Shown in pieces: positions 1 through 64,000 of a stretch of 64,000 bases of DNA. The position numbers and the translations under genes are program-made. Numbering within the stretch: position 1 is the first letter of the stretch; each line of letters begins with the position of its first letter. The DNA comes from Paramoeba atlantica (Eukaryota; Protista; Discosea): assembly GCA_977017575.1 (NCBI GenBank), contig CDRNVI010000039.1:62001-126000 (forward strand), written 5' to 3'. The notes under the pieces were generated by a model that saw only the letters and a list, made by a program, of their open reading frames with translations, did not search any database and was not told the origin of the DNA.

Positions 1-1
1 C

Positions 2-715
2 CTCGGCAAGATCCGCGGCGCCGCCCTCCCCCCCGAGTTCGACCTCGCCCACTTCACCCACGCCCTCACCAACCCCCACCCCAGCTGGACCACCCACACC
101 CCCGCCTGCGACTGGGCCGGGGTCAAGTGCACCGAGGCCCGCGTCCTCTACTGGATCTGCTGGGAGCGCCGCGCCCTCCGCGGCCCCCTCCGCTGGTCCC
201 ACCTCCCCGCCCCCACCCAGCGTCTCGACCTCGATGTCAACCGCCTGCACGGCCCCCTCGACACCGCAGCCCTCCCCGCCCCCCTCCAGGCCTTCAGCAC
301 CCACGAGAACCAACTCACCGGGGCGCTCGCCCTCGAGGCCCTCCCCCCCGCGGTCACGGAGGTCTACCTCTCGGTGAACGGCTTCACCCACGGGGTCGAC
401 CTCACGCGACTGCCGGGGGGGCTCCAGCGGCTCTACCTCTGGGGGAACCGACTCACCGGGACCCCGGCGCTCGGGGCGCTCCCGTGGGGGCTGCAGGAGC
501 TGCTGCTGAACGACAACGCGTTCAGCGGGTGGGTGGGGGCGCTGGGGCGGGCGGGGGGGCTGCGGGAGGGGCTGTGGGGGCTGGACGTGAGTCGGAACCC
601 CGGGCTGCGGGGGGAGGTGGTGGTGGGGAGCTGGCCGCGGTCGCTGCGGAGGTGTGAGTGGGGGGGGACGGGGATGGTGGTGGGGCAGAAGGAGGAGGAG
701 GAGGGGGGAGGGTAG
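2..715 (+). CDS. Leucine-rich repeat protein, 5'-truncated by the window edge (LRR family member 1)
   Basis: Frame from nt 2 is open to the stop at 715: LGKIRGAALPPEFDL...PACDWAGVKC (CxWxGVxC cap), then repeats such as GALALEALPPAVTEVYLSVNGF. Confidence 0.9.
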   Translation, partial: LGKIRGAALPPEFDLAHFTHALTNPHPSWTTHTPACDWAGVKCTEARVLYWICWERRALRGPLRWSHLPAPTQRLDLDVNRLHGPLDTAALPAPLQAFSTHENQLTGALALEALPPAVTEVYLSVNGFTHGVDLTRLPGGLQRLYLWGNRLTGTPALGALPWGLQELLLNDNAFSGWVGALGRAGGLREGLWGLDVSRNPGLRGEVVVGSWPRSLRRCEWGGTGMVVGQKEEEEGGG

Positions 716-1012
716 GGGGGGGGTCGGATTGTAGTTAGTAAAAACCAAGGTGGAGAGGAGGGAGAGGGGTAGATGTGTGCGACACGGGGGGGGGGGTAGA
801 TGTAGTGTTTTGTGTAGGTAGTAATTATTTAGCTTTTTCTCATGCTTTAATAGAGGATGGTAAATCGAACACGTGTAGATACTCGAAAACGACGGTTCAC
901 ACGTTTCTAATATTTCTTTGTTTCTTTGTTTCTTTGTTAGGTTCTTTGTTTCTATAAAGTTAGCATTATACAAGACTGATTCAGAAAGAAATCATATCTT
1001 CTCCACTTCAAC

Positions 1013-1903
1013 ATGTCTCGGCTAGCGAGACTCGACGATGCCCAAGAGCCTCCGTTAAAAAGACGTCGGAGTTCCAGCCCTACGACCGATTCCTTTTCGT
1101 CGTTGCAACCGACTGGAGTGCAAGCCCGAAAATCCTATGGTGCTAAAGTACGTGGCACAGTGATGCCACAAGAATATGAGCTTGAAAAACTCTTGGAGAG
1201 GATCACTTCGAGGAGTGATTCATGGAACGTTTCAAATCACGCGTGTGATTGGTCAGGTATGACATGTAACGAAGAAAGGGAAGTTACCGTAATCGATTGG
1301 ACGTGCTGTGGGCTAGGAGGTCCTCTAAATTGGGCGCACCTTCCTTCAACTCTTAAAGAGATGTATGCATGCGGTGATGACATAGAAGGAGACCTTCCAC
1401 TCGAAGAACTTCCAAACCACCTGGAGGTTCTTTCGCTTTTCGATAATTATCTTCGCGGAGAGCTAGATTTCAGCCAGCTACCAAAGACAATGAAACAGCT
1501 GTTTTTAAATCGCAACGAATTTGAGGGTCATGTAGACTTGACGTGCTTGCCTACGACTTTGCTATACTTAGAGCTCCAACAGAACACTTTATGTGGAGAG
1601 GTACGATTGGATAAATTGCCAGAGGGGTTACAAGGTCTTAATCTCGGAGAAAACGAATTTTCTGGGACACTTGACCTCGAACACTTGCCAACCACATTAG
1701 AAGAGCTCCGTCTTGACCATAACGAATTTGAGGGAACCGTGGACTTGAGTGAACTGCCGGACACATTGTCGAAATTAGACCTTTCAGGAAATACTGATTT
1801 AACAGGATATGTTTATGGTCCCCGTCTGCCCCGACGTCTGGGTCGTAAATCTTTTTCTACACGTGGCACAAAAATTGAAATACAGGGTATGAGAAGATAT
1901 TAA
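1013..1903 (+). CDS. Leucine-rich repeat protein (member 2) with a basic, NLS-like N-terminal extension
   Basis: AKVRGTVMPQEYEL, ACDWSGMTC cap, about 7 repeats of GxLDLxxLPxxLxxLxLxxNxF; PPLKRRRSS near the N-terminus. Confidence 0.93.
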   Translation: MSRLARLDDAQEPPLKRRRSSSPTTDSFSSLQPTGVQARKSYGAKVRGTVMPQEYELEKLLERITSRSDSWNVSNHACDWSGMTCNEEREVTVIDWTCCGLGGPLNWAHLPSTLKEMYACGDDIEGDLPLEELPNHLEVLSLFDNYLRGELDFSQLPKTMKQLFLNRNEFEGHVDLTCLPTTLLYLELQQNTLCGEVRLDKLPEGLQGLNLGENEFSGTLDLEHLPTTLEELRLDHNEFEGTVDLSELPDTLSKLDLSGNTDLTGYVYGPRLPRRLGRKSFSTRGTKIEIQGMRRY

Positions 1904-2469
1904 TAGTTAAAGGTTACTGTAGTTCCGCATACAAGGTCGGCGTATACGACTCATGTGCAGCGAAATTTATATCTAAAGTGAAAAATGTAGAATACTTCGT
2001 GTGTGTATAGAGCGAAATTCATACGAATTGTATCTGCAGGTCCCTCCCTGCATCGAATAATCAACAAGGATCTGTCCTTGCTGCTGTTTGTGTACTACTT
2101 CTGTGTATTGAAATTTCTATGTCAAGGAAAGTAATCATTACGAAAATAAATGTTTATATCGGAGTGGCTGGGTACTGCTTCTTGGCAGTGATTTTGAAGT
2201 TTTGTTGAAATGTTGCACTAAAGGGGTATTGTAATTGTGTTTCGGACGTAAATCTAGATTGGGGTTATTTTGACACCGCAATCTATTTTCATATTGATAT
2301 GCAGAAGAGAAGATGACGTAATATAAGTAAACCACGATTCCTGATCACGGGTTTACGACATGTATATTAGGCCGTATCATGTTCATCACTGATAACACGG
2401 TCACTTGTAATAACACAACATTCACTTTGTTGAAATTAGAAGCTCTAAGAATACTCACTTCGCCTTGAG

Positions 2470-3135
2470 ATGATAAACTTTGTTTTCCTTATAGCCAAAG
2501 ACACTTCCTCTTTGGTTCGAGCTTCTAAAGTACGAGGAAGCGCGCTGCCAGGTGAGTTTTATTTATTGCGCTTTATTCGAGAAGTTGAAAATCCTCATCC
2601 CACATGGAATGCAAATACACCATCTGGAAAATGGGATGGTGTGAGCGAAAAAGATTGTGAGATTGAAAATATTCTTTGGGGGTGGCGTCAACTACGAGGA
2701 ACGCTTTGCTGGTCACATCTTCCGCAAAGTTTAGTTCAGCTATCTGTCTGGAACAATCGGTTAACTGGAACTGTAGAATTTCATCTTTTGCCTCCACACC
2801 TCGTTTATCTCAACTTATCGGAAAACGAGTTTAAGGGAATATTACACTTAGAAACATTGCCAAGAACGTTGCGAGATATTTGGTTAGGTGGAAATTTATT
2901 CACAGGGACTTTAAATTTTGCATTACTGCCTCCGGAAGCCCAAGAATTGCGACTGGAGAATAATGACTTTCAAGGAAACGTTGAGTCCATCCTCTCACCA
3001 TCTAAACTCCGTAGACTTATTTTAAATGGAAACGAAGGTCTTAAAGGAAAGATCAATCCACTTTCTTTGCCATGCTATGTGGAACTGCGCCATACGGGAA
3101 CTCAAATTGAGGTAGTCAATGCAAAGATTATATGA
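2470..3135 (+). CDS. Leucine-rich repeat protein (member 3)
   Basis: SKVRGSALPGEFYL N-terminal motif; repeats of LPxxLxxLxLxxNxFxG. Confidence 0.9.
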   Translation: MINFVFLIAKDTSSLVRASKVRGSALPGEFYLLRFIREVENPHPTWNANTPSGKWDGVSEKDCEIENILWGWRQLRGTLCWSHLPQSLVQLSVWNNRLTGTVEFHLLPPHLVYLNLSENEFKGILHLETLPRTLRDIWLGGNLFTGTLNFALLPPEAQELRLENNDFQGNVESILSPSKLRRLILNGNEGLKGKINPLSLPCYVELRHTGTQIEVVNAKII

Positions 3136-3349
3136 CGCTACTAGCATTGTTTCAATTTTAGCAAGCATACTTTATGTGCATAAACGTAAGTGGAATTATG
3201 AAATCTGTAACCCTGTAAAGGCAAAGCCCCGCGCTACTTGTATCGGTATCTTCTCGTATGGGAACGAGACAGGCAAATGTTTTCGTGTTTCGTGTGGTTT
3301 CTTCTTAAAAAAATTCTTTTCCATACCCAAGGGTCTCAGAGAAGGGAAT

Positions 3350-3970
3350 TACGAATGCCGAATAGACCAAAAGAGAGAATTACCACTTAAAGAAATGATA
3401 TAAAATCTCAGATATTTTCAAGAAATATTATTTCAAAACCCGTGTAGCATCCACAACATGCACCTTTTCTACGATGATTCTGCAACGTTTTCTAAAGTTT
3501 TTTAATGTATTTTCATACTTTTTTGTTTCTTATCTTTTTGTTTTGCCTGAAGTGTATCGTAAAAAAACATGAATCGTTCCACCTAGGGTTTCACAGTTCC
3601 CTCGTGGACCCAAACACTTTGGTAAGTCCGGAAATAAGACTCTCTTTTCTCTAAGTCTACCACAAGAAGCGTCCTTTGGTGCTCTTTAATCTTCTCTGGC
3701 AAAGCATAGGAACGGGCGTCCTTGAACACGGGAGTCCTTGATCAAACTCGCTTTTGGGGCATAAAATCGGGGAAAAATGAAAAATTGCCGTATTTTCATA
3801 TGAAAAAAATCTATGCTTTTTTCTCATCGGACTAAATCTTTCAAGTCGAACGTTCCGATTACGCCAAAGACATACAAATCTGCGAGAGCTCTCCAATGCG
3901 CTAGTATTTTCCAAAATTGAACAACTTTTGCAAACTTTTGACCTCCCCCAGATGGAAGTTTTCACCCCTG
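3350..3970. mobile_element. Truncated copy of the TA-flanked MITE seen complete at 19794-20545
   Basis: Colinear similarity to about 19930-20545; ends ...gttttcacccctg followed by TA; left TIR missing. Confidence 0.8.
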
Positions 3971-4124
3971 TAAGTTTCCATAATATTCCATAATAGAATG
4001 TTTGTGCCCTTATCGTGTTCGCACGATTACGTATGATAACGGTAAATTCCACTATAATCTATACTGGTTCTTATCGTCTTTTTGTATAAATATCTTAGCA
4101 CTTATTTAGTCATGTATTTTTCTA

Positions 4125-4415
4125 ATGAATGACTATATTGGACTAAGAGTTAGCGTGCTGACCAACACAGGTAAACACTACTGTGGTGTTTTGGAGGGTT
4201 GCGACCAGGCGACCAATATTCTTCTTTCTGACACTGTCGAAATGATACATACTTCGGGAAAGCCCTCCAAGGATGTTCCTGTTGGGTGTTTGTTGCTTCG
4301 TGGGGATAGCATTGCTGTGCTTGGAGGTGTGCAAAATGACAGCCCTCCAAGGAACGTGACAGAAACGACTCACAAGGCACATCAAAGCTTCCTTCCTTTT
4401 ACAAATGCATCTTGA
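4125..4415 (+). CDS. LSM8: Sm-like protein, LSm8-like
   Basis: Sm1 motif YIGLRVSVLTNTGKHYCGVLEGCDQATNILL and Sm2 motif GCLLLRGDSIAVLG. Confidence 0.8.
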   Translation: MNDYIGLRVSVLTNTGKHYCGVLEGCDQATNILLSDTVEMIHTSGKPSKDVPVGCLLLRGDSIAVLGGVQNDSPPRNVTETTHKAHQSFLPFTNAS

Positions 4416-4652
4416 TCACTACATGCGAAAGATTATGACAGGTTTTGGGCAACTAGAATAAGCCCGAACAACAATAGCAGAATAGTAATAATGGAAAACA
4501 GGTGAACAGTATAGTTTAACTATTCATGTACATGATTTTGCACGTAACGTAAATGTATAGAGAATCAAAAATAGAGAATAAAGGCTGGAGAGTTTATCCG
4601 AACTCTAAAACAAAGTAGTTTTTAAACTGAACAAATTTTACATTGCGAAAAG

Positions 4653-4958
4653 ATGAGAAGAGCTCCCATTTCTGAATTGGAATTTCTGCAGCAATTCCAC
4701 TATATGCTCAAAGAATCTAGAAGGACCCGCAAGCATACAGTTTGGCTGACTATTAAGCGAATTTTTGAAAAGGGAAAGAAGAAAAACGTTGGAAATAGAG
4801 ACGAGTACATCGGTTCTTGTCTTTTGCGAGCGAAATTCGAACGGAAGTCATTGACTGTAGTCCTCAATATTAACAGGATATTTTTGTTTCATCACGCATT
4901 GCAAAAATTGGTAGCCAATCACCTAAAAATAGTGGAGGATGCTAGAAGTATTGAATAA
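4653..4958 (+). CDS. SRP14: Signal recognition particle 14 kDa protein-like
   Basis: FLQQFHYML...TVWLTIKR...CLLRAKFERKSLTVVL...FHHAL follows the SRP14 pattern FLxxLxxL / SVxxTxKR / CLLRA...KKxSTVV; 101 aa. Confidence 0.7.
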   Translation: MRRAPISELEFLQQFHYMLKESRRTRKHTVWLTIKRIFEKGKKKNVGNRDEYIGSCLLRAKFERKSLTVVLNINRIFLFHHALQKLVANHLKIVEDARSIE

Positions 4959-5265
4959 AAACACAGCATAGTAACGCAATTAATAGCAACGAATTAATCT
5001 AATAGATTAATTCCGTCGTTACTAATATCGTCGTTACTAATAGTAACGAATTAATCGTACAGGGCTTTTGGTAAACTGGATTGGTTTCGCTTGACACAAA
5101 AAAAATAATCATTTTCCTGCCACGTATTCTCGCAACATAGCCCAAAAGAATGTATTGAAAGCGTATTCTCAATGTTTTCAATATTGCTCAATATTACAGA
5201 TAGAAAAATCTATTAGCAAATGAAATCAAGTTTCTTTTCTACCAACCTATCGCACGTAAATCCTC

Positions 5266-7398
5266 ATGTCGTCCTCCGCTGCAGAGCTCCGTGCCTTCAA
5301 AGAGTCCGTAGAGAAGGCCAAATCTCACGCAGCTGAGGAAATCCCCTCCTGGGCTCTCCCAAACGAGTCCCCTGAAGATGCCATCCCTTCACCCCTTCTT
5401 CCCTCCCCTCCCGGTGTGGACAAGCCCATGACGGCCACCCCCCACGAGGAGTTCGGCACAACCTGGGACCCCCATCTACCCATCCCCCCCACTACCCCCC
5501 ACCACCCCGAGCCCTCGTTGGGTTTCTTACCCGCCCTGCACGACACCCACCCCCCTGTGTTCGCTCTCCGCGTACGTCGCGGTGCCGCGGAACGGTTAGT
5601 GAAACAAATACTCCTTCGTGCGATCCAGGCCGTGCTGCGGGGCTCTGCCACCGCCGGTGAGAGTCTTCTTCTCACCGACCCCAGCGCGCTTACCCAGGAG
5701 GTCGGGCTGTACTCCGTATTTACCCCCACCCCTAATGCCCAATACGTCTACGTGGAATGCGGCAGTAAACGACAACTGCTGGCGCTGCTCTCCGGTCTGC
5801 GTGAGGTCTACCCCCACCGCCTCACCACCGTGGCCACACAGGAACGGCGACCCCTCCTGGTGTCCTGTCTCCGTCGCCGGGTACTCTACCCCGGGGACTA
5901 TGCCCGGATTACACGAGGAACCTACAAAGGGGATTTATGCCAAGTCCTCGCCACCGGCGAGACGGCCGTGAAAGTACGGGTCATCCCCCGCATGGACTAC
6001 TCCGCCGTCACGGAGCCCGTAGGCTCCCACGACGCCCCCCAACGTGGTTCCAACCGTGTTTCAAAAAAACCGAACCCCCCAAGTTCAACCCCAGCCCCAG
6101 GAAGCCATCCTCGGGAATTATCCAAACTGAAAACCAAGCCCCCTCTCCCCCCCCACCCCTTCCGTCGTCCCCAGCGCTTCTTCTCCCCCGCGCTCGTGCC
6201 CCCCGGGGGCTCCGGGGGCACGGCAGTGGAGCGCCTCCCCGAGGGCACCTGGGGCTGGGGCCCGCATGAGTTCGACCCCAGCGGGTATCTCCTGCTCCCC
6301 CTTCGCCCCTCCGCCCTCTCCCACGGCCCCTCCATGCCCCCCCCGGGCCCCGAGGAGCTCTCCCGGTTTCTTCGGGAAGCCTCCAGCGTGAGAGCGGGAG
6401 GGGGGAGTCCTGGGGGGGGTGTACCCGACGGATGGGGGGAGCAGCACGCGGGGGGGAGGGGGGGGGACGCAGGGACGCTGCAGCCCACGGCCCCGCTGCC
6501 CTCTTACCACCCCGGGGAGCAGGTCGTGGTGATCCAGGGGCGTTCGGCTGGAGTCACGGGGACGCTTGTGGATGTGAACCACAGAACGACCGAGGCAGTG
6601 GTGCGGGTCTCGGGGAAGGTGGATCCCCAGGGGGGGTATGGGGGCGCGGGAGGGGGTCAAGGAGGTTGGGGCTCGGGAGGGGTCGCGGGATCGGCTCCCG
6701 TAGTCCCCGGGTCCCTGCTCCATGTCGAGACCGCCCACCTTCGTCACCACTTCCCGGTGAACACGGTGGTGGTGGTCACGGCGGGTCCCCACGAGGGGGT
6801 GTGGGGGAGTGTGGAGTGGGAGACCCCCACCGGGGGGGCGGTGGTGCGTAGTGAGGACCACCCCGAGCAGCTCGTGGAGGTGCTGCTGGGGGAGCTGGAG
6901 AGTGCCAACCGGTATGTCCCGGTGGGAGGGGCGGGGGAGAAGGGGAGGATGGGGAAAGGGGTGGAACAGGGGGAGTTGGTGTATGTACGCGTGCGTGGGG
7001 ATGGGGGGATGGCGGAAGGGGTGGTTTTTGTGGTACAACGTACCGCAAGACATGTGTTAGGGTTAAGGTGTGATAATACGCTTGTGCGAGTGACTCCGCG
7101 TGAGGTGTTGGGGCGAGTGACCCATGCCCCGCAGAGTTTTCGGGACCGCAGGAACCAGGTGGTGAAGAGGGGGGAGGATGTGAAGCTGGAGGTGAGGAGT
7201 GGGGTGCAGGAGGGGGAGTTGGTGGCGACGGTGCGGCAGATTTATTTGGATACTGTGTTTTTGCAAAGTCCGGAGAAAAAGTCGAATTCTGGGTATTTTG
7301 CGGATAGTCGGCTTCAGGTCGCTGGGGTGGGACATAAAAGAGAGCGAACGGATCGATCCGGAAAAGGTGACCTCAAGAAGTTAGCACGACGAGAATAA
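5266..7398 (+). CDS. SPT5: Transcription elongation factor Spt5 (NGN plus KOW domains)
   Basis: NGN-like VFALRVRRG...YSVFTP...YVYVEC; KOW1 PGDYARITRGTYKGDLCQV...VKVRVIPRMDY; further KOW-like units ending DRRNQVVKRGEDVK...FLQSPEKKSNSGYF. Confidence 0.88.
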   Translation: MSSSAAELRAFKESVEKAKSHAAEEIPSWALPNESPEDAIPSPLLPSPPGVDKPMTATPHEEFGTTWDPHLPIPPTTPHHPEPSLGFLPALHDTHPPVFALRVRRGAAERLVKQILLRAIQAVLRGSATAGESLLLTDPSALTQEVGLYSVFTPTPNAQYVYVECGSKRQLLALLSGLREVYPHRLTTVATQERRPLLVSCLRRRVLYPGDYARITRGTYKGDLCQVLATGETAVKVRVIPRMDYSAVTEPVGSHDAPQRGSNRVSKKPNPPSSTPAPGSHPRELSKLKTKPPLPPHPFRRPQRFFSPALVPPGGSGGTAVERLPEGTWGWGPHEFDPSGYLLLPLRPSALSHGPSMPPPGPEELSRFLREASSVRAGGGSPGGGVPDGWGEQHAGGRGGDAGTLQPTAPLPSYHPGEQVVVIQGRSAGVTGTLVDVNHRTTEAVVRVSGKVDPQGGYGGAGGGQGGWGSGGVAGSAPVVPGSLLHVETAHLRHHFPVNTVVVVTAGPHEGVWGSVEWETPTGGAVVRSEDHPEQLVEVLLGELESANRYVPVGGAGEKGRMGKGVEQGELVYVRVRGDGGMAEGVVFVVQRTARHVLGLRCDNTLVRVTPREVLGRVTHAPQSFRDRRNQVVKRGEDVKLEVRSGVQEGELVATVRQIYLDTVFLQSPEKKSNSGYFADSRLQVAGVGHKRERTDRSGKGDLKKLARRE

Positions 7399-7544
7399 TT
7401 TTAGTGTGTTTGTCGGTAATCATGACCTTAGACCCTTTTTGGTTTTCCTTGTACGGCTACGTGAATCAGAATGTAGAAACGTTTTCTAAGTTTGTTGTTT
7501 AATCCATTTCGGTCATATATTTTTTTACGTTTTTGTTTTCACTC

Positions 7545-7925
7545 ATGGAGGCCTTTGAGCAGGTCGGCAAGGGTTATACGAATCAGTACTATCAAACCTT
7601 TCAAAGCAACCGCGGGGCACTCGCGGGTTGTTATCGAGAAAGCAGTCTGATGACATACAATGGTGAGAGGATCTCCGGTGGGGCAAACATTACACAGAAA
7701 CTTTCATCTCTCCCTCTCGGTAACTGTCAGTTTCAGATTCAAGTACAGGACTGTCACCCTTCACCAGGAGGTGGAGTGCTCGTGTTCGTTGATGGGGAGC
7801 TTAAAGCAGAGGGTGAGGAACACAGTCTGCGATTTGCCGAGGTATTTCATCTCTCGACCGAGGCCAATCACAATTGGTACATCAGTAACCAAATCTTTCG
7901 TATTATCGGAGGAGGCTCTCAGTAG
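7545..7925 (+). CDS. NTF2: Nuclear transport factor 2
   Basis: FEQVGKGYTNQYYQTF...YRESSLMTYNGE...DCHPSPGGGVLVFVDGELK...FAEVFHL...WYISNQIFR; first ATG at 7545. Confidence 0.93.
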   Translation: MEAFEQVGKGYTNQYYQTFQSNRGALAGCYRESSLMTYNGERISGGANITQKLSSLPLGNCQFQIQVQDCHPSPGGGVLVFVDGELKAEGEEHSLRFAEVFHLSTEANHNWYISNQIFRIIGGGSQ

Positions 7926-8384
7926 GCGGCTACGTGGACATTTTTATGGGGTTCTTTCCACGTTTTCGACGAAATGTACAGCGATGTACGGAATGTATAC
8001 TTCATCGGATTACGTGGGCGTGGCTGTATTGCGGTAGTATTTTTAGTTGAGCAATGGTTTTTATTAGTTTTCATTAGCAATATTTACACACCTCAAAAAA
8101 TACATCATTCAGAAATATTAAATTTCTTGTTGGTTTATTATGCAATGCTTTCTATGATGCATTAGGATTTTTCTATTCTAGGAAGTATAGGGAAGATCTA
8201 ACTTACGCCATTAGTATCGAAGACCAGTAAGAAAGAAAAGAAGCTATCTCTCCATACTTGAAGCGTACTCTCTACTGCGCATTGTGCAAACATATTTTTT
8301 TATCTTATACACATTTCTTGTGCGATTAATCTCTCTTTTTAACTGAATCGTTAAACGCCTCCGGGGATTGTCCTGCACATCAAA

Positions 8385-9728
8385 ATGATGGGTTTGCTTC
8401 TACTTTCACTTCTTTGCTTCTTTTATCCGGAGTGCACCCCAGGAGTAAGCTGTGACTTTGTATCATCCGAAACCTCCGCGTTAGGCAAGGACCTCTCTTC
8501 CGAATCACCGAAACGAAGAAAGCAGAAGGCTTCTCCTCCCGTCAAACGTTCACTCTTCAATCGTATTGCAACACCAATGCAGGAGTACTGGAAGGACAAT
8601 GAAGGAAATAAAAACGAAGTAACTGAACGTACTCCAAACAGTGCCTCAAAGGAAAATGACACTGATCCCTTGATGACACCTTACTGGGAACAACCTGAGA
8701 AGCCGTCGCCCACAACCGTGCAATTTTCCATGAATGCCTCCATCGATACTTCAGACGTTTTTCCTCACGGGCAAATCAACGCCTCAGTCTCAATTAACGA
8801 GCAGAAGCCGGAGGAAATCGAGTTCAGTTTCTTACGTCGAGTAGGTCACGCGATTTCTGGCTTCTTCACATCATCGGAAGAGACAGAAGAGAACATTCCC
8901 GCTACCTCAGACTCAAAAATTGAGGAATCGCTCGCTCCGAATGATGAACTCAGTCAAGTCCATTTGGGACACAGTGAATGCGGCTGTGGGTGTGGGTCTG
9001 ATGAAAAGAATGAAGCCAAGCCAAAGAAAGGGAAAATTCGCTCGTTCTTTTCCAACGTGTATACAAAGGTTGCCAACTTCTTTCGTTCCGAGAAAACGGA
9101 AGACTCGGAGGACGACGGGAAGAACTCACAGAAATCATGTGATGCGACCGCATGTAAAAGAAAGGGAAGATGCCCCTTTGGGTTTGACAAAGGCGTCTCT
9201 GCTGAAGCGAAACCACATGAGGAGCAAAATAAGAAACCGAACGAACAAGAAACTTCCCAAGAGCCATCGCTTACTGATGTCGCTGACGCCGCAGAGGAGA
9301 TTGTAAAAAAAGGTAAGGACAATCTCCCAAAGATGGATCCCATCGCTAATTTCACAGACAAGCTTCCCGAACTTCCGTTGGCAAATACACAAGCAGCCCA
9401 GTTGGACAAAAACACAAGTTTCGAATTCTCAAAAAAAGCGAATGCAGACGTAGCAAAACAAGATTCGACACTGAGCTCGTCCTTAAGAGAAGACGAAAAT
9501 TTGCTACCTAAGCAAAAGCGCCGAACCCCAGCCTGGGTTGGTATCGCAGCTACCGTAGGAGTGCTTGCGTGCCTTGTGCTCTTCGTCTGCGTTGGATTTG
9601 CGATTCGGATGCGAACGACAAGTCGTGCGAAGCCAGAATTTTCAATCTTCCCTTCATCTCTACATGTCCCGCTACGTCGGGATAGCTCGCTTCAGCTTGG
9701 AAGTTTGAGGGAGGAGTCGATGGTTTAA
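8385..9728 (+). CDS. Uncharacterised type-I membrane protein (signal peptide, low-complexity ectodomain, C-terminal TM helix)
   Basis: 447-aa ORF on the cluster strand; hydrophobic N-terminus MMGLLLLSLLCFF; TM-like WVGIAATVGVLACLVLFVCVGFAI followed by basic residues. Confidence 0.8.
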   Translation: MMGLLLLSLLCFFYPECTPGVSCDFVSSETSALGKDLSSESPKRRKQKASPPVKRSLFNRIATPMQEYWKDNEGNKNEVTERTPNSASKENDTDPLMTPYWEQPEKPSPTTVQFSMNASIDTSDVFPHGQINASVSINEQKPEEIEFSFLRRVGHAISGFFTSSEETEENIPATSDSKIEESLAPNDELSQVHLGHSECGCGCGSDEKNEAKPKKGKIRSFFSNVYTKVANFFRSEKTEDSEDDGKNSQKSCDATACKRKGRCPFGFDKGVSAEAKPHEEQNKKPNEQETSQEPSLTDVADAAEEIVKKGKDNLPKMDPIANFTDKLPELPLANTQAAQLDKNTSFEFSKKANADVAKQDSTLSSSLREDENLLPKQKRRTPAWVGIAATVGVLACLVLFVCVGFAIRMRTTSRAKPEFSIFPSSLHVPLRRDSSLQLGSLREESMV

Positions 9729-10193
9729 AAATGCGTCTGCTTTTCTGATTGCTTTCTTCGTATTCCGGGTTTAAATTTTAGAATGTGATGTTTTTTAGAG
9801 CACACTTTATTTCATATTTGCTATTTCAGTTGGTATGAAGAAAGACTTTGAATTAAGAAACACATTTTAATAAGACCTACTTTTATGTTTATGAGATTTT
9901 CGGCTTAATTCATTGAGTTTATCTTATGTTAAAATTGATCAATACGTACATAGTTCGATGCTACTAAAGTCCATTTTGTATTTTTGTTCTGCCAATCCTA
10001 ACAAATACAGTATCTCGCACCCTTCTATTAGATTGCACGAAAACATTTACGTAACACCATTTCACTTCTTCTTATCACCAAAGAAAACAAATATGGTATC
10101 TCACGTACACCAAACCGGTGACCACAAAACCAAAACTCCTTTGCAATTATCCCTACCACCCTTTTTCTTCCATTTCTCACCTCTCCCTCCCCC

Positions 10194-11963
10194 ATGCCCT
10201 CCCCCCACACCATCCCCGTACCCCCCAACGCCCCCCTCTCCGAGGGTCTCCGCGCCATCTCCCTCGTCGTCGCGGCCAGCCCCGAAGGCGGGATTGGAAA
10301 AAACAACAACCTCCCCTGGGACCTCCCCTCCGACCTCAAACACTTCCGTACCCTCACCTCCACCCTCTCCTCGAAATCCCTCGAGGGGATCAAACAAAAC
10401 GCCGTCATCATGGGACGTAAGACCTGGGAATCCATCCCGGAGAAATACCGACCCCTTCCCCATCGGGTTAATATTGTCATTAGCTCCACGCTGACCCCCA
10501 CGACCCCCTCACCGAATAACGAAGAGAATACAAAACAAAATGGAATAACGTCCAACGAAAGGGAATTTAAGAATACAGAAATGCAACAAAATCAAAAGGA
10601 ACCGACAAGTTTAATGGAAAGCGAAGGCAAGCTGAAGAGCCCTACAGAAAATACACAAGACCAAAAGGCAGGAGTGAAAGGGGATGGGGGAGTAAAGGAG
10701 GATGGGGAAGTGAAAGAGGGCAAGGGATCGATAGATCAGAAGGATTCGAAAGCGCCCAATAAATCCTTCTACATTGTCCCCACCCTCCACGATGCCCTAC
10801 GCCTCACCATCTCCCCGGATCTCCGGGCCTCCATCGACCACGTCTTCATCATCGGCGGGGCCTCGCTCTACAACGAGGTGCTGGACCCGCGAGGGGCGTT
10901 CTTCCCCTATCTCTCCTGTGTGCATCTCACCCGTGTAGGGGACGAACTGCCCTGTGACATCACCGTCCCGCGGCTGTGTGAGCAGAGCTGGGAGGGGGAG
11001 GCCGGAGCTAACGGGTTCGTGCTGCAGCAACCCGTGCCGGAGGTCACCGAGCCCCACAACGGGATTGTGGTGAAATTCCAAAAATGGGTGAAATCGAATC
11101 CTCAGGAAAGTCAGTACTTAGCGCTGATTCGGGAGATTTTGGAAAAAGGGGTGGATAAGGGGGACCGGACGGGGACGGGGACCCGGAGTGTGTTTGGGGC
11201 TCAAATGCGGTTTGATTTGGGGAATGGGAGGCTGCCGCTGCTGACGACGAAGCGGGTGTTCTGGCGTGGGGTCGCGGAGGAACTGCTGTGGTTTATTCGA
11301 GGGGACACCGACGCGAGACACCTCGCGGAGAAGAAGATTCATATTTGGGATGGGAACGGCTCCCGGGCGTATTTGGACTCCATTGGGTTAAGTTCCCGGG
11401 CGGAGATGGATTTAGGTCCGGTTTATGGGTTTCAGTGGCGACACTTTGGGGCAGAGTACGAGACCTGTGGGAGTGATTACGCCGGGAAAGGGGTGGACCA
11501 GTTAAAGGGGCTAGTGGAGAAAATCAAACAAAACCCCAATGACCGGCGATTGTTGATGTCGGCGTGGAATCCGGTCGCGATTCCCGAGATGGCACTTCCC
11601 CCATGTCATGTGTTGTGTCAGTTTTATGTCGCCAACGATGCGTTGAGTTGTCAGCTCTACCAACGGAGCTGTGACATGGGGCTCGGGGTGCCGTTTAATA
11701 TTGCCTCCTACGCTTTGTTGACCATATTACTGGCGAAGGCTACGGGACTTCGCTGTGGGGAGCTCATCCATACTCTAGGCGATGCCCATGTGTATCGGAA
11801 TCACATAGAGCCCCTGGAGGAACAGCTGCGTCGAACCCCTCGGTCGTTTCCCTATCTTCACTTCAAGAGACACCACGAGACGTTGGAGGACTACGCATTT
11901 GAGGATTTCGAGCTCGTAGATTACAACCCCTATGGGATGATCAAAATGGAAATGGCAGTGTAG
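10194..11963 (+). CDS. DHFR-TS: Bifunctional dihydrofolate reductase-thymidylate synthase
   Basis: [44 protein letters not shown]; [56 protein letters not shown]; short DHFR-TS junction. Confidence 0.98.
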
Positions 11964-13535
11964 GGAATGAAAGGGGAGGATTAGGCGAAACGTGGGGATT
12001 TGTAAATTTTCTTCTTTGTACATCAATTGCATTGAATTAATAGAGATTTCCGTACATGCGTTTTATGTTTTGCCACCATGTATGTGGTGGGTTGTGTATA
12101 TCTAGAATTTGTACAGTATTCTATTTTGGATTGTCCCCGGTGACTGCGACGTACATGAGTTGCGCATTTCTTATTTTAGAGAGTTCTTCTTTTGAAAACA
12201 TTAGCACAAATACTGCGCACAATACTGTGTAAAGGAAGGTCTGTCCCTTTATAATATTTCGGAGCAGATTCTTATGCATGTATGTTCGTTTAAACTGGTT
12301 TACTTCTAAGAGGCTGTATAAGCTGAATCATAGGCTGATTAATGTCCTCAGAAATACATTGTTTGATCAGAATGGTTTGATTTGAAACACATATTGGATG
12401 GACCTCACACAAAGTGATGTCTTTTACTGATACCTCCCTTTGGTTAAAAGAAATATTTTGTTTAGAAAACTGGGGTATATGCAACTTCGCTTGATTGTTG
12501 AGAGCCATCACATTACATAACGAAACCTCTTACCGAAATACAGAAATTTTTTGATATCTGACATAGTACTGTTCATACGTTTTTTACTTTTCAAAAGTTT
12601 TTTGTTATCCAAAATTTGTTTTTCCATTTCAGGATGCTTAGTGATGTAGTTTACGATCATAAGTTTGCTCCCCACTGAAACGCGATTGCAGACGAACTCC
12701 AAAGCGTAAACTTTTAGAAAGGGCTCATTCCTCCCTAAAATACCCTTGGGGATGTGATGTCAAGTTGGCTAATCCTTCTGGTTACTAATTACAAAGAAGC
12801 AAAGTCAATATCCTTCGCTACGTTCGATTTTCAGGCTCAAGAAGTGAATGAGCTGGAAATCGAAGGAATCGAGCTGGAATCGATCGTGTAAATTTACGCA
12901 CCGCCATCGAACTGGACTTCTAAAAACTTTTCAAACGACACGCGTCATAGAAAATGCGAAGAAGAGTTTTCGAAAGCGATACAGTGTTGGAATCCAAGAA
13001 AATCGGTGGGGATTAAGTTTTGCAAAAAGTCGTAATGACTTTCTTATCACTGTAACCCCTAGTTATCTGTCACACGTCACCCCCCCCTAGTTACTCCCCC
13101 TAGTATCTGTCACTTTTTGGCACTTCGATTTTTTTCGTCGACTACCCCTCCCCCTAGTTATCAGTCACTTTCTCACGAAAAGTAGTGACAGATCAGAAGA
13201 GAATCTAGGTGAAGAGACAGTTCATCTTTTCACGAAAAGTAGTGACAGATACAGTCAGCAAAAAAACCGTTCGAATGTTTCGGTTTTTTTTCTTTTGTAT
13301 AGAGCTATTGATTAAATATCATCGTTGCGCTGGTAATGTGTGCTAGTAGTGTAGGCATGAGTGTCACCTAATAGTACCCGTAGATAGTTCACCTCAGTTC
13401 GTTCTACCAAAGAAATAAGAATGAATATAAAAAAGTTTAGCATTCGAAAGGTTTTTTTGCTACCTATTATAGAGAAAATCTTGTCCCGAAAAATAGATGA
13501 AACGTAATGGCCCAAGAGAGATTATGCCCGTAAAA

Positions 13536-14205
13536 TTAGTATTTAGTATTCCCCACACGAGCCTTCAGCACTGCCTTCATACGGGCAGGCATACTGTCCA
13601 CCTGGGCACGGCATACTGAAGGTGGTATGTTCGCCCATTCCATTTTTACCCTCTCCCACAACTCTCGGACCCCGCTTGGTGGATCATCGTGCGCTGCAAG
13701 GCGCCGCTTGAGTTCCCCCCAAACGTTTTCGATTGGATTTAAGTCAGGGGACTGCGGGGGCCACCGCATGACTTCAAACCCGGTACCCCGGAGGTGCCGC
13801 TGCGCACAATGGTTTGTGTGCTTGGGGTCATTATCTTGTTGGAAGATGACCATTGGGGGGTCTAGACCCATAGTTTCGTTGGAGGGGGCAAGATTCTCTT
13901 CAAGAATCTCGACGTACTGTGTGGCGTTCAGGTTCCCTTGAACTAGACGCACATGCCCCACACCGCTTCGGGGCATGCACGCCCGAATTATGATGTGCCC
14001 CCCTCCGTACTTTACCGTGGGCATTACTCCTTTTTCACCCAGTTCCTCCCCCGGGGTCCCCCATGTCCAAAGACTTCCCCCCGTTTCAAAGCGCGAGATC
14101 TTTGTCTCGTCCGACCATACAACTGGAGCCCAGTCGTGCACTGTCCAGTGCTCATGGGCCGTGGCAAAGTCCATCCGAAGCTTGCGATGGCGCTTGGACA
14201 GGTAG
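13536..14205 (-). pseudogene. Tc1-type (DD34E/DDE_3) transposase fragment, catalytic half only
   Basis: LSKRHRKLRMDFA, VVWSDETKI, TVKYGGG, FQQDNDPKH, WPPQSPDLNPIENVW; HTH region and TIRs not found. Confidence 0.9.
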
Positions 14206-14493
14206 TATGTAAGGGGGGATAGTATTTAGGAAACTTGCGGATCGCGTTTCAGAGCACTTTGATAAAAGGATCAGGCCCCCCTTGTGCTAATTTTGGCCAT
14301 GCTGCATTCACGAGCCCTGTTCGAAAGCTCTGGAATGCACTATTCGTATCGAAAACAAATGTATTGTAAACAAATAAATTTTACGAATTTTAGAACCCTC
14401 ACGTTAAAAAAGGTTTCCCCCCTGCATTTGTTCAGATTATGCTACTTATTTTTTGAGTTTCCTTATTACTTTAGTTCAGCTCTCACTTACAGA

Positions 14494-15096
14494 ATGTGTG
14501 ACGTTCCGGCTTCAAGGCCGCGCCTGGCTAAGATTCGAGGCACAGCTCTTCCGCAAGAGTACGATCTAGAGAGACTCGTTGCCGGTATTCCCGATCCACA
14601 TAGCTCCTGGACGGCAGACACTCCGGTTTGTGAGTGGGATGGCGTAATATGCATGTCGCGCGGCACACCCACATCACTCCGTTGGTCATCGCATGCCTCG
14701 CGTATGAAAGGTGGAACTGTGTATTTGCAGTTTATGCCGGTTTCCATTCAAACGTTTTCTGTACCGCGCTGTGGGCTTTTCGGGGAAGTTACATTCGGAT
14801 TACTTCCTCGGCATCTTAATTATCTTTATCTCCAAGAAAATAAGTTTACTGGAGAATTACAAGTTAGCGACCTTCCGGACATGATTATTGAGCTCAATAT
14901 TGTAAAAAACCAATTTCATGGCAAGGTTGACCTCGTTTCAGATTTAAATGAAATTGTACCGAAAAGTTTGATCGCCATGCAAGTAGGCCAAAATGTGGAT
15001 CTTTTTGGTACAATCAATGTTGCTTTGCTTCGAAGATGGAAATCATCCTTTATGTACGATGTCAGTGGGACAAGCATTAGACGAGTAACGAAATGA
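14494..15096 (+). CDS. Leucine-rich repeat protein (member 4)
   Basis: AKIRGTALPQEYDL, PVCEWDGVIC cap, LRRs; ATG at 14494 follows tctcacttacag (pyrimidine tract plus AG). Confidence 0.88.
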   Translation: MCDVPASRPRLAKIRGTALPQEYDLERLVAGIPDPHSSWTADTPVCEWDGVICMSRGTPTSLRWSSHASRMKGGTVYLQFMPVSIQTFSVPRCGLFGEVTFGLLPRHLNYLYLQENKFTGELQVSDLPDMIIELNIVKNQFHGKVDLVSDLNEIVPKSLIAMQVGQNVDLFGTINVALLRRWKSSFMYDVSGTSIRRVTK

Positions 15097-15497
15097 CAAT
15101 CCAGCTCTAAATTCACAGTGATTCATACACTGTAGTATTGTTATTTACATTGAGATGACAATATTTTTATGTACATTGAGGCGATCTTTATTTTTTGTTT
15201 ATGATTCAACCATTCTTGTGGTAATACTGTCCCCTCTATTTAGCGTATTTTATTCCACTATTTAGTGTTGTTTTTTAGCTTTGTGAGCATTGGTGCCGGA
15301 AAGGCGTCGAATGTCCTTACCCCCTATCTAGTGTTGAATTTCGATTAATTTCTTTAAACATTAAATTATTTAAATAATATTTAAAATATGAGAGATAGTC
15401 ATTTATACGCTGTCAGGTATTTTGTTTGTGTCCGAAATGAAAGCATATGTAAAAATTGTTTTTTTATTTCTGTCTTCTTCTGACAATTATTCGTCTA

Positions 15498-15779
15498 ATG
15501 AGTGCTCAGGAAGAACCCAAAAAACCTGTCATTAAAAATGTTGACATGACAGAAGAGATGCAAGGAGATGCGATTGCTACTGCTAATGAAGCATTGGATA
15601 AATTCAACATTGAAAAGGACATAGCAGCACACATTAAGAAAGAATTTGATCGAAAACACAACCCAACTTGGCATTGTGTAGTCGGACGCAATTTCGGTTC
15701 TTTTGTTACACATGAGACGCAACATTTTATTTACTTTTACGTAGGGCAGATTGCAGTGCTGTTGTGGAGATCAGGTTGA
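15498..15779 (+). CDS. LC8: Dynein light chain LC8
   Basis: [11 protein letters not shown]...[39 protein letters not shown]. Confidence 0.97.
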
Positions 15780-16245
15780 ACAGCATGTATTTTTATCATT
15801 TGATAGTGTAAATTGCATGCTTGGATAAAAGGAATGCTCTTGTCGTTTTTCGATTTATTATCTAGGATATTGGCCTAAGAAATTTAGCACGCGATTTTTA
15901 GTCATACTTTCTTAGCGTTATTGCATTGTTCTCAAGCAGAATGGTTTATTTTCTTAATTATTTTTTTTCGTGTATTGTTCACATAATAAACTACTCGGTT
16001 GTTACGACTTTGGCAACTCGTGTTTATTTGCACGCGAGTAAAAAGTATAACGCGATGATAGCGTCAACTATAAAGTAGCAGCATCCTCAATGCATTTCAT
16101 GGATTAATTTTGAGAATGTGTACTGTTCACTGTAGTAATTTGTGTATGATATTTTTGCACCAAAATATTTGCCTTTCTTATGAGGTAGTGCATGTGAAAA
16201 ATATCTTTACTCTTGCGCAATTATTTGTAGCGAATACCACCCCTT

Positions 16246-16638
16246 ATGCTATTGTCCAGAATTTGTTTGCCACCGACACTCTCCAGGTCGCAAACTGTGC
16301 GAAATCATTCATCGAAGGCGTTGCCTTGTGTTCTGTATAGTTCATCCGTCCGTCAAATTCAAACACGCGATCCAAACTATGAAGATGATCGATGGCTGGA
16401 GGCTGAACTTGCAAACAAAGAAATGTCTGCAGAAGAACGCTATGCATTCTTAAAGCAACGTGAAGTTATTAAGCAAATGATGTCCAAAGTAGCAGATCAT
16501 GCTAAAGAAAAGGCGAATGCAGAAAATAACGTGTCCAAATCTGAAGTGGACTTGTCACGCAATGACTTAGAAAAGAAAATTACCGCACTAGAGGCCGAAG
16601 TGGCAAGGCTAAAGCTTGAAGAAAAGAAGCCACTATAA
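16246..16638 (+). CDS. IF1: Mitochondrial F1-ATPase inhibitor IF1, trypanosome-type
   Basis: Basic/hydroxylated presequence, then DDRWLEAELANKEMSAEERYAFLKQRE (the RWxEAE...EERYA pattern I recall from trypanosome IF1) and a C-terminal coiled coil. Confidence 0.75.
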   Translation: MLLSRICLPPTLSRSQTVRNHSSKALPCVLYSSSVRQIQTRDPNYEDDRWLEAELANKEMSAEERYAFLKQREVIKQMMSKVADHAKEKANAENNVSKSEVDLSRNDLEKKITALEAEVARLKLEEKKPL

Positions 16639-17186
16639 GCGCAAATATTACTTTAAACCTTTACCGCGCTGAAAATTGTTGAAATCGTAATTCTTTAATC
16701 CAAATGTGTGGCTCAGCATGGCATACATCATTCTACGGTAACTTTCTAGTGTCCAAAATAATAATTTTTGCCTTTCCCCTGTATATTTGTAATTTCCTTA
16801 TTCGTTTCTTTTATAATATGCTTAGTGTTTATTCCTTATTGCGTATTATATCGTAAGCGCACATGTAGTATCGCGCACTAGATACATCATGAAATTACTG
16901 TCTATAAGTAAATCAACGTAACATTTCATGTTCGAAATATACAGTAGATATCCCCAGACGTTTTTATTGATCCGTAAATCATTTGTTTGTTTTTTAGACC
17001 TCACCCTTTAAAAAAATATTAGTATTATACTATTTCGTACTATAGGCGGTTACATTTTTGTTGGGTGTCAGGCGTCACTTTCTTACCATAATGCATTGGC
17101 GGCGTGATACGTTCTGTTTGAATACAAAAAATATTCAAAACCGTATTTTAGAGAGAGCTATTTATTTAATAAGGAAGGACTCTTCC

Positions 17187-17789
17187 ATGAATGGTATTTT
17201 CGCGGCTGAATTAGCACCTGCTTGCGCAGCCAAAGTACGCGGCGCTGCAGTACCGCCGGAGTATAATTTAGTGAGACTCACGCAACGCATCGAAAATCCG
17301 AAAGAATCATGGCACACGAATACACCTGGATGTGAGTGGGATTTCGTTTCCTGTAATGAACAAGGCGATGTGATCAACATTACGTGGATTTTCATTGGCT
17401 TACAAGGATCACTTTGTTGGGAGTATTTACCAAAACAACTTATGATTCTTAGCCTTACGGGAAATCACCTTAAAGGGGAAATACCGCTCTCGGATATGCC
17501 TTATGACCTCGAGTTCATAAATATGGGAGAAAATGAGTTTGGCGGCAGCATCGAGTTACAGCATCTTCCGCCGACCTTGGAATATCTTTATTTGCATGAC
17601 AATTTATTTGATTGTCAGATTAAGTTTACCTTATTGCCGAAAAGTCTCCTTGAACTCGTTTTGCACAAAAACGGTAAACTGCGAGGGGAGCTTGATGTTT
17701 CATTACTACCGGAGTCCTTAAAGTACAATATGCGCAATACAGGAATCACCGCTTTGAACGGCCCTACTCGCCGAGGATTTTCTTTGTAG
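17187..17789 (+). CDS. Leucine-rich repeat protein (member 5)
   Basis: AKVRGAAVPPEYNL, PGCEWDFVSC cap, LRRs; likely ATG at 17187. Confidence 0.9.
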   Translation: MNGIFAAELAPACAAKVRGAAVPPEYNLVRLTQRIENPKESWHTNTPGCEWDFVSCNEQGDVINITWIFIGLQGSLCWEYLPKQLMILSLTGNHLKGEIPLSDMPYDLEFINMGENEFGGSIELQHLPPTLEYLYLHDNLFDCQIKFTLLPKSLLELVLHKNGKLRGELDVSLLPESLKYNMRNTGITALNGPTRRGFSL

Positions 17790-17901
17790 CCTGCCTCAAT
17801 GTCAAATTCTTTTTATGTCAATAAAGGCGCAGACTTCAGATCATATATTTTTTATAGTGTACAGGGGGGACATTTGTCTGTGTAATACTAATCTGGAGAA
17901 C

Positions 17902-17943
17902 ATTAATCTGTGTGATATTAATCTGTGTGATATTAATCTGTGT
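17902..17943. repeat. 15-bp tandem repeat (attaatctgtgtgat, about 2.8 copies)
   Basis: Read directly. Confidence 0.85.
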
Positions 17944-18620
17944 TAACTCGAAAATATTTGGTCCGGCAGAAATCTGTGCTAAAAAAACAAAAATGCGCCG
18001 CAGGCGAAATTTTCCTGTTTTAGTAAATGTTTTTTTTCTCTTTTCTTGATTTTTAATTGTAAAAATGGACAAATTTGTGAAAAAAGATCATAGCCCCGGC
18101 ATAGAGGGGGGGCGTTTATCCGTGTAAAATCTGTGAGATCATAGTACATATTTTTATACGCCACATAGTACCTATTTTTATGCACTGTATAGTTCTTTCT
18201 ATACTATTCAGGTATCATCCTCGATCAGAATAACTTAAGATGATGTTCCGATAGTTTACAACCGTCCATCCATAGTATTTCTCTCCTGCAAATAACAAAC
18301 CGTTAGTCGTACAATCTGTTTTTCGGAGCAAAGAACTTCACAAAACAACAGATCACTTTTGTCCGTCTTCCTCAAACCTCTCCAATTGCCAAAACTGAAC
18401 ATCGATATTTACATGCAACGGAACATCGCAGAACTCTCGGGATGTAAACATGGAACATCACAAACCACCCCTTTGTAAATATTTTTGCAGCAAATCCTTT
18501 CACATTCCTAGACTACTCCAACTCTGAGCTTATCCGATCATGTCATCATCTCCTTTCACTTTTATTATTCCTACAGTAAGTCCGTGTTGCATCCCTTTCA
18601 AAAATCCTTTTGACACATTC

Positions 18621-19042
18621 TCTCGTAACAACGCGAGGTCGTCAGTCCCGGGTAATAGGGTGGGTGGATCCAATGCAAGTACCGACTGTCATCAACACGA
18701 TGTCAGTCACTCTCAGACGTCAAGCCGTCTCCGTATGGTGAATGCGGAATAAACGGATGAGTCTCCCGTGCCACACAAGGTGGTACATGTTCTCGCAACA
18801 ATGCGAGGTCGTCAGTCCCGGGTAATAGGGTGGGTGGATCCAATGCAAGTACCGACTGTCATCAACACGATGTCAGTCACTCTCAGACGTCATGCCGTCT
18901 CCGTATGGTGAATGCGGAATAAACGGATGAGTCTCCCGTGCCACACAAGGTGGTGCGTGTTCTCGCAACAACGCAAGGTCGTCAGTCCCGGGTAATAGGG
19001 TGGGTGGATCCAATGCAAGTACCGACTGTCATCAACACGATG
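18621..19042. repeat. 170-bp structured tandem repeat, left part (about 2.5 units)
   Basis: Units start at 18621, 18791 and 18961 (tctcgYaacaa...); near identical. Confidence 0.95.
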
Positions 19043-19793
19043 ATGTTTCTGTACCTTGTATTTGTTTTCTTAAACTGTATCAACAACATGTCCGTTAATC
19101 TCACTTCCCCGCGGAATGTTGACAATGCGTTGCCGGACCTCCCTCGAGCTTCCGCTGCGTACAGACGCAAACACTGCATTTCGTCCACAGCAGATCTCGA
19201 CCCGTTAAGATACGACTTCTCACTGATCTGCGCTGGACATATTTCCCCGGCATTAAGGCCGTCAGCCAATGGTCCATAGTTAGAGAAAGAATCCCATCCG
19301 GGCAAGGTGCGGAAATAGCGATTACAAAACTATTAAATAAGCATCAGCACACGCCCTGGTAGCTGAACACGCCAGCTTTGAGGAGCTCGTTGAGCGCGAT
19401 GCGTGTGACTACATAAAGGTCACGAGGAAAGAACACCCCCACACCACCTCCCTGCACCCAAACTGGGTTTCGATGCATGCAGATCCGACCCTGAACCTAG
19501 GAAAGACGTATTCCACCCTAAGCACGCTCAATAAAGCAGCCGTGAAGGCCTTATAGGGCAGAGAAATATGTGGATTGAAACACATAACAATAGAGCTCAT
19601 AAGACAGAAGGAAAGATCACCAAGCGCTGAACCAACGGGATACGAAAAACCAAGCAGGACAGAAGAATCTCCGCACAAAATCGCTGCTCCACGAACGTCC
19701 CTGAAAGGTAAACCTGATGAATACAAAGGACCATGCAAACACCGCTGCTTGAGAAAACTCTCCTGTGTGCACAAGTGCTGCAAAATACGTATA

Positions 19794-20545
19794 CAGGGGT
19801 GAAAACTGCCATCTGGGGGGGTCTAAAATTAGCAAAAACTTTTCAATTTCGGAAAATAATACCGCATTCGAGAGCTCTCGCAGAGTTGTATGTCTTTGCA
19901 CTGGTAGCTGCTGACATATCAAATTAGAACTCCAAATACCGAATAGGCCAAAAAAGCAAATTGTCACTTAAAGAATAATAAAAAATCTCAGATATTTTTA
20001 GGAGGCATTATTTTAAAACCCGTGTTGCATCCACAACATGCACCCTTCTTTTCTACGATGATTCTACAACGTATTCCGAAGTTTTTAAACTTATTATCAA
20101 ACTTATCTTTGTCTTTTGCCTGAAGTTTATCGTAAAAAACATGAATCGTTCCACCCAGAGTTTCACAGTTCCCTAGTGGACCCAAACACTTTGGTAAGTC
20201 CGGGAATAAGACTGTATTTTCTCGAAGTCGGCCACAAGAAGTAATCTTTGGTGTTCTTTAATCTTTCCTGGCAAAGTATAAGAACGGGCGTTCGAAACAC
20301 CATGAGAATTCCTTGAGCGAACTCGCTTTTGGGGCGTAAAATGGGGCAAAAATGAAAAATTGCCATATTTTCACAAGAAAAAAAACATGTTTTTTTCTCA
20401 TCGGGTTAAATCTTTCAAGCCGAGCGTTCCGAATACGCCAAAGACATACAACTCTGCGAGATCTCTCCAATGCGCTATTATTTTCCAAAATTGGACAATT
20501 TTTACAAAATTTAGACCCCCCCCCAGATGGAAGTTTTCACCCCTG
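19794..20545. mobile_element. Non-autonomous Tc1/mariner-type MITE, 752 bp, TIRs of about 110 bp, TA TSD
   Basis: TA-caggggtgaaaactgccatctggggggg... and ...cccccagatggaagttttcacccctg-TA. Confidence 0.92.
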
Positions 20546-22379
20546 TACTTGTATGTACCGTTGCCAAGTGTGGACGCTCAGGACAACTTATCAACGAGAG
20601 CACCACCACCTGATGTCCAAGCAGGAACCGCAAACCCCACCATCCTCGGGTCATGTGAGAAGGAAGAGGAAGAAAGAGGAAGAAATCAATCTTGATCTTT
20701 CAAGATTAGATTCACAAGAAGAATCAGAGATCCTCTTTCTTCCTCTTTCTTCCTCTTTCAAGACTAGATTCTTTCAGAATCTTGATCTCCTCATCATGTG
20801 CCACCCTCTGGCGCGACTCCTAGAAATGCAACACTTCACTCACTGAACATCGCACGAGTAGAACCATGCCGTCACCGATGCTCCGCCAAGTTATGCTGTC
20901 TGCACAACTGCTGCAAAATATATGGACCACTCAGGTGCAATGAACCCCTCGTCCGACCTTCTCCTCTCCCCCCTGTTTCGCACACTACGGAAGGTCGAGT
21001 TCCATCGTGGGATGAAACAAACGAAAAGGAACGCCTTCGTCTGCTTGAACAACACAAATCCATAGCAGGAGGGAAAATGTGTCTAAAGCTTAACGACGAC
21101 CAATGGAAAGCCGTCGAAAATAAGGCATACGATGCATGCCGAAGAATACTACATCCCATAGTAGACACCCCGGAAATCGCCGTCAAAAACGCAGAACTCT
21201 TGGGGGTCCTCTATGGCGGTGGCGGTCTATGAAATTGCACATGAAATAAATCCCACCAAAGGTTTCCTCACACGATCGAATCGCGGACACGCCCGATTTA
21301 AGCACCGACCTCTTTCCTCTGAAAATGCAGCTCATCAAATGGCAAAACACATACGCAGCCAAAAGAAATCACTACGCTACACGCACGGAACGGACCGCCA
21401 AGAGCTCCGTCGCTGCATTAAGGAAAGCGAGAAACTAGAGAAAGTATACTCAGAAGAGGCCAAAGCTCATAAAACACAGCTAGAGAGGCATTGGGCCCAT
21501 AGTCATAGTCTAACTAGTATTTTAGTACGTACTAAAATACTAGTAATCGACTAGTACGTACTATGAGATACTACTTTTTTGGAATGGAAGGATTTTTTTT
21601 CTCAGGTATTGCGGCACTCCTATAAAAAATCGTTACTTTTGATCGAAACAGACGAGACAACCTATTTTGCATGGGCATAGTACAGTATAGAGAACTTTTG
21701 CGAGTATTTTCACGGTCGACGTGGAGCTCTGCTTTTAGAGAGGGATGGGGATAACTTAAAGAGGGATGATAACTGCTGCTCGAGAATTGCTGATGGGGGA
21801 TTATAACTGCTGATGATGAGGAACCATCGCAAGGTTGCGGGTGTTAAGAATAAGAAGCTGAGATACACAAGGGGTCATAAGAGGCACCACGAAAATAGTA
21901 TTTCATAGAGGCGAAAAGAAAATTTTTGTAATACCAATAATAAAACTATGTGAAAAGTTTTACAAAAAAAATAGAAAGGGGGAATGACGTGTGAATCGTG
22001 CCAGTACCTCATTGGTATGCGCGTATATATTACTTCCTCGTATATTCTACGTATATTGCTTTGATATACGTTGATGTATATGACGAACAAACGAATCAGG
22101 AAAACCATTGTTACCCGGATGGTGGTAAGATACGCCACCTAAAAGAAAAAATCGCCCAGCGGAGTAAACTACATTTCGGAGTAAACTACAATTACAAAAC
22201 TACAATACAAAAAGAAACTACATTTCTACCAAATTGTATCAGGAACATCATTTTTAAGCTCACAATTTGATTAATTAAAAATAATTCGAACTGATATTAA
22301 AAAACTTAATAAATTTGCTCTGATATTAATTCAATTTGAGCCATACTTCTGCGCCACATTAATTATTTGTTTTATGATT

Positions 22380-24170
22380 TGTCACTCTTCTTTCGAGAAC
22401 TGCTCGCCCGGTAAGGTAAAGATCCTTCGTTTCCACGTAAAAACATTTGGGCCGCCACCACGTCTGTCCGGATACGAGCTTGACGGGAAGTGTACTTCCA
22501 GGAAAGCACAGAAAGAACTGAGTCGCACGCCGTTACGAGAGGGGGAGCCATAAATAATGCTGTGCCGCTTCATGAATCGTGGAGAAACGCTTGGACCCAA
22601 CTTCGTGCCACCACTGAACATCGCTCATACCACAAGTCCACTCGTAATCTTGGCAAGTCGTATATGCGTCCCAATCCTCTCGAGTAAAATCAAAAATGTA
22701 GGTGTTCCCGTTCCTAGTAAGTCGTTGGCCCGCTGAATTGATAATGGCTCTTTGCCACGAGGTCGGGCGGATAAAACTATCCACTCCGGAGAAAACCACA
22801 TAATACCGGCCCAAATTTTTACATCGTATTCAGAAGCCACTCGTTTGACATGTTTGTTCACGGATTCCACTACTTTCGGCTCCGAAGAGTCTACTAGCTG
22901 ACGCAAGGTTGGGTACACTAGGGCAGCCATAGGCTGATCATGCATGTCGGAAAATTTTTCCTGTGCGATGCGTAATGGCATGCACTCGTTTAGGAAATCT
23001 TTTGCTGCCTTCATTAGATCATTCAAAGGATGTTTGGCAAATATTTCAGCGAGGTCGTGAACAGATTGGGGAGCTCGGAGACCTTCTAGTTCACTCTTAA
23101 TAAAGGATGCGACAGTGGGCATCTGCTTTGATAGGAACTTTATACTCTCAAACTTGTCGGAGATCCAGCGTGTGACCCCACCGTGTTTGGGAGACGTCAC
23201 AGCCCGTACTTTGTGGAAGTGAGCAATAGATTGTTTGAGCAATGTTTTCCCGGTCCGTGCTTCCTATAGGACGAATGCGTGAATATATTTCTTCTTCTGC
23301 AGAAACAAGGGAGTCGTGGATATTTGCCATGCTAGACTCTATTTCACGTCTTGCGACGTTGTTTACGGGAGCCCCATCCGCCATTATATATCGAAGTTTG
23401 CAAAGACGAGCATCCGATAGGCAAGAGCGAAGAACTTCCATCGAGGATTGCGCCATTTCAACTCCATTGAATGACTTGTGTTTCGGATGGTAAATCGGAG
23501 GGAGAAGGAAGTTCCGGTCCACGACGTACAAGATTGCGATAAGTACGTGTTCATTTAAAACTTTGTCAACCCCCCCCGTCTACCGCCAACCCAAAGAATT
23601 TCGCTCCGTCAATGCTGCGCCGAATATCATCCCAAATCATATCGGCAATCCGACGCTCGCTAAGGTGAAACTCGCGAGGAGAAGGAAGAATGCAAGCAAC
23701 TTCTGAAGGTGAGACATCAGCAGGGAACTCCTCAAACAGGAGTCGAACACAACCCAGGAACCCCTCGGTAGATAGATTACTTTGTGCGGCAAAACATGGA
23801 AGGGCTTCGGAGATATACTCTTCTAAAGACTTTGGGTTCGTTGTCTCCGCAGAGTCTTCACTCAAGTCTTAAGATTTCGAGCAGCACTCCTTGTAGTGCT
23901 TGTAACACACATTTTCTCCCTTGCTGTGGGACAACCAGCCTCAAAGATTACATCGAATGTGCTGTGTGTGTCCCATCGCATCGTTTCGGATGCCGGGGAC
24001 GCTTTTGCGTGCCCAATCAAGGCACAACCGTTCCGAACTTAGGTTACACCTCTCGTACACCAAATGTCGTTGGCGACGAAGGCTCGCACAGGACTATGAT
24101 TTTTAGCAGAGGCCCGTCGGCGCGTGTTTTCCGGAACGGGTGTGGAAACGTGTTCCGCTGTGTTATCTCT
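22380..24170 (-). pseudogene. hAT-like transposase pseudogene
   Basis: Broken across ORFs 23566-23865, 23148-23531, 22625-23242 and 22533-22814. Confidence 0.75.
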
Positions 24171-24345
24171 CATATGAAGGGAAAGTCGTGTTTAATAAAA
24201 TGCAATATTCTAAGTAGACAAGAATGATATGATTTGTATACCACTGTAACCCAAAGATTAAATTAAATCAGCGTATTATACAAAGCAAAAAGATTGGGGC
24301 AACTACGGCGAAACTTATTTTCCAAGAATATGCACTCACCAAAGT

Positions 24346-25174
24346 TGTGGATTTTCAATGTCAGTGCAACAATTTGTCATACTCAGTGCAACAAATTAAT
24401 AATAATTGTCATACTCAGCGCAACAAAAGGTTAATTTCTACATAATACACTTCATATACTAATTTCTACATAATTCAGTTCATTCATGCCAAAGTACAGA
24501 AGATTATCTGAAAACAATCGCAAAGATATTCAAACGATGTTTGAAAGTGGCGCCACGAAGAGGGAAATTGCCCGATCGATTGATAAGTCCCCAAGTACGG
24601 TATGTCGTGAGCTGGCACGCAACAGGAAAAGAGGTGGGCAATGGGAAAAGGGGGCCGTTGAAAACATGAATGGTCTGGTCCGTCAGTATCACACCAAGTC
24701 AGATACTTTTGAGGAGTTGACACAGCGCGAAGTTAGTAAGACGGCCAACAAACTGAACAAACGGCCACGAAAGTGCTTGAAATGATTCTCCCCAAAGAGC
24801 TTGGAAGGCCAAATTTTACTATAAAGAGACGGTACTATACATGAAAGCAGTAAGTTGTATAGCCGTAAGTTGTAAAGCAGGAAAGGTAAAAAGTTTATCT
24901 CTTTACTAAAGAAACGCGTTATGTTGTTCCGTCAATATCGATTATCCAGGTACTCCTTTTTTCTTCTCCTTACATAATTTTTTTTCTTAATCCATTGTTT
25001 CTTTCTTAACATGGCTCATACAATCCCGCGTCCGTTTGTGGTGCTGTCCGACCGAAAAAACAGTGTTGCACTGAGTATGCGAAAATCCTGACATCCGGAA
25101 CACACCCATATTTTTCTCATTTTTGTTGCACTGAGTATGACAAAAAGGTGTTGCACTGAGTATGACAATCCACA
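24346..25174 (+). mobile_element. Internally deleted IS30-family-like element, 829 bp, 26-bp IRs, 3-bp TSD AGT
   Basis: IRL TGTGGATTTTCAATGTCAGTGCAACA (24346-24371); IRR reverse complement TGTGGATTGTCATACTCAGTGCAACA (25149-25174); AGT at 24343-45 and 25175-77. Confidence 0.88.
24486..24785 (+). pseudogene. IS30 transposase remnant: N-terminal HTH fused to the C-terminal segment, DDE core deleted
   Basis: YRRLSENNRKDIQ...REIARSIDKSPSTVCRELARN joined to WEKGAVENMNGLVRQY...LNKRPRKCL, both hallmark IS30 motifs. Confidence 0.9.
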
Positions 25175-25235
25175 AGTAGTATCTCATAGTACGTACTATA
25201 GTACGTACTGAAATACTAGACAGACTACGCATAGT

Positions 25236-27677
25236 AGATTCACAAGGAATCCGTGGACAGCAGCATCCGAGTCGTTAGACCGTACATCTACTTCCGTCAT
25301 CTCCGAGTATCCTGAATGCGATTTACCTACAGTAGAAGAATATTTTACAGCAGTCACAGCACCTCATGCCGAAGAGCACCGCCTGCCTCCGAATGACGTA
25401 CTTGGTCCCATACCCATCAACGAAATGACATGGTCTCCACAAACCGCGCAAGAGGTTGCAGACGCACTAAGCAGCAAAAGAAACGCAAGTTCGCCAGAAC
25501 GTGACACAATTACAAACGCGCTGCTAAAACGATGTAAATATCTATACCCACGTATAGCGGTCACTTTTAATGATCTTCTGCGCCACGGTATCTGCCCGCC
25601 ATGTTGGTCCTCCGCCATAGTTAAACTCATTCACAAAGGAGGCGACAAGCACACCCCGAAAAATTGGAGACCTATCTCCCGGCAAATTATTCAATAGCAT
25701 AATCGGACACCAAATTCTGGCACATGCCGTGTCCTCTGGATTCCTAGATACCACCGTGCAAAAAGGCTTTCTTCCGAAGATGAGTAGTACACTGGAACAC
25801 ACGCAAGTTCTATCCGAAATACTGCAATACTACCGCCAAGACAAAAGGCAATACTGTCTTACGCAGTTTGATCTCAGCAATGCATTCGGTTCGGTCCCCC
25901 ACAACATCATCTTCGAGGCACTACGATGGGCAAAAATTTCACCACAAATTGTATCCTATGTTGAAAGCATGTACTCACACGCAGAAATGCGTATAAAGTG
26001 TGCCGAAGGATTGTCACGCGCAATACCGATACATAGAGGCGTACTACAAGGAGATACCCTCTCCCCCATAAGTTTTAACCTAGTGATGGAAACTGTATTA
26101 CGATACCTCAAGCAATCGTGCCCTCGGTATGGCCTTGACTATCCAGACACTCCAAGACATTTCCTGAAAGCCTATGTTGACGATCTGACGATACTGACTA
26201 GCAGCGACAGCGATATGCAGAGCGCGACGAATACACTTGAAACTGCACTGAAACGAATAGGACTCTCAATAAACGTAGACAAGAGCCGTACACAATGCAT
26301 GTCCATGCGCGAAGGTAGCGAGCACCCAGGGTACATGACCAGGAAACCGAGAATCATCATCGAAGGCAGAGCTATACCACATATATGTGACCGCGGAAGT
26401 ACTTTTTTGGGAATGACCATAGCGCCAGGAGGACAACAAGCGAAGGAACATGGATGTCAGACTAAAAACATGGCTTTGGAATGTCGACGAAAGTCCACAT
26501 AGCCTCCCCGAAAAACTTTGGATCTAGAATCATATCTCGTCTGCGCTATATTCTTACTGTTCATCCATGTGTCACATTCAACTTTGTGTTGCGACTGCAG
26601 AAACGAGTTACGCGTCACCTTAAGAAATGGATCAACGCAGCATCCAAAACCTGCACTGAAATTCTATATACTGAACGAGGGTGGAACCTTAAAAGTTTAT
26701 CCAAGCTGTGGTCCGAATGCTCTATCCTAGCCCTAACACAGATGCACAAGTCACGGGACCTATCAATAAAGGCTGCACTACCCCGAATCAAACAAGAAGA
26801 AGAAAAGCGATCATCTGGTCATATTCGCCCAAGCGCTGAAGCCCTTCAACACCTTCATAATGCGCGAAAAGCGCAACAGTTAGCACGTGAACATCACGAC
26901 TCATATGACATTAGTCACCTGCAGAGAAGGGCACCAACAGCTGCAAAATGGTGGAACCTCCCCTCGGAAGCCGATCTGGCTAAAGAGTTCTCCGCAGCCC
27001 TAAACGATCTCAATAGTGAAAAACTCTCTCGCTTCGCGGCATCAGTTCTAACACTAACACCACTGCCATCTAGAACGAATCTTCGGCTCTGGGGCCTACG
27101 ACGTGCCAATGTATTGTGCCCTATATGCCAGACCGAGCCTCAAACCACAAGGCACGTGCTCTCGGGGTGCAAGGAGTCTCTCCGACAAGGAAGATACACC
27201 ATCCGTCACGACATGCTGCTTGAAGAGCTGGGGAAACATCTACTGCGGTCGCCGCATACCAAAACAATACACCTTGATATCCCGGGTTTTAGGAATGCCC
27301 CGGCCTGGCTCGGCACCCGTGACGACCTACTACGCCCCGATGGGTTGATTACACTGAAGGATGGAAGTGAGTTCATTATTGAACTCACTGTGCCCTGGGA
27401 AGAGAACCAGTCTCAGGCGCACGAGGGCAAATCCCGAAAATATAATGCCCTATTTCATGAACGACGCACACTCAACCCTAGGACAAACCTTCTTGTTTTC
27501 GAAGTGGGAGCTCGCGGCTCGCTACTTACCTCCTGCCGGACCCTTAATCTCCTCTTTGACGAGGACACAAAGCTTGCAGAAAATTGTCGGCGAAGTCTGA
27601 TGCAGACCGCCCTTCGAGGCAGTTTCATCATCTGGCAGAATCGAGAATCTGCCATGTGGACAGAAGAGCGTATTTAG
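25236..27677 (+). pseudogene. Reverse transcriptase, CCHC knuckle and restriction-like endonuclease (frameshifted)
   Basis: NWRPIS, QKGF, FDLSNAFGSVPH, GVLQGDTLSPISF, YVDDL, FLG; CPICQTEPQTTRHVLSGC...RYTIRHD; RPDG...IIELTVPWE...KSRKY. Confidence 0.93.
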
Positions 27678-27765
27678 CGTTTGTAAAAGATGAGTCTGGG
27701 GAGCGTCATATGCGCCCCCGGACTTATCTACATATTCTCTGCCTTATGAAGGCATGATAAAATAT

Positions 27766-28018
27766 AGTCACTCTCAGACGTCAAGCCGTCTCCGTATGGT
27801 GAATGCGGAATAAACGGATGAGTCTCCCGTGCCACACAAGGTGGTGCATGTTCTCGCAACAATGCGAGGTCGTCAGTCCCGGGTAATGAGGTGGGTGGAT
27901 CCAATGCAAGTACCGACTGTCATCAAAACGATGTCAGTCACTCTCAGACGTCATGCCGTCTCCGTATGGTGAATGCGGAATAAACGGATGAGTCTCCCGT
28001 GCCACACAAGGTGGTGCA
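27766..28018. repeat. 170-bp structured tandem repeat, right part (about 1.5 units)
   Basis: Same unit as 18621-19042, resuming 2 nt after the point where the left array stops. Confidence 0.95.
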
Positions 28019-28699
28019 TCAAAAGTTTGCACTGTTTTTGATAAGATTGACAACTATTGTATATGCCAGGCCTATTGATTCTCGGAAGAATTTCAGCCTT
28101 CCAGAGGTGGTGTATATTCCCACCGTATTATCAATAGGAAACCCTCCTGCTGCCATTTTTTTCCTGGGGGCCATGTCCTTGCTCCAAAAAATTTTCAAAC
28201 AATTCACATTCCCCTTTCTCTGTGAGAGCACAAGAGATGCGTGTTCTACGCGCTTTTTAACATTGCCCCCCAAAAATTTCTTGCATCGTGAATGATGTCG
28301 AAGAGCATAATCCATTGAACACCAATTTGAATTTTAGAAGACGTTGTGGCGGCCACTTTACAGGCCAAATGCCCCTGGACAAAAAAAATGCCTATGGACA
28401 GATAAAATGCCAATGGACAGATATAATGCCACTAATAAAAAAGGTCGGCGTCAGTACCATCTGAAAGATAGCAATGCCGGGGAAGACCACGAAGAGGTCC
28501 CAACCATGCTCCCCCATAGGGCTGTCGGAAATTTACATTATAATTAGATAAAATCTTTCATAGGGCTACATTTACATAAATAGGCCCCATTGTGAGCGTA
28601 GCCCACTTCTGGAGGCAAAAGGCCCACTTCTGGAGGCCCCGTTTGCGAGAAAGGCCCAATTGTGAGCGTAGCCCTGGGACAGAATTATATTTTTTGGCC

Positions 28700-29265
28700 A
28701 GCGGGTCCAAAATTGAAAAAAATGGGGGGTCCAGGAGGGGGGTCCATGGGTGGAGGGGAAATCTTGATTTTCGAAATCAAGCGCAGGGAAGTGGTAGAGT
28801 AGGCCGCGGCGATGACTTTCCACCCCCCCACCTGGGGGTACCCCCCCCCTGGTACGCGCGGGAGGGGTCCGACAAGGTCAAAAAATCCGAAATATTTGGG
28901 ATGACCAAAATGGGATTTTGACCCAAAAAAAGTAAAAATATTGATTTTCCAAAATTGACTCCTAAACCGTATTTCGCGAGTTTGGGACCTCAGCTACCAT
29001 TCTACGACGTTTTTGTGGACAGATTTGACTACTGCCCCTACTGGTGAGGCATCCAAAAGGTCCCAAATTCGGTGTAAAATTTCGCAATTTTTGCCGAAAA
29101 ATTTAGCTTTTTCCCACCAAAAAATAGAGTATTCATGATCCTTTGGAGATTTTTCTTTTTTAGGCTCTTCGTTAAACGCGGAGGTAGTTTTCAACGCGAA
29201 GCGCGCAGCATGAGTGACTTCTAAGTTGAAAACGACCACCCCGTTTAACGAAGAGCCTAAAAAAG
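28700..29265. repeat. Dispersed repeat family A, diverged copy
   Basis: Shares gggggtcc tracts and the ttaggctcttcgttaaacgcgg...gtttaacgaagagcctaa palindrome with later copies. Confidence 0.8.
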
Positions 29266-29343
29266 TTAATACGGCACATTTATATTGCATATTGCACAAA
29301 ATACCTTCCAACAAACGAAGTAACCGAAAAATGCATTTAGTCA

Positions 29344-29530
29344 GGGACGCAAATGGGTTTCACGTTTGCTCCCGGTGAGGCCCCGGAGTTGCGAGAGGCC
29401 TCCATACCCCACAACTACCACCTTCCCCCCTATTTAGCGGGGGTCGCGTGAGCGACCCCTGATAAATGGGGGGAAAGTGGTAGTTGCTTTGGGGAATATG
29501 AGAGGCCGAACGCACGGAGAGGCCGGCCGG
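29344..29530 (+). ncRNA. Candidate structured RNA (hairpin with 7-nt loop-loop pairing plus a 110-nt rod capped by GUGA)
   Basis: Stems gcaaatg/cgtttgc, ggcctc/gaggcc, caactaccac/gtggtagttg, ggggtcgc/gcgacccc; loop ggtttca can pair with tgaggcc. No family recognised. Confidence 0.35.
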
Positions 29531-30132
29531 TCCAAAAAACCCAGATCTTGTTTACTCGTCTGCGACATAAACCGGTGAATGCTGCAAAAAAAATTAAGTT
29601 GAGGTGTATATTATGTAATATAAGGTGTATATCATATAATATAGTTACTATAAACTTTTAAAAACTATAAGAAACTATATTTTTTTGTTTAACTTTTTAA
29701 GCTCTCTTGAGCTCACCAACACGCCATAAATACACAGAAAATTCATTTGTGTGCGATTTTTCTTGTTTTCAAACCCGAAAATTAATGCCCGAAATATAAG
29801 TTACGTGGGGTAATTTCTGCAAAGATTATTTTATTGAAGTGTAGCGCACGGAGGGAAGTAAGCAAACGGTTGAATGTAACTTTCGTCAGAAGGGGACGTG
29901 CCCCAGTCCCATGTGGCCTTGACAAATTGCCTTATGCGAATCTTGCGTCTCGAACATTTCACTGCATCGCTGTCGCCGTGCAGTGGCTGAAGCCGCCGAC
30001 CATATGTCTTAGGACTGAACAATTGCTGTTCACAATTTTATGAGTTTGAATAAATTTTAAGAGTTTGAATAAATTACTATAAATAAATTACTATAAAAAA
30101 TAAATAACCTACTTTTACGTTGATTTTTTCAA

Positions 30133-30744
30133 TTGTTTCGTATGTTTGGCCTGCCCTGGAGCGTCTGCGTCAATATTTTTCCCTCTGACACAGGCTCGAG
30201 TTCTACTCGACTGGGAAAAGTACGGCACAATTTCCTCCCTTTGGAGTATAAACTGACGCAACTGGTGGAAAACATTGTCCACCAACCCCCGACATGGGGT
30301 ACCGAAACCCCAGCCTGTGAGTGGCCAGGAGTTCAATGTGACGCGCACGAAACCATCACTCGTATTTTCTGGACGTCATTGGGCTTAGCCGGGCCGTTGT
30401 GTTGGGATCACCTCCCCGACACACTGGTATACATCGACACCTGGAGCAATAAACTTTGTGGTACAGTGCCCTGGGCAAGACTCCCGGAGGGACTCGAAAC
30501 GCTGTCGCTCGTGAGTAATGAATTTATCGGGGTGGTAGACCTGTCGGCGCTTCCGTCCTCGCTCATGGTCTTAAACCTCGCGGGAAATCAATTCAATGGT
30601 AAAGTTGAATTCTCATCTCTACCATTTTCCCTTGATTTTTTGAATTTAGATGAGAATTCCGCGCTGGAGGGAGAGGCAGATGTAGCGAATTGCTTACGAC
30701 GAGTTGCATATACCTGGAAAAATACAGGTATCACAGTAATATAG
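30133..30744 (+). CDS. Leucine-rich repeat protein (member 6), stranded in the repeat domain; start codon uncertain
   Basis: LGKVRHNFLPLEYKL, PACEWPGVQC cap, LRRs. Confidence 0.85.
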   Translation: MFRMFGLPWSVCVNIFPSDTGSSSTRLGKVRHNFLPLEYKLTQLVENIVHQPPTWGTETPACEWPGVQCDAHETITRIFWTSLGLAGPLCWDHLPDTLVYIDTWSNKLCGTVPWARLPEGLETLSLVSNEFIGVVDLSALPSSLMVLNLAGNQFNGKVEFSSLPFSLDFLNLDENSALEGEADVANCLRRVAYTWKNTGITVI

Positions 30745-31664
30745 TGGAAATGGAATATACAATGTATGTGTAAGAATCTCTACGTCTTGGAATTTAGCTC
30801 CTCGTCTTTCGCAAAGTTATTCATCATAATATGACATATGGGTTGTAGGATAATGAATTTCTCCTCGTTTCTGAATAGTGTGACCTCCCGCGTCTACTTC
30901 ACGTGCCCCCTTCACGTGAGGGGCTGCGGGTATGATCTCGCGTGATCTCACATGATCTCGTTTTGAGGTCGTCCAACCACCCTCCCGAGCCAAATCCGCT
31001 CTCGAGAGATCTCGCATGATCTCACGTGATCTCGTCTTGGGCCTCGCCCGCATCCCCTCACGTGTATAATTATTATACACGTGTACAGAGTGGCTGCTTG
31101 TATGGGATCTATGTCGAAATGTTTCTGCGGTATGTTAAGTTTTCCCCTTTAACTCATCTTCCCAGCTGCGTAAAAACTACGTACGGAAGTTTAACTACAT
31201 CGTTTTCGCAAATCATGCACTGTCTAATTTGGATATTTGACGCCTATCAAATTTTATTGTCCAGTACTACTTTGGCATTATTATTTTGAGGACAGCTGAT
31301 GCATACACCAATCTAGCGCATAATGATTCCAACTGGTGCAACGGTAAATGAGAAACTATACTGTCTGGGATTTTCTTTATGAAACGATTACAGTGTTATA
31401 TTTAATTACGGTATTATTGAGGGAGATACGGAGTATCTAACTCGCTTACTAAGGTTAATTCCAAAACTTGAAAATGCCCTTCAAAGAAGCGAGAGATCGA
31501 GTTTTTTCAAAATTTTAAAACGTAGCAGTAGCTCATTAGATGAACTCTTTAATACTCGAAAAATCATCTACAACGACCTCATTTCCCAAATTGTAGAACA
31601 CTTTTGGTAAAAAAAAGTGCGTCTGCAAAGGTCTGCGATACGACAAACTGGTTGACTAAGGAGA

Positions 31665-31746
31665 GTCCTTTGAGTAGTCCAGTTGGTAAAGGGGTTCCAT
31701 TTTGACGCTGGATGTCCGCGGTTCGATTCCCGGCATCGACATTTTT
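31665..31746 (+). pseudogene. Degenerate tRNA-like sequence with A box, B box and T-run
   Basis: tagtccagttggt (A box), ggttcgattcc (B box), ttttt after 31741; acceptor and T stems mispair. Confidence 0.55.
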
Positions 31747-31914
31747 GAACAAAAAAAAATTATATGCTCAAAATCGCGAAAAAAACAAATTCGGAACGAT
31801 TTTTTTTTTCAGATTTTTTTTTCTTGAAAAACGTGGCCAGCTGGGCCACCAAAAACACGGTTTGCATTTTGTATATATATAGAGAGAAAAATAATGTGTA
31901 GGTCCGAGTGGTAC

Positions 31915-33180
31915 AGTGTGTAGCTACAGTGGCCCTTGAGAGAGTGAGAGCAGTGCCACGTGAGGCAGTGATTGCACAGTGATGCAGTGCAGCTGCAGTG
32001 GCACGTGCCAGAGTAAGTGCACTGCCATGTGAGGCAGTGACTGCAGTGATGCAGTGTAGCTACAGTGGCACGTGCCAGAATAAGTGCACTGCCATGTGAG
32101 GCAGTGACTGCAGTGATGCAGTGTAGCTGCAGTGGCACGTGAGAGAGTAAGTGCACTGCCATGTGAGGCAGTGACTGCAGTGATGCAGTGTAGCTGCAGT
32201 GGCACGTGAGAGAGTAAGAGTAGTGCCACGTGAGGCAGTGACTGCAGTGATGCAGCGCAGCTGCAGCGGCACGTGCGAGAGTAAGATTACTGCCACGTGA
32301 GGCAGTGAATGCAGTGTAGATACAGTGGAATGTGAGAGAGTCAGTGACTGCAGTGTAGCTACAGTGGCACGTGAGAGAGTAAGAATACTGCCACGTGAGG
32401 CAGTGACTGCAGTGATGCAGTGCAGCTGCAGTAACACGTGAGAGAGTGAGAGTACTGCCACGTGAGGCAGTGACTGCAGTGTAGCTGCAGTAGCACGTGA
32501 GAGAGTGAGAGCAGTGCCCCGTGAGGCAGTGATGCAGTGTAGCTGCAGTGGCACGTGCGAGAGTAAGAGTAGTTCCACGTGAGGCAGTGACTGCAGTGTA
32601 GCTGCAGTAGCACGTGAGAGAGTGAGAGTACTGCCACGTGAGGCAGTGATCGCAGTGCAGCTGTATTGGCACGTGCGAGAGTAAGAGTAGTGTCACGTGA
32701 GGCAGTGATGCAGTGTAGCTGCAGTAGCACGTGAGAGAGTGAGAGTACTGCCACGTGAGGCAGTGAATGCAGTGTAGATACAGTGGAATGTGACAGAGTC
32801 AGTGACTGCAGTGTAGCTACAGTGGCACGTGAGAGAGTAAGATTACTGCCACGTGAGGCAGTGACTGCAGTGATGCAGTGCAGCTGCAGTAGCACGTGAG
32901 AGAGTGAGAGTACTGCCACGTGAGGCAATGACTGCAGTGTAGCTGCAGTAGCACGTGAGAGAGTGAGAGCAGTGCCCCGTGAGGCAGTGATGCAGTGTAG
33001 CTGCAGTGGCACGTGCGAGAGTAAGAGTAGTGTCACGTGAGGCAGTGACTGCAGTGATGCAGTGCAGCTGCAGTAGCACGTGAGAGAGTGAGAGTACTGC
33101 CACGTAAGGTAGTGACTGCATCGGCACTGTACCTACAGTGACACGTGAGAGAGTCAGAGCACTGCCAGGTGGGGCAGTGG
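31915..33180. repeat. CACGTG/CTGCAG-rich minisatellite, 60-67-bp units with a roughly 458-bp higher-order repeat
   Basis: ggcacgt at 32134 and 32201 (67 bp apart); variant block cagtgaatgcagtgtagatacag at 32303 and 32761. Confidence 0.93.
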
Positions 33181-33227
33181 CTCACGTTGAGTGAGTCCAC
33201 TGAGTGAGTCCCACGGGGGTGGGAGAG

Positions 33228-33308
33228 TGTTGTGGAAGGGTGGCCAGCTGGCCATGTTGTGGAAGGGTGGCCAGCTGGCCATGTTGTGGAAGGGTGGCCA
33301 GCTGGCCA
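33228..33308. repeat. 27-bp tandem repeat x3 containing the palindrome tggccagctggcca
   Basis: tgttgtggaagggtggccagctggcca read three times. Confidence 0.95.
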
Positions 33309-34056
33309 CCCTAAACACGGTTTGTGCTTCGTCGAAAAGTGGCCAGCTGGCCACCAAAAACACGGTTTGCATTTTGTATATATGTAGAGAAAAACGAGCA
33401 GGGTCATACTATTCTCAGAGAGAGGGTGGGACAGGAGAGACACAGAGCGAGGATGTGTAGAAAAAGAAGGGCGTGGAAAGGTGGGCGGTAGAAATAAAGG
33501 AAAGAGAAAGAGAATCACTCCGGCCAGGGGCACTGCTAGCATACTTTGAAAGCTTTGGTTGATGATTTAGGCTAGTAGTGTTGGGGCTTAGCGCACCCCG
33601 CCGCCCGAGCTAAGACACTTCACCATAGTGGTACAAGTAGGAAATTGAATCATTACTGTGTTAGTAATGAAAAAGCCATTTTTGGAGGAAGACTGCCATG
33701 AAAGGAATTTGAAATTTTGTATGGTTTGACAATGTATGAAAAGTGAAGTTGGCGTTTACGAGGTTGAAGTGTGTTCAGGTACAGTAATAGAGCGGCATTT
33801 CGTGCTAGAGTAATTTCAAACCCTTTTTTTATTCCTCTAGTATGCCGAAAAAGAGACATACCCACCTGTCGTCTCACGAGAGTCAAAAAGTACGTTGCAA
33901 TATTTGCGGATGCTTTAGTTTGCACCGCCTCGAAGGGCCCGCCGGGCGGGCCCTTCAAAAAAAAGATTTCAGAAGCTTGTTTCCTTCAAGATTACTTGTC
34001 ACGAGGTAAAGCACCACCCGCGCCAGCGGGTCTGCACCGCCTCGAACGGCCCGCCG

Positions 34057-34265
34057 TATAACCCAGATTGAAAGTGGCGAGGGAGATACGAAGCAACAGG
34101 CGTGGCAGATTCCCACTGAAAAGAAATGGTATCTCCCGCACGAAGTTTGTCTCCGGGCTAGAAAGCGCAAAGGCTTTTCTCGTGCGGGGAGACCATTTCT
34201 TTTCAGTGGGAATCTGCCACGCCTGTTGCTTCGTATCTCCCTCGCCCCTTTCAATCTGGGTTATA
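34057..34265. repeat. Foldback: arms of about 86 bp with a 36-nt spacer
   Basis: tataacccagattg...cccgcacga / tcgtgcggg...caatctgggttata. Confidence 0.92.
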
Positions 34266-36190
34266 TTGCGGTGGTTGTAAAACTACCGCTCTACACTCGA
34301 TTATTGAAAAAAAAGTGAACAAAAACAGTGAAAATATAAAGAGGAACACAGTAATATAATAGAAGAAAAAAATATAAAAGGGGGCTCCGGTGGACCAAAA
34401 CTGAAAAAAAAATTTGAAAAAATTGGGGGGTCCATGGGGGGGGTCCAGGGGGGGGGTCCAGGGGGGGAGGGCATGGTCGAGCAAATTTTTTCGAAAAAAT
34501 TAGTTTTCGAAAAAAAACCGCAGAAAGGGTAGCCGGGGTCTTGGCGCGCATTTTCCACCCCCCTACCCCGGGGTGACCCCCCCGCGTATCCGCAGGACGG
34601 GTCCGCCAAGTTCGGATTTTTTCGGAAAAAAAATTTTGAAAAAAAATTCAACTTGGCGAAAAAAATGACAAAAAAAATATTTTTCAAAAATCGTTTCCCC
34701 TATTGTATTTCGATAGTTTGGGACCTACACTAGCTTTCTCCGCAGTTGTTTTCGCAAGGTATCCCTTCTTCGAACCGTGGTGCGCCCCTCAAAATGACCC
34801 AATTTTGACTAAAAAAGGTGAAAAAGTATTTTTCGGACCTAAAGGGGCATTTTTGTGTCGAACGAATGGTATGGTTGGAGTCGTATTCTCTACCCAATAC
34901 GTTCGGTAGGCTTTCATTCATGCCTGCGAGTGATTTCCCACGCGCAAATGTCGGATTTAGTGCTCTGAGAGCAAAAATATGCGAAAATGACCCCATTTGT
35001 ACCCGAAATTCGGCTATTTTTGGCTATAATCTTTCCGTTTTCCAGGCTAAATTTTCTTTTTTAGGCTCTTCGTTAAACGCGGCGGTAGTTTTCAACGCGA
35101 AGATCGCAGCATGAGTGACTTCTAAGTTGAAAGCAACCACCGCGTTTAACGAAGAGCCTAAAAAAGAAATTACTGTGTTCCCCTTTATATTTTCACTGTT
35201 TTTGTTCACTTGTTTTTCAATAATCGAGGGTAGAGCGGTAGTTTTACAACCACCACAATTAACCTACGGTAGCGAGGGAGTAATATCTCCCTCAATAGAA
35301 GAAAAATATATAAAAAGGGGCTCCAGTGGTCCAAAACTGACAAAAAATTTTGAAAAAGATGGGGGGTCCATGAGGGGATCATGGTCGAGCAATTTTGTTT
35401 CGAAACAAAACCGCATAAAGGGTAGCCGGGGTGTTGGCGCGCATTTTCCAGCCCCCTACCCGGGGGTGACCCCCCTGCGTATCCGCAGGATGGGTCCGCC
35501 GAGTTCGAATTTTTTCGAATTTTTTTTTTGAAAAAGAGTTCAACTTGGCGAAAAAAATGGCAAAAAAGATATTCATAATCATTGGGATTGCCTGCATTGG
35601 TTAAATCAGACATCTTTTTCGAGCAAATTTTGTCGAAAAAATTAGTTTTCGAACAAAACCGCAGAAAGGGTAGCCGGGGTCTTGGCGCGCATTTTCCACA
35701 CCCCCACCCGGGGGTGACACCCCCGCGTATCCGCAGGATGAGTCCGCCGAGTTCGAACATTTTCGGAAAAAAAAATTGAAAAAAAATTCAACTTGGCGAA
35801 AAAAATGGCAAAAAAAATATTTTTCAAAAATCGTTTCCCCTATTGTATTTTGATAGTTTGGGACCTATACTAGCTTTCTCGGTAGTTGTTTTCGCAAGGT
35901 ATCCCTTCTTCGAACCGTGGTGCGCCCCTCAAAATGACGCAGTTTTGACCAAAAAAGGTGAAAAAGTATTTTTCGGACCTAAAGGGGCATTTTTGTGTCG
36001 AAAGAATGGTATGGTTGGAGTCGCATTCTCTACCCAATACGTTCGGTAGGCTTCCATTCATGCCTACGAGTGATTTCCCACGCGCAAATGTCGGATTTAG
36101 TGCTCTGAGAGCAAAAATATCCAAAAATGACCCCTTTTTTACCCGATATTCGGCTATTTTTGGCTATAATCTTTCCGTTTTCCAGGCTAA
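34266..36190. repeat. Repeat family A, two tandem copies of about 900 bp
   Basis: Colinear with 41545-42612, 52025-52923 and 62338-63483; the first copy ends in the palindrome with arms of about 38 bp. Confidence 0.88.
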
Positions 36191-36240
36191 TGTTTTTTTT
36201 TTGGATGGCTATGTAATCTTTTTTTCGGATGGCTATGTAA

Positions 36241-37850
36241 TCCAGGCTAAAGTCGACGAGGGAGATACTAAAGGCACCTTCGGAAAACCACCTCGCGTTG
36301 GTATTTAACGGTATCACCCGTTAGAGACCGTTTTACCACATCAGAATGCTCTACAAACCGGGAGATACCGTTCCAGTTTCGAGGTGGTTTTCCAAAGGTG
36401 CCTCTAGTATCTCCCTCGTCCACTTTAGCCTGGCTTCCGAACATGATACCTATGGCGATTTACTGTTTCCCACGCGAGGAAGTCGTCGTCGCAAAAGGCA
36501 GAACGCACTCAATTGGATTCATATGTCTGCCTTTTTGCCTTGCGCCTCCTCCTTCCTCTACGGCCTTGCGTGTCACACACTTCCGGGTACATTTTGGACT
36601 ATGTAGGTGTATTACCGGAACAGGGTGGAGAAATATCGAATGAAACCAAAGCGTATACACGTATATCAGGCCCCAAACTTTCAAAAAACGGTCTAGGAGT
36701 TGATTTGGGAAAAACGCATTTTTAGACTTTCACCCATAATTTTTCAGTTTTTTGTTTTTCAGTTTCTTTTCAAAATTTCAAAATTTGCTATGATCACCCT
36801 GGTGGGGAGGTGGGGGGGGTCAGGGGGTACCCATCGGAATTGTTGAAAAACTAGTAATCTTGTCATTAAATTCGATTCATACGTCTTTGTAAACATTTTT
36901 TTCGAAAACTCACCTGAAACGATATCGGGCACGAAATCGGGCCACAAATCGGGCACGAAATCGGGCCACAAATCGGGCACGAAATCGGGCCACAAATCGG
37001 GCACGGCGAATTAACCTACGGTAGCGAGGGAGTAGTATCTCCCTCAATAAGATAAGACTATGGACGAATCCACATTACGTCTCCGAATCCAGGCTAAAGT
37101 GGACGAGGGAGATATTAAAGGCACCCTGGAAAACCCCCTCGAAACTGGAACGGTATCACCCGTTAAAGACCCCTTTGCCACATCAGAATGACCTACAAAC
37201 CGGGAGATACCGTTCCAGTTTCGAGGGAGTTTTCCAGGGTGCCTTTAGTATCTCCCTCGTCCACTTTAGCCTGGATTACATAGCCATCCGAAAATGCTCC
37301 CTATGGCGCTTTAGTGTTTCCCACGCGCCTCCTCCTTCCTCATCGGGCTTGCGTGTCACACACTTCCGGGTAAATTTTGGACTATGTAGGTGTATTATCG
37401 GAACAAGGTGGAGAAATATCGAATGAAATCAAAGAGTATACAGGTATAGAAGGCCCCAAACTTTCAAAAAACGGTCTAGGAGTTGATTTGGGAAAAATGT
37501 ATTTTTAGACCCATAATTTTTCACCCATAATTTTTCAGTTTTTTTTTCTCAGTTTCTTTTCAAAATTTCAAAAATTGCTATGATCACCCTGGTGGGGAGG
37601 GGGGGGGCGCAGGGGATACCCATCGGAATTGTTGAAAAACTAGTGATCTTGTCACTCAATTCGATTCATACGTCTGCCTTTTTTCCTTGCGCCTCCTCCT
37701 TCCTCATCGGCCTTGCGTGTCACACACTTCCGGGTACATTTTGGACTATGTAGGTGTATTATCGGAACAAGGTGGAGAAATATCGAATGAAATCAAAGAG
37801 TATACAGGTATAGAAGGCTCCAAACTCTCAAAAAACGGTCTAGGAGTTTT
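36241..37850 (+). mobile_element. Repeat family C (Helitron-like non-autonomous), two adjacent copies
   Basis: Each starts TCCAGGCTAAAG with a foldback of about 78-bp arms; the first ends in aaatcgggcac repeats and the gagggag-tagtat-ctccctc hairpin plus AA (37047). Confidence 0.6.
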
Positions 37851-37870
37851 TTGCGGAGGACTACATATCA

Positions 37871-38300
37871 TTCCTGATGCAACTGGAACAGAAAGAAAGT
37901 TTACTCAATGAGTATACCGACACGGACAACATCTTTCTCGGAGCATTTCCGACGCTGTGATGCAAAAGTACCCTTTAAGGGTTCTACATTTGAACCATAT
38001 GAAATCAAGGCAATTCTAGAGCACTCGGATTCCCGATTTGCATAGAATGCTGGATTTACTGCTCCAAATCCAAATCTCCAACAAAGAACATGTTGATGCC
38101 TCCATAGTGAAGCTGCTCATTGCCTTTGATTTGCTGCAGCCTAGTGTTGATACAGGCAAGGAAACACTTGCTGATCATTGACACTTCGTCGACTATAATT
38201 AATCGACATTTCTGATACCTTTGTTGGTATGGTAGAAGGCTACTGCTTGAAAGATGTTTCAAATTTCTTGAAGTAGCCCCTATAGGTATGCAGAGGGAAG
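37871..38300. pseudogene. Helitron-like fragments: Rep-associated motif (+) and PIF1 helicase Walker B region (-)
   Basis: LLNEY...FLGAFPTL at 37871-37960 (+); CRLIIVDEVSMIS...LQQIKGNEQLHYGGINMFFVGDL at about 38070-38250 (-). Confidence 0.75.
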
Positions 38301-39123
38301 CGTGTATTGCGCAACAGTGCAGTACTGATGCGGCGATCCCAAGGAATGCAATATACCGGTCGAGCAGAAAATTTGGTCCACTTTTATTTGGCCCCAACAA
38401 ATTTGGTCCACATAAATTTTAGTCCGACTTTATTTTTCCTTCCGCAGCGGTCCAAAATACTTTTTGACTTTATTGTCAGTCGTTTTCAAAGTTTACTAAA
38501 TTTAGAACTCGTCATTAGAAATTTTCGCTTCTTTCGATCGACACTTCTTTTTTTAGTCTTCGTGTAATGTCTCAGTCTGTTGAATGGGTGCAGAAAATCT
38601 TTGATCAAGATATTTACTCTACGCACGTAGGGTCATCACTATAACACATATAGTGAGGCTGAAGTTAGAGCAATTTGAGAATTGTGTGTGACACGAAAGG
38701 TTGCAAGTATTGTAAGCTACTAATAAGCTGCTAATATTGTAGCTACTAATAAGCTACTAATAACACACAAAGCAAAAACAATCTAAAAGTACGGTCCTTC
38801 ATTTTCTGGAAAACGAAAAATCTAATAACGATATCAAACCTCGAGGGAGGCCAGGAAAATATGTCTTTTTTGTTTCAATGCACGAAAAATTTGGCACCAA
38901 AAATTGTGGTCCACATAAATATTGGTCCGACTTTTTTTGCGAGCTCGAAGGACCAAAATAAAAAAATGTCAAATTTTTTGCTCGACCGGTGATAATTGGC
39001 TCCCAAGTTCTTGCATTATAAACCGGGAAATTAGATTTTTCCCGGTTCCGGGGCCACCGAGCAGAAACACACATTTCCGCTCGGGGTCTAGTTTCCCCGA
39101 GGGGAGTCTAGTTTCCACTAGGA

Positions 39124-39505
39124 GGGGAGGTGGCGGAGTGGCAAGAGCTCAAAGTTTGAAGCACATGGTGCTCAGACGGCGAGTTCAAACCCGCTCATCG
39201 CAATATTCCCGGCGGCCTCACTATAAGAGGCTGGGCTGATAACCGACTAGGCCCAGTACTCGGAGGACCGTCCCGGACCCTCCCCTCAGCGAACCAGCTC
39301 CCTTACCCGGCTTATACCTCTTGAGTAAGCCGTGTTGACGGACAGTTCGTCGACGCAGCGTGTTGGCAACAGCACGTTGGTGCCGCCTCGGAAAAGCGGA
39401 AACTGGTAGAGGACGTCGGCCTCGGAACTTCCAAATCTGTCTGTGAAGGGTCTGGCTTGCCAGTGACCATCCGGAGCAATCCGGAATGATTTGGATTTCT
39501 TTTTT
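39124..39505 (+). mobile_element. tRNA-derived SINE-like element, copy 1
   Basis: A box tggcggagtgg (39131-41), B-box-like gagttcaaacc (39181-91), about 290-nt body, T-rich end. Confidence 0.75.
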
Positions 39506-39509
39506 GTGT

Positions 39510-39937
39510 CAGACGATTTGTCATACGACACTATTGATGGTGTTCGTTATCTACGAAAAGCCCCTTCTTTTATGCAATGCAATGAGAAGGGGTCAGGTGT
39601 AGAATTTTACTCCAAAAAGGAGCAGCACCATGATAAGGCTTCCCAAGGAAACTTTCAAGTGGAATTGGGATTTGCCTATACGTATCACAAAGTACAAGGT
39701 ATCACCGTGAAGAACGGTGTTATTCTTGACTTGAATGATAAGGCGTGGCCAAAGAGACCGGAACTCGCCAAGCTCACAGTAGCAAAATCCAGGGCACAAT
39801 GCCTCGATGATATTCGAGTGCTCCCTGGCATGGGCACAGATCGCCCAGGAACACACCTGACTTCAGGTTATCATAGGCCTAAATTTCCGGCCATGGAAAA
39901 AGCAAATCGGCTTACCGATTTGACTTATCAATTCTAA
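39510..39937 (+). pseudogene. PIF1-like helicase C-terminal fragment (Helitron-type)
   Basis: VELGFAYTYHKVQGITV...VILDL...LTVAKSRA (helicase motifs V and VI). Confidence 0.8.
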
Positions 39938-40129
39938 GAAATTAGAATGAAACGATCTTCTTAGGAAGACCTCTCTAGGGGGAAGCACGCTTGATACCGG
40001 CCACAAGCAAGTGCAGAAGAAGTGAGAGTGACCCCAACGCTCAAGCGCCCTCTACCAAAAAAAAGAGTTCTCCATCATAGCTGCAGAATTATGCTTCGTC
40101 AAAATTGCTTTCGAATTATTTTTATCGAA

Positions 40130-40430
40130 ATTTCAGAAGCTTGTTTCCTTCAAAAGCACCCCCGCGCCAGCGGGTCTTCTCCCGCCGGGCGGGCCCTTCA
40201 AAAAAAAGATATAGATGCTTGGTCCCTTCAAAATTATATGCCACGAAGTAAAGCACCCCCCGCGCCAGCTGGTCTGCACCGTCTCGAAGGGCCCGCCGGG
40301 CGGGCCCTTCAAAAAAAAGATATCAGAAGCTTGTTTCCTTCAAAATTACATGTCACGAGGTAAAGCACCCCCCGCGGCAGCGAGTCTGCGCCCTCTCGAA
40401 GGCCCCTCCGGGCAGGCACTTCAAAAACAA
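40130..40430. repeat. About 115-bp tandem units with hairpin gaagggcccgcc-g-ggcgggcccttc plus A-run (also 33925-34056)
   Basis: Read directly. Confidence 0.8.
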
Positions 40431-40514
40431 GACTTCTACGTTCATGTATTGCTTTTTAAGTTGAATGTTTCTAGACTCATCTTGATTTCTTTGAAAACTT
40501 TCTTTGAATTTACT

Positions 40515-40860
40515 ATGGCCTCGGCGGAGAATCAATCAAAGGTAACGACATTTCCGACAAGGAAAGAGATACAAAGCGCAAAAGAGATGATTACTTAGAA
40601 TCTCTACACGTTTTGCGCTCTGCGAGCGAAGAGCGTGACGAGCGCTCAATCACAATAGAACACCTTCCCTCATCTACGGCTAAAGAAGACCTTACCAAGC
40701 ATTACCGCTTCGTATGGTGAAATCGATTGTATAACAATCGTATCAAAAAAGAGACTGGCGCACATGTGTTTTAGCACTACGGAAGAAGCGAAGCGCGCAT
40801 CGAGCGTTTACTTCAAAGGGAAAAAGAAGAGAAGCAGATACTTAAATTTCTGAATAAGTG
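40515..40860 (+). pseudogene. Frameshifted RRM-domain gene fragment
   Basis: Joining frames gives RDERSITIEHLPSSTAKEDLTKHY-ASYGEIDCITIVSKKRLAHMCFSTTEEAKRA (RNP2 and RNP1 spacing). Confidence 0.65.
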
Positions 40861-42685
40861 TGTAAGAAGACGTTTGGAAGTGAAAGTTGGTTTGAAATTT
40901 TGAAGTCATGATTCAACCCTCTGTAAGTATTTGTAACTTCGCATTTTCTAAACTCAAATAATACAATTGAAACTAAATTTGTTAAAAAAATGTTTACATT
41001 TACATAGCAGATCTACATTTGCAGTCATCACTTCTTCTATTTTTAGCCTGATCATTCAAGAAATATGCTTTTGATGACTCAATTAGTGCATACCCAACGT
41101 ACTGTCAGAAAAGCGTTCCCACATGGCATTAGCTGCACCCCTGGCGTAAACCAAATGAATCAAAACGAAGAAGTAACTACACGAGGTAAACCCCCCCCTT
41201 CAAAAGCCGGAGTGAATTCAAGGGCCTTTCAAAAAAAGAGGTCTCCACCCTGCTACGTTCAAAATCGTGCGAACCGAAGGAAAACACATGTGAGCGGAAA
41301 TATGCAAAAACAACCCTATTTTTGCCCAACTATCGGCCCTTTTTGGACCAAACCCAGAATTATCCCTCTGGTTTCTTTTACTCTCCTGTCAAATTTTTCT
41401 TTTCTAGGCGCTTCGTTAAACGCGGAGCTAGTTTTCAACGCGAAGAGCGCAGCATGAGTGACTTCTAAATTGAAATTTAGAAAATTTTAAATAGATTTTT
41501 TTTTTCTAAATTGAAAACAACCACCGCGTTTAACGAAGAGCCTAGAAAATTGCGGTGGTTGTATAACTACCGCTCTATCCTCGATTATTGAAAAAAAAGT
41601 GAACAAAAACAATGAAAATATAAAGAGGCACACAGTAATAAAAGAAAAAAATATAAAAGGGGGCTCCCGTGATCCAAAATTGAAAAAAAAATTGAAAAAA
41701 ATGGGGGGTCCATGGGGGGGATCCAGGGGGGGGATCCAGGGGGGGGTGTCATGGTCGAGCGAACTTTTTTTTTTTATACTCCAAATTTTCCACTGGCCCT
41801 TGAAGAATTCCCACGCCTGGCGATTCGTTAATGGATGTTTGTATAATAAAAATAAAAACAAAGCTCTTTTTTTTCACTACGCTGTAAATCATTGGGATTG
41901 CTTGCATTGGTTAAATCAGACTTCGTTTTCGAGCAAATTTTTTCGAAAAAATTAGTTTTCGAACAAAACCGCAGAAAGGGTAGCCGGGGTCTTGGCGCGC
42001 ATTTTCCACACCCCTACCCGGGGGTGCCCCCCCCGCGTATCCGCAGGATGAGTCCGCCGAGTTCGAACATTTTCGGAAAAAAAAATTTGAAAAAAAATTC
42101 AACTTGGCGAAAAAAATGGCAAAAAAAATATTTTTCAAAAATCGTTTCCCCTATTGTTAATTATAGTTTGGGATCTATACTAGGTTTCTCCGCAGGCGTT
42201 TTCGCAAGGTATCCCTTCTTAGAACCGTGGTGCGCCCCTCAAAATGACCCATTTTTGACCACAAAAGGTGAAAAAGTATTTTTCGGACCTAAAGGGGCAT
42301 TTTTGTGTCGAAAGAATGGTATGGTTGGAGTCGCATTATCTACCCAATACGTTCGGTAGGCTTCCATTCATACCTACGAGTGATTTACCACGCGCAAATG
42401 TCGGATTTAGTGCTCTGAGAGCAAAAATACCCAAAAATGACACCATTTTTACCCTAAAATCGGCTATTTTTGGCTATAATCTTTACGTTTTCCAGGCTAA
42501 TTTTTCTGTTTTAAGCTCTTCGTTAAACGCGGTGGTAGTTTTCAACGCGAAGAGCGCAGCATGAATGACTTCTAATTCGAAAACAACCACCGCGTTTAAC
42601 GAAGAGCCTAAAAAAGAAAATTATAACCGTAAGTGTATATAAGCGAGGAGGGGTTAACGAATGCTTCATAAATGAGGGCAACGCC

Positions 42686-42931
42686 GTGAAATGCACCATA
42701 TGCGATGCTGAAGTTCATTCAAGAAGACTATCCCGGCATTTAACTTCAAAAAGGCATGTGAAAACCACGTCACCCGACGCTCTTCAAACTTTAAACGAAA
42801 CTGAGAGAGACATTGTGGAAGAAAATGTTTCATGCAACGAAGAACTGAGAATGGCAAAGTTCCGAAGCATTCATTTAAGACAGGTTGGGATTTTGGACTT
42901 TCGCTTCCTCGCCTTGGTCTTCCAAACCTGA
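42686..42931 (+). pseudogene. C2H2 (matrin-like) zinc-finger fragment; second copy at 52997-53242
   Basis: CTICDAEVHSRRLSRHLTSKRH. Confidence 0.5.
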
Positions 42932-44564
42932 GCATTGTAGAGCGATCTGCCAATTCTTTTTTAGGCTCTTCGTTATACGCGGTGTTTGCTTTCAACTTAG
43001 AAGTCACTCATGATGCGCGCTTCGCGTTGAAACAACAGGAGAAACCGGAAGGATTGGAGCTAAAAATATCCGACTGTCAGGTAATAATGGGGTCAATTTT
43101 AGCTATTTTTGCTCTCAGAGCACTAAATCCGACATTTGCGCCTGAGAAATTACTCGTAGGCATGAATGAAAGCCTACCGAACGTATTGGGTGGAGAATAC
43201 AACTCCAATCACACCTTTCTTTCCACACTAAAAGGCCCCTTGGAGTCCGAAAAATACTTTTTCACCTTTTTTAGTCAAAAATGGGCCAATTTCGCTGGCA
43301 TACCACGTCTTGAAGAAGGGATATCTGGCGAAAACAACGGTGTAGATGGCTAGTATAGGTCCCTCCTCTGAAAGTGTTAACATATTAGAAAAAGCATCCT
43401 CCAAAAAAAAAAATCCTCCACCAACGACCACCAAAGCATCCTCCACAAACGACCCCGCAGCTGTAGCCACATCTTTGATAGCCCACGAAAGGAATCCTAT
43501 TTCAATTGAAGAAGCCGAAGCTGAAGAAGTTCTTTTGCTCGACAGGCACAATGTTGAAGATCTCGAGCATGAAATGGTAGAAAGCGTGTCGTGTCTTCTA
43601 GATAAAGGTAAAATAAGATCTCCTAACAAAGCCAATATTGAAATTCGCCCCGAGCGGTTGTTGTTGGTTCCGCAGGAAAAACGGCATCTCTACCTTTTCA
43701 GGCGCTTGCCTTCATGCCATAAGGGAGATACCATTTTTCCTGTGGAAACTGCCGCACCTACACTGTTGGTATCTCCCTCTTGCCCTTTACCCTGGGTTAC
43801 ATAGTAAAAACATGTTCCCTAGGACTCCTTACAGCTTTCCACGCGAGGAAGTCGTCGTCGCTGCGGCAAAAAGGCAGAAGGCTCCGACTTCTGATTTTTG
43901 CCTTGCGCCTCCTCCTTCCTCTACGGTCTTGCGTATCCCAAACTTCAAGTTGAAAAAAGCATGCGTGGCAAATCGGTCTTTGCAAATCGCTTCCGAAGGA
44001 GGTCTCGAGGCGTCCAAAAGGTGCGTTTTTCTTTCCTAAAACTATCTATTCATGGTGCTGCCTTTGGTTCTTTGCGAAAAAAGCATTTTCCGAAATTGTT
44101 TTTGTCGGGCCAAATTTCGGGCGAAATATCGGGCGAAATTTCGGGCCAAATTTTATTAATACTGGGTAGCGAGGGAGTAGTATCTCCCTCAATTCTGAAA
44201 ATGTACCTCCCGGGAGTCGAACCTGCGATCACAAGATCATGAAGGTCAGGTGTTACCCACTGGAATCCCTGGGTTCGAGTCCCATGACCCATTTAAGCAC
44301 CGTGATTTGTGCCCAAATCGAGGATAGGTCGGGGGGTAGACCCTTTTCTCACCCTGTTGGATCCGCCCTACCCCGGACAGCATAAAGAAGGGAGAGGCAG
44401 AGGTTGTAAACAACCACCGCAATAACACATTTTACTCGGAGGCGGCTATATCCCAAGAAAACATTAGACTACTGGCCTCTGAAAGTGTTAACATATTAGA
44501 AAAAGCATCATCCACCAACGACCCCGCAGCTGCAGCCACATCTTTGATATCCAAATCATCATTT

Positions 44565-44928
44565 CCAAATCATTCCCGATTGCTCCGGATGGTCACTGGC
44601 AAGCCAGACCCTTCACAGACAGATTTAGAAGTTCCGAGGCCGACGTCCTCTACCAGTTTCCGCTTTTCCGAGGCGGCACCAACGTGCTGTTGCCAACACG
44701 CTGCGTCGACGAACTGTACGTCAACACGGCTTACTCAAGAGGTATAAGCCGGGTAAGGGAGCTGGTTCCCTGAGGGGAGGGTCCGGGACGGTCCTCCGAG
44801 TACTGGGCCTAGTCGGTTATCAGCCCAGCCTCTTAGAGTGAGGCCGCCGGGAATATTGCGATGAGCGGGTTTGAACTCGCCGTCTGAGCACCATGTGCTT
44901 CAAACTTTGAATTCTTGCCACTCCGCCA
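44565..44928 (-). mobile_element. tRNA-derived SINE-like element, copy 2 (duplicate at 54876-55239)
   Basis: Reverse complement of 39131-39494. Confidence 0.75.
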
Positions 44929-45438
44929 AACCCCAACGCCAAAAAGGCGCATTACCATGATAAGGCAACCAAAGGAAACTTTCAAGTGGAATTGGGATTT
45001 TCCTATACGTATCACAGACCCGGTGTTTACCAACAACGGGGAAAACGAGCGATTTGATGAAGCAATTCGTCCTATGAAGTCTCTTTTCGAAGATCACTGG
45101 CAGAGCTTGTGTCAGCTATTCACTCAGGAGTCCTCCAGCCTCCATAGCTCGCAGGCGAAAATTATTATTCACTTAGAATACCGTGAAAGAGTTTTAATTA
45201 ATTTCAAACGTATGTCACCTCTGTATTCTGAAACCCCCGACGGTTTGCCTGTATTTTGGGATGCGCGTACTGATGGAATGCAGTTCGAGGTTGGGCTAGT
45301 ACGTTGGATGCACACATCGCGTGATTCAGTGAATGTCGAGGAAATTGAACAAATTGATAGTGACAGTGGGAGTGACGAGAATGTTGCGCAATTAGGTTTA
45401 GTTCGAACTAACGCTCCTTGGTCGGTGAAACAATTAGT

Positions 45439-46354
45439 ATGCGACGCGGTCGACTTTCTAATGAGTTCGGATTCAAGGTTTCTGCGGATGCGCAAAGGTA
45501 CTACCAGGGAGAGACACATTGGACGAACATTTGTGTTCGTATCAAGGATCTCTTTCTTTCTTGCAGCGATCGAGTTTCCTATCAGACGGTCCGTATTTGG
45601 TGGCGAACTAGGAAAGAGTACGGATTACAAGCGCTACAACCTGCAACTTCAAAAAACTCCCGTCCTAGCATACTAGCCTCCTATCGAGATCTAATCACTG
45701 ATCTGGTAAACGAGTTTTTTATGTACGGTGTTCCTGTGAGCAAGTGTCTTCTTTGGGTTGTCCTCTGTGAAATCGTTGAACAACCCAATGTAGAGGAACA
45801 ATGGAAAAATTCAGTCCAAAAAATAAGTGATGCAGTTCAAAAACCGAAAACTTTAACTGATGCAGAGGAAGGAATTTTTGTTCCATCGTATCCAACCTTT
45901 TCTATTTGGCTACGAAAACTAGACATCAAATTAAAAAGTGCAAAATCAACCATGAAATGCGCATATCCTGAAAATATTGATGAACTCGGAAAGGATATGC
46001 TCCTTCGGGCGTGTCACTACTTAAGAAATGAGTGGAACGGAAAGGTCTTTGCTTCTCTTCTTGTTAATATGGACGAAACGGGAATCGCTTACAACTGTCT
46101 GGCTGAACGCACACTTTCCTTCAGGGAGCAGCGGCCCGGGAACATAGCGCTGGGGGATAAGCGAAGTGCAACATTTTGGGGCAACGCTCGATGGTTCAAT
46201 GCTCCCCCCTTTTGTCATTTGGAATGGCAAAGATAATTATCACGGAGCGCATGTACGGACTTGCACAAGCACAGTTCAGTACCAAACATTGAACCACTAT
46301 GTTTCAACAGGTTCCCTTATGGAATATATTCGAGAAATTCTGCGTCCTTATTAG
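45439..46354 (+). pseudogene. pogo/Tigger-like transposase, 5' part (duplicate at 55750-56665)
   Basis: HTH-like region, then LVNMDETGI...TLDGSMLPPFVIWNGK (frameshifted). Confidence 0.82.
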
Positions 46355-46758
46355 GTTGCATAAGTTGCTTCGTTACACCTAGAAAGCAATGAGCCGCTTA
46401 GATTAAAAACACTAACCACACAACTGTTTAACATATCTCAAATTTAATGTTTGTTTTAATGAGTCCTCGCATAATGATGAGTCTTTTCATTACAATAAAC
46501 CAGGAAATGGAACCACCAACGCCCCTAGAGTTCAACGTAAATTGAAGGTATCAACTACTTAAGCGCTAAAATAAAACAATACAACTAACATATAAATATG
46601 AACATAAAACTTATAACCTTATATATCTACAATAAATATTAAATATAGTAATAAGAATAAAAACAATCTGACAGAAAAAACATGAATAAGAACTGCTCGC
46701 CCTGTCCGGGCTACAAAATCGCTACTCAAAATTTGAAATTAGGGGGGGGGGAATATAT

Positions 46759-48000
46759 TTAACAAGATTTCAAATACCATTGGTCACGTGAAACGCGTTC
46801 TGTAGAATGCTTTATTTTTGTTTGTGGGCTTCGCAGCTTTGGTTTAATTTCACTTTTCCCGTCTATATTTGTCTGAGCCTTTTGGTTCTTGTTGTTTCGT
46901 TGAAGTTTTAGACGTTCTGGATCTTCGCTTCGCGTTCGTTTCGGAATATTATTCATCACGTCGTTTTTAGATGATTCCTTTGTTTTTACTTTGCTGTCAC
47001 GTTTAGTTTGAAATTTTTCTTTTGGAGGATATTTTTCTTTTGGAGGATTGGGGTTCCTCTTTCCTGCTGGTTGTTTGTCAATACCCCCACGGGTGCTAAT
47101 TAGTCTCTTCCCTATCACATTTCCGGCGGATCGCTTATAAGTGACGGCGTTGGTGTGATCAAGTGTTCCTGCTTCCTTGGAAAGCCAATCCGCTATTTCA
47201 TTATGGGGGTTCCCCTCGTGGGCGCGAACTTTTACGCAAAACAGATTTTTCGATCCTGATTCAATTTTGATACAAATGTTGCACAGCTTTCGTAGGATTT
47301 CTGGATTTTGAAAGCCACTAAACCCTATCAATCTATTGCGGTGCCTGTGGATGTGAAAAAATTCGGTCAAAGTCAAGCATTATTTCGCACTTTTAGAAAT
47401 AATAAAAAGTATCTCCGAAGGAAGTTAGGAGTGGCTGCATGTGGCATGTACGACTCCGACACAAACGATCGGTGCAGACCCAGTGATCTCCTTTCAGGAC
47501 GCAAATGAAAGTTTCATGCCTCTTGCTACAGGTGACGCTCTGGAAAACAAATTTGTGGCCTTTCAACCACTCGATAATATCATTTTCGGGGGCGCGGGCG
47601 AGCACACTATAGCTAATACTATCTGTACACTCGGAATCGGAGCAAAACGAGCAATCCATCGAGAGTAGTGCAGATATATGCGAAAAATACCCTAAAAAAG
47701 ACTTTGCAAGTAAAATATGATCATATGAGAATACTATGCTTTTTTCGTGAAATAATGCTTGACTTTCACCAAAAATTCCCATATGTAATGCGAATCTGTG
47801 TGTACAACGATGTCTGTTCCATAATCTTGGGAAAATTGAAGTGCCTCAATCACCGCATAAAGTTCAACCGCTGTACTTTCAATTGTACTTTCAATATCTT
47901 CCTGGGGCTTTTTGCTTACCATGACTTGGTCAAAACCTTGTCCCAAAATATAAAACCCAGACCCATCTACAGATACACCTTTCTTTGTGGATTTGATAAG
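46759..48000 (-). pseudogene. Retroelement RNase H fragment interrupted by a Merlin-like insertion (duplicate at +10311)
   Basis: AVELYAVIEAL...VHTDSHYIWEF|FHIHRHRNRLIG...KVRAHEGNPHNEIAD is contiguous once 47365-47778 is removed. Confidence 0.85.
47365..47770 (-). mobile_element. Merlin/IS1595-like non-autonomous element, 406 bp, TIRs of about 24 bp starting GG, 8-bp TSD AAAAATTC (duplicate at 57676-58081)
   Basis: ggtcaaagtcaagcattatttc / gaaataatgcttgactttcacc; TSD at 47357-64 and 47771-78; residual IIEWLK...C...HWVC...LCRSR zinc-ribbon-like ORF. Confidence 0.8.
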
Positions 48001-48101
48001 TACGGGTTATGCTACCCCAACGCTTCTCTCTATGTTAATACCGACCGGTTTTCTACTATTCATAAAGTACAACGAGCAAAACTGGTGGGACATACTGGTG
48101 T

Positions 48102-49082
48102 ATGATTCGTCATTCTTCAGACTTTCGGGAACATATTCAATGGAAACAACGTAGCAACGCTAGATTACCTTCCCCAAGTGAAGCTTGTGTTAAAGATCTT
48201 GGCATTACTATTGAACAAGCATTGGTTTACGCCATGGACCGCGAGCATTGGTTCAGAATTACAGAACAACTTCCTGACAACCCTGAACCAGCTGCAACCT
48301 ATATAAAATCTGGCACGCAAAAGTGGAGAACCGCCGTCACAAGAGCCAAGAAGACTAAAGACCTACGCGAGTTACAGTATATTGAAGAGTCAACGGATCC
48401 TTTCCCTAACTTTAAAGCTATGCAGACATACAGGTATACGGATGCTTCTATTAAGAGAATGGTTAATTCTCAGGAAATTCGAAGTGGCGCTGGTATTGTG
48501 GTTATACCAACAAAAAAAGATCCAATAAGATGTTCAATCCCACTGGAAGTTACAACAATTGAGAGAGCAGAACTGCAATCCTTTTATTTAGCTCTCAACA
48601 AATTGCCAGAAAATTCATGCGCGTGCTTGTTTCACACAGATTCGCATTACGTTTGGGACTTATTTCACAATTTACGAAATAAACGGCGCATTGTGGGATA
48701 CACTGGGACAAAAAATGGCGATCTAATGTATGATGTGGACGCAAAGCTCAGGTTACTAAAATTCCATTCGTATAATATATATTTGTGCAAGGTAAAGGCG
48801 CACATTGGAAACAAATGGAATGAGGAGGCAGATGGTCTAGCACTTTTGGCATCACGAAAAGTGGCACGGGCTCCGACCCAAAAAAGGAGAAAAACAACTG
48901 CTCACTCGGAGGATAGTGAGAATTCACAACCGTTATGGTCTTTGAAAGCCTTACTCAAAAGGGGGTCCCTTGGAAATAAGCAAGCACGAGACATTCCATC
49001 ATCCAAGCGCGAAGCTGAGGCGGAAGGGGTATTTCGGGGGAAGGTTGCGAGAGCTGGCGGTAATAGGAAACCGTCTAAGTAG
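48102..49082 (+). pseudogene. 3' part of a non-LTR retrotransposon: RTE-like C-terminus followed by RNase H (duplicate at 58413-59393)
   Basis: AMDREHW, then YTDAS...GAGIV...RAELQ...FHTDSHY...KVKAHIGNKWNEEADGLA (D-E-D-D catalytic set). Confidence 0.85.
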
Positions 49083-49323
49083 GGAGAGGATTGATGGAAT
49101 TATTTCTTTGCCAACTTAGAATGCCTTGAGGATTATTCATAGGTTACCGGAAAAATATTGTTTGTTTGTACCGTATCAGACACATATAAACTCTGAACGT
49201 GGAAGCGATAGATGAAAGCTTTCAAGGTGTAAACGATAAGTTTTTCAACCGACTTTACGTCGGTCTTTTGGTCTTTTGGACACCTTTCTTCGTGAATAGA
49301 GAACCATCTGTATATATATGCAA

Positions 49324-50764
49324 TCCAGGCTAAAGTGGACGAGGGAGAAACTAAAGGCACCTTTGGAAAACCACCTCGAAACTGGAACGGTATCACCCGT
49401 TAAAGACCCTTTTGCCACATCAGAATGCTCTACAAATCGGGAGATACCGTTCCAGTTTCGAGGTGGCTTTCCAAAGGTGCCTTTAGTATCTCCCTCGTCC
49501 ACTTTAGCCTGGATTACATAGCCATCCGAACATGCTCCCTATGGCGCTTTACTGTTTCCCACGCGAGGAAGTCGTCGTCGCCGCGGCAAAAAGACAGAAG
49601 ACTCCGCCTTCTGCCTTTTTGCCTTGCGCCTCCTCCTTCCTCTACGGCCTTGCGTGTCACACACTTCCGGGTAAATTCTGGACTATTTAGGTGTATTATC
49701 GGAACAAGGTGGAGAAATATCGAATGAAACCAAAGCGTATACACGTATATCAGGCCCCCAACTCTCAAAAAACGGTTTAGGAGTTGATTTGGGAAAAATA
49801 TGTTTTTTCGCTTTGACCCATAAATTTTCAGTTCTTTTTTCAAAATATCAAAATTTGCTATGATCACCCTGGTGGGGAGGGGGGGGGGGCAGGAGATACC
49901 CATCGGAATTGTTGAAAAACTAGTGATCTTGTCACTCAATTCGATTCATACGTCTGCCTTTTTGCCTTGCGCCTCCTCCTTCCTCTACGGCCTTGCGTGT
50001 CACACACTTCCGGGTAAATTTTGGACTATTTAGGTGTATTATCGGCACAGGGTGGAGAAATATCGAATGAAACCAAAGCGTATAAACGTATATCAGGCCC
50101 CAAACTCTCAAAAAACGGTTTAGGAGTTGATTTGGGAAAAATACTTTCGCTTTGACCCATAAATGTTTAGTTTTTGTTTGCAAAGTTTCAAAAATTGCTA
50201 TGATCACCCTGGTGGGGAGAGGGGGGGGGCAGGGGATACCCATCGGAATTGTTGAAAAACTAGTGACCTCGTCACTCAATTCGATTCATACGTCTGCCTT
50301 TTTTCCTTGCACCTCCTCCTTCCTCATCGGCCTTGCGTGTCACACACTTCCGGGTAAATTTTGGACTATGTAGGTGTATTATCGGAACAAGGTGGAGAAA
50401 TATCGAATGAAATCAAAGAGTATACAGGTATAGAAGGCCCCAAACTCTCAAAAAACGGTTTAGGAGTTGATTTGGGAAAAATATGTTTTTTCGCTTTCAC
50501 CCATAAATTTTTAGTTTTTTTTTGCAAAATTTCAAAACTTGCTATGATCACCCTGGTGGGGAGGTGGGGGGGACAGGGGGTACCAATCGTAATTGTTGAA
50601 AAACTAGTAATCTTGTCTCTAAATTCGATTCATACGTCTTTGTAAACATTTTTTTCGAAAACTCACCTGAAACGATATCGGGCATGAAATCGGGCCACAA
50701 ATCGGGCACGAAATCGGGCACGGCGAATTAACCTACGGTAGCGAGGGAGTAGTATCTCCCTCAA
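49324..50764 (+). mobile_element. Repeat family C full copy (Helitron-like non-autonomous; duplicate at 59635-61076)
   Basis: A|TCCAGG start, 78-bp-arm foldback, three subunits of about 340 bp (49931, 50271, 50615), aaatcgggc repeats, terminal hairpin, AA|T end. Confidence 0.65.
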
Positions 50765-51460
50765 TTCACCTTTACGCCGAGCGTATGGTTTGGGACCTCC
50801 TTCTACGAATTGTGACACTTTGGTGTTAGTGATTGCAGAAATTTTTGTTTCCCATCCAGATTTATTGAACTGTGTGTATGAAGGTCTTGGCTCCAACCGA
50901 TCGCGAAGTTGATCAACTTTCTTTGCCCATGACGTTCGACTTACTGGATAATACAGAATCTCTGCTGTACTTAAATTGAGATCTTCCGCACATAATTCGG
51001 AGACTGATCTATTTTTACTGGAATCTTCATCGCACCATGACATTATATTACAGAAAGCTGGTGAATGACGTACTAAATGCCTTAGTAAACTTGCTCGCTG
51101 ACATTTGGAGACTGTACTGAGATTGTTTTCTCCCTGATACAATGATTCAAGACGCATGCTTCGTTGACCGTCCCAGGATTTATGTACGCAGCACACTATT
51201 CGTCTCATTTTAGAAATTTCAGTGTCCATTTTCAGTAAATCGGAGGTCTAGATCTTCCACGTGCTACAACCATAGGAAATAACTGGCATAACTAAAGTTT
51301 GAAATATACGAGTGCGGCACAGAATTGAAAGAGGTGAGTTCCAAACTGGACGCAGCCTGTGCATAGTATACCACCCAAGTCTAATCCGGTCCCTTGGGGT
51401 TGATAAGTTATTTTCGGGGTTTATTGCATTACCTAAGTACCTATACTGTATGTCGTCACT
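50765..51460 (-). pseudogene. RTE-clade reverse transcriptase C-terminal fragment (duplicate at about 61077-61772)
   Basis: YRYLG...RIRLGWYTMHRLRPVWNSPLS...RIFQTLVMPVISYGCSTW; LLRHLVRH. Confidence 0.82.
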
Positions 51461-52011
51461 TTTGTGTATTCTCGGAATCAACAAAGACTCTCATATTGGA
51501 AAAGTGTCGTCATGGCGATGAATTTTATTGGATGCGAATTTTTTATGTTCCTGCTCGGTGCACCGGAAGGCTTCAACCGTGCGACGTCGGGGTTTTTAAT
51601 CGACTCAAGCCCCAGATACGCTATCAACGAACACGTGCGATATTCAAGTATTGCAGAGAAAAGCGTTATCAAGGTGAGAGGGTAGGGGATGCGAAGTCTC
51701 TTGGTGCCCGCATGTCAAAAGAGCGACTTCTAGATGCAGTTGCAAAAGCCTACGAGTGGATGTCTTCATCAAAGCAAGTAAAGGCCACAGTCGCCGCTTG
51801 GGAGAAATGTGGTATTAACACTTCGACCTTGATTGACACCAACATTAATCAAGCATGTTCACGTCGCCATGAGCTATTCAATTTCGTTTCTTCTGAACCA
51901 GAGGAGGAAACCAATGATTCTGATTTATTTGAAGTGGAAGAAGAACTAGACGTTCAATCTTCGGTGGGCTTTTATTGCCCAACGGAATCTGTTTCACCCA
52001 AGACGGGCTAA
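51460..52011 (+). pseudogene. pogo-like transposase, 3' part (duplicate ending at 62323)
   Basis: YVPARCTGRLQPCDVGVFNRLK...AAWEKCGI plus an acidic tail. Confidence 0.85.
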
Positions 52012-52240
52012 TTAACTGCGCTTCTTATTGCGGTGGTTGTAAAACTACCGCTCTACACTCGATTATTGAAAAAAAAGTGAACAAAAACAGTGAAAATATA
52101 AAGAGGCACACAGTAATATAATAGAAGAAAAAAATATAAAAGGGGGCTCCCGTGATCCAAAATTGAAAAAAAAATTGAAAAAAATGGGGGGTCCATGGGG
52201 GGGGGTCCAGGGGGGGGGTCCAGGGGGGGAGGGCATGGTC

Positions 52241-55200
52241 GAGCAAATTTTTTCGAAAAAATTAGTTTTCGAAAAAAAACCGCAGAAAGGGTAGCCGGGG
52301 TCTTGGCGCGCATTTTCCACCCCCCTACCCCGGGGTGACCCCCCCGCGTATCCGCAGGATGAGTCCGCCGAGTTCGAACATTTTCGGAAAAAAAAATTTG
52401 AAAAAAAATTCAACTTGGCGAAAAAAATGGCAAAAAAAATATTTTTCAAAAATCGTTTCCCCTATTGTTAATTATAGTTTGGGATCTATACTAGGTTTCT
52501 CCGCAGGCGTTTTCGCAAGGTATCCCTTCTTAGAACCGTGGTGCGCCCCTCAAAATGACCCATTTTTGACCACAAAAGGTGAAAAAGTATTTTTCGGACC
52601 TAAAGGGGCATTTTTGTGTCGAAAGAATGGTATGGTTGGAGTCGCATTATCTACCCAATACGTTCGGTAGGCTTCCATTCATACCTACGAGTGATTTACC
52701 ACGCGCAAATGTCGGATTTAGTGCCCTGAGAGCAAAAATACCCAAAAATGACACCATTTTTACCCTAAAATCGGCTATTTTTGGCTATAATCTTTACGTT
52801 TTCCAGGCTAATTTTTCTGTTTTAAGCTCTTCGTTAAACGCGGTGGTAGTTTTCAACGCGAAGAGCGCAGCATGAATGACTTCTAATTCGAAAACAACCA
52901 CCGCGTTTAACGAAGAGCCTAAAAAAGAAAATTATAACCGTAAGTGTATATAAGCGAGGAGGGGTTAACGAATGCTTCATAAATGAGGGCAACGCCGTGA
53001 AATGCACCATATGCGATGCTGAAGTTCATTCAAGAAGACTATCCCGGCATTTAACTTCAAAAAGGCATGTGAAAACCACGTCACCCGACGCTCTTCAAAC
53101 TTTAAACGAAACTGAGAGAGACATTGTGGAAGAAAATGTTTCATGCAACGAAGAACTGAGAATGGCAAAGTTCCGAAGCATTCATTTAAGACAGGTTGGG
53201 ATTTTGGACTTTCGCTTCCTCGCCTTGGTCTTCCAAACCTGAGCATTGTAGAGCGATCTGCCAATTCTTTTTTAGGCTCTTCGTTATACGCGGTGTTTGC
53301 TTTCAACTTAGAAGTCACTCATGATGCGCGCTTCGCGTTGAAACAACAGGAGAAACCGGAAGGATTGGAGCTAAAAATATCCGACTGTCAGGTAATAATG
53401 GGGTCAATTTTAGCTATTTTTGCTCTCAGAGCACTAAATCCGACATTTGCGCCTGAGAAATTACTCGTAGGCATGAATGAAAGCCTACCGAACGTATTGG
53501 GTGGAGAATACAACTCCAATCACACCTTTCTTTCCACACTAAAAGGCCCCTTGGAGTCCGAAAAATACTTTTTCACCTTTTTTAGTCAAAAATGGGCCAA
53601 TTTCGCTGGCATACCACGTCTTGAAGAAGGGATATCTGGCGAAAACAACGGTGTAGATGGCTAGTATAGGTCCCTCCTCTGAAAGTGTTAACATATTAGA
53701 AAAAGCATCCTCCAAAAAAAAAAATCCTCCACCAACGACCACCAAAGCATCCTCCACAAACGACCCCGCAGCTGTAGCCACATCTTTGATAGCCCACGAA
53801 AGGAATCCTATTTCAATTGAAGAAGCCGAAGCTGAAGAAGTTCTTTTGCTCGACAGGCACAATGTTGAAGATCTCGAGCATGAAATGGTAGAAAGCGTGT
53901 CGTGTCTTCTAGATAAAGGTAAAATAAGATCTCCTAACAAAGCCAATATTGAAATTCGCCCCGAGCGGTTGTTGTTGGTTCCGCAGGAAAAACGGCATCT
54001 CTACCTTTTCAGGCGCTTGCCTTCATGCCATAAGGGAGATACCATTTTTCCTGTGGAAACTGCCGCACCTACACTGTTGGTATCTCCCTCTTGCCCTTTA
54101 CCCTGGGTTACATAGTAAAAACATGTTCCCTAGGACTCCTTACAGCTTTCCACGCGAGGAAGTCGTCGTCGCTGCGGCAAAAAGGCAGAAGGCTCCGACT
54201 TCTGATTTTTGCCTTGCGCCTCCTCCTTCCTCTACGGTCTTGCGTATCCCAAACTTCAAGTTGAAAAAAGCATGCGTGGCAAATCGGTCTTTGCAAATCG
54301 CTTCCGAAGGAGGTCTCGAGGCGTCCAAAAGGTGCGTTTTTCTTTCCTAAAACTATCTATTCATGGTGCTGCCTTTGGTTCTTTGCGAAAAAAGCATTTT
54401 CCGAAATTGTTTTTGTCGGGCCAAATTTCGGGCGAAATATCGGGCGAAATTTCGGGCCAAATTTTATTAATACTGGGTAGCGAGGGAGTAGTATCTCCCT
54501 CAATTCTGAAAATGTACCTCCCGGGAGTCGAACCTGCGATCACAAGATCATGAAGGTCAGGTGTTACCCACTGGAATCCCTGGGTTCGAGTCCCATGACC
54601 CATTTAAGCACCGTGATTTGTGCCCAAATCGAGGATAGGTCGGGGGGTAGACCCTTTTCTCACCCTGTTGGATCCGCCCTACCCCGGACAGCATAAAGAA
54701 GGGAGAGGCAGAGGTTGTAAACAACCACCGCAATAACACATTTTACTCGGAGGCGGCTATATCCCAAGAAAACATTAGACTACTGGCCTCTGAAAGTGTT
54801 AACATATTAGAAAAAGCATCATCCACCAACGACCCCGCAGCTGCAGCCACATCTTTGATATCCAAATCATCATTTCCAAATCATTCCCGATTGCTCCGGA
54901 TGGTCACTGGCAAGCCAGACCCTTCACAGACAGATTTAGAAGTTCCGAGGCCGACGTCCTCTACCAGTTTCCGCTTTTCCGAGGCGGCACCAACGTGCTG
55001 TTGCCAACACGCTGCGTCGACGAACTGTACGTCAACACGGCTTACTCAAGAGGTATAAGCCGGGTAAGGGAGCTGGTTCCCTGAGGGGAGGGTCCGGGAC
55101 GGTCCTCCGAGTACTGGGCCTAGTCGGTTATCAGCCCAGCCTCTTAGAGTGAGGCCGCCGGGAATATTGCGATGAGCGGGTTTGAACTCGCCGTCTGAGC

Positions 55201-58200
55201 ACCATGTGCTTCAAACTTTGAATTCTTGCCACTCCGCCAAACCCCAACGCCAAAAAGGCGCATTACCATGATAAGGCAACCAAAGGAAACTTTCAAGTGG
55301 AATTGGGATTTTCCTATACGTATCACAGACCCGGTGTTTACCAACAACGGGGAAAACGAGCGATTTGATGAAGCAATTCGTCCTATGAAGTCTCTTTTCG
55401 AAGATCACTGGCAGAGCTTGTGTCAGCTATTCACTCAGGAGTCCTCCAGCCTCCATAGCTCGCAGGCGAAAATTATTATTCACTTAGAATACCGTGAAAG
55501 AGTTTTAATTAATTTCAAACGTATGTCACCTCTGTATTCTGAAACCCCCGACGGTTTGCCTGTATTTTGGGATGCGCGTACTGATGGAATGCAGTTCGAG
55601 GTTGGGCTAGTACGTTGGATGCACACATCGCGTGATTCAGTGAATGTCGAGGAAATTGAACAAATTGATAGTGACAGTGGGAGTGACGAGAATGTTGCGC
55701 AATTAGGTTTAGTTCGAACTAACGCTCCTTGGTCGGTGAAACAATTAGTATGCGACGCGGTCGACTTTCTAATGAGTTCGGATTCAAGGTTTCTGCGGAT
55801 GCGCAAAGGTACTACCAGGGAGAGACACATTGGACGAACATTTGTGTTCGTATCAAGGATCTCTTTCTTTCTTGCAGCGATCGAGTTTCCTATCAGACGG
55901 TCCGTATTTGGTGGCGAACTAGGAAAGAGTACGGATTACAAGCGCTACAACCTGCAACTTCAAAAAACTCCCGTCCTAGCATACTAGCCTCCTATCGAGA
56001 TCTAATCACTGATCTGGTAAACGAGTTTTTTATGTACGGTGTTCCTGTGAGCAAGTGTCTTCTTTGGGTTGTCCTCTGTGAAATCGTTGAACAACCCAAT
56101 GTAGAGGAACAATGGAAAAATTCAGTCCAAAAAATAAGTGATGCAGTTCAAAAACCGAAAACTTTAACTGATGCAGAGGAAGGAATTTTTGTTCCATCGT
56201 ATCCAACCTTTTCTATTTGGCTACGAAAACTAGACATCAAATTAAAAAGTGCAAAATCAACCATGAAATGCGCATATCCTGAAAATATTGATGAACTCGG
56301 AAAGGATATGCTCCTTCGGGCGTGTCACTACTTAAGAAATGAGTGGAACGGAAAGGTCTTTGCTTCTCTTCTTGTTAATATGGACGAAACGGGAATCGCT
56401 TACAACTGTCTGGCTGAACGCACACTTTCCTTCAGGGAGCAGCGGCCCGGGAACATAGCGCTGGGGGATAAGCGAAGTGCAACATTTTGGGGCAACGCTC
56501 GATGGTTCAATGCTCCCCCCTTTTGTCATTTGGAATGGCAAAGATAATTATCACGGAGCGCATGTACGGACTTGCACAAGCACAGTTCAGTACCAAACAT
56601 TGAACCACTATGTTTCAACAGGTTCCCTTATGGAATATATTCGAGAAATTCTGCGTCCTTATTAGGTTGCATAAGTTGCTTCGTTACACCTAGAAAGCAA
56701 TGAGCCGCTTAGATTAAAAACACTAACCACACAACTGTTTAACATATCTCAAATTTAATGTTTGTTTTAATGAGTCCTCGCATAATGATGAGTCTTTTCA
56801 TTACAATAAACCAGGAAATGGAACCACCAACGCCCCTAGAGTTCAACGTAAATTGAAGGTATCAACTACTTAAGCGCTAAAATAAAACAATACAACTAAC
56901 ATATAAATATGAACATAAAACTTATAACCTTATATATCTACAATAAATATTAAATATAGTAATAAGAATAAAAACAATCTGACAGAAAAAACATGAATAA
57001 GAACTGCTCGCCCTGTCCGGGCTACAAAATCGCTACTCAAAATTTGAAATTAGGGGGGGGGGAATATATTTAACAAGATTTCAAATACCATTGGTCACGT
57101 GAAACGCGTTCTGTAGAATGCTTTATTTTTGTTTGTGGGCTTCGCAGCTTTGGTTTAATTTCACTTTTCCCGTCTATATTTGTCTGAGCCTTTTGGTTCT
57201 TGTTGTTTCGTTGAAGTTTTAGACGTTCTGGATCTTCGCTTCGCGTTCGTTTCGGAATATTATTCATCACGTCGTTTTTAGATGATTCCTTTGTTTTTAC
57301 TTTGCTGTCACGTTTAGTTTGAAATTTTTCTTTTGGAGGATATTTTTCTTTTGGAGGATTGGGGTTCCTCTTTCCTGCTGGTTGTTTGTCAATACCCCCA
57401 CGGGTGCTAATTAGTCTCTTCCCTATCACATTTCCGGCGGATCGCTTATAAGTGACGGCGTTGGTGTGATCAAGTGTTCCTGCTTCCTTGGAAAGCCAAT
57501 CCGCTATTTCATTATGGGGGTTCCCCTCGTGGGCGCGAACTTTTACGCAAAACAGATTTTTCGATCCTGATTCAATTTTGATACAAATGTTGCACAGCTT
57601 TCGTAGGATTTCTGGATTTTGAAAGCCACTAAACCCTATCAATCTATTGCGGTGCCTGTGGATGTGAAAAAATTCGGTCAAAGTCAAGCATTATTTCGCA
57701 CTTTTAGAAATAATAAAAAGTATCTCCGAAGGAAGTTAGGAGTGGCTGCATGTGGCATGTACGACTCCGACACAAACGATCGGTGCAGACCCAGTGATCT
57801 CCTTTCAGGACGCAAATGAAAGTTTCATGCCTCTTGCTACAGGTGACGCTCTGGAAAACAAATTTGTGGCCTTTCAACCACTCGATAATATCATTTTCGG
57901 GGGCGCGGGCGAGCACACTATAGCTAATACTATCTGTACACTCGGAATCGGAGCAAAACGAGCAATCCATCGAGAGTAGTGCAGATATATGCGAAAAATA
58001 CCCTAAAAAAGACTTTGCAAGTAAAATATGATCATATGAGAATACTATGCTTTTTTCGTGAAATAATGCTTGACTTTCACCAAAAATTCCCATATGTAAT
58101 GCGAATCTGTGTGTACAACGATGTCTGTTCCATAATCTTGGGAAAATTGAAGTGCCTCAATCACCGCATAAAGTTCAACCGCTGTACTTTCAATTGTACT

Positions 58201-61200
58201 TTCAATATCTTCCTGGGGCTTTTTGCTTACCATGACTTGGTCAAAACCTTGTCCCAAAATATAAAACCCAGACCCATCTACAGATACACCTTTCTTTGTG
58301 GATTTGATAAGTACGGGTTATGCTACCCCAACGCTTCTCTCTATGTTAATACCGACCGGTTTTCTACTATTCATAAAGTACAACGAGCAAAACTGGTGGG
58401 ACATACTGGTGTATGATTCGTCATTCTTCAGACTTTCGGGAACATATTCAATGGAAACAACGTAGCAACGCTAGATTACCTTCCCCAAGTGAAGCTTGTG
58501 TTAAAGATCTTGGCATTACTATTGAACAAGCATTGGTTTACGCCATGGACCGCGAGCATTGGTTCAGAATTACAGAACAACTTCCTGACAACCCTGAACC
58601 AGCTGCAACCTATATAAAATCTGGCACGCAAAAGTGGAGAACCGCCGTCACAAGAGCCAAGAAGACTAAAGACCTACGCGAGTTACAGTATATTGAAGAG
58701 TCAACGGATCCTTTCCCTAACTTTAAAGCTATGCAGACATACAGGTATACGGATGCTTCTATTAAGAGAATGGTTAATTCTCAGGAAATTCGAAGTGGCG
58801 CTGGTATTGTGGTTATACCAACAAAAAAAGATCCAATAAGATGTTCAATCCCACTGGAAGTTACAACAATTGAGAGAGCAGAACTGCAATCCTTTTATTT
58901 AGCTCTCAACAAATTGCCAGAAAATTCATGCGCGTGCTTGTTTCACACAGATTCGCATTACGTTTGGGACTTATTTCACAATTTACGAAATAAACGGCGC
59001 ATTGTGGGATACACTGGGACAAAAAATGGCGATCTAATGTATGATGTGGACGCAAAGCTCAGGTTACTAAAATTCCATTCGTATAATATATATTTGTGCA
59101 AGGTAAAGGCGCACATTGGAAACAAATGGAATGAGGAGGCAGATGGTCTAGCACTTTTGGCATCACGAAAAGTGGCACGGGCTCCGACCCAAAAAAGGAG
59201 AAAAACAACTGCTCACTCGGAGGATAGTGAGAATTCACAACCGTTATGGTCTTTGAAAGCCTTACTCAAAAGGGGGTCCCTTGGAAATAAGCAAGCACGA
59301 GACATTCCATCATCCAAGCGCGAAGCTGAGGCGGAAGGGGTATTTCGGGGGAAGGTTGCGAGAGCTGGCGGTAATAGGAAACCGTCTAAGTAGGGAGAGG
59401 ATTGATGGAATTATTTCTTTGCCAACTTAGAATGCCTTGAGGATTATTCATAGGTTACCGGAAAAATATTGTTTGTTTGTACCGTATCAGACACATATAA
59501 ACTCTGAACGTGGAAGCGATAGATGAAAGCTTTCAAGGTGTAAACGATAAGTTTTTCAACCGACTTTACGTCGGTCTTTTGGTCTTTTGGACACCTTTCT
59601 TCGTGAATAGAGAACCATCTGTATATATATGCAATCCAGGCTAAAGTGGACGAGGGAGAAACTAAAGGCACCTTTGGAAAACCACCTCGAAACTGGAACG
59701 GTATCACCCGTTAAAGACCCTTTTGCCACATCAGAATGCTCTACAAATCGGGAGATACCGTTCCAGTTTCGAGGTGGCTTTCCAAAGGTGCCTTTAGTAT
59801 CTCCCTCGTCCACTTTAGCCTGGATTACATAGCCATCCGAACATGCTCCCTATGGCGCTTTACTGTTTCCCACGCGAGGAAGTCGTCGTCGCCGCGGCAA
59901 AAAGACAGAAGACTCCGCCTTCTGCCTTTTTGCCTTGCGCCTCCTCCTTCCTCTACGGCCTTGCGTGTCACACACTTCCGGGTAAATTCTGGACTATTTA
60001 GGTGTATTATCGGAACAAGGTGGAGAAATATCGAATGAAACCAAAGCGTATACACGTATATCAGGCCCCCAACTCTCAAAAAACGGTTTAGGAGTTGATT
60101 TGGGAAAAATATGTTTTTTCGCTTTGACCCATAAATTTTCAGTTCTTTTTTCAAAATATCAAAATTTGCTATGATCACCCTGGTGGGGAGGGGGGGGGGG
60201 CAGGAGATACCCATCGGAATTGTTGAAAAACTAGTGATCTTGTCACTCAATTCGATTCATACGTCTGCCTTTTTGCCTTGCGCCTCCTCCTTCCTCATCG
60301 GCCTTGCGTGTCACACACTTCCGGGTAAATTTTGGACTATTTAGGTGTATTATCGGCACAGGGTGGAGAAATATCGAATGAAACCAAAGCGTATAAACGT
60401 ATATCAGGCCCCAAACTCTCAAAAAACGGTTTAGGAGTTGATTTGGGAAAAATACTTTCGCTTTGACCCATAAATGTTTAGTTTTTGTTTGCAAAGTTTC
60501 AAAAATTGCTATGATCACCCTGGTGGGGAGAGGGGGGGGGGCAGGGGATACCCATCGGAATTGTTGAAAAACTAGTGACCTCGTCACTCAATTCGATTCA
60601 TACGTCTGCCTTTTTTCCTTGCACCTCCTCCTTCCTCATCGGCCTTGCGTGTCACACACTTCCGGGTAAATTTTGGACTATGTAGGTGTATTATCGGAAC
60701 AAGGTGGAGAAATATCGAATGAAATCAAAGAGTATACAGGTATAGAAGGCCCCAAACTCTCAAAAAACGGTTTAGGAGTTGATTTGGGAAAAATATGTTT
60801 TTTCGCTTTCACCCATAAATTTTTAGTTTTTTTTTGCAAAATTTCAAAACTTGCTATGATCACCCTGGTGGGGAGGTGGGGGGGACAGGGGGTACCAATC
60901 GTAATTGTTGAAAAACTAGTAATCTTGTCTCTAAATTCGATTCATACGTCTTTGTAAACATTTTTTTCGAAAACTCACCTGAAACGATATCGGGCATGAA
61001 ATCGGGCCACAAATCGGGCACGAAATCGGGCACGGCGAATTAACCTACGGTAGCGAGGGAGTAGTATCTCCCTCAATTCACCTTTACGCCGAGCGTATGG
61101 TTTGGGACCTCCTTCTACGAATTGTGACACTTTGGTGTTAGTGATTGCAGAAATTTTTGTTTCCCATCCAGATTTATTGAACTGTGTGTATGAAGGTCTT

Positions 61201-62460
61201 GGCTCCAACCGATCGCGAAGTTGATCAACTTTCTTTGCCCATGACGTTCGACTTACTGGATAATACAGAATCTCTGCTGTACTTAAATTGAGATCTTCCG
61301 CACATAATTCGGAGACTGATCTATTTTTACTGGAATCTTCATCGCACCATGACATTATATTACAGAAAGCTGGTGAATGACGTACTAAATGCCTTAGTAA
61401 ACTTGCTCGCTGACATTTGGAGACTGTACTGAGATTGTTTTCTCCCTGATACAATGATTCAAGACGCATGCTTCGTTGACCGTCCCAGGATTTATGTACG
61501 CAGCACACTATTCGTCTCATTTTAGAAATTTCAGTGTCCATTTTCAGTAAATCGGAGGTCTAGATCTTCCACGTGCTACAACCATAGGAAATAACTGGCA
61601 TAACTAAAGTTTGAAATATACGAGTGCGGCACAGAATTGAAAGAGGTGAGTTCCAAACTGGACGCAGCCTGTGCATAGTATACCACCCAAGTCTAATCCG
61701 GTCCCTTGGGGTTGATAAGTTATTTTCGGGGTTTATTGCATTACCTAAGTACCTATACTGTATGTCGTCACTTTTGTGTATTCTCGGAATCAACAAAGAC
61801 TCTCATATTGGAAAAGTGTCGTCATGGCGATGAATTTTATTGGATGCGAATTTTTTATGTTCCTGCTCGGTGCACCGGAAGGCTTCAACCGTGCGACGTC
61901 GGGGTTTTTAATCGACTCAAGCCCCAGATACGCTATCAACGAACACGTGCGATATTCAAGTATTGCAGAGAAAAGCGTTATCAAGGTGAGAGGGTAGGGG
62001 ATGCGAAGTCTCTTGGTGCCCGCATGTCAAAAGAGCGACTTCTAGATGCAGTTGCAAAAGCCTACGAGTGGATGTCTTCATCAAAGCAAGTAAAGGCCAC
62101 AGTCGCCGCTTGGGAGAAATGTGGTATTAACACTTCGACCTTGATTGACACCAACATTAATCAAGCATGTTCACGTCGCCATGAGCTATTCAATTTCGTT
62201 TCTTCTGAACCAGAGGAGGAAACCAATGATTCTGATTTATTTGAAGTGGAAGAAGAACTAGACGTTCAATCTTCGGTGGGCTTTTATTGCCCAACGGAAT
62301 CTGTTTCACCCAAGACGGGCTAATTAACTGCGCTTCTTATTGCGGTGGTTGTAAAACTACCGCTCTACACTCGATTATTGAAAAAAAAGTGAACAAAAAC
62401 AGTGAAAATATAAAGAGGCACACAGTAATATAATAGAAGAAAAAAATATAAAAGGGGCTC
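52241..62460. repeat. 10.3-kb tandem duplication, unit 2
   Basis: Near identical to unit 1, with a few substitutions (for example gtgctctgag versus gtgccctgag, and tcctctacgg versus tcctcatcgg). Confidence 0.97.
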
Positions 62461-62788
62461 CGGTGGTCCAAAACTGAAAAAAAAAATGAAAAAAATGGGG
62501 GGTCCATGGGGGGGTCCAGGGGGGGTCATGGTCGAGAATATGTTTTCGAAAAAATTAGATTTCGAAAAAAAACCGCAGAAAGGGTAGCCGGGGTCTTGGC
62601 GCGCATTTTCCACCCCCCTACCCGGGGGTGACACCCCCGCGTATCCGCAGGACGGGTCCGCCAAGTTCGGATTTTTTCGGAAAAAAAGTTTTGAAAAAAA
62701 ATTCAACTTGGCGACTTGATAACCCATTTTTGACTAAAAAAGGTGAAAAAGTATTTTTCGGACCTAAAGGGGCATTTTTGTGTCGAAA

Positions 62789-63172
62789 AAAAAAAAATAT
62801 CCAAATCATTCCCGATTGCTCCGGATGGTCACTGGCAAGCCAGACCCTTCACAGACAGATTTGGAAGTTCCGAGGCCGACGTCCTCTACCAGTTTCCGCT
62901 TTTCCGAGGCGGCACCAACGTGCTGTTGCCAACACGCTGCGTCGACGAACTGTCCGTCAACACGGCTTACTCAAGAGGTGTAAGACGGGTAAGGGAGCTG
63001 GTTCACTGAGGGGAGGGTCCGGGACGGTCCTCCGAGTACTGGGCCTAGTCGGTTATCAGCCCAGCCTCTTAGAGTGAGGCCGCCGGGAATATTGCGATGA
63101 GCGGGTTTGAACTCGCCGTCTGAGCACCATGTGCTTCAAACTTTGAATTCTTGCCACTCCGCCACCTCCGCC
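62789..63172 (-). mobile_element. tRNA-derived SINE-like element, full-length insertion with 9-bp TSD
   Basis: gtgtcgaaa at 62780-88 and 63173-81 inside a family A copy; A9 run on + (T-tail on the tRNA-sense strand). Confidence 0.88.
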
Positions 63173-63617
63173 GTGTCGAAAGAATGGTATGGTTGGAGTC
63201 GCATTCTCTACCCAATACGTTCGGTAGGCTTCCATTCATGCCTACGAGTGAGTTCCCAAGCGCAAATGTCGGATTTAGTGCTCTGAGAGCAAAAATACGC
63301 GAAAAAGACCCCATTTTTACCCGAAATTCGGCTATTTTTGGCTATAATCTTTCCGTTTTCCAGGCTGAGTTTTCTTTTTTAGGCTCTTCGTTAAACGGGG
63401 CGGTAGTTTTCAACGCGAAGAGCGCAGCATGAATGACTTCTAAGTTGAAAACAACCACCGCGTTTAACGAAGAGCCTAAAAAAGAATTGAAGTTAATCTC
63501 GTTTTCTGTCGGATCAAGTCGATCACCATCGACTTGGTCAGTGGGCACCACAGCGAGGCCTGCTCACAAGCACGATGAACAGACAGCATTGCCTCAGCCT
63601 TATCATAGACTTCGGCA

Positions 63618-63921
63618 AAAATCCAAAAAAAAAACCCAAATCATTCCGGATTGCTCCGGATGGTCACTGGCAAGCCAGACCCTTCACAGACAGATTTGGA
63701 AGTTTCGAGGCCGACGTCCTCTACCAGTTTCCGCTTGTCCAAGGCGGCACCAACGTGATGTTGCCAACACGCTGCGTCGACGAACTGTCCGTCAACACGG
63801 CTTACTCAAGAGGTGTAAGACGGGTAAGGGAGCTGGTTCACTGAGGGGAGGGTCCGGGACGGTCCTCCGAGTACTGGGCCTAGTCGGTTCTCAGCCCAGC
63901 CCTCAGAGTGAGGCCGCCTCT
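63618..63921 (-). mobile_element. 5'-truncated SINE-like copy with 12-bp TSD
   Basis: tagacttcggca at 63606-17 and 63922-33; tRNA head absent. Confidence 0.85.
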
Positions 63922-64000
63922 TAGACTTCGGCATTCGCATCACTATAATCCCCCACTCTTTTATTGAATCCACGGTTCCGGTGTTGGTTTCCCATGTTGC

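Follow-up and report, generated by a model that had tools for sequence, protein, structure and literature searches.

A probable tRNA-headed SINE family with a T-rich tail in a kinetoplastid-like genome

Five stretches of DNA that are 96-98% alike occur in the window, by which we mean the whole 64,000-nucleotide stretch analysed here, and they raise the question of what this repeated element is, whether it moves and which enzyme moves it. The best explanation, and in our judgement quite a probable one, is a non-coding retroposon (SINE) of ~385 nt that carries a tRNA-derived head, resides in a kinetoplastid-like protist and moved via target-primed reverse transcription (TPRT) with a LINE enzyme. 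As a SINE, it is a familiar, ordinary kind of mobile DNA.

Copies in the window and across the genome

The SINE copies of the window and their target-site duplications (TSDs) are the following.

39124..39510, plus strand: copy 1, full length, of the subfamily with head start GGGGAGG; TSD absent
44564..44928, minus strand: copy 2, consensus positions 8-372; TSD absent
54875..55239, minus strand: duplicate of copy 2, not independent, product of a 10,311-bp tandem segmental duplication
62789..63172, minus strand: copy 4, full length, with a GGC leader at 63170-63172
~63172 to 63095, minus strand: tRNA-Leu-like head of copy 4; A box 63154-63164, B box 63104-63114
62780..62788, minus strand: downstream TSD of copy 4, 9 bp, TTTCGACAC in element sense
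63173..63181, minus strand: upstream TSD of copy 4, 9 bp, TTTCGACAC; the 9-mer is single in paralogous empty sites
63618..63918, minus strand: copy 5, 5'-truncated at consensus position 88, tail T10 GGA T4
63606..63617, minus strand: downstream TSD of copy 5, 12 bp, TGCCGAAGTCTA
63922..63933, minus strand: upstream TSD of copy 5, 12 bp, TGCCGAAGTCTA

All five copies listed in the initial annotation are present where it placed them, the matches for copies 4 and 5 running over 62785-63169 and 63624-63901, but those at 44564 and 54875 are 100% identical and lie within a tandem duplication (41929-50000 = 52239-60311, 99.9%), so that the window holds four independent insertions. Copy 1 shares its flanks with L004, a copy located on a different contig. 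Copy 2 adjoins the 5' side of a LINE-W-like element and has a tail made of a slipped AATGATGATTTGGAT repeat from which the T run is missing; the tail of copy 4 reads GATTTGGATA, followed by a T run. The annotation had also described a 9-bp TSD splitting a repeat and a 12-bp TSD around a 5'-truncated copy, and both were recovered. TTTCGACAC stands on both sides of copy 4, and four paralogues of the split repeat are uninterrupted at the insertion point, three of them at 42270-42350, 34820-34900 and 35960-36040. Copy 5 lies between two copies of TGCCGAAGTCTA, with three additional bases, AGA, at its 5' junction (63919-63921).

The kinetoplastid-like genome measures 45.7 Mb and contains ~200-320 copies of the family, dispersed over many contigs. 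Exact heads running from A box to B box numbered 206, and a 27-mer of the 3' hairpin, allowing at most 2 mismatches, gave 321 matches, vs 0 with a reversed-pattern control in either search. Divergence from the consensus averages 2.0% among 52 full copies; the family is young and recently active. Such hundreds of near-identical insertions can serve as markers for strain and population history. Metagenome scans with the SINE head and with the SINE 3' end were both blank. Other contigs carry tandem SINE arrays, duplicated together with their flanks, and a cluster of matches on contig C65 is a nest of SINE copies; its reading as a LINE was rejected, since it is composed of nested SINE copies. From 5' to 3', the element is built as follows.

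Part 1, 5' end: short heritable leader, A-R-R-G-Y
Part 2: head of 78 nt, a decayed tRNA-Leu(UAG)-like sequence that contains the A and B boxes
Part 3: unique body of ~270 nt
Part 4: 6-bp hairpin with a GCAA loop, TCCGGA-GCAA-TCCGGA
Part 5, 3' end: tail of GATTTGGA, T(3-20) and optional GGA(T)n units

The tail is thus T-rich with slippage repeats, as first described, the GGA units being visible in it. The body, by comparison, folds only slightly better than its shuffles (MFE z -1.84), which does not bear out its earlier description as structured, and the copies are too alike for a covariation test. An Rfam search of the element at E up to 10, a check proposed in the initial annotation, matched no known ncRNA family, and a protein-family search inside it gave no match.

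The collection of copies with TSD statistics proposed at the same time yielded variable duplications. With a TSD taken as the longest shared string of at least 8 bases, 56% of 57 copies have one, vs 4% with mismatched flanks; lengths range from 8 to 14 bp with a mode of 10. Truncated copies start at consensus positions 88, 122, 151, 228, 244, 259, 282 and 305, and each of them retains an intact 3' end; the ~60 copies sampled were picked via full-length matches, which biases the share of truncated ones. The flanks of most copies are unique, and most also have a TSD and a tail that varies from copy to copy. The 8-14-bp TSDs, the empty sites, the truncated 5' ends and a population of ~200-320 young copies together support SINE insertion by target-primed reverse transcription, as had been proposed from the window. 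A dispersed family of structured ncRNA genes, immobile and spread by segmental duplication, would account for the pairs 44564/54875 and 39124/L004 and for the tandem arrays, all of them duplicated along with their flanks. We regard this reading as hardly credible: the TSD statistics and the documented empty site are incompatible with it as they stand, and the unique flanks and variable tails of most copies, folding barely above that of shuffles and the blank Rfam search also speak against it.

The tRNA-like head

The initial annotation had recognised a degenerate Leu/Ser-like tRNA with A and B boxes in the head, and comparison with the host's own tRNAs points to tRNA-Leu. The A box, TGGCGGAGTGG, fits TRGCNNAGTGG at 11/11 positions, and the B-box-like motif, GAGTTCAAACC, is one base off the consensus. 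Among the 18 host tRNA genes compared, tRNA-Leu(TAG) is identical to the head at 58/78 positions (74%, z 6.4), whereas the other 17 reach z values of at most 3.8; real tRNAs of different isotypes compared with each other, as a control, give a median z of 4.1. The span from the D arm to the B box is 60 nt in the SINE vs 63 nt in host tRNA-Leu, a class-II tRNA spacing. Remnants of the acceptor stem (6/7 pairs), of the T arm and of a variable-arm-like hairpin can be discerned in a cloverleaf that detectors do not recognise: the Rfam tRNA model RF00005 did not match the SINE at E up to 10, nor anything in the whole window at gathering thresholds, and ARAGORN with default settings reported nothing in the window or in the SINE heads. 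A weak 'Phe' cloverleaf that ARAGORN returned only at -ps50, half the normal threshold, was disregarded as an isotype call. Judged by sequence comparison, the head is homologous to cellular tRNA-Leu, and its type-2 Pol III promoter boxes, together with the terminal T run, are consistent with predicted Pol III transcription.

Published surveys report only four retroelement clades in trypanosomatids and their free-living relative Bodo saltans, and describe all kinetoplastid short retroposons as cut-down LINEs. In agreement with the earlier suggestion that this may be the first tRNA-SINE of the group, a literature search brought up no kinetoplastid SINE of Pol III origin. The family, abundant and young and equipped with a tRNA-type promoter, would mean that SINEs of that origin do arise in the kinetoplastid lineage.

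The precedent raises the question of whether the family could instead be a deletion derivative of a LINE, like RIME, NARTc or SIDER, rather than Pol III-derived. All previously described kinetoplastid short retroposons are of that kind, and the 3' end of the SINE looks LINE-like. Against this origin stand the tRNA-Leu-like head with its A and B boxes, the absence of poly(A), and an nhmmer search with the SINE profile of ~340 kb of SINE-masked sequence, the window and LINE parts included, which returned tiny SINE fragments only and no homologous LINE segment; we consider it very improbable. The SINE resembles RIME, NARTc and SIDER in being short, non-autonomous and presumably moved by an ingi-type (APE-RT-RNase H) LINE, with a similar TSD length. 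Those elements, however, are LINEs of ingi/L1Tc type that have lost internal parts and keep their 5' and 3' ends and poly(A), whereas in the SINE a Pol III-type, tRNA-like head is combined with a T-rich tail, and no LINE-derived segment was detected. Plant SINEs such as Au SINE, TS and p-SINE1 also have T-rich 3' ends. Like them, the element combines a tRNA-related head with a sense-strand T-rich or oligo-T tail that replaces poly(A), although it is unrelated to them in lineage and sequence.

Priming and the candidate LINE partners

How the RNA would be primed was addressed through the bases at which TSDs begin. Pairing of a U-tailed transcript with the nick had been proposed, and both window copies with a TSD indeed have a primer strand ending in A. 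Across the genome, by contrast, TSDs begin with mixed bases (T 10, G 9, A 8, C 2), and what is enriched at the TSD start is the continuation of the (T)nGGA register. The TSD starts in register with the tail repeat in 26/29 cases, and the register match averages 2.0 nt vs 0.87 nt when permuted, with 0/2000 permutations as high. Since TSDs continue this register, the microhomology is to the tail of T run and GGA repeats, not pure U-tail pairing. These data support priming by microhomology with the SINE tail repeat.

Which LINE might supply the enzyme was approached through the 3' ends of resident elements. LINE-H encodes APE, RT and RNase H in a single ORF of 1534 aa, and in three independent copies it ends with the stop codon, a hairpin CCGAT-GCAA-ATCGG and CTTA(TAGGA)4-5. 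A second type, LINE-W, is represented in the window by three features.

48066..49079, plus strand: RNase H-bearing C-terminal ORF of LINE-W, 41% identical to the LINE-H C-terminus; candidate partner type
49248..49285, plus strand: LINE-W 3' terminus, hairpin ACCGAC/GTCGGT, then C TTTTGG T CTTTTGGA; same design as the SINE 3' end
59559-59596: duplicate of the LINE-W 3' terminus

At least 6 copies of LINE-W, the one in the window among them, finish in a hairpin and repeats of this kind, those elsewhere reading C TTTTGGA (TTGGA)n; LINE-W with the exact hairpin is rare (8 places). The GCAA loop is found in the SINE and LINE-H, not in LINE-W. In genome searches, no LINE carries the terminal 13-mer or 27-mer of the SINE, and queries with the hairpin after a non-SINE base, the 13-mer, the 27-mer and (GATTTGGA)2 tails returned nothing but variants of the SINE itself and a single multi-copy coding repeat unrelated to it; the partnership therefore rests on similar design, not shared sequence. 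The best partner candidates are resident APE-RT-RNase H LINEs whose ends consist of a hairpin and (T)nGGA or TAGGA repeats. Another LINE of the window (25621-27674) was rejected as a look-alike, because its 3' UTR contains hairpin cassettes of 84 nt and it lacks a GGA tail.

The initial annotation had favoured an RTE partner and RTE-like fragments next to the copies, and neither proposal was supported. The candidate LINEs combine RNase H with APE and RT in a single ORF, an ingi/I-type architecture, whereas RTE-clade LINEs have APE and RT only and a very short 3' UTR; the LINE 3' end of the former kind closest to the copies is the one at 49248-49285. Pfam searches of 46 ORFs (at least 120 aa, 12-52 kb) identified RVT_1, RNase H, DDE_3 and PIF1 domains, and no endonuclease/exonuclease/phosphatase (APE) or RTE-type domain. 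Recognition could also be relaxed, in which case there would be no specific partner, and any resident LINE RT, possibly RTE-like, would take a U-ended Pol III RNA through pairing of its tail with A-rich nicks. That no LINE shares the 3' sequence of the SINE would fit such a scheme, as would the T run being the most constant tail feature and the more than 1000 RT matches from many families in the genome. It is nonetheless distinctly unlikely, because TSD starts follow the GGA register with their mixed first bases, the conserved GCAA hairpin before the tail mirrors the ends of LINE-H and LINE-W, and the vicinity of the copies yielded no RTE-type element.

Under the preferred reading of a LINE partner with a similar end, Pol III would transcribe a source copy from its internal A and B boxes and stop in the T run, and a resident APE-RT-RNase H LINE, whose 3' end resembles that of the SINE, would presumably bind the RNA. 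The LINE endonuclease would then make staggered nicks, the freed DNA end annealing to the tail repeat across 1-7 nt so as to prime reverse transcription, as the observed microhomology and TSDs of 8-14 bp suggest. RT slippage on the UUUGGA repeat may give rise to the variable tail lengths, to judge from the tail variants. Simple Pol III termination hardly accounts for T runs as long as 20, or for GGA units that follow the T run, unless slippage of the RT is assumed.

In 'stringent' SINE/LINE pairs, such as eel UnaSINE1/UnaL2 or the tortoise Pol III SINE and CR1, the SINE has a LINE-like 3' hairpin and a short tandem-repeat tail. The family described here is like them in its tRNA-like head with A and B boxes, its unique body, its 3' stem-loop followed by short repeats with apparent RT slippage, its TSDs and 5' truncation, and its presumed dependence on a LINE enzyme. 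It is unlike them in that the SINE and its candidate LINEs share a design (hairpin, spacer, GGA-containing repeats) and not sequence, in the long T run of its tail and in its kinetoplastid host. As a putative natural LINE/SINE pair, it could help to understand how ingi-type enzymes select RNA through a hairpin and a repeat tail.

5' junctions and 5S rRNA fusions

The 5' ends of the copies raise a further question, namely what happens when the RT reaches the start of its template. Tandem partial repeats of the head, covering its first 16-24 bases, occur in ~15% of copies. In 5 of ~320 copies, a complete 5S rRNA (76-99 bits with the Rfam model) is fused to the SINE leader, the SINE part being always full length with its leader, and in one of these (L021) a 9-bp TSD encloses both 5S and SINE. 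The leaders of short copies match the 5S/SINE junction, ~6/50 of them also including 2-7 nt of the 5S 3' end, and each 5S composite has its leader and body haplotype in common with one short-copy subfamily. Three 5S/SINE junctions have just 2-3 T after the 5S, like the end of mature 5S RNA, and differ in the number of T. Many leaders carry unrelated additional bases. In one copy (L080), the additional 5' sequence closes with ACCA, as the end of a mature tRNA does, and this suggests that the RT jumps to other small RNAs too.

These products could reflect a true master that is a composite of 5S rRNA and the tRNA-like SINE, the rare 5S-headed copies being its source genes and the abundant short form starting, by virtue of its tRNA-type promoter, a few bases within the end of the 5S and the spacer, so that it inherits the leader. 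Such a master would account for the five loci with a complete 5S rRNA against the leader, the single TSD around 5S and SINE, the match of short-copy leaders to the junction, 5S 3' nucleotides included, and the haplotypes common to composites and short-copy subfamilies. We nevertheless hold it to be rather unlikely, given that 5S is present in so few copies, that junctions with 2-3 T in differing number are more readily explained by three independent joining events at the RNA level than by a single fusion in an ancestor, that the ACCA-ended extra suggests jumps to other small RNAs, and that many leaders have unrelated bases.

We also propose, tentatively, that the family is the first reported Pol III-type SINE of Kinetoplastea and, at the same time, the record of an unusually jump-prone LINE RT that re-copies the start of its RNA or carries on into mature small RNAs (5S rRNA, possibly CCA-ended tRNA), creating 5S-tRNA composites that may in turn act as source genes equipped with a pair of Pol III promoters. 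In the preferred mechanism, an RT that has run to the start of the RNA would often re-copy the first 16-24 nt or continue on another small RNA such as 5S rRNA, a process suggested by the products described above. Head repeats and 5S fusions may be a readable record of template jumping by a LINE enzyme.

RT template switching onto small RNAs is known from U6-L1 and 5S-containing chimeras in mammals, and R2 performs end-to-end template jumping. Like the mammalian chimeric retrocopies, the L021 composite joins the 3' end of a complete 5S rRNA to the 5' end of a retroposon within one TSD. Unlike them, the composites described here always have a full-length SINE part, and the same RT also leaves the first 16-24 nt of its template repeated in tandem.

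Copies, head and age of the SINE family

Repeat finding and direct reading both revealed a single family of about 385 nt in the window, with copies 96-98% alike:

39124-39510, + strand, SINE copy 1
44564-44928, - strand, SINE copy 2
54875-55239, - strand, SINE copy 3
62785-63169 (elsewhere given as 62789-63172), - strand, SINE copy 4
63624-63901, - strand, SINE copy 5

The initial annotation had counted five copies, and all five are present. However, copies 2 and 3 are 100% identical, are spaced by exactly 10,311 bp and fall within a tandem segmental duplication (41929-50000 = 52239-60311, 99.9% identity, offset 10,311 bp), and are therefore a single insertion counted twice. The duplicated unit also holds a LINE-W-like element and arrays of ~343-bp repeats next to its SINE copy. 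Copy 1 lacks a target-site duplication (TSD), and its flanks on both sides are those of locus L004, a copy on a different contig. Beside copy 1, a PIF1-like helicase fragment (E 4e-10) and a weak match to an SF1 helicase, at 38059-38418 (- strand) and 39467-39934 (+ strand), may belong to a Helitron-like or other helicase-bearing repeat.

The tRNA-like head proposed from the sequence alone is borne out by its promoter boxes and its likeness to tRNA-Leu. The A box, TGGCGGAGTGG, matches the A-box consensus at every position, the B box, GAGTTCAAACC, is one base away from its consensus, and the two are 60 nt apart, as in a tRNA with a long variable arm (host tRNA-Leu genes: 63 nt). When the 78-nt head was globally aligned with 18 host tRNA genes and scored against shuffles, tRNA-Leu(TAG) came first (58 identities, z 6.4), followed by Ser(CGA) (z 3.8) and Leu(CAA) (z 3.1); real tRNAs of differing isotypes reach a median z of 4.1 among themselves. 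By contrast, ARAGORN at default settings found no tRNA in the window or the head, and the Rfam tRNA model had no match in the element at E up to 10. The cloverleaf is decayed: six of the seven acceptor pairs survive, the T stem is short, and the variable-arm position holds a small hairpin. In nearly all full copies, a leader of a few bases ending in R-G-Y separates the TSD from GGAGG, and its G-Y completes the acceptor stem. Leader variants track body haplotypes, so the leader is passed on with the rest of the element. The body itself matched no Rfam family; it folds slightly better than shuffles (z -1.84), and similarity among copies is too high for covariation tests.

Across the assembly (45.7 Mb, 248 contigs), a DNA search returned 489 first-look candidates, of which the 40 scored were 95-100% identical. 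The exact D-arm-to-B-box pattern occurred at 206 places (0 for the reversed control), and a 27-mer around the 3' hairpin, with at most two mismatches, at 321 (control 0). Divergence from the consensus averages 2.0% (median 1.6%, 52 full-length copies). From these results, the family is young and counts about 200-320 copies. Some of these sit within tandem arrays or duplicated blocks, so that copies outnumber separate events; those at regular spacing at C21:765705-781466 and C12:137276-163216 (~1995 bp and ~6485 bp) ride in larger tandem repeats, which inflates the count.

Insertion and priming

Copy 4 gives direct proof of insertion. Four paralogues of the repeat surrounding 62789-63172 are uninterrupted and, in the three aligned across the site, the filled and empty versions differ solely by the element and the doubling of the 9-mer GTGTCGAAA. 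The 9-bp TSD read initially is thus right, as is the 12-bp TSD of another copy. TSDs were sought in 57 copies that keep an intact 3' end (from ~60 loci, a sample biased towards full-length copies), as the longest string common to two stretches of 45 nt, one upstream and one past the tail. A shared string of at least 8 nt was present in 56% of them, versus 4% when flanks of different copies were paired, and the 31 clear TSDs vary in length from 8 to 14 bp (mode 10). Truncated copies begin at consensus positions 88, 122, 151, 228, 244, 259, 282 and 305, all keeping the 3' end, and one tail-only insertion has an 11-bp TSD.

At the 3' end, the self-complementary sequence TCCGGA forms a 6-bp stem around a GCAA loop; AT, GATTTGGA and a T run come next, and in some copies more GGA(T)n units. 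Among the 29 copies with clean TSDs, the first T run is 1-20 nt long (median 8), and 18 carry GGA units beyond it. A coding-looking multi-copy repeat, at L016:948-1020 (- strand) and ten other places in the genome, holds GTGATTTGGATTTGGA by chance and imitates the SINE tail when patterns are searched.

Among the same 29 copies, the TSD starts with T (10), G (9), A (8) or C (2). The TSD start continues the (T)nGGA register of the copy's own tail in 26 of them, over 2.0 nt on average; with TSDs permuted among copies, 46% were in register (0.87 nt), and none of 2000 permutations reached the observed value. Bases common to tail and TSD are what the nicked DNA end would leave on pairing with the RNA tail. 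The U-tail priming suggested initially was right in spirit, with A at the primer end in both window copies, but the partner in this pairing is the T-run/GGA repeat rather than a tail of U alone.

Candidate partner LINEs

The genome is rich in LINEs, with 1851 first-look reverse transcriptase (RT) candidates, and in many of these the open frame is 1100-2800 aa long. Among the families with readable 3' ends, two show the terminal design of the SINE:

contig C12, LINE-H, single 1534-aa ORF with endonuclease domain, RT and RNase H
window 49248-49285, LINE-W 3' end, 95.5% identical to locus L008 up to the tail

In LINE-H, the stop codon is followed by the hairpin CCGAT-GCAA-ATCGG, CTTA and four or five TAGGA units, past which three independent copies diverge. 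LINE-W, 41% identical to it in the RNase H region, ends in at least six copies with the hairpin ACCGAC/GTCGGT, then C TTTTGGA (TTGGA)n. Both are APE-RT-RNase H elements and so have the ingi/I-type architecture known in kinetoplastids, not that of RTE. The RTE partner and adjacent RTE-like fragments of the initial annotation therefore find no support, Pfam showing neither an endonuclease domain nor an RTE-like ORF at 12-52 kb of the window. The match between SINE and LINEs is one of design only: genome pattern searches found no LINE carrying the terminal 13-mer or 27-mer of the SINE, and the exact LINE-W hairpin is rare in the genome. For these reasons, the case for a specific partnership with LINEs of the LINE-H/LINE-W type seems evenly balanced.

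Another LINE lies in the window:

25621-27674, + strand, LINE with RVT_1 and a weak zf-RVT match; 3' UTR at 27678-28040

An 84-nt hairpin cassette occurs twice in this 3' UTR and is repeated at 18621-19042.

5' junctions and host context

Upstream of about 15% of full copies (L006, L016, L017, L023, L026, L028 and L087), the copy's own first 16-24 nt and leader recur as one to three tandem repeats; at the 5' junction of L083, the head recurs in inverted orientation. At five loci, a complete 5S rRNA (76-99 bits, full Rfam RF00001 model) directly precedes the leader:

L021:1880-1998, - strand, 5S rRNA fused head-to-tail to the SINE leader
L019:1884-2002, - strand, 5S rRNA fused head-to-tail to the SINE leader
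L027:1888-2004, - strand, 5S rRNA fused head-to-tail to the SINE leader
C48:255178, C3:779797, C52:242581, C8:248023 and C8:282317, genome places of the five junctions

In L021, a 9-bp TSD, AAGGCGACC, surrounds 5S and SINE together, and the beginning of the 5S is partly repeated too. In around six short copies, the leader follows 2-7 nt from the 3' end of 5S. In L080, a 20-nt extra, ending ...GCGCACCA / ACCA, lies between the TSD TGTTTCCTTC and the leader, and resembles the CCA-tailed 3' terminus of a mature tRNA. The genome has only these five 5S junctions, in three variants; each variant retains just 2-3 T after the 5S, and its leader and body haplotype are those of a separate SINE subfamily. 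The simplest reading of head repeats and 5S fusions is that RT, on arriving at the end of the SINE RNA, would restart on the same RNA or jump to another small RNA; less probably, the 5S-headed composites are SINE source genes.

Taken together, the initial observation is confirmed and its interpretation supported in part. The element is of a classical kind, a tRNA-derived SINE whose tail of hairpin and repeats is LINE-like. Plant SINEs, too, are known to have T-rich tails. The window encodes a bifunctional DHFR-TS, whose best solved-structure match is the Trypanosoma cruzi enzyme, and an Spt5-like protein, each as a single ORF; the host is taken to be a kinetoplastid, probably a free-living one. 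In the papers searched, among them a 2025 survey of 57 trypanosomatid genomes (PMC12278014) and the Bodo saltans genome paper (PMC4728078), the kinetoplastid retroelements described are only ingi, CRE/SLACS, VIPER and TATE, with the LINE-derived RIME, NARTc and SIDER. Among the searchable papers, none linked tRNA-derived SINEs with kinetoplastids or Euglenozoa, though such a paper may exist elsewhere in the literature.

In contigs C137-C185 (L031-L060) and C108-C133, AT-rich DNA holds many clusters, nearly identical to one another, of eukaryote-type tRNA genes (Lys, Ser, Ile, Asp, Thr), as well as a tRNA-Ser-like gene that is AT-rich and recurs. Of the listed SINE matches from the DNA search or the D-arm-to-B-box pattern, none fell on these contigs, and a single 3'-hairpin match did (C185); these contigs may come from another organism in the assembly. 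In the window, an ORF at 13539-14225 (- strand) contains a DDE_3 transposase domain (E 4e-15) and is a remnant of a Tc1/mariner-type DNA transposon; DNA transposons have seldom been reported in kinetoplastids.
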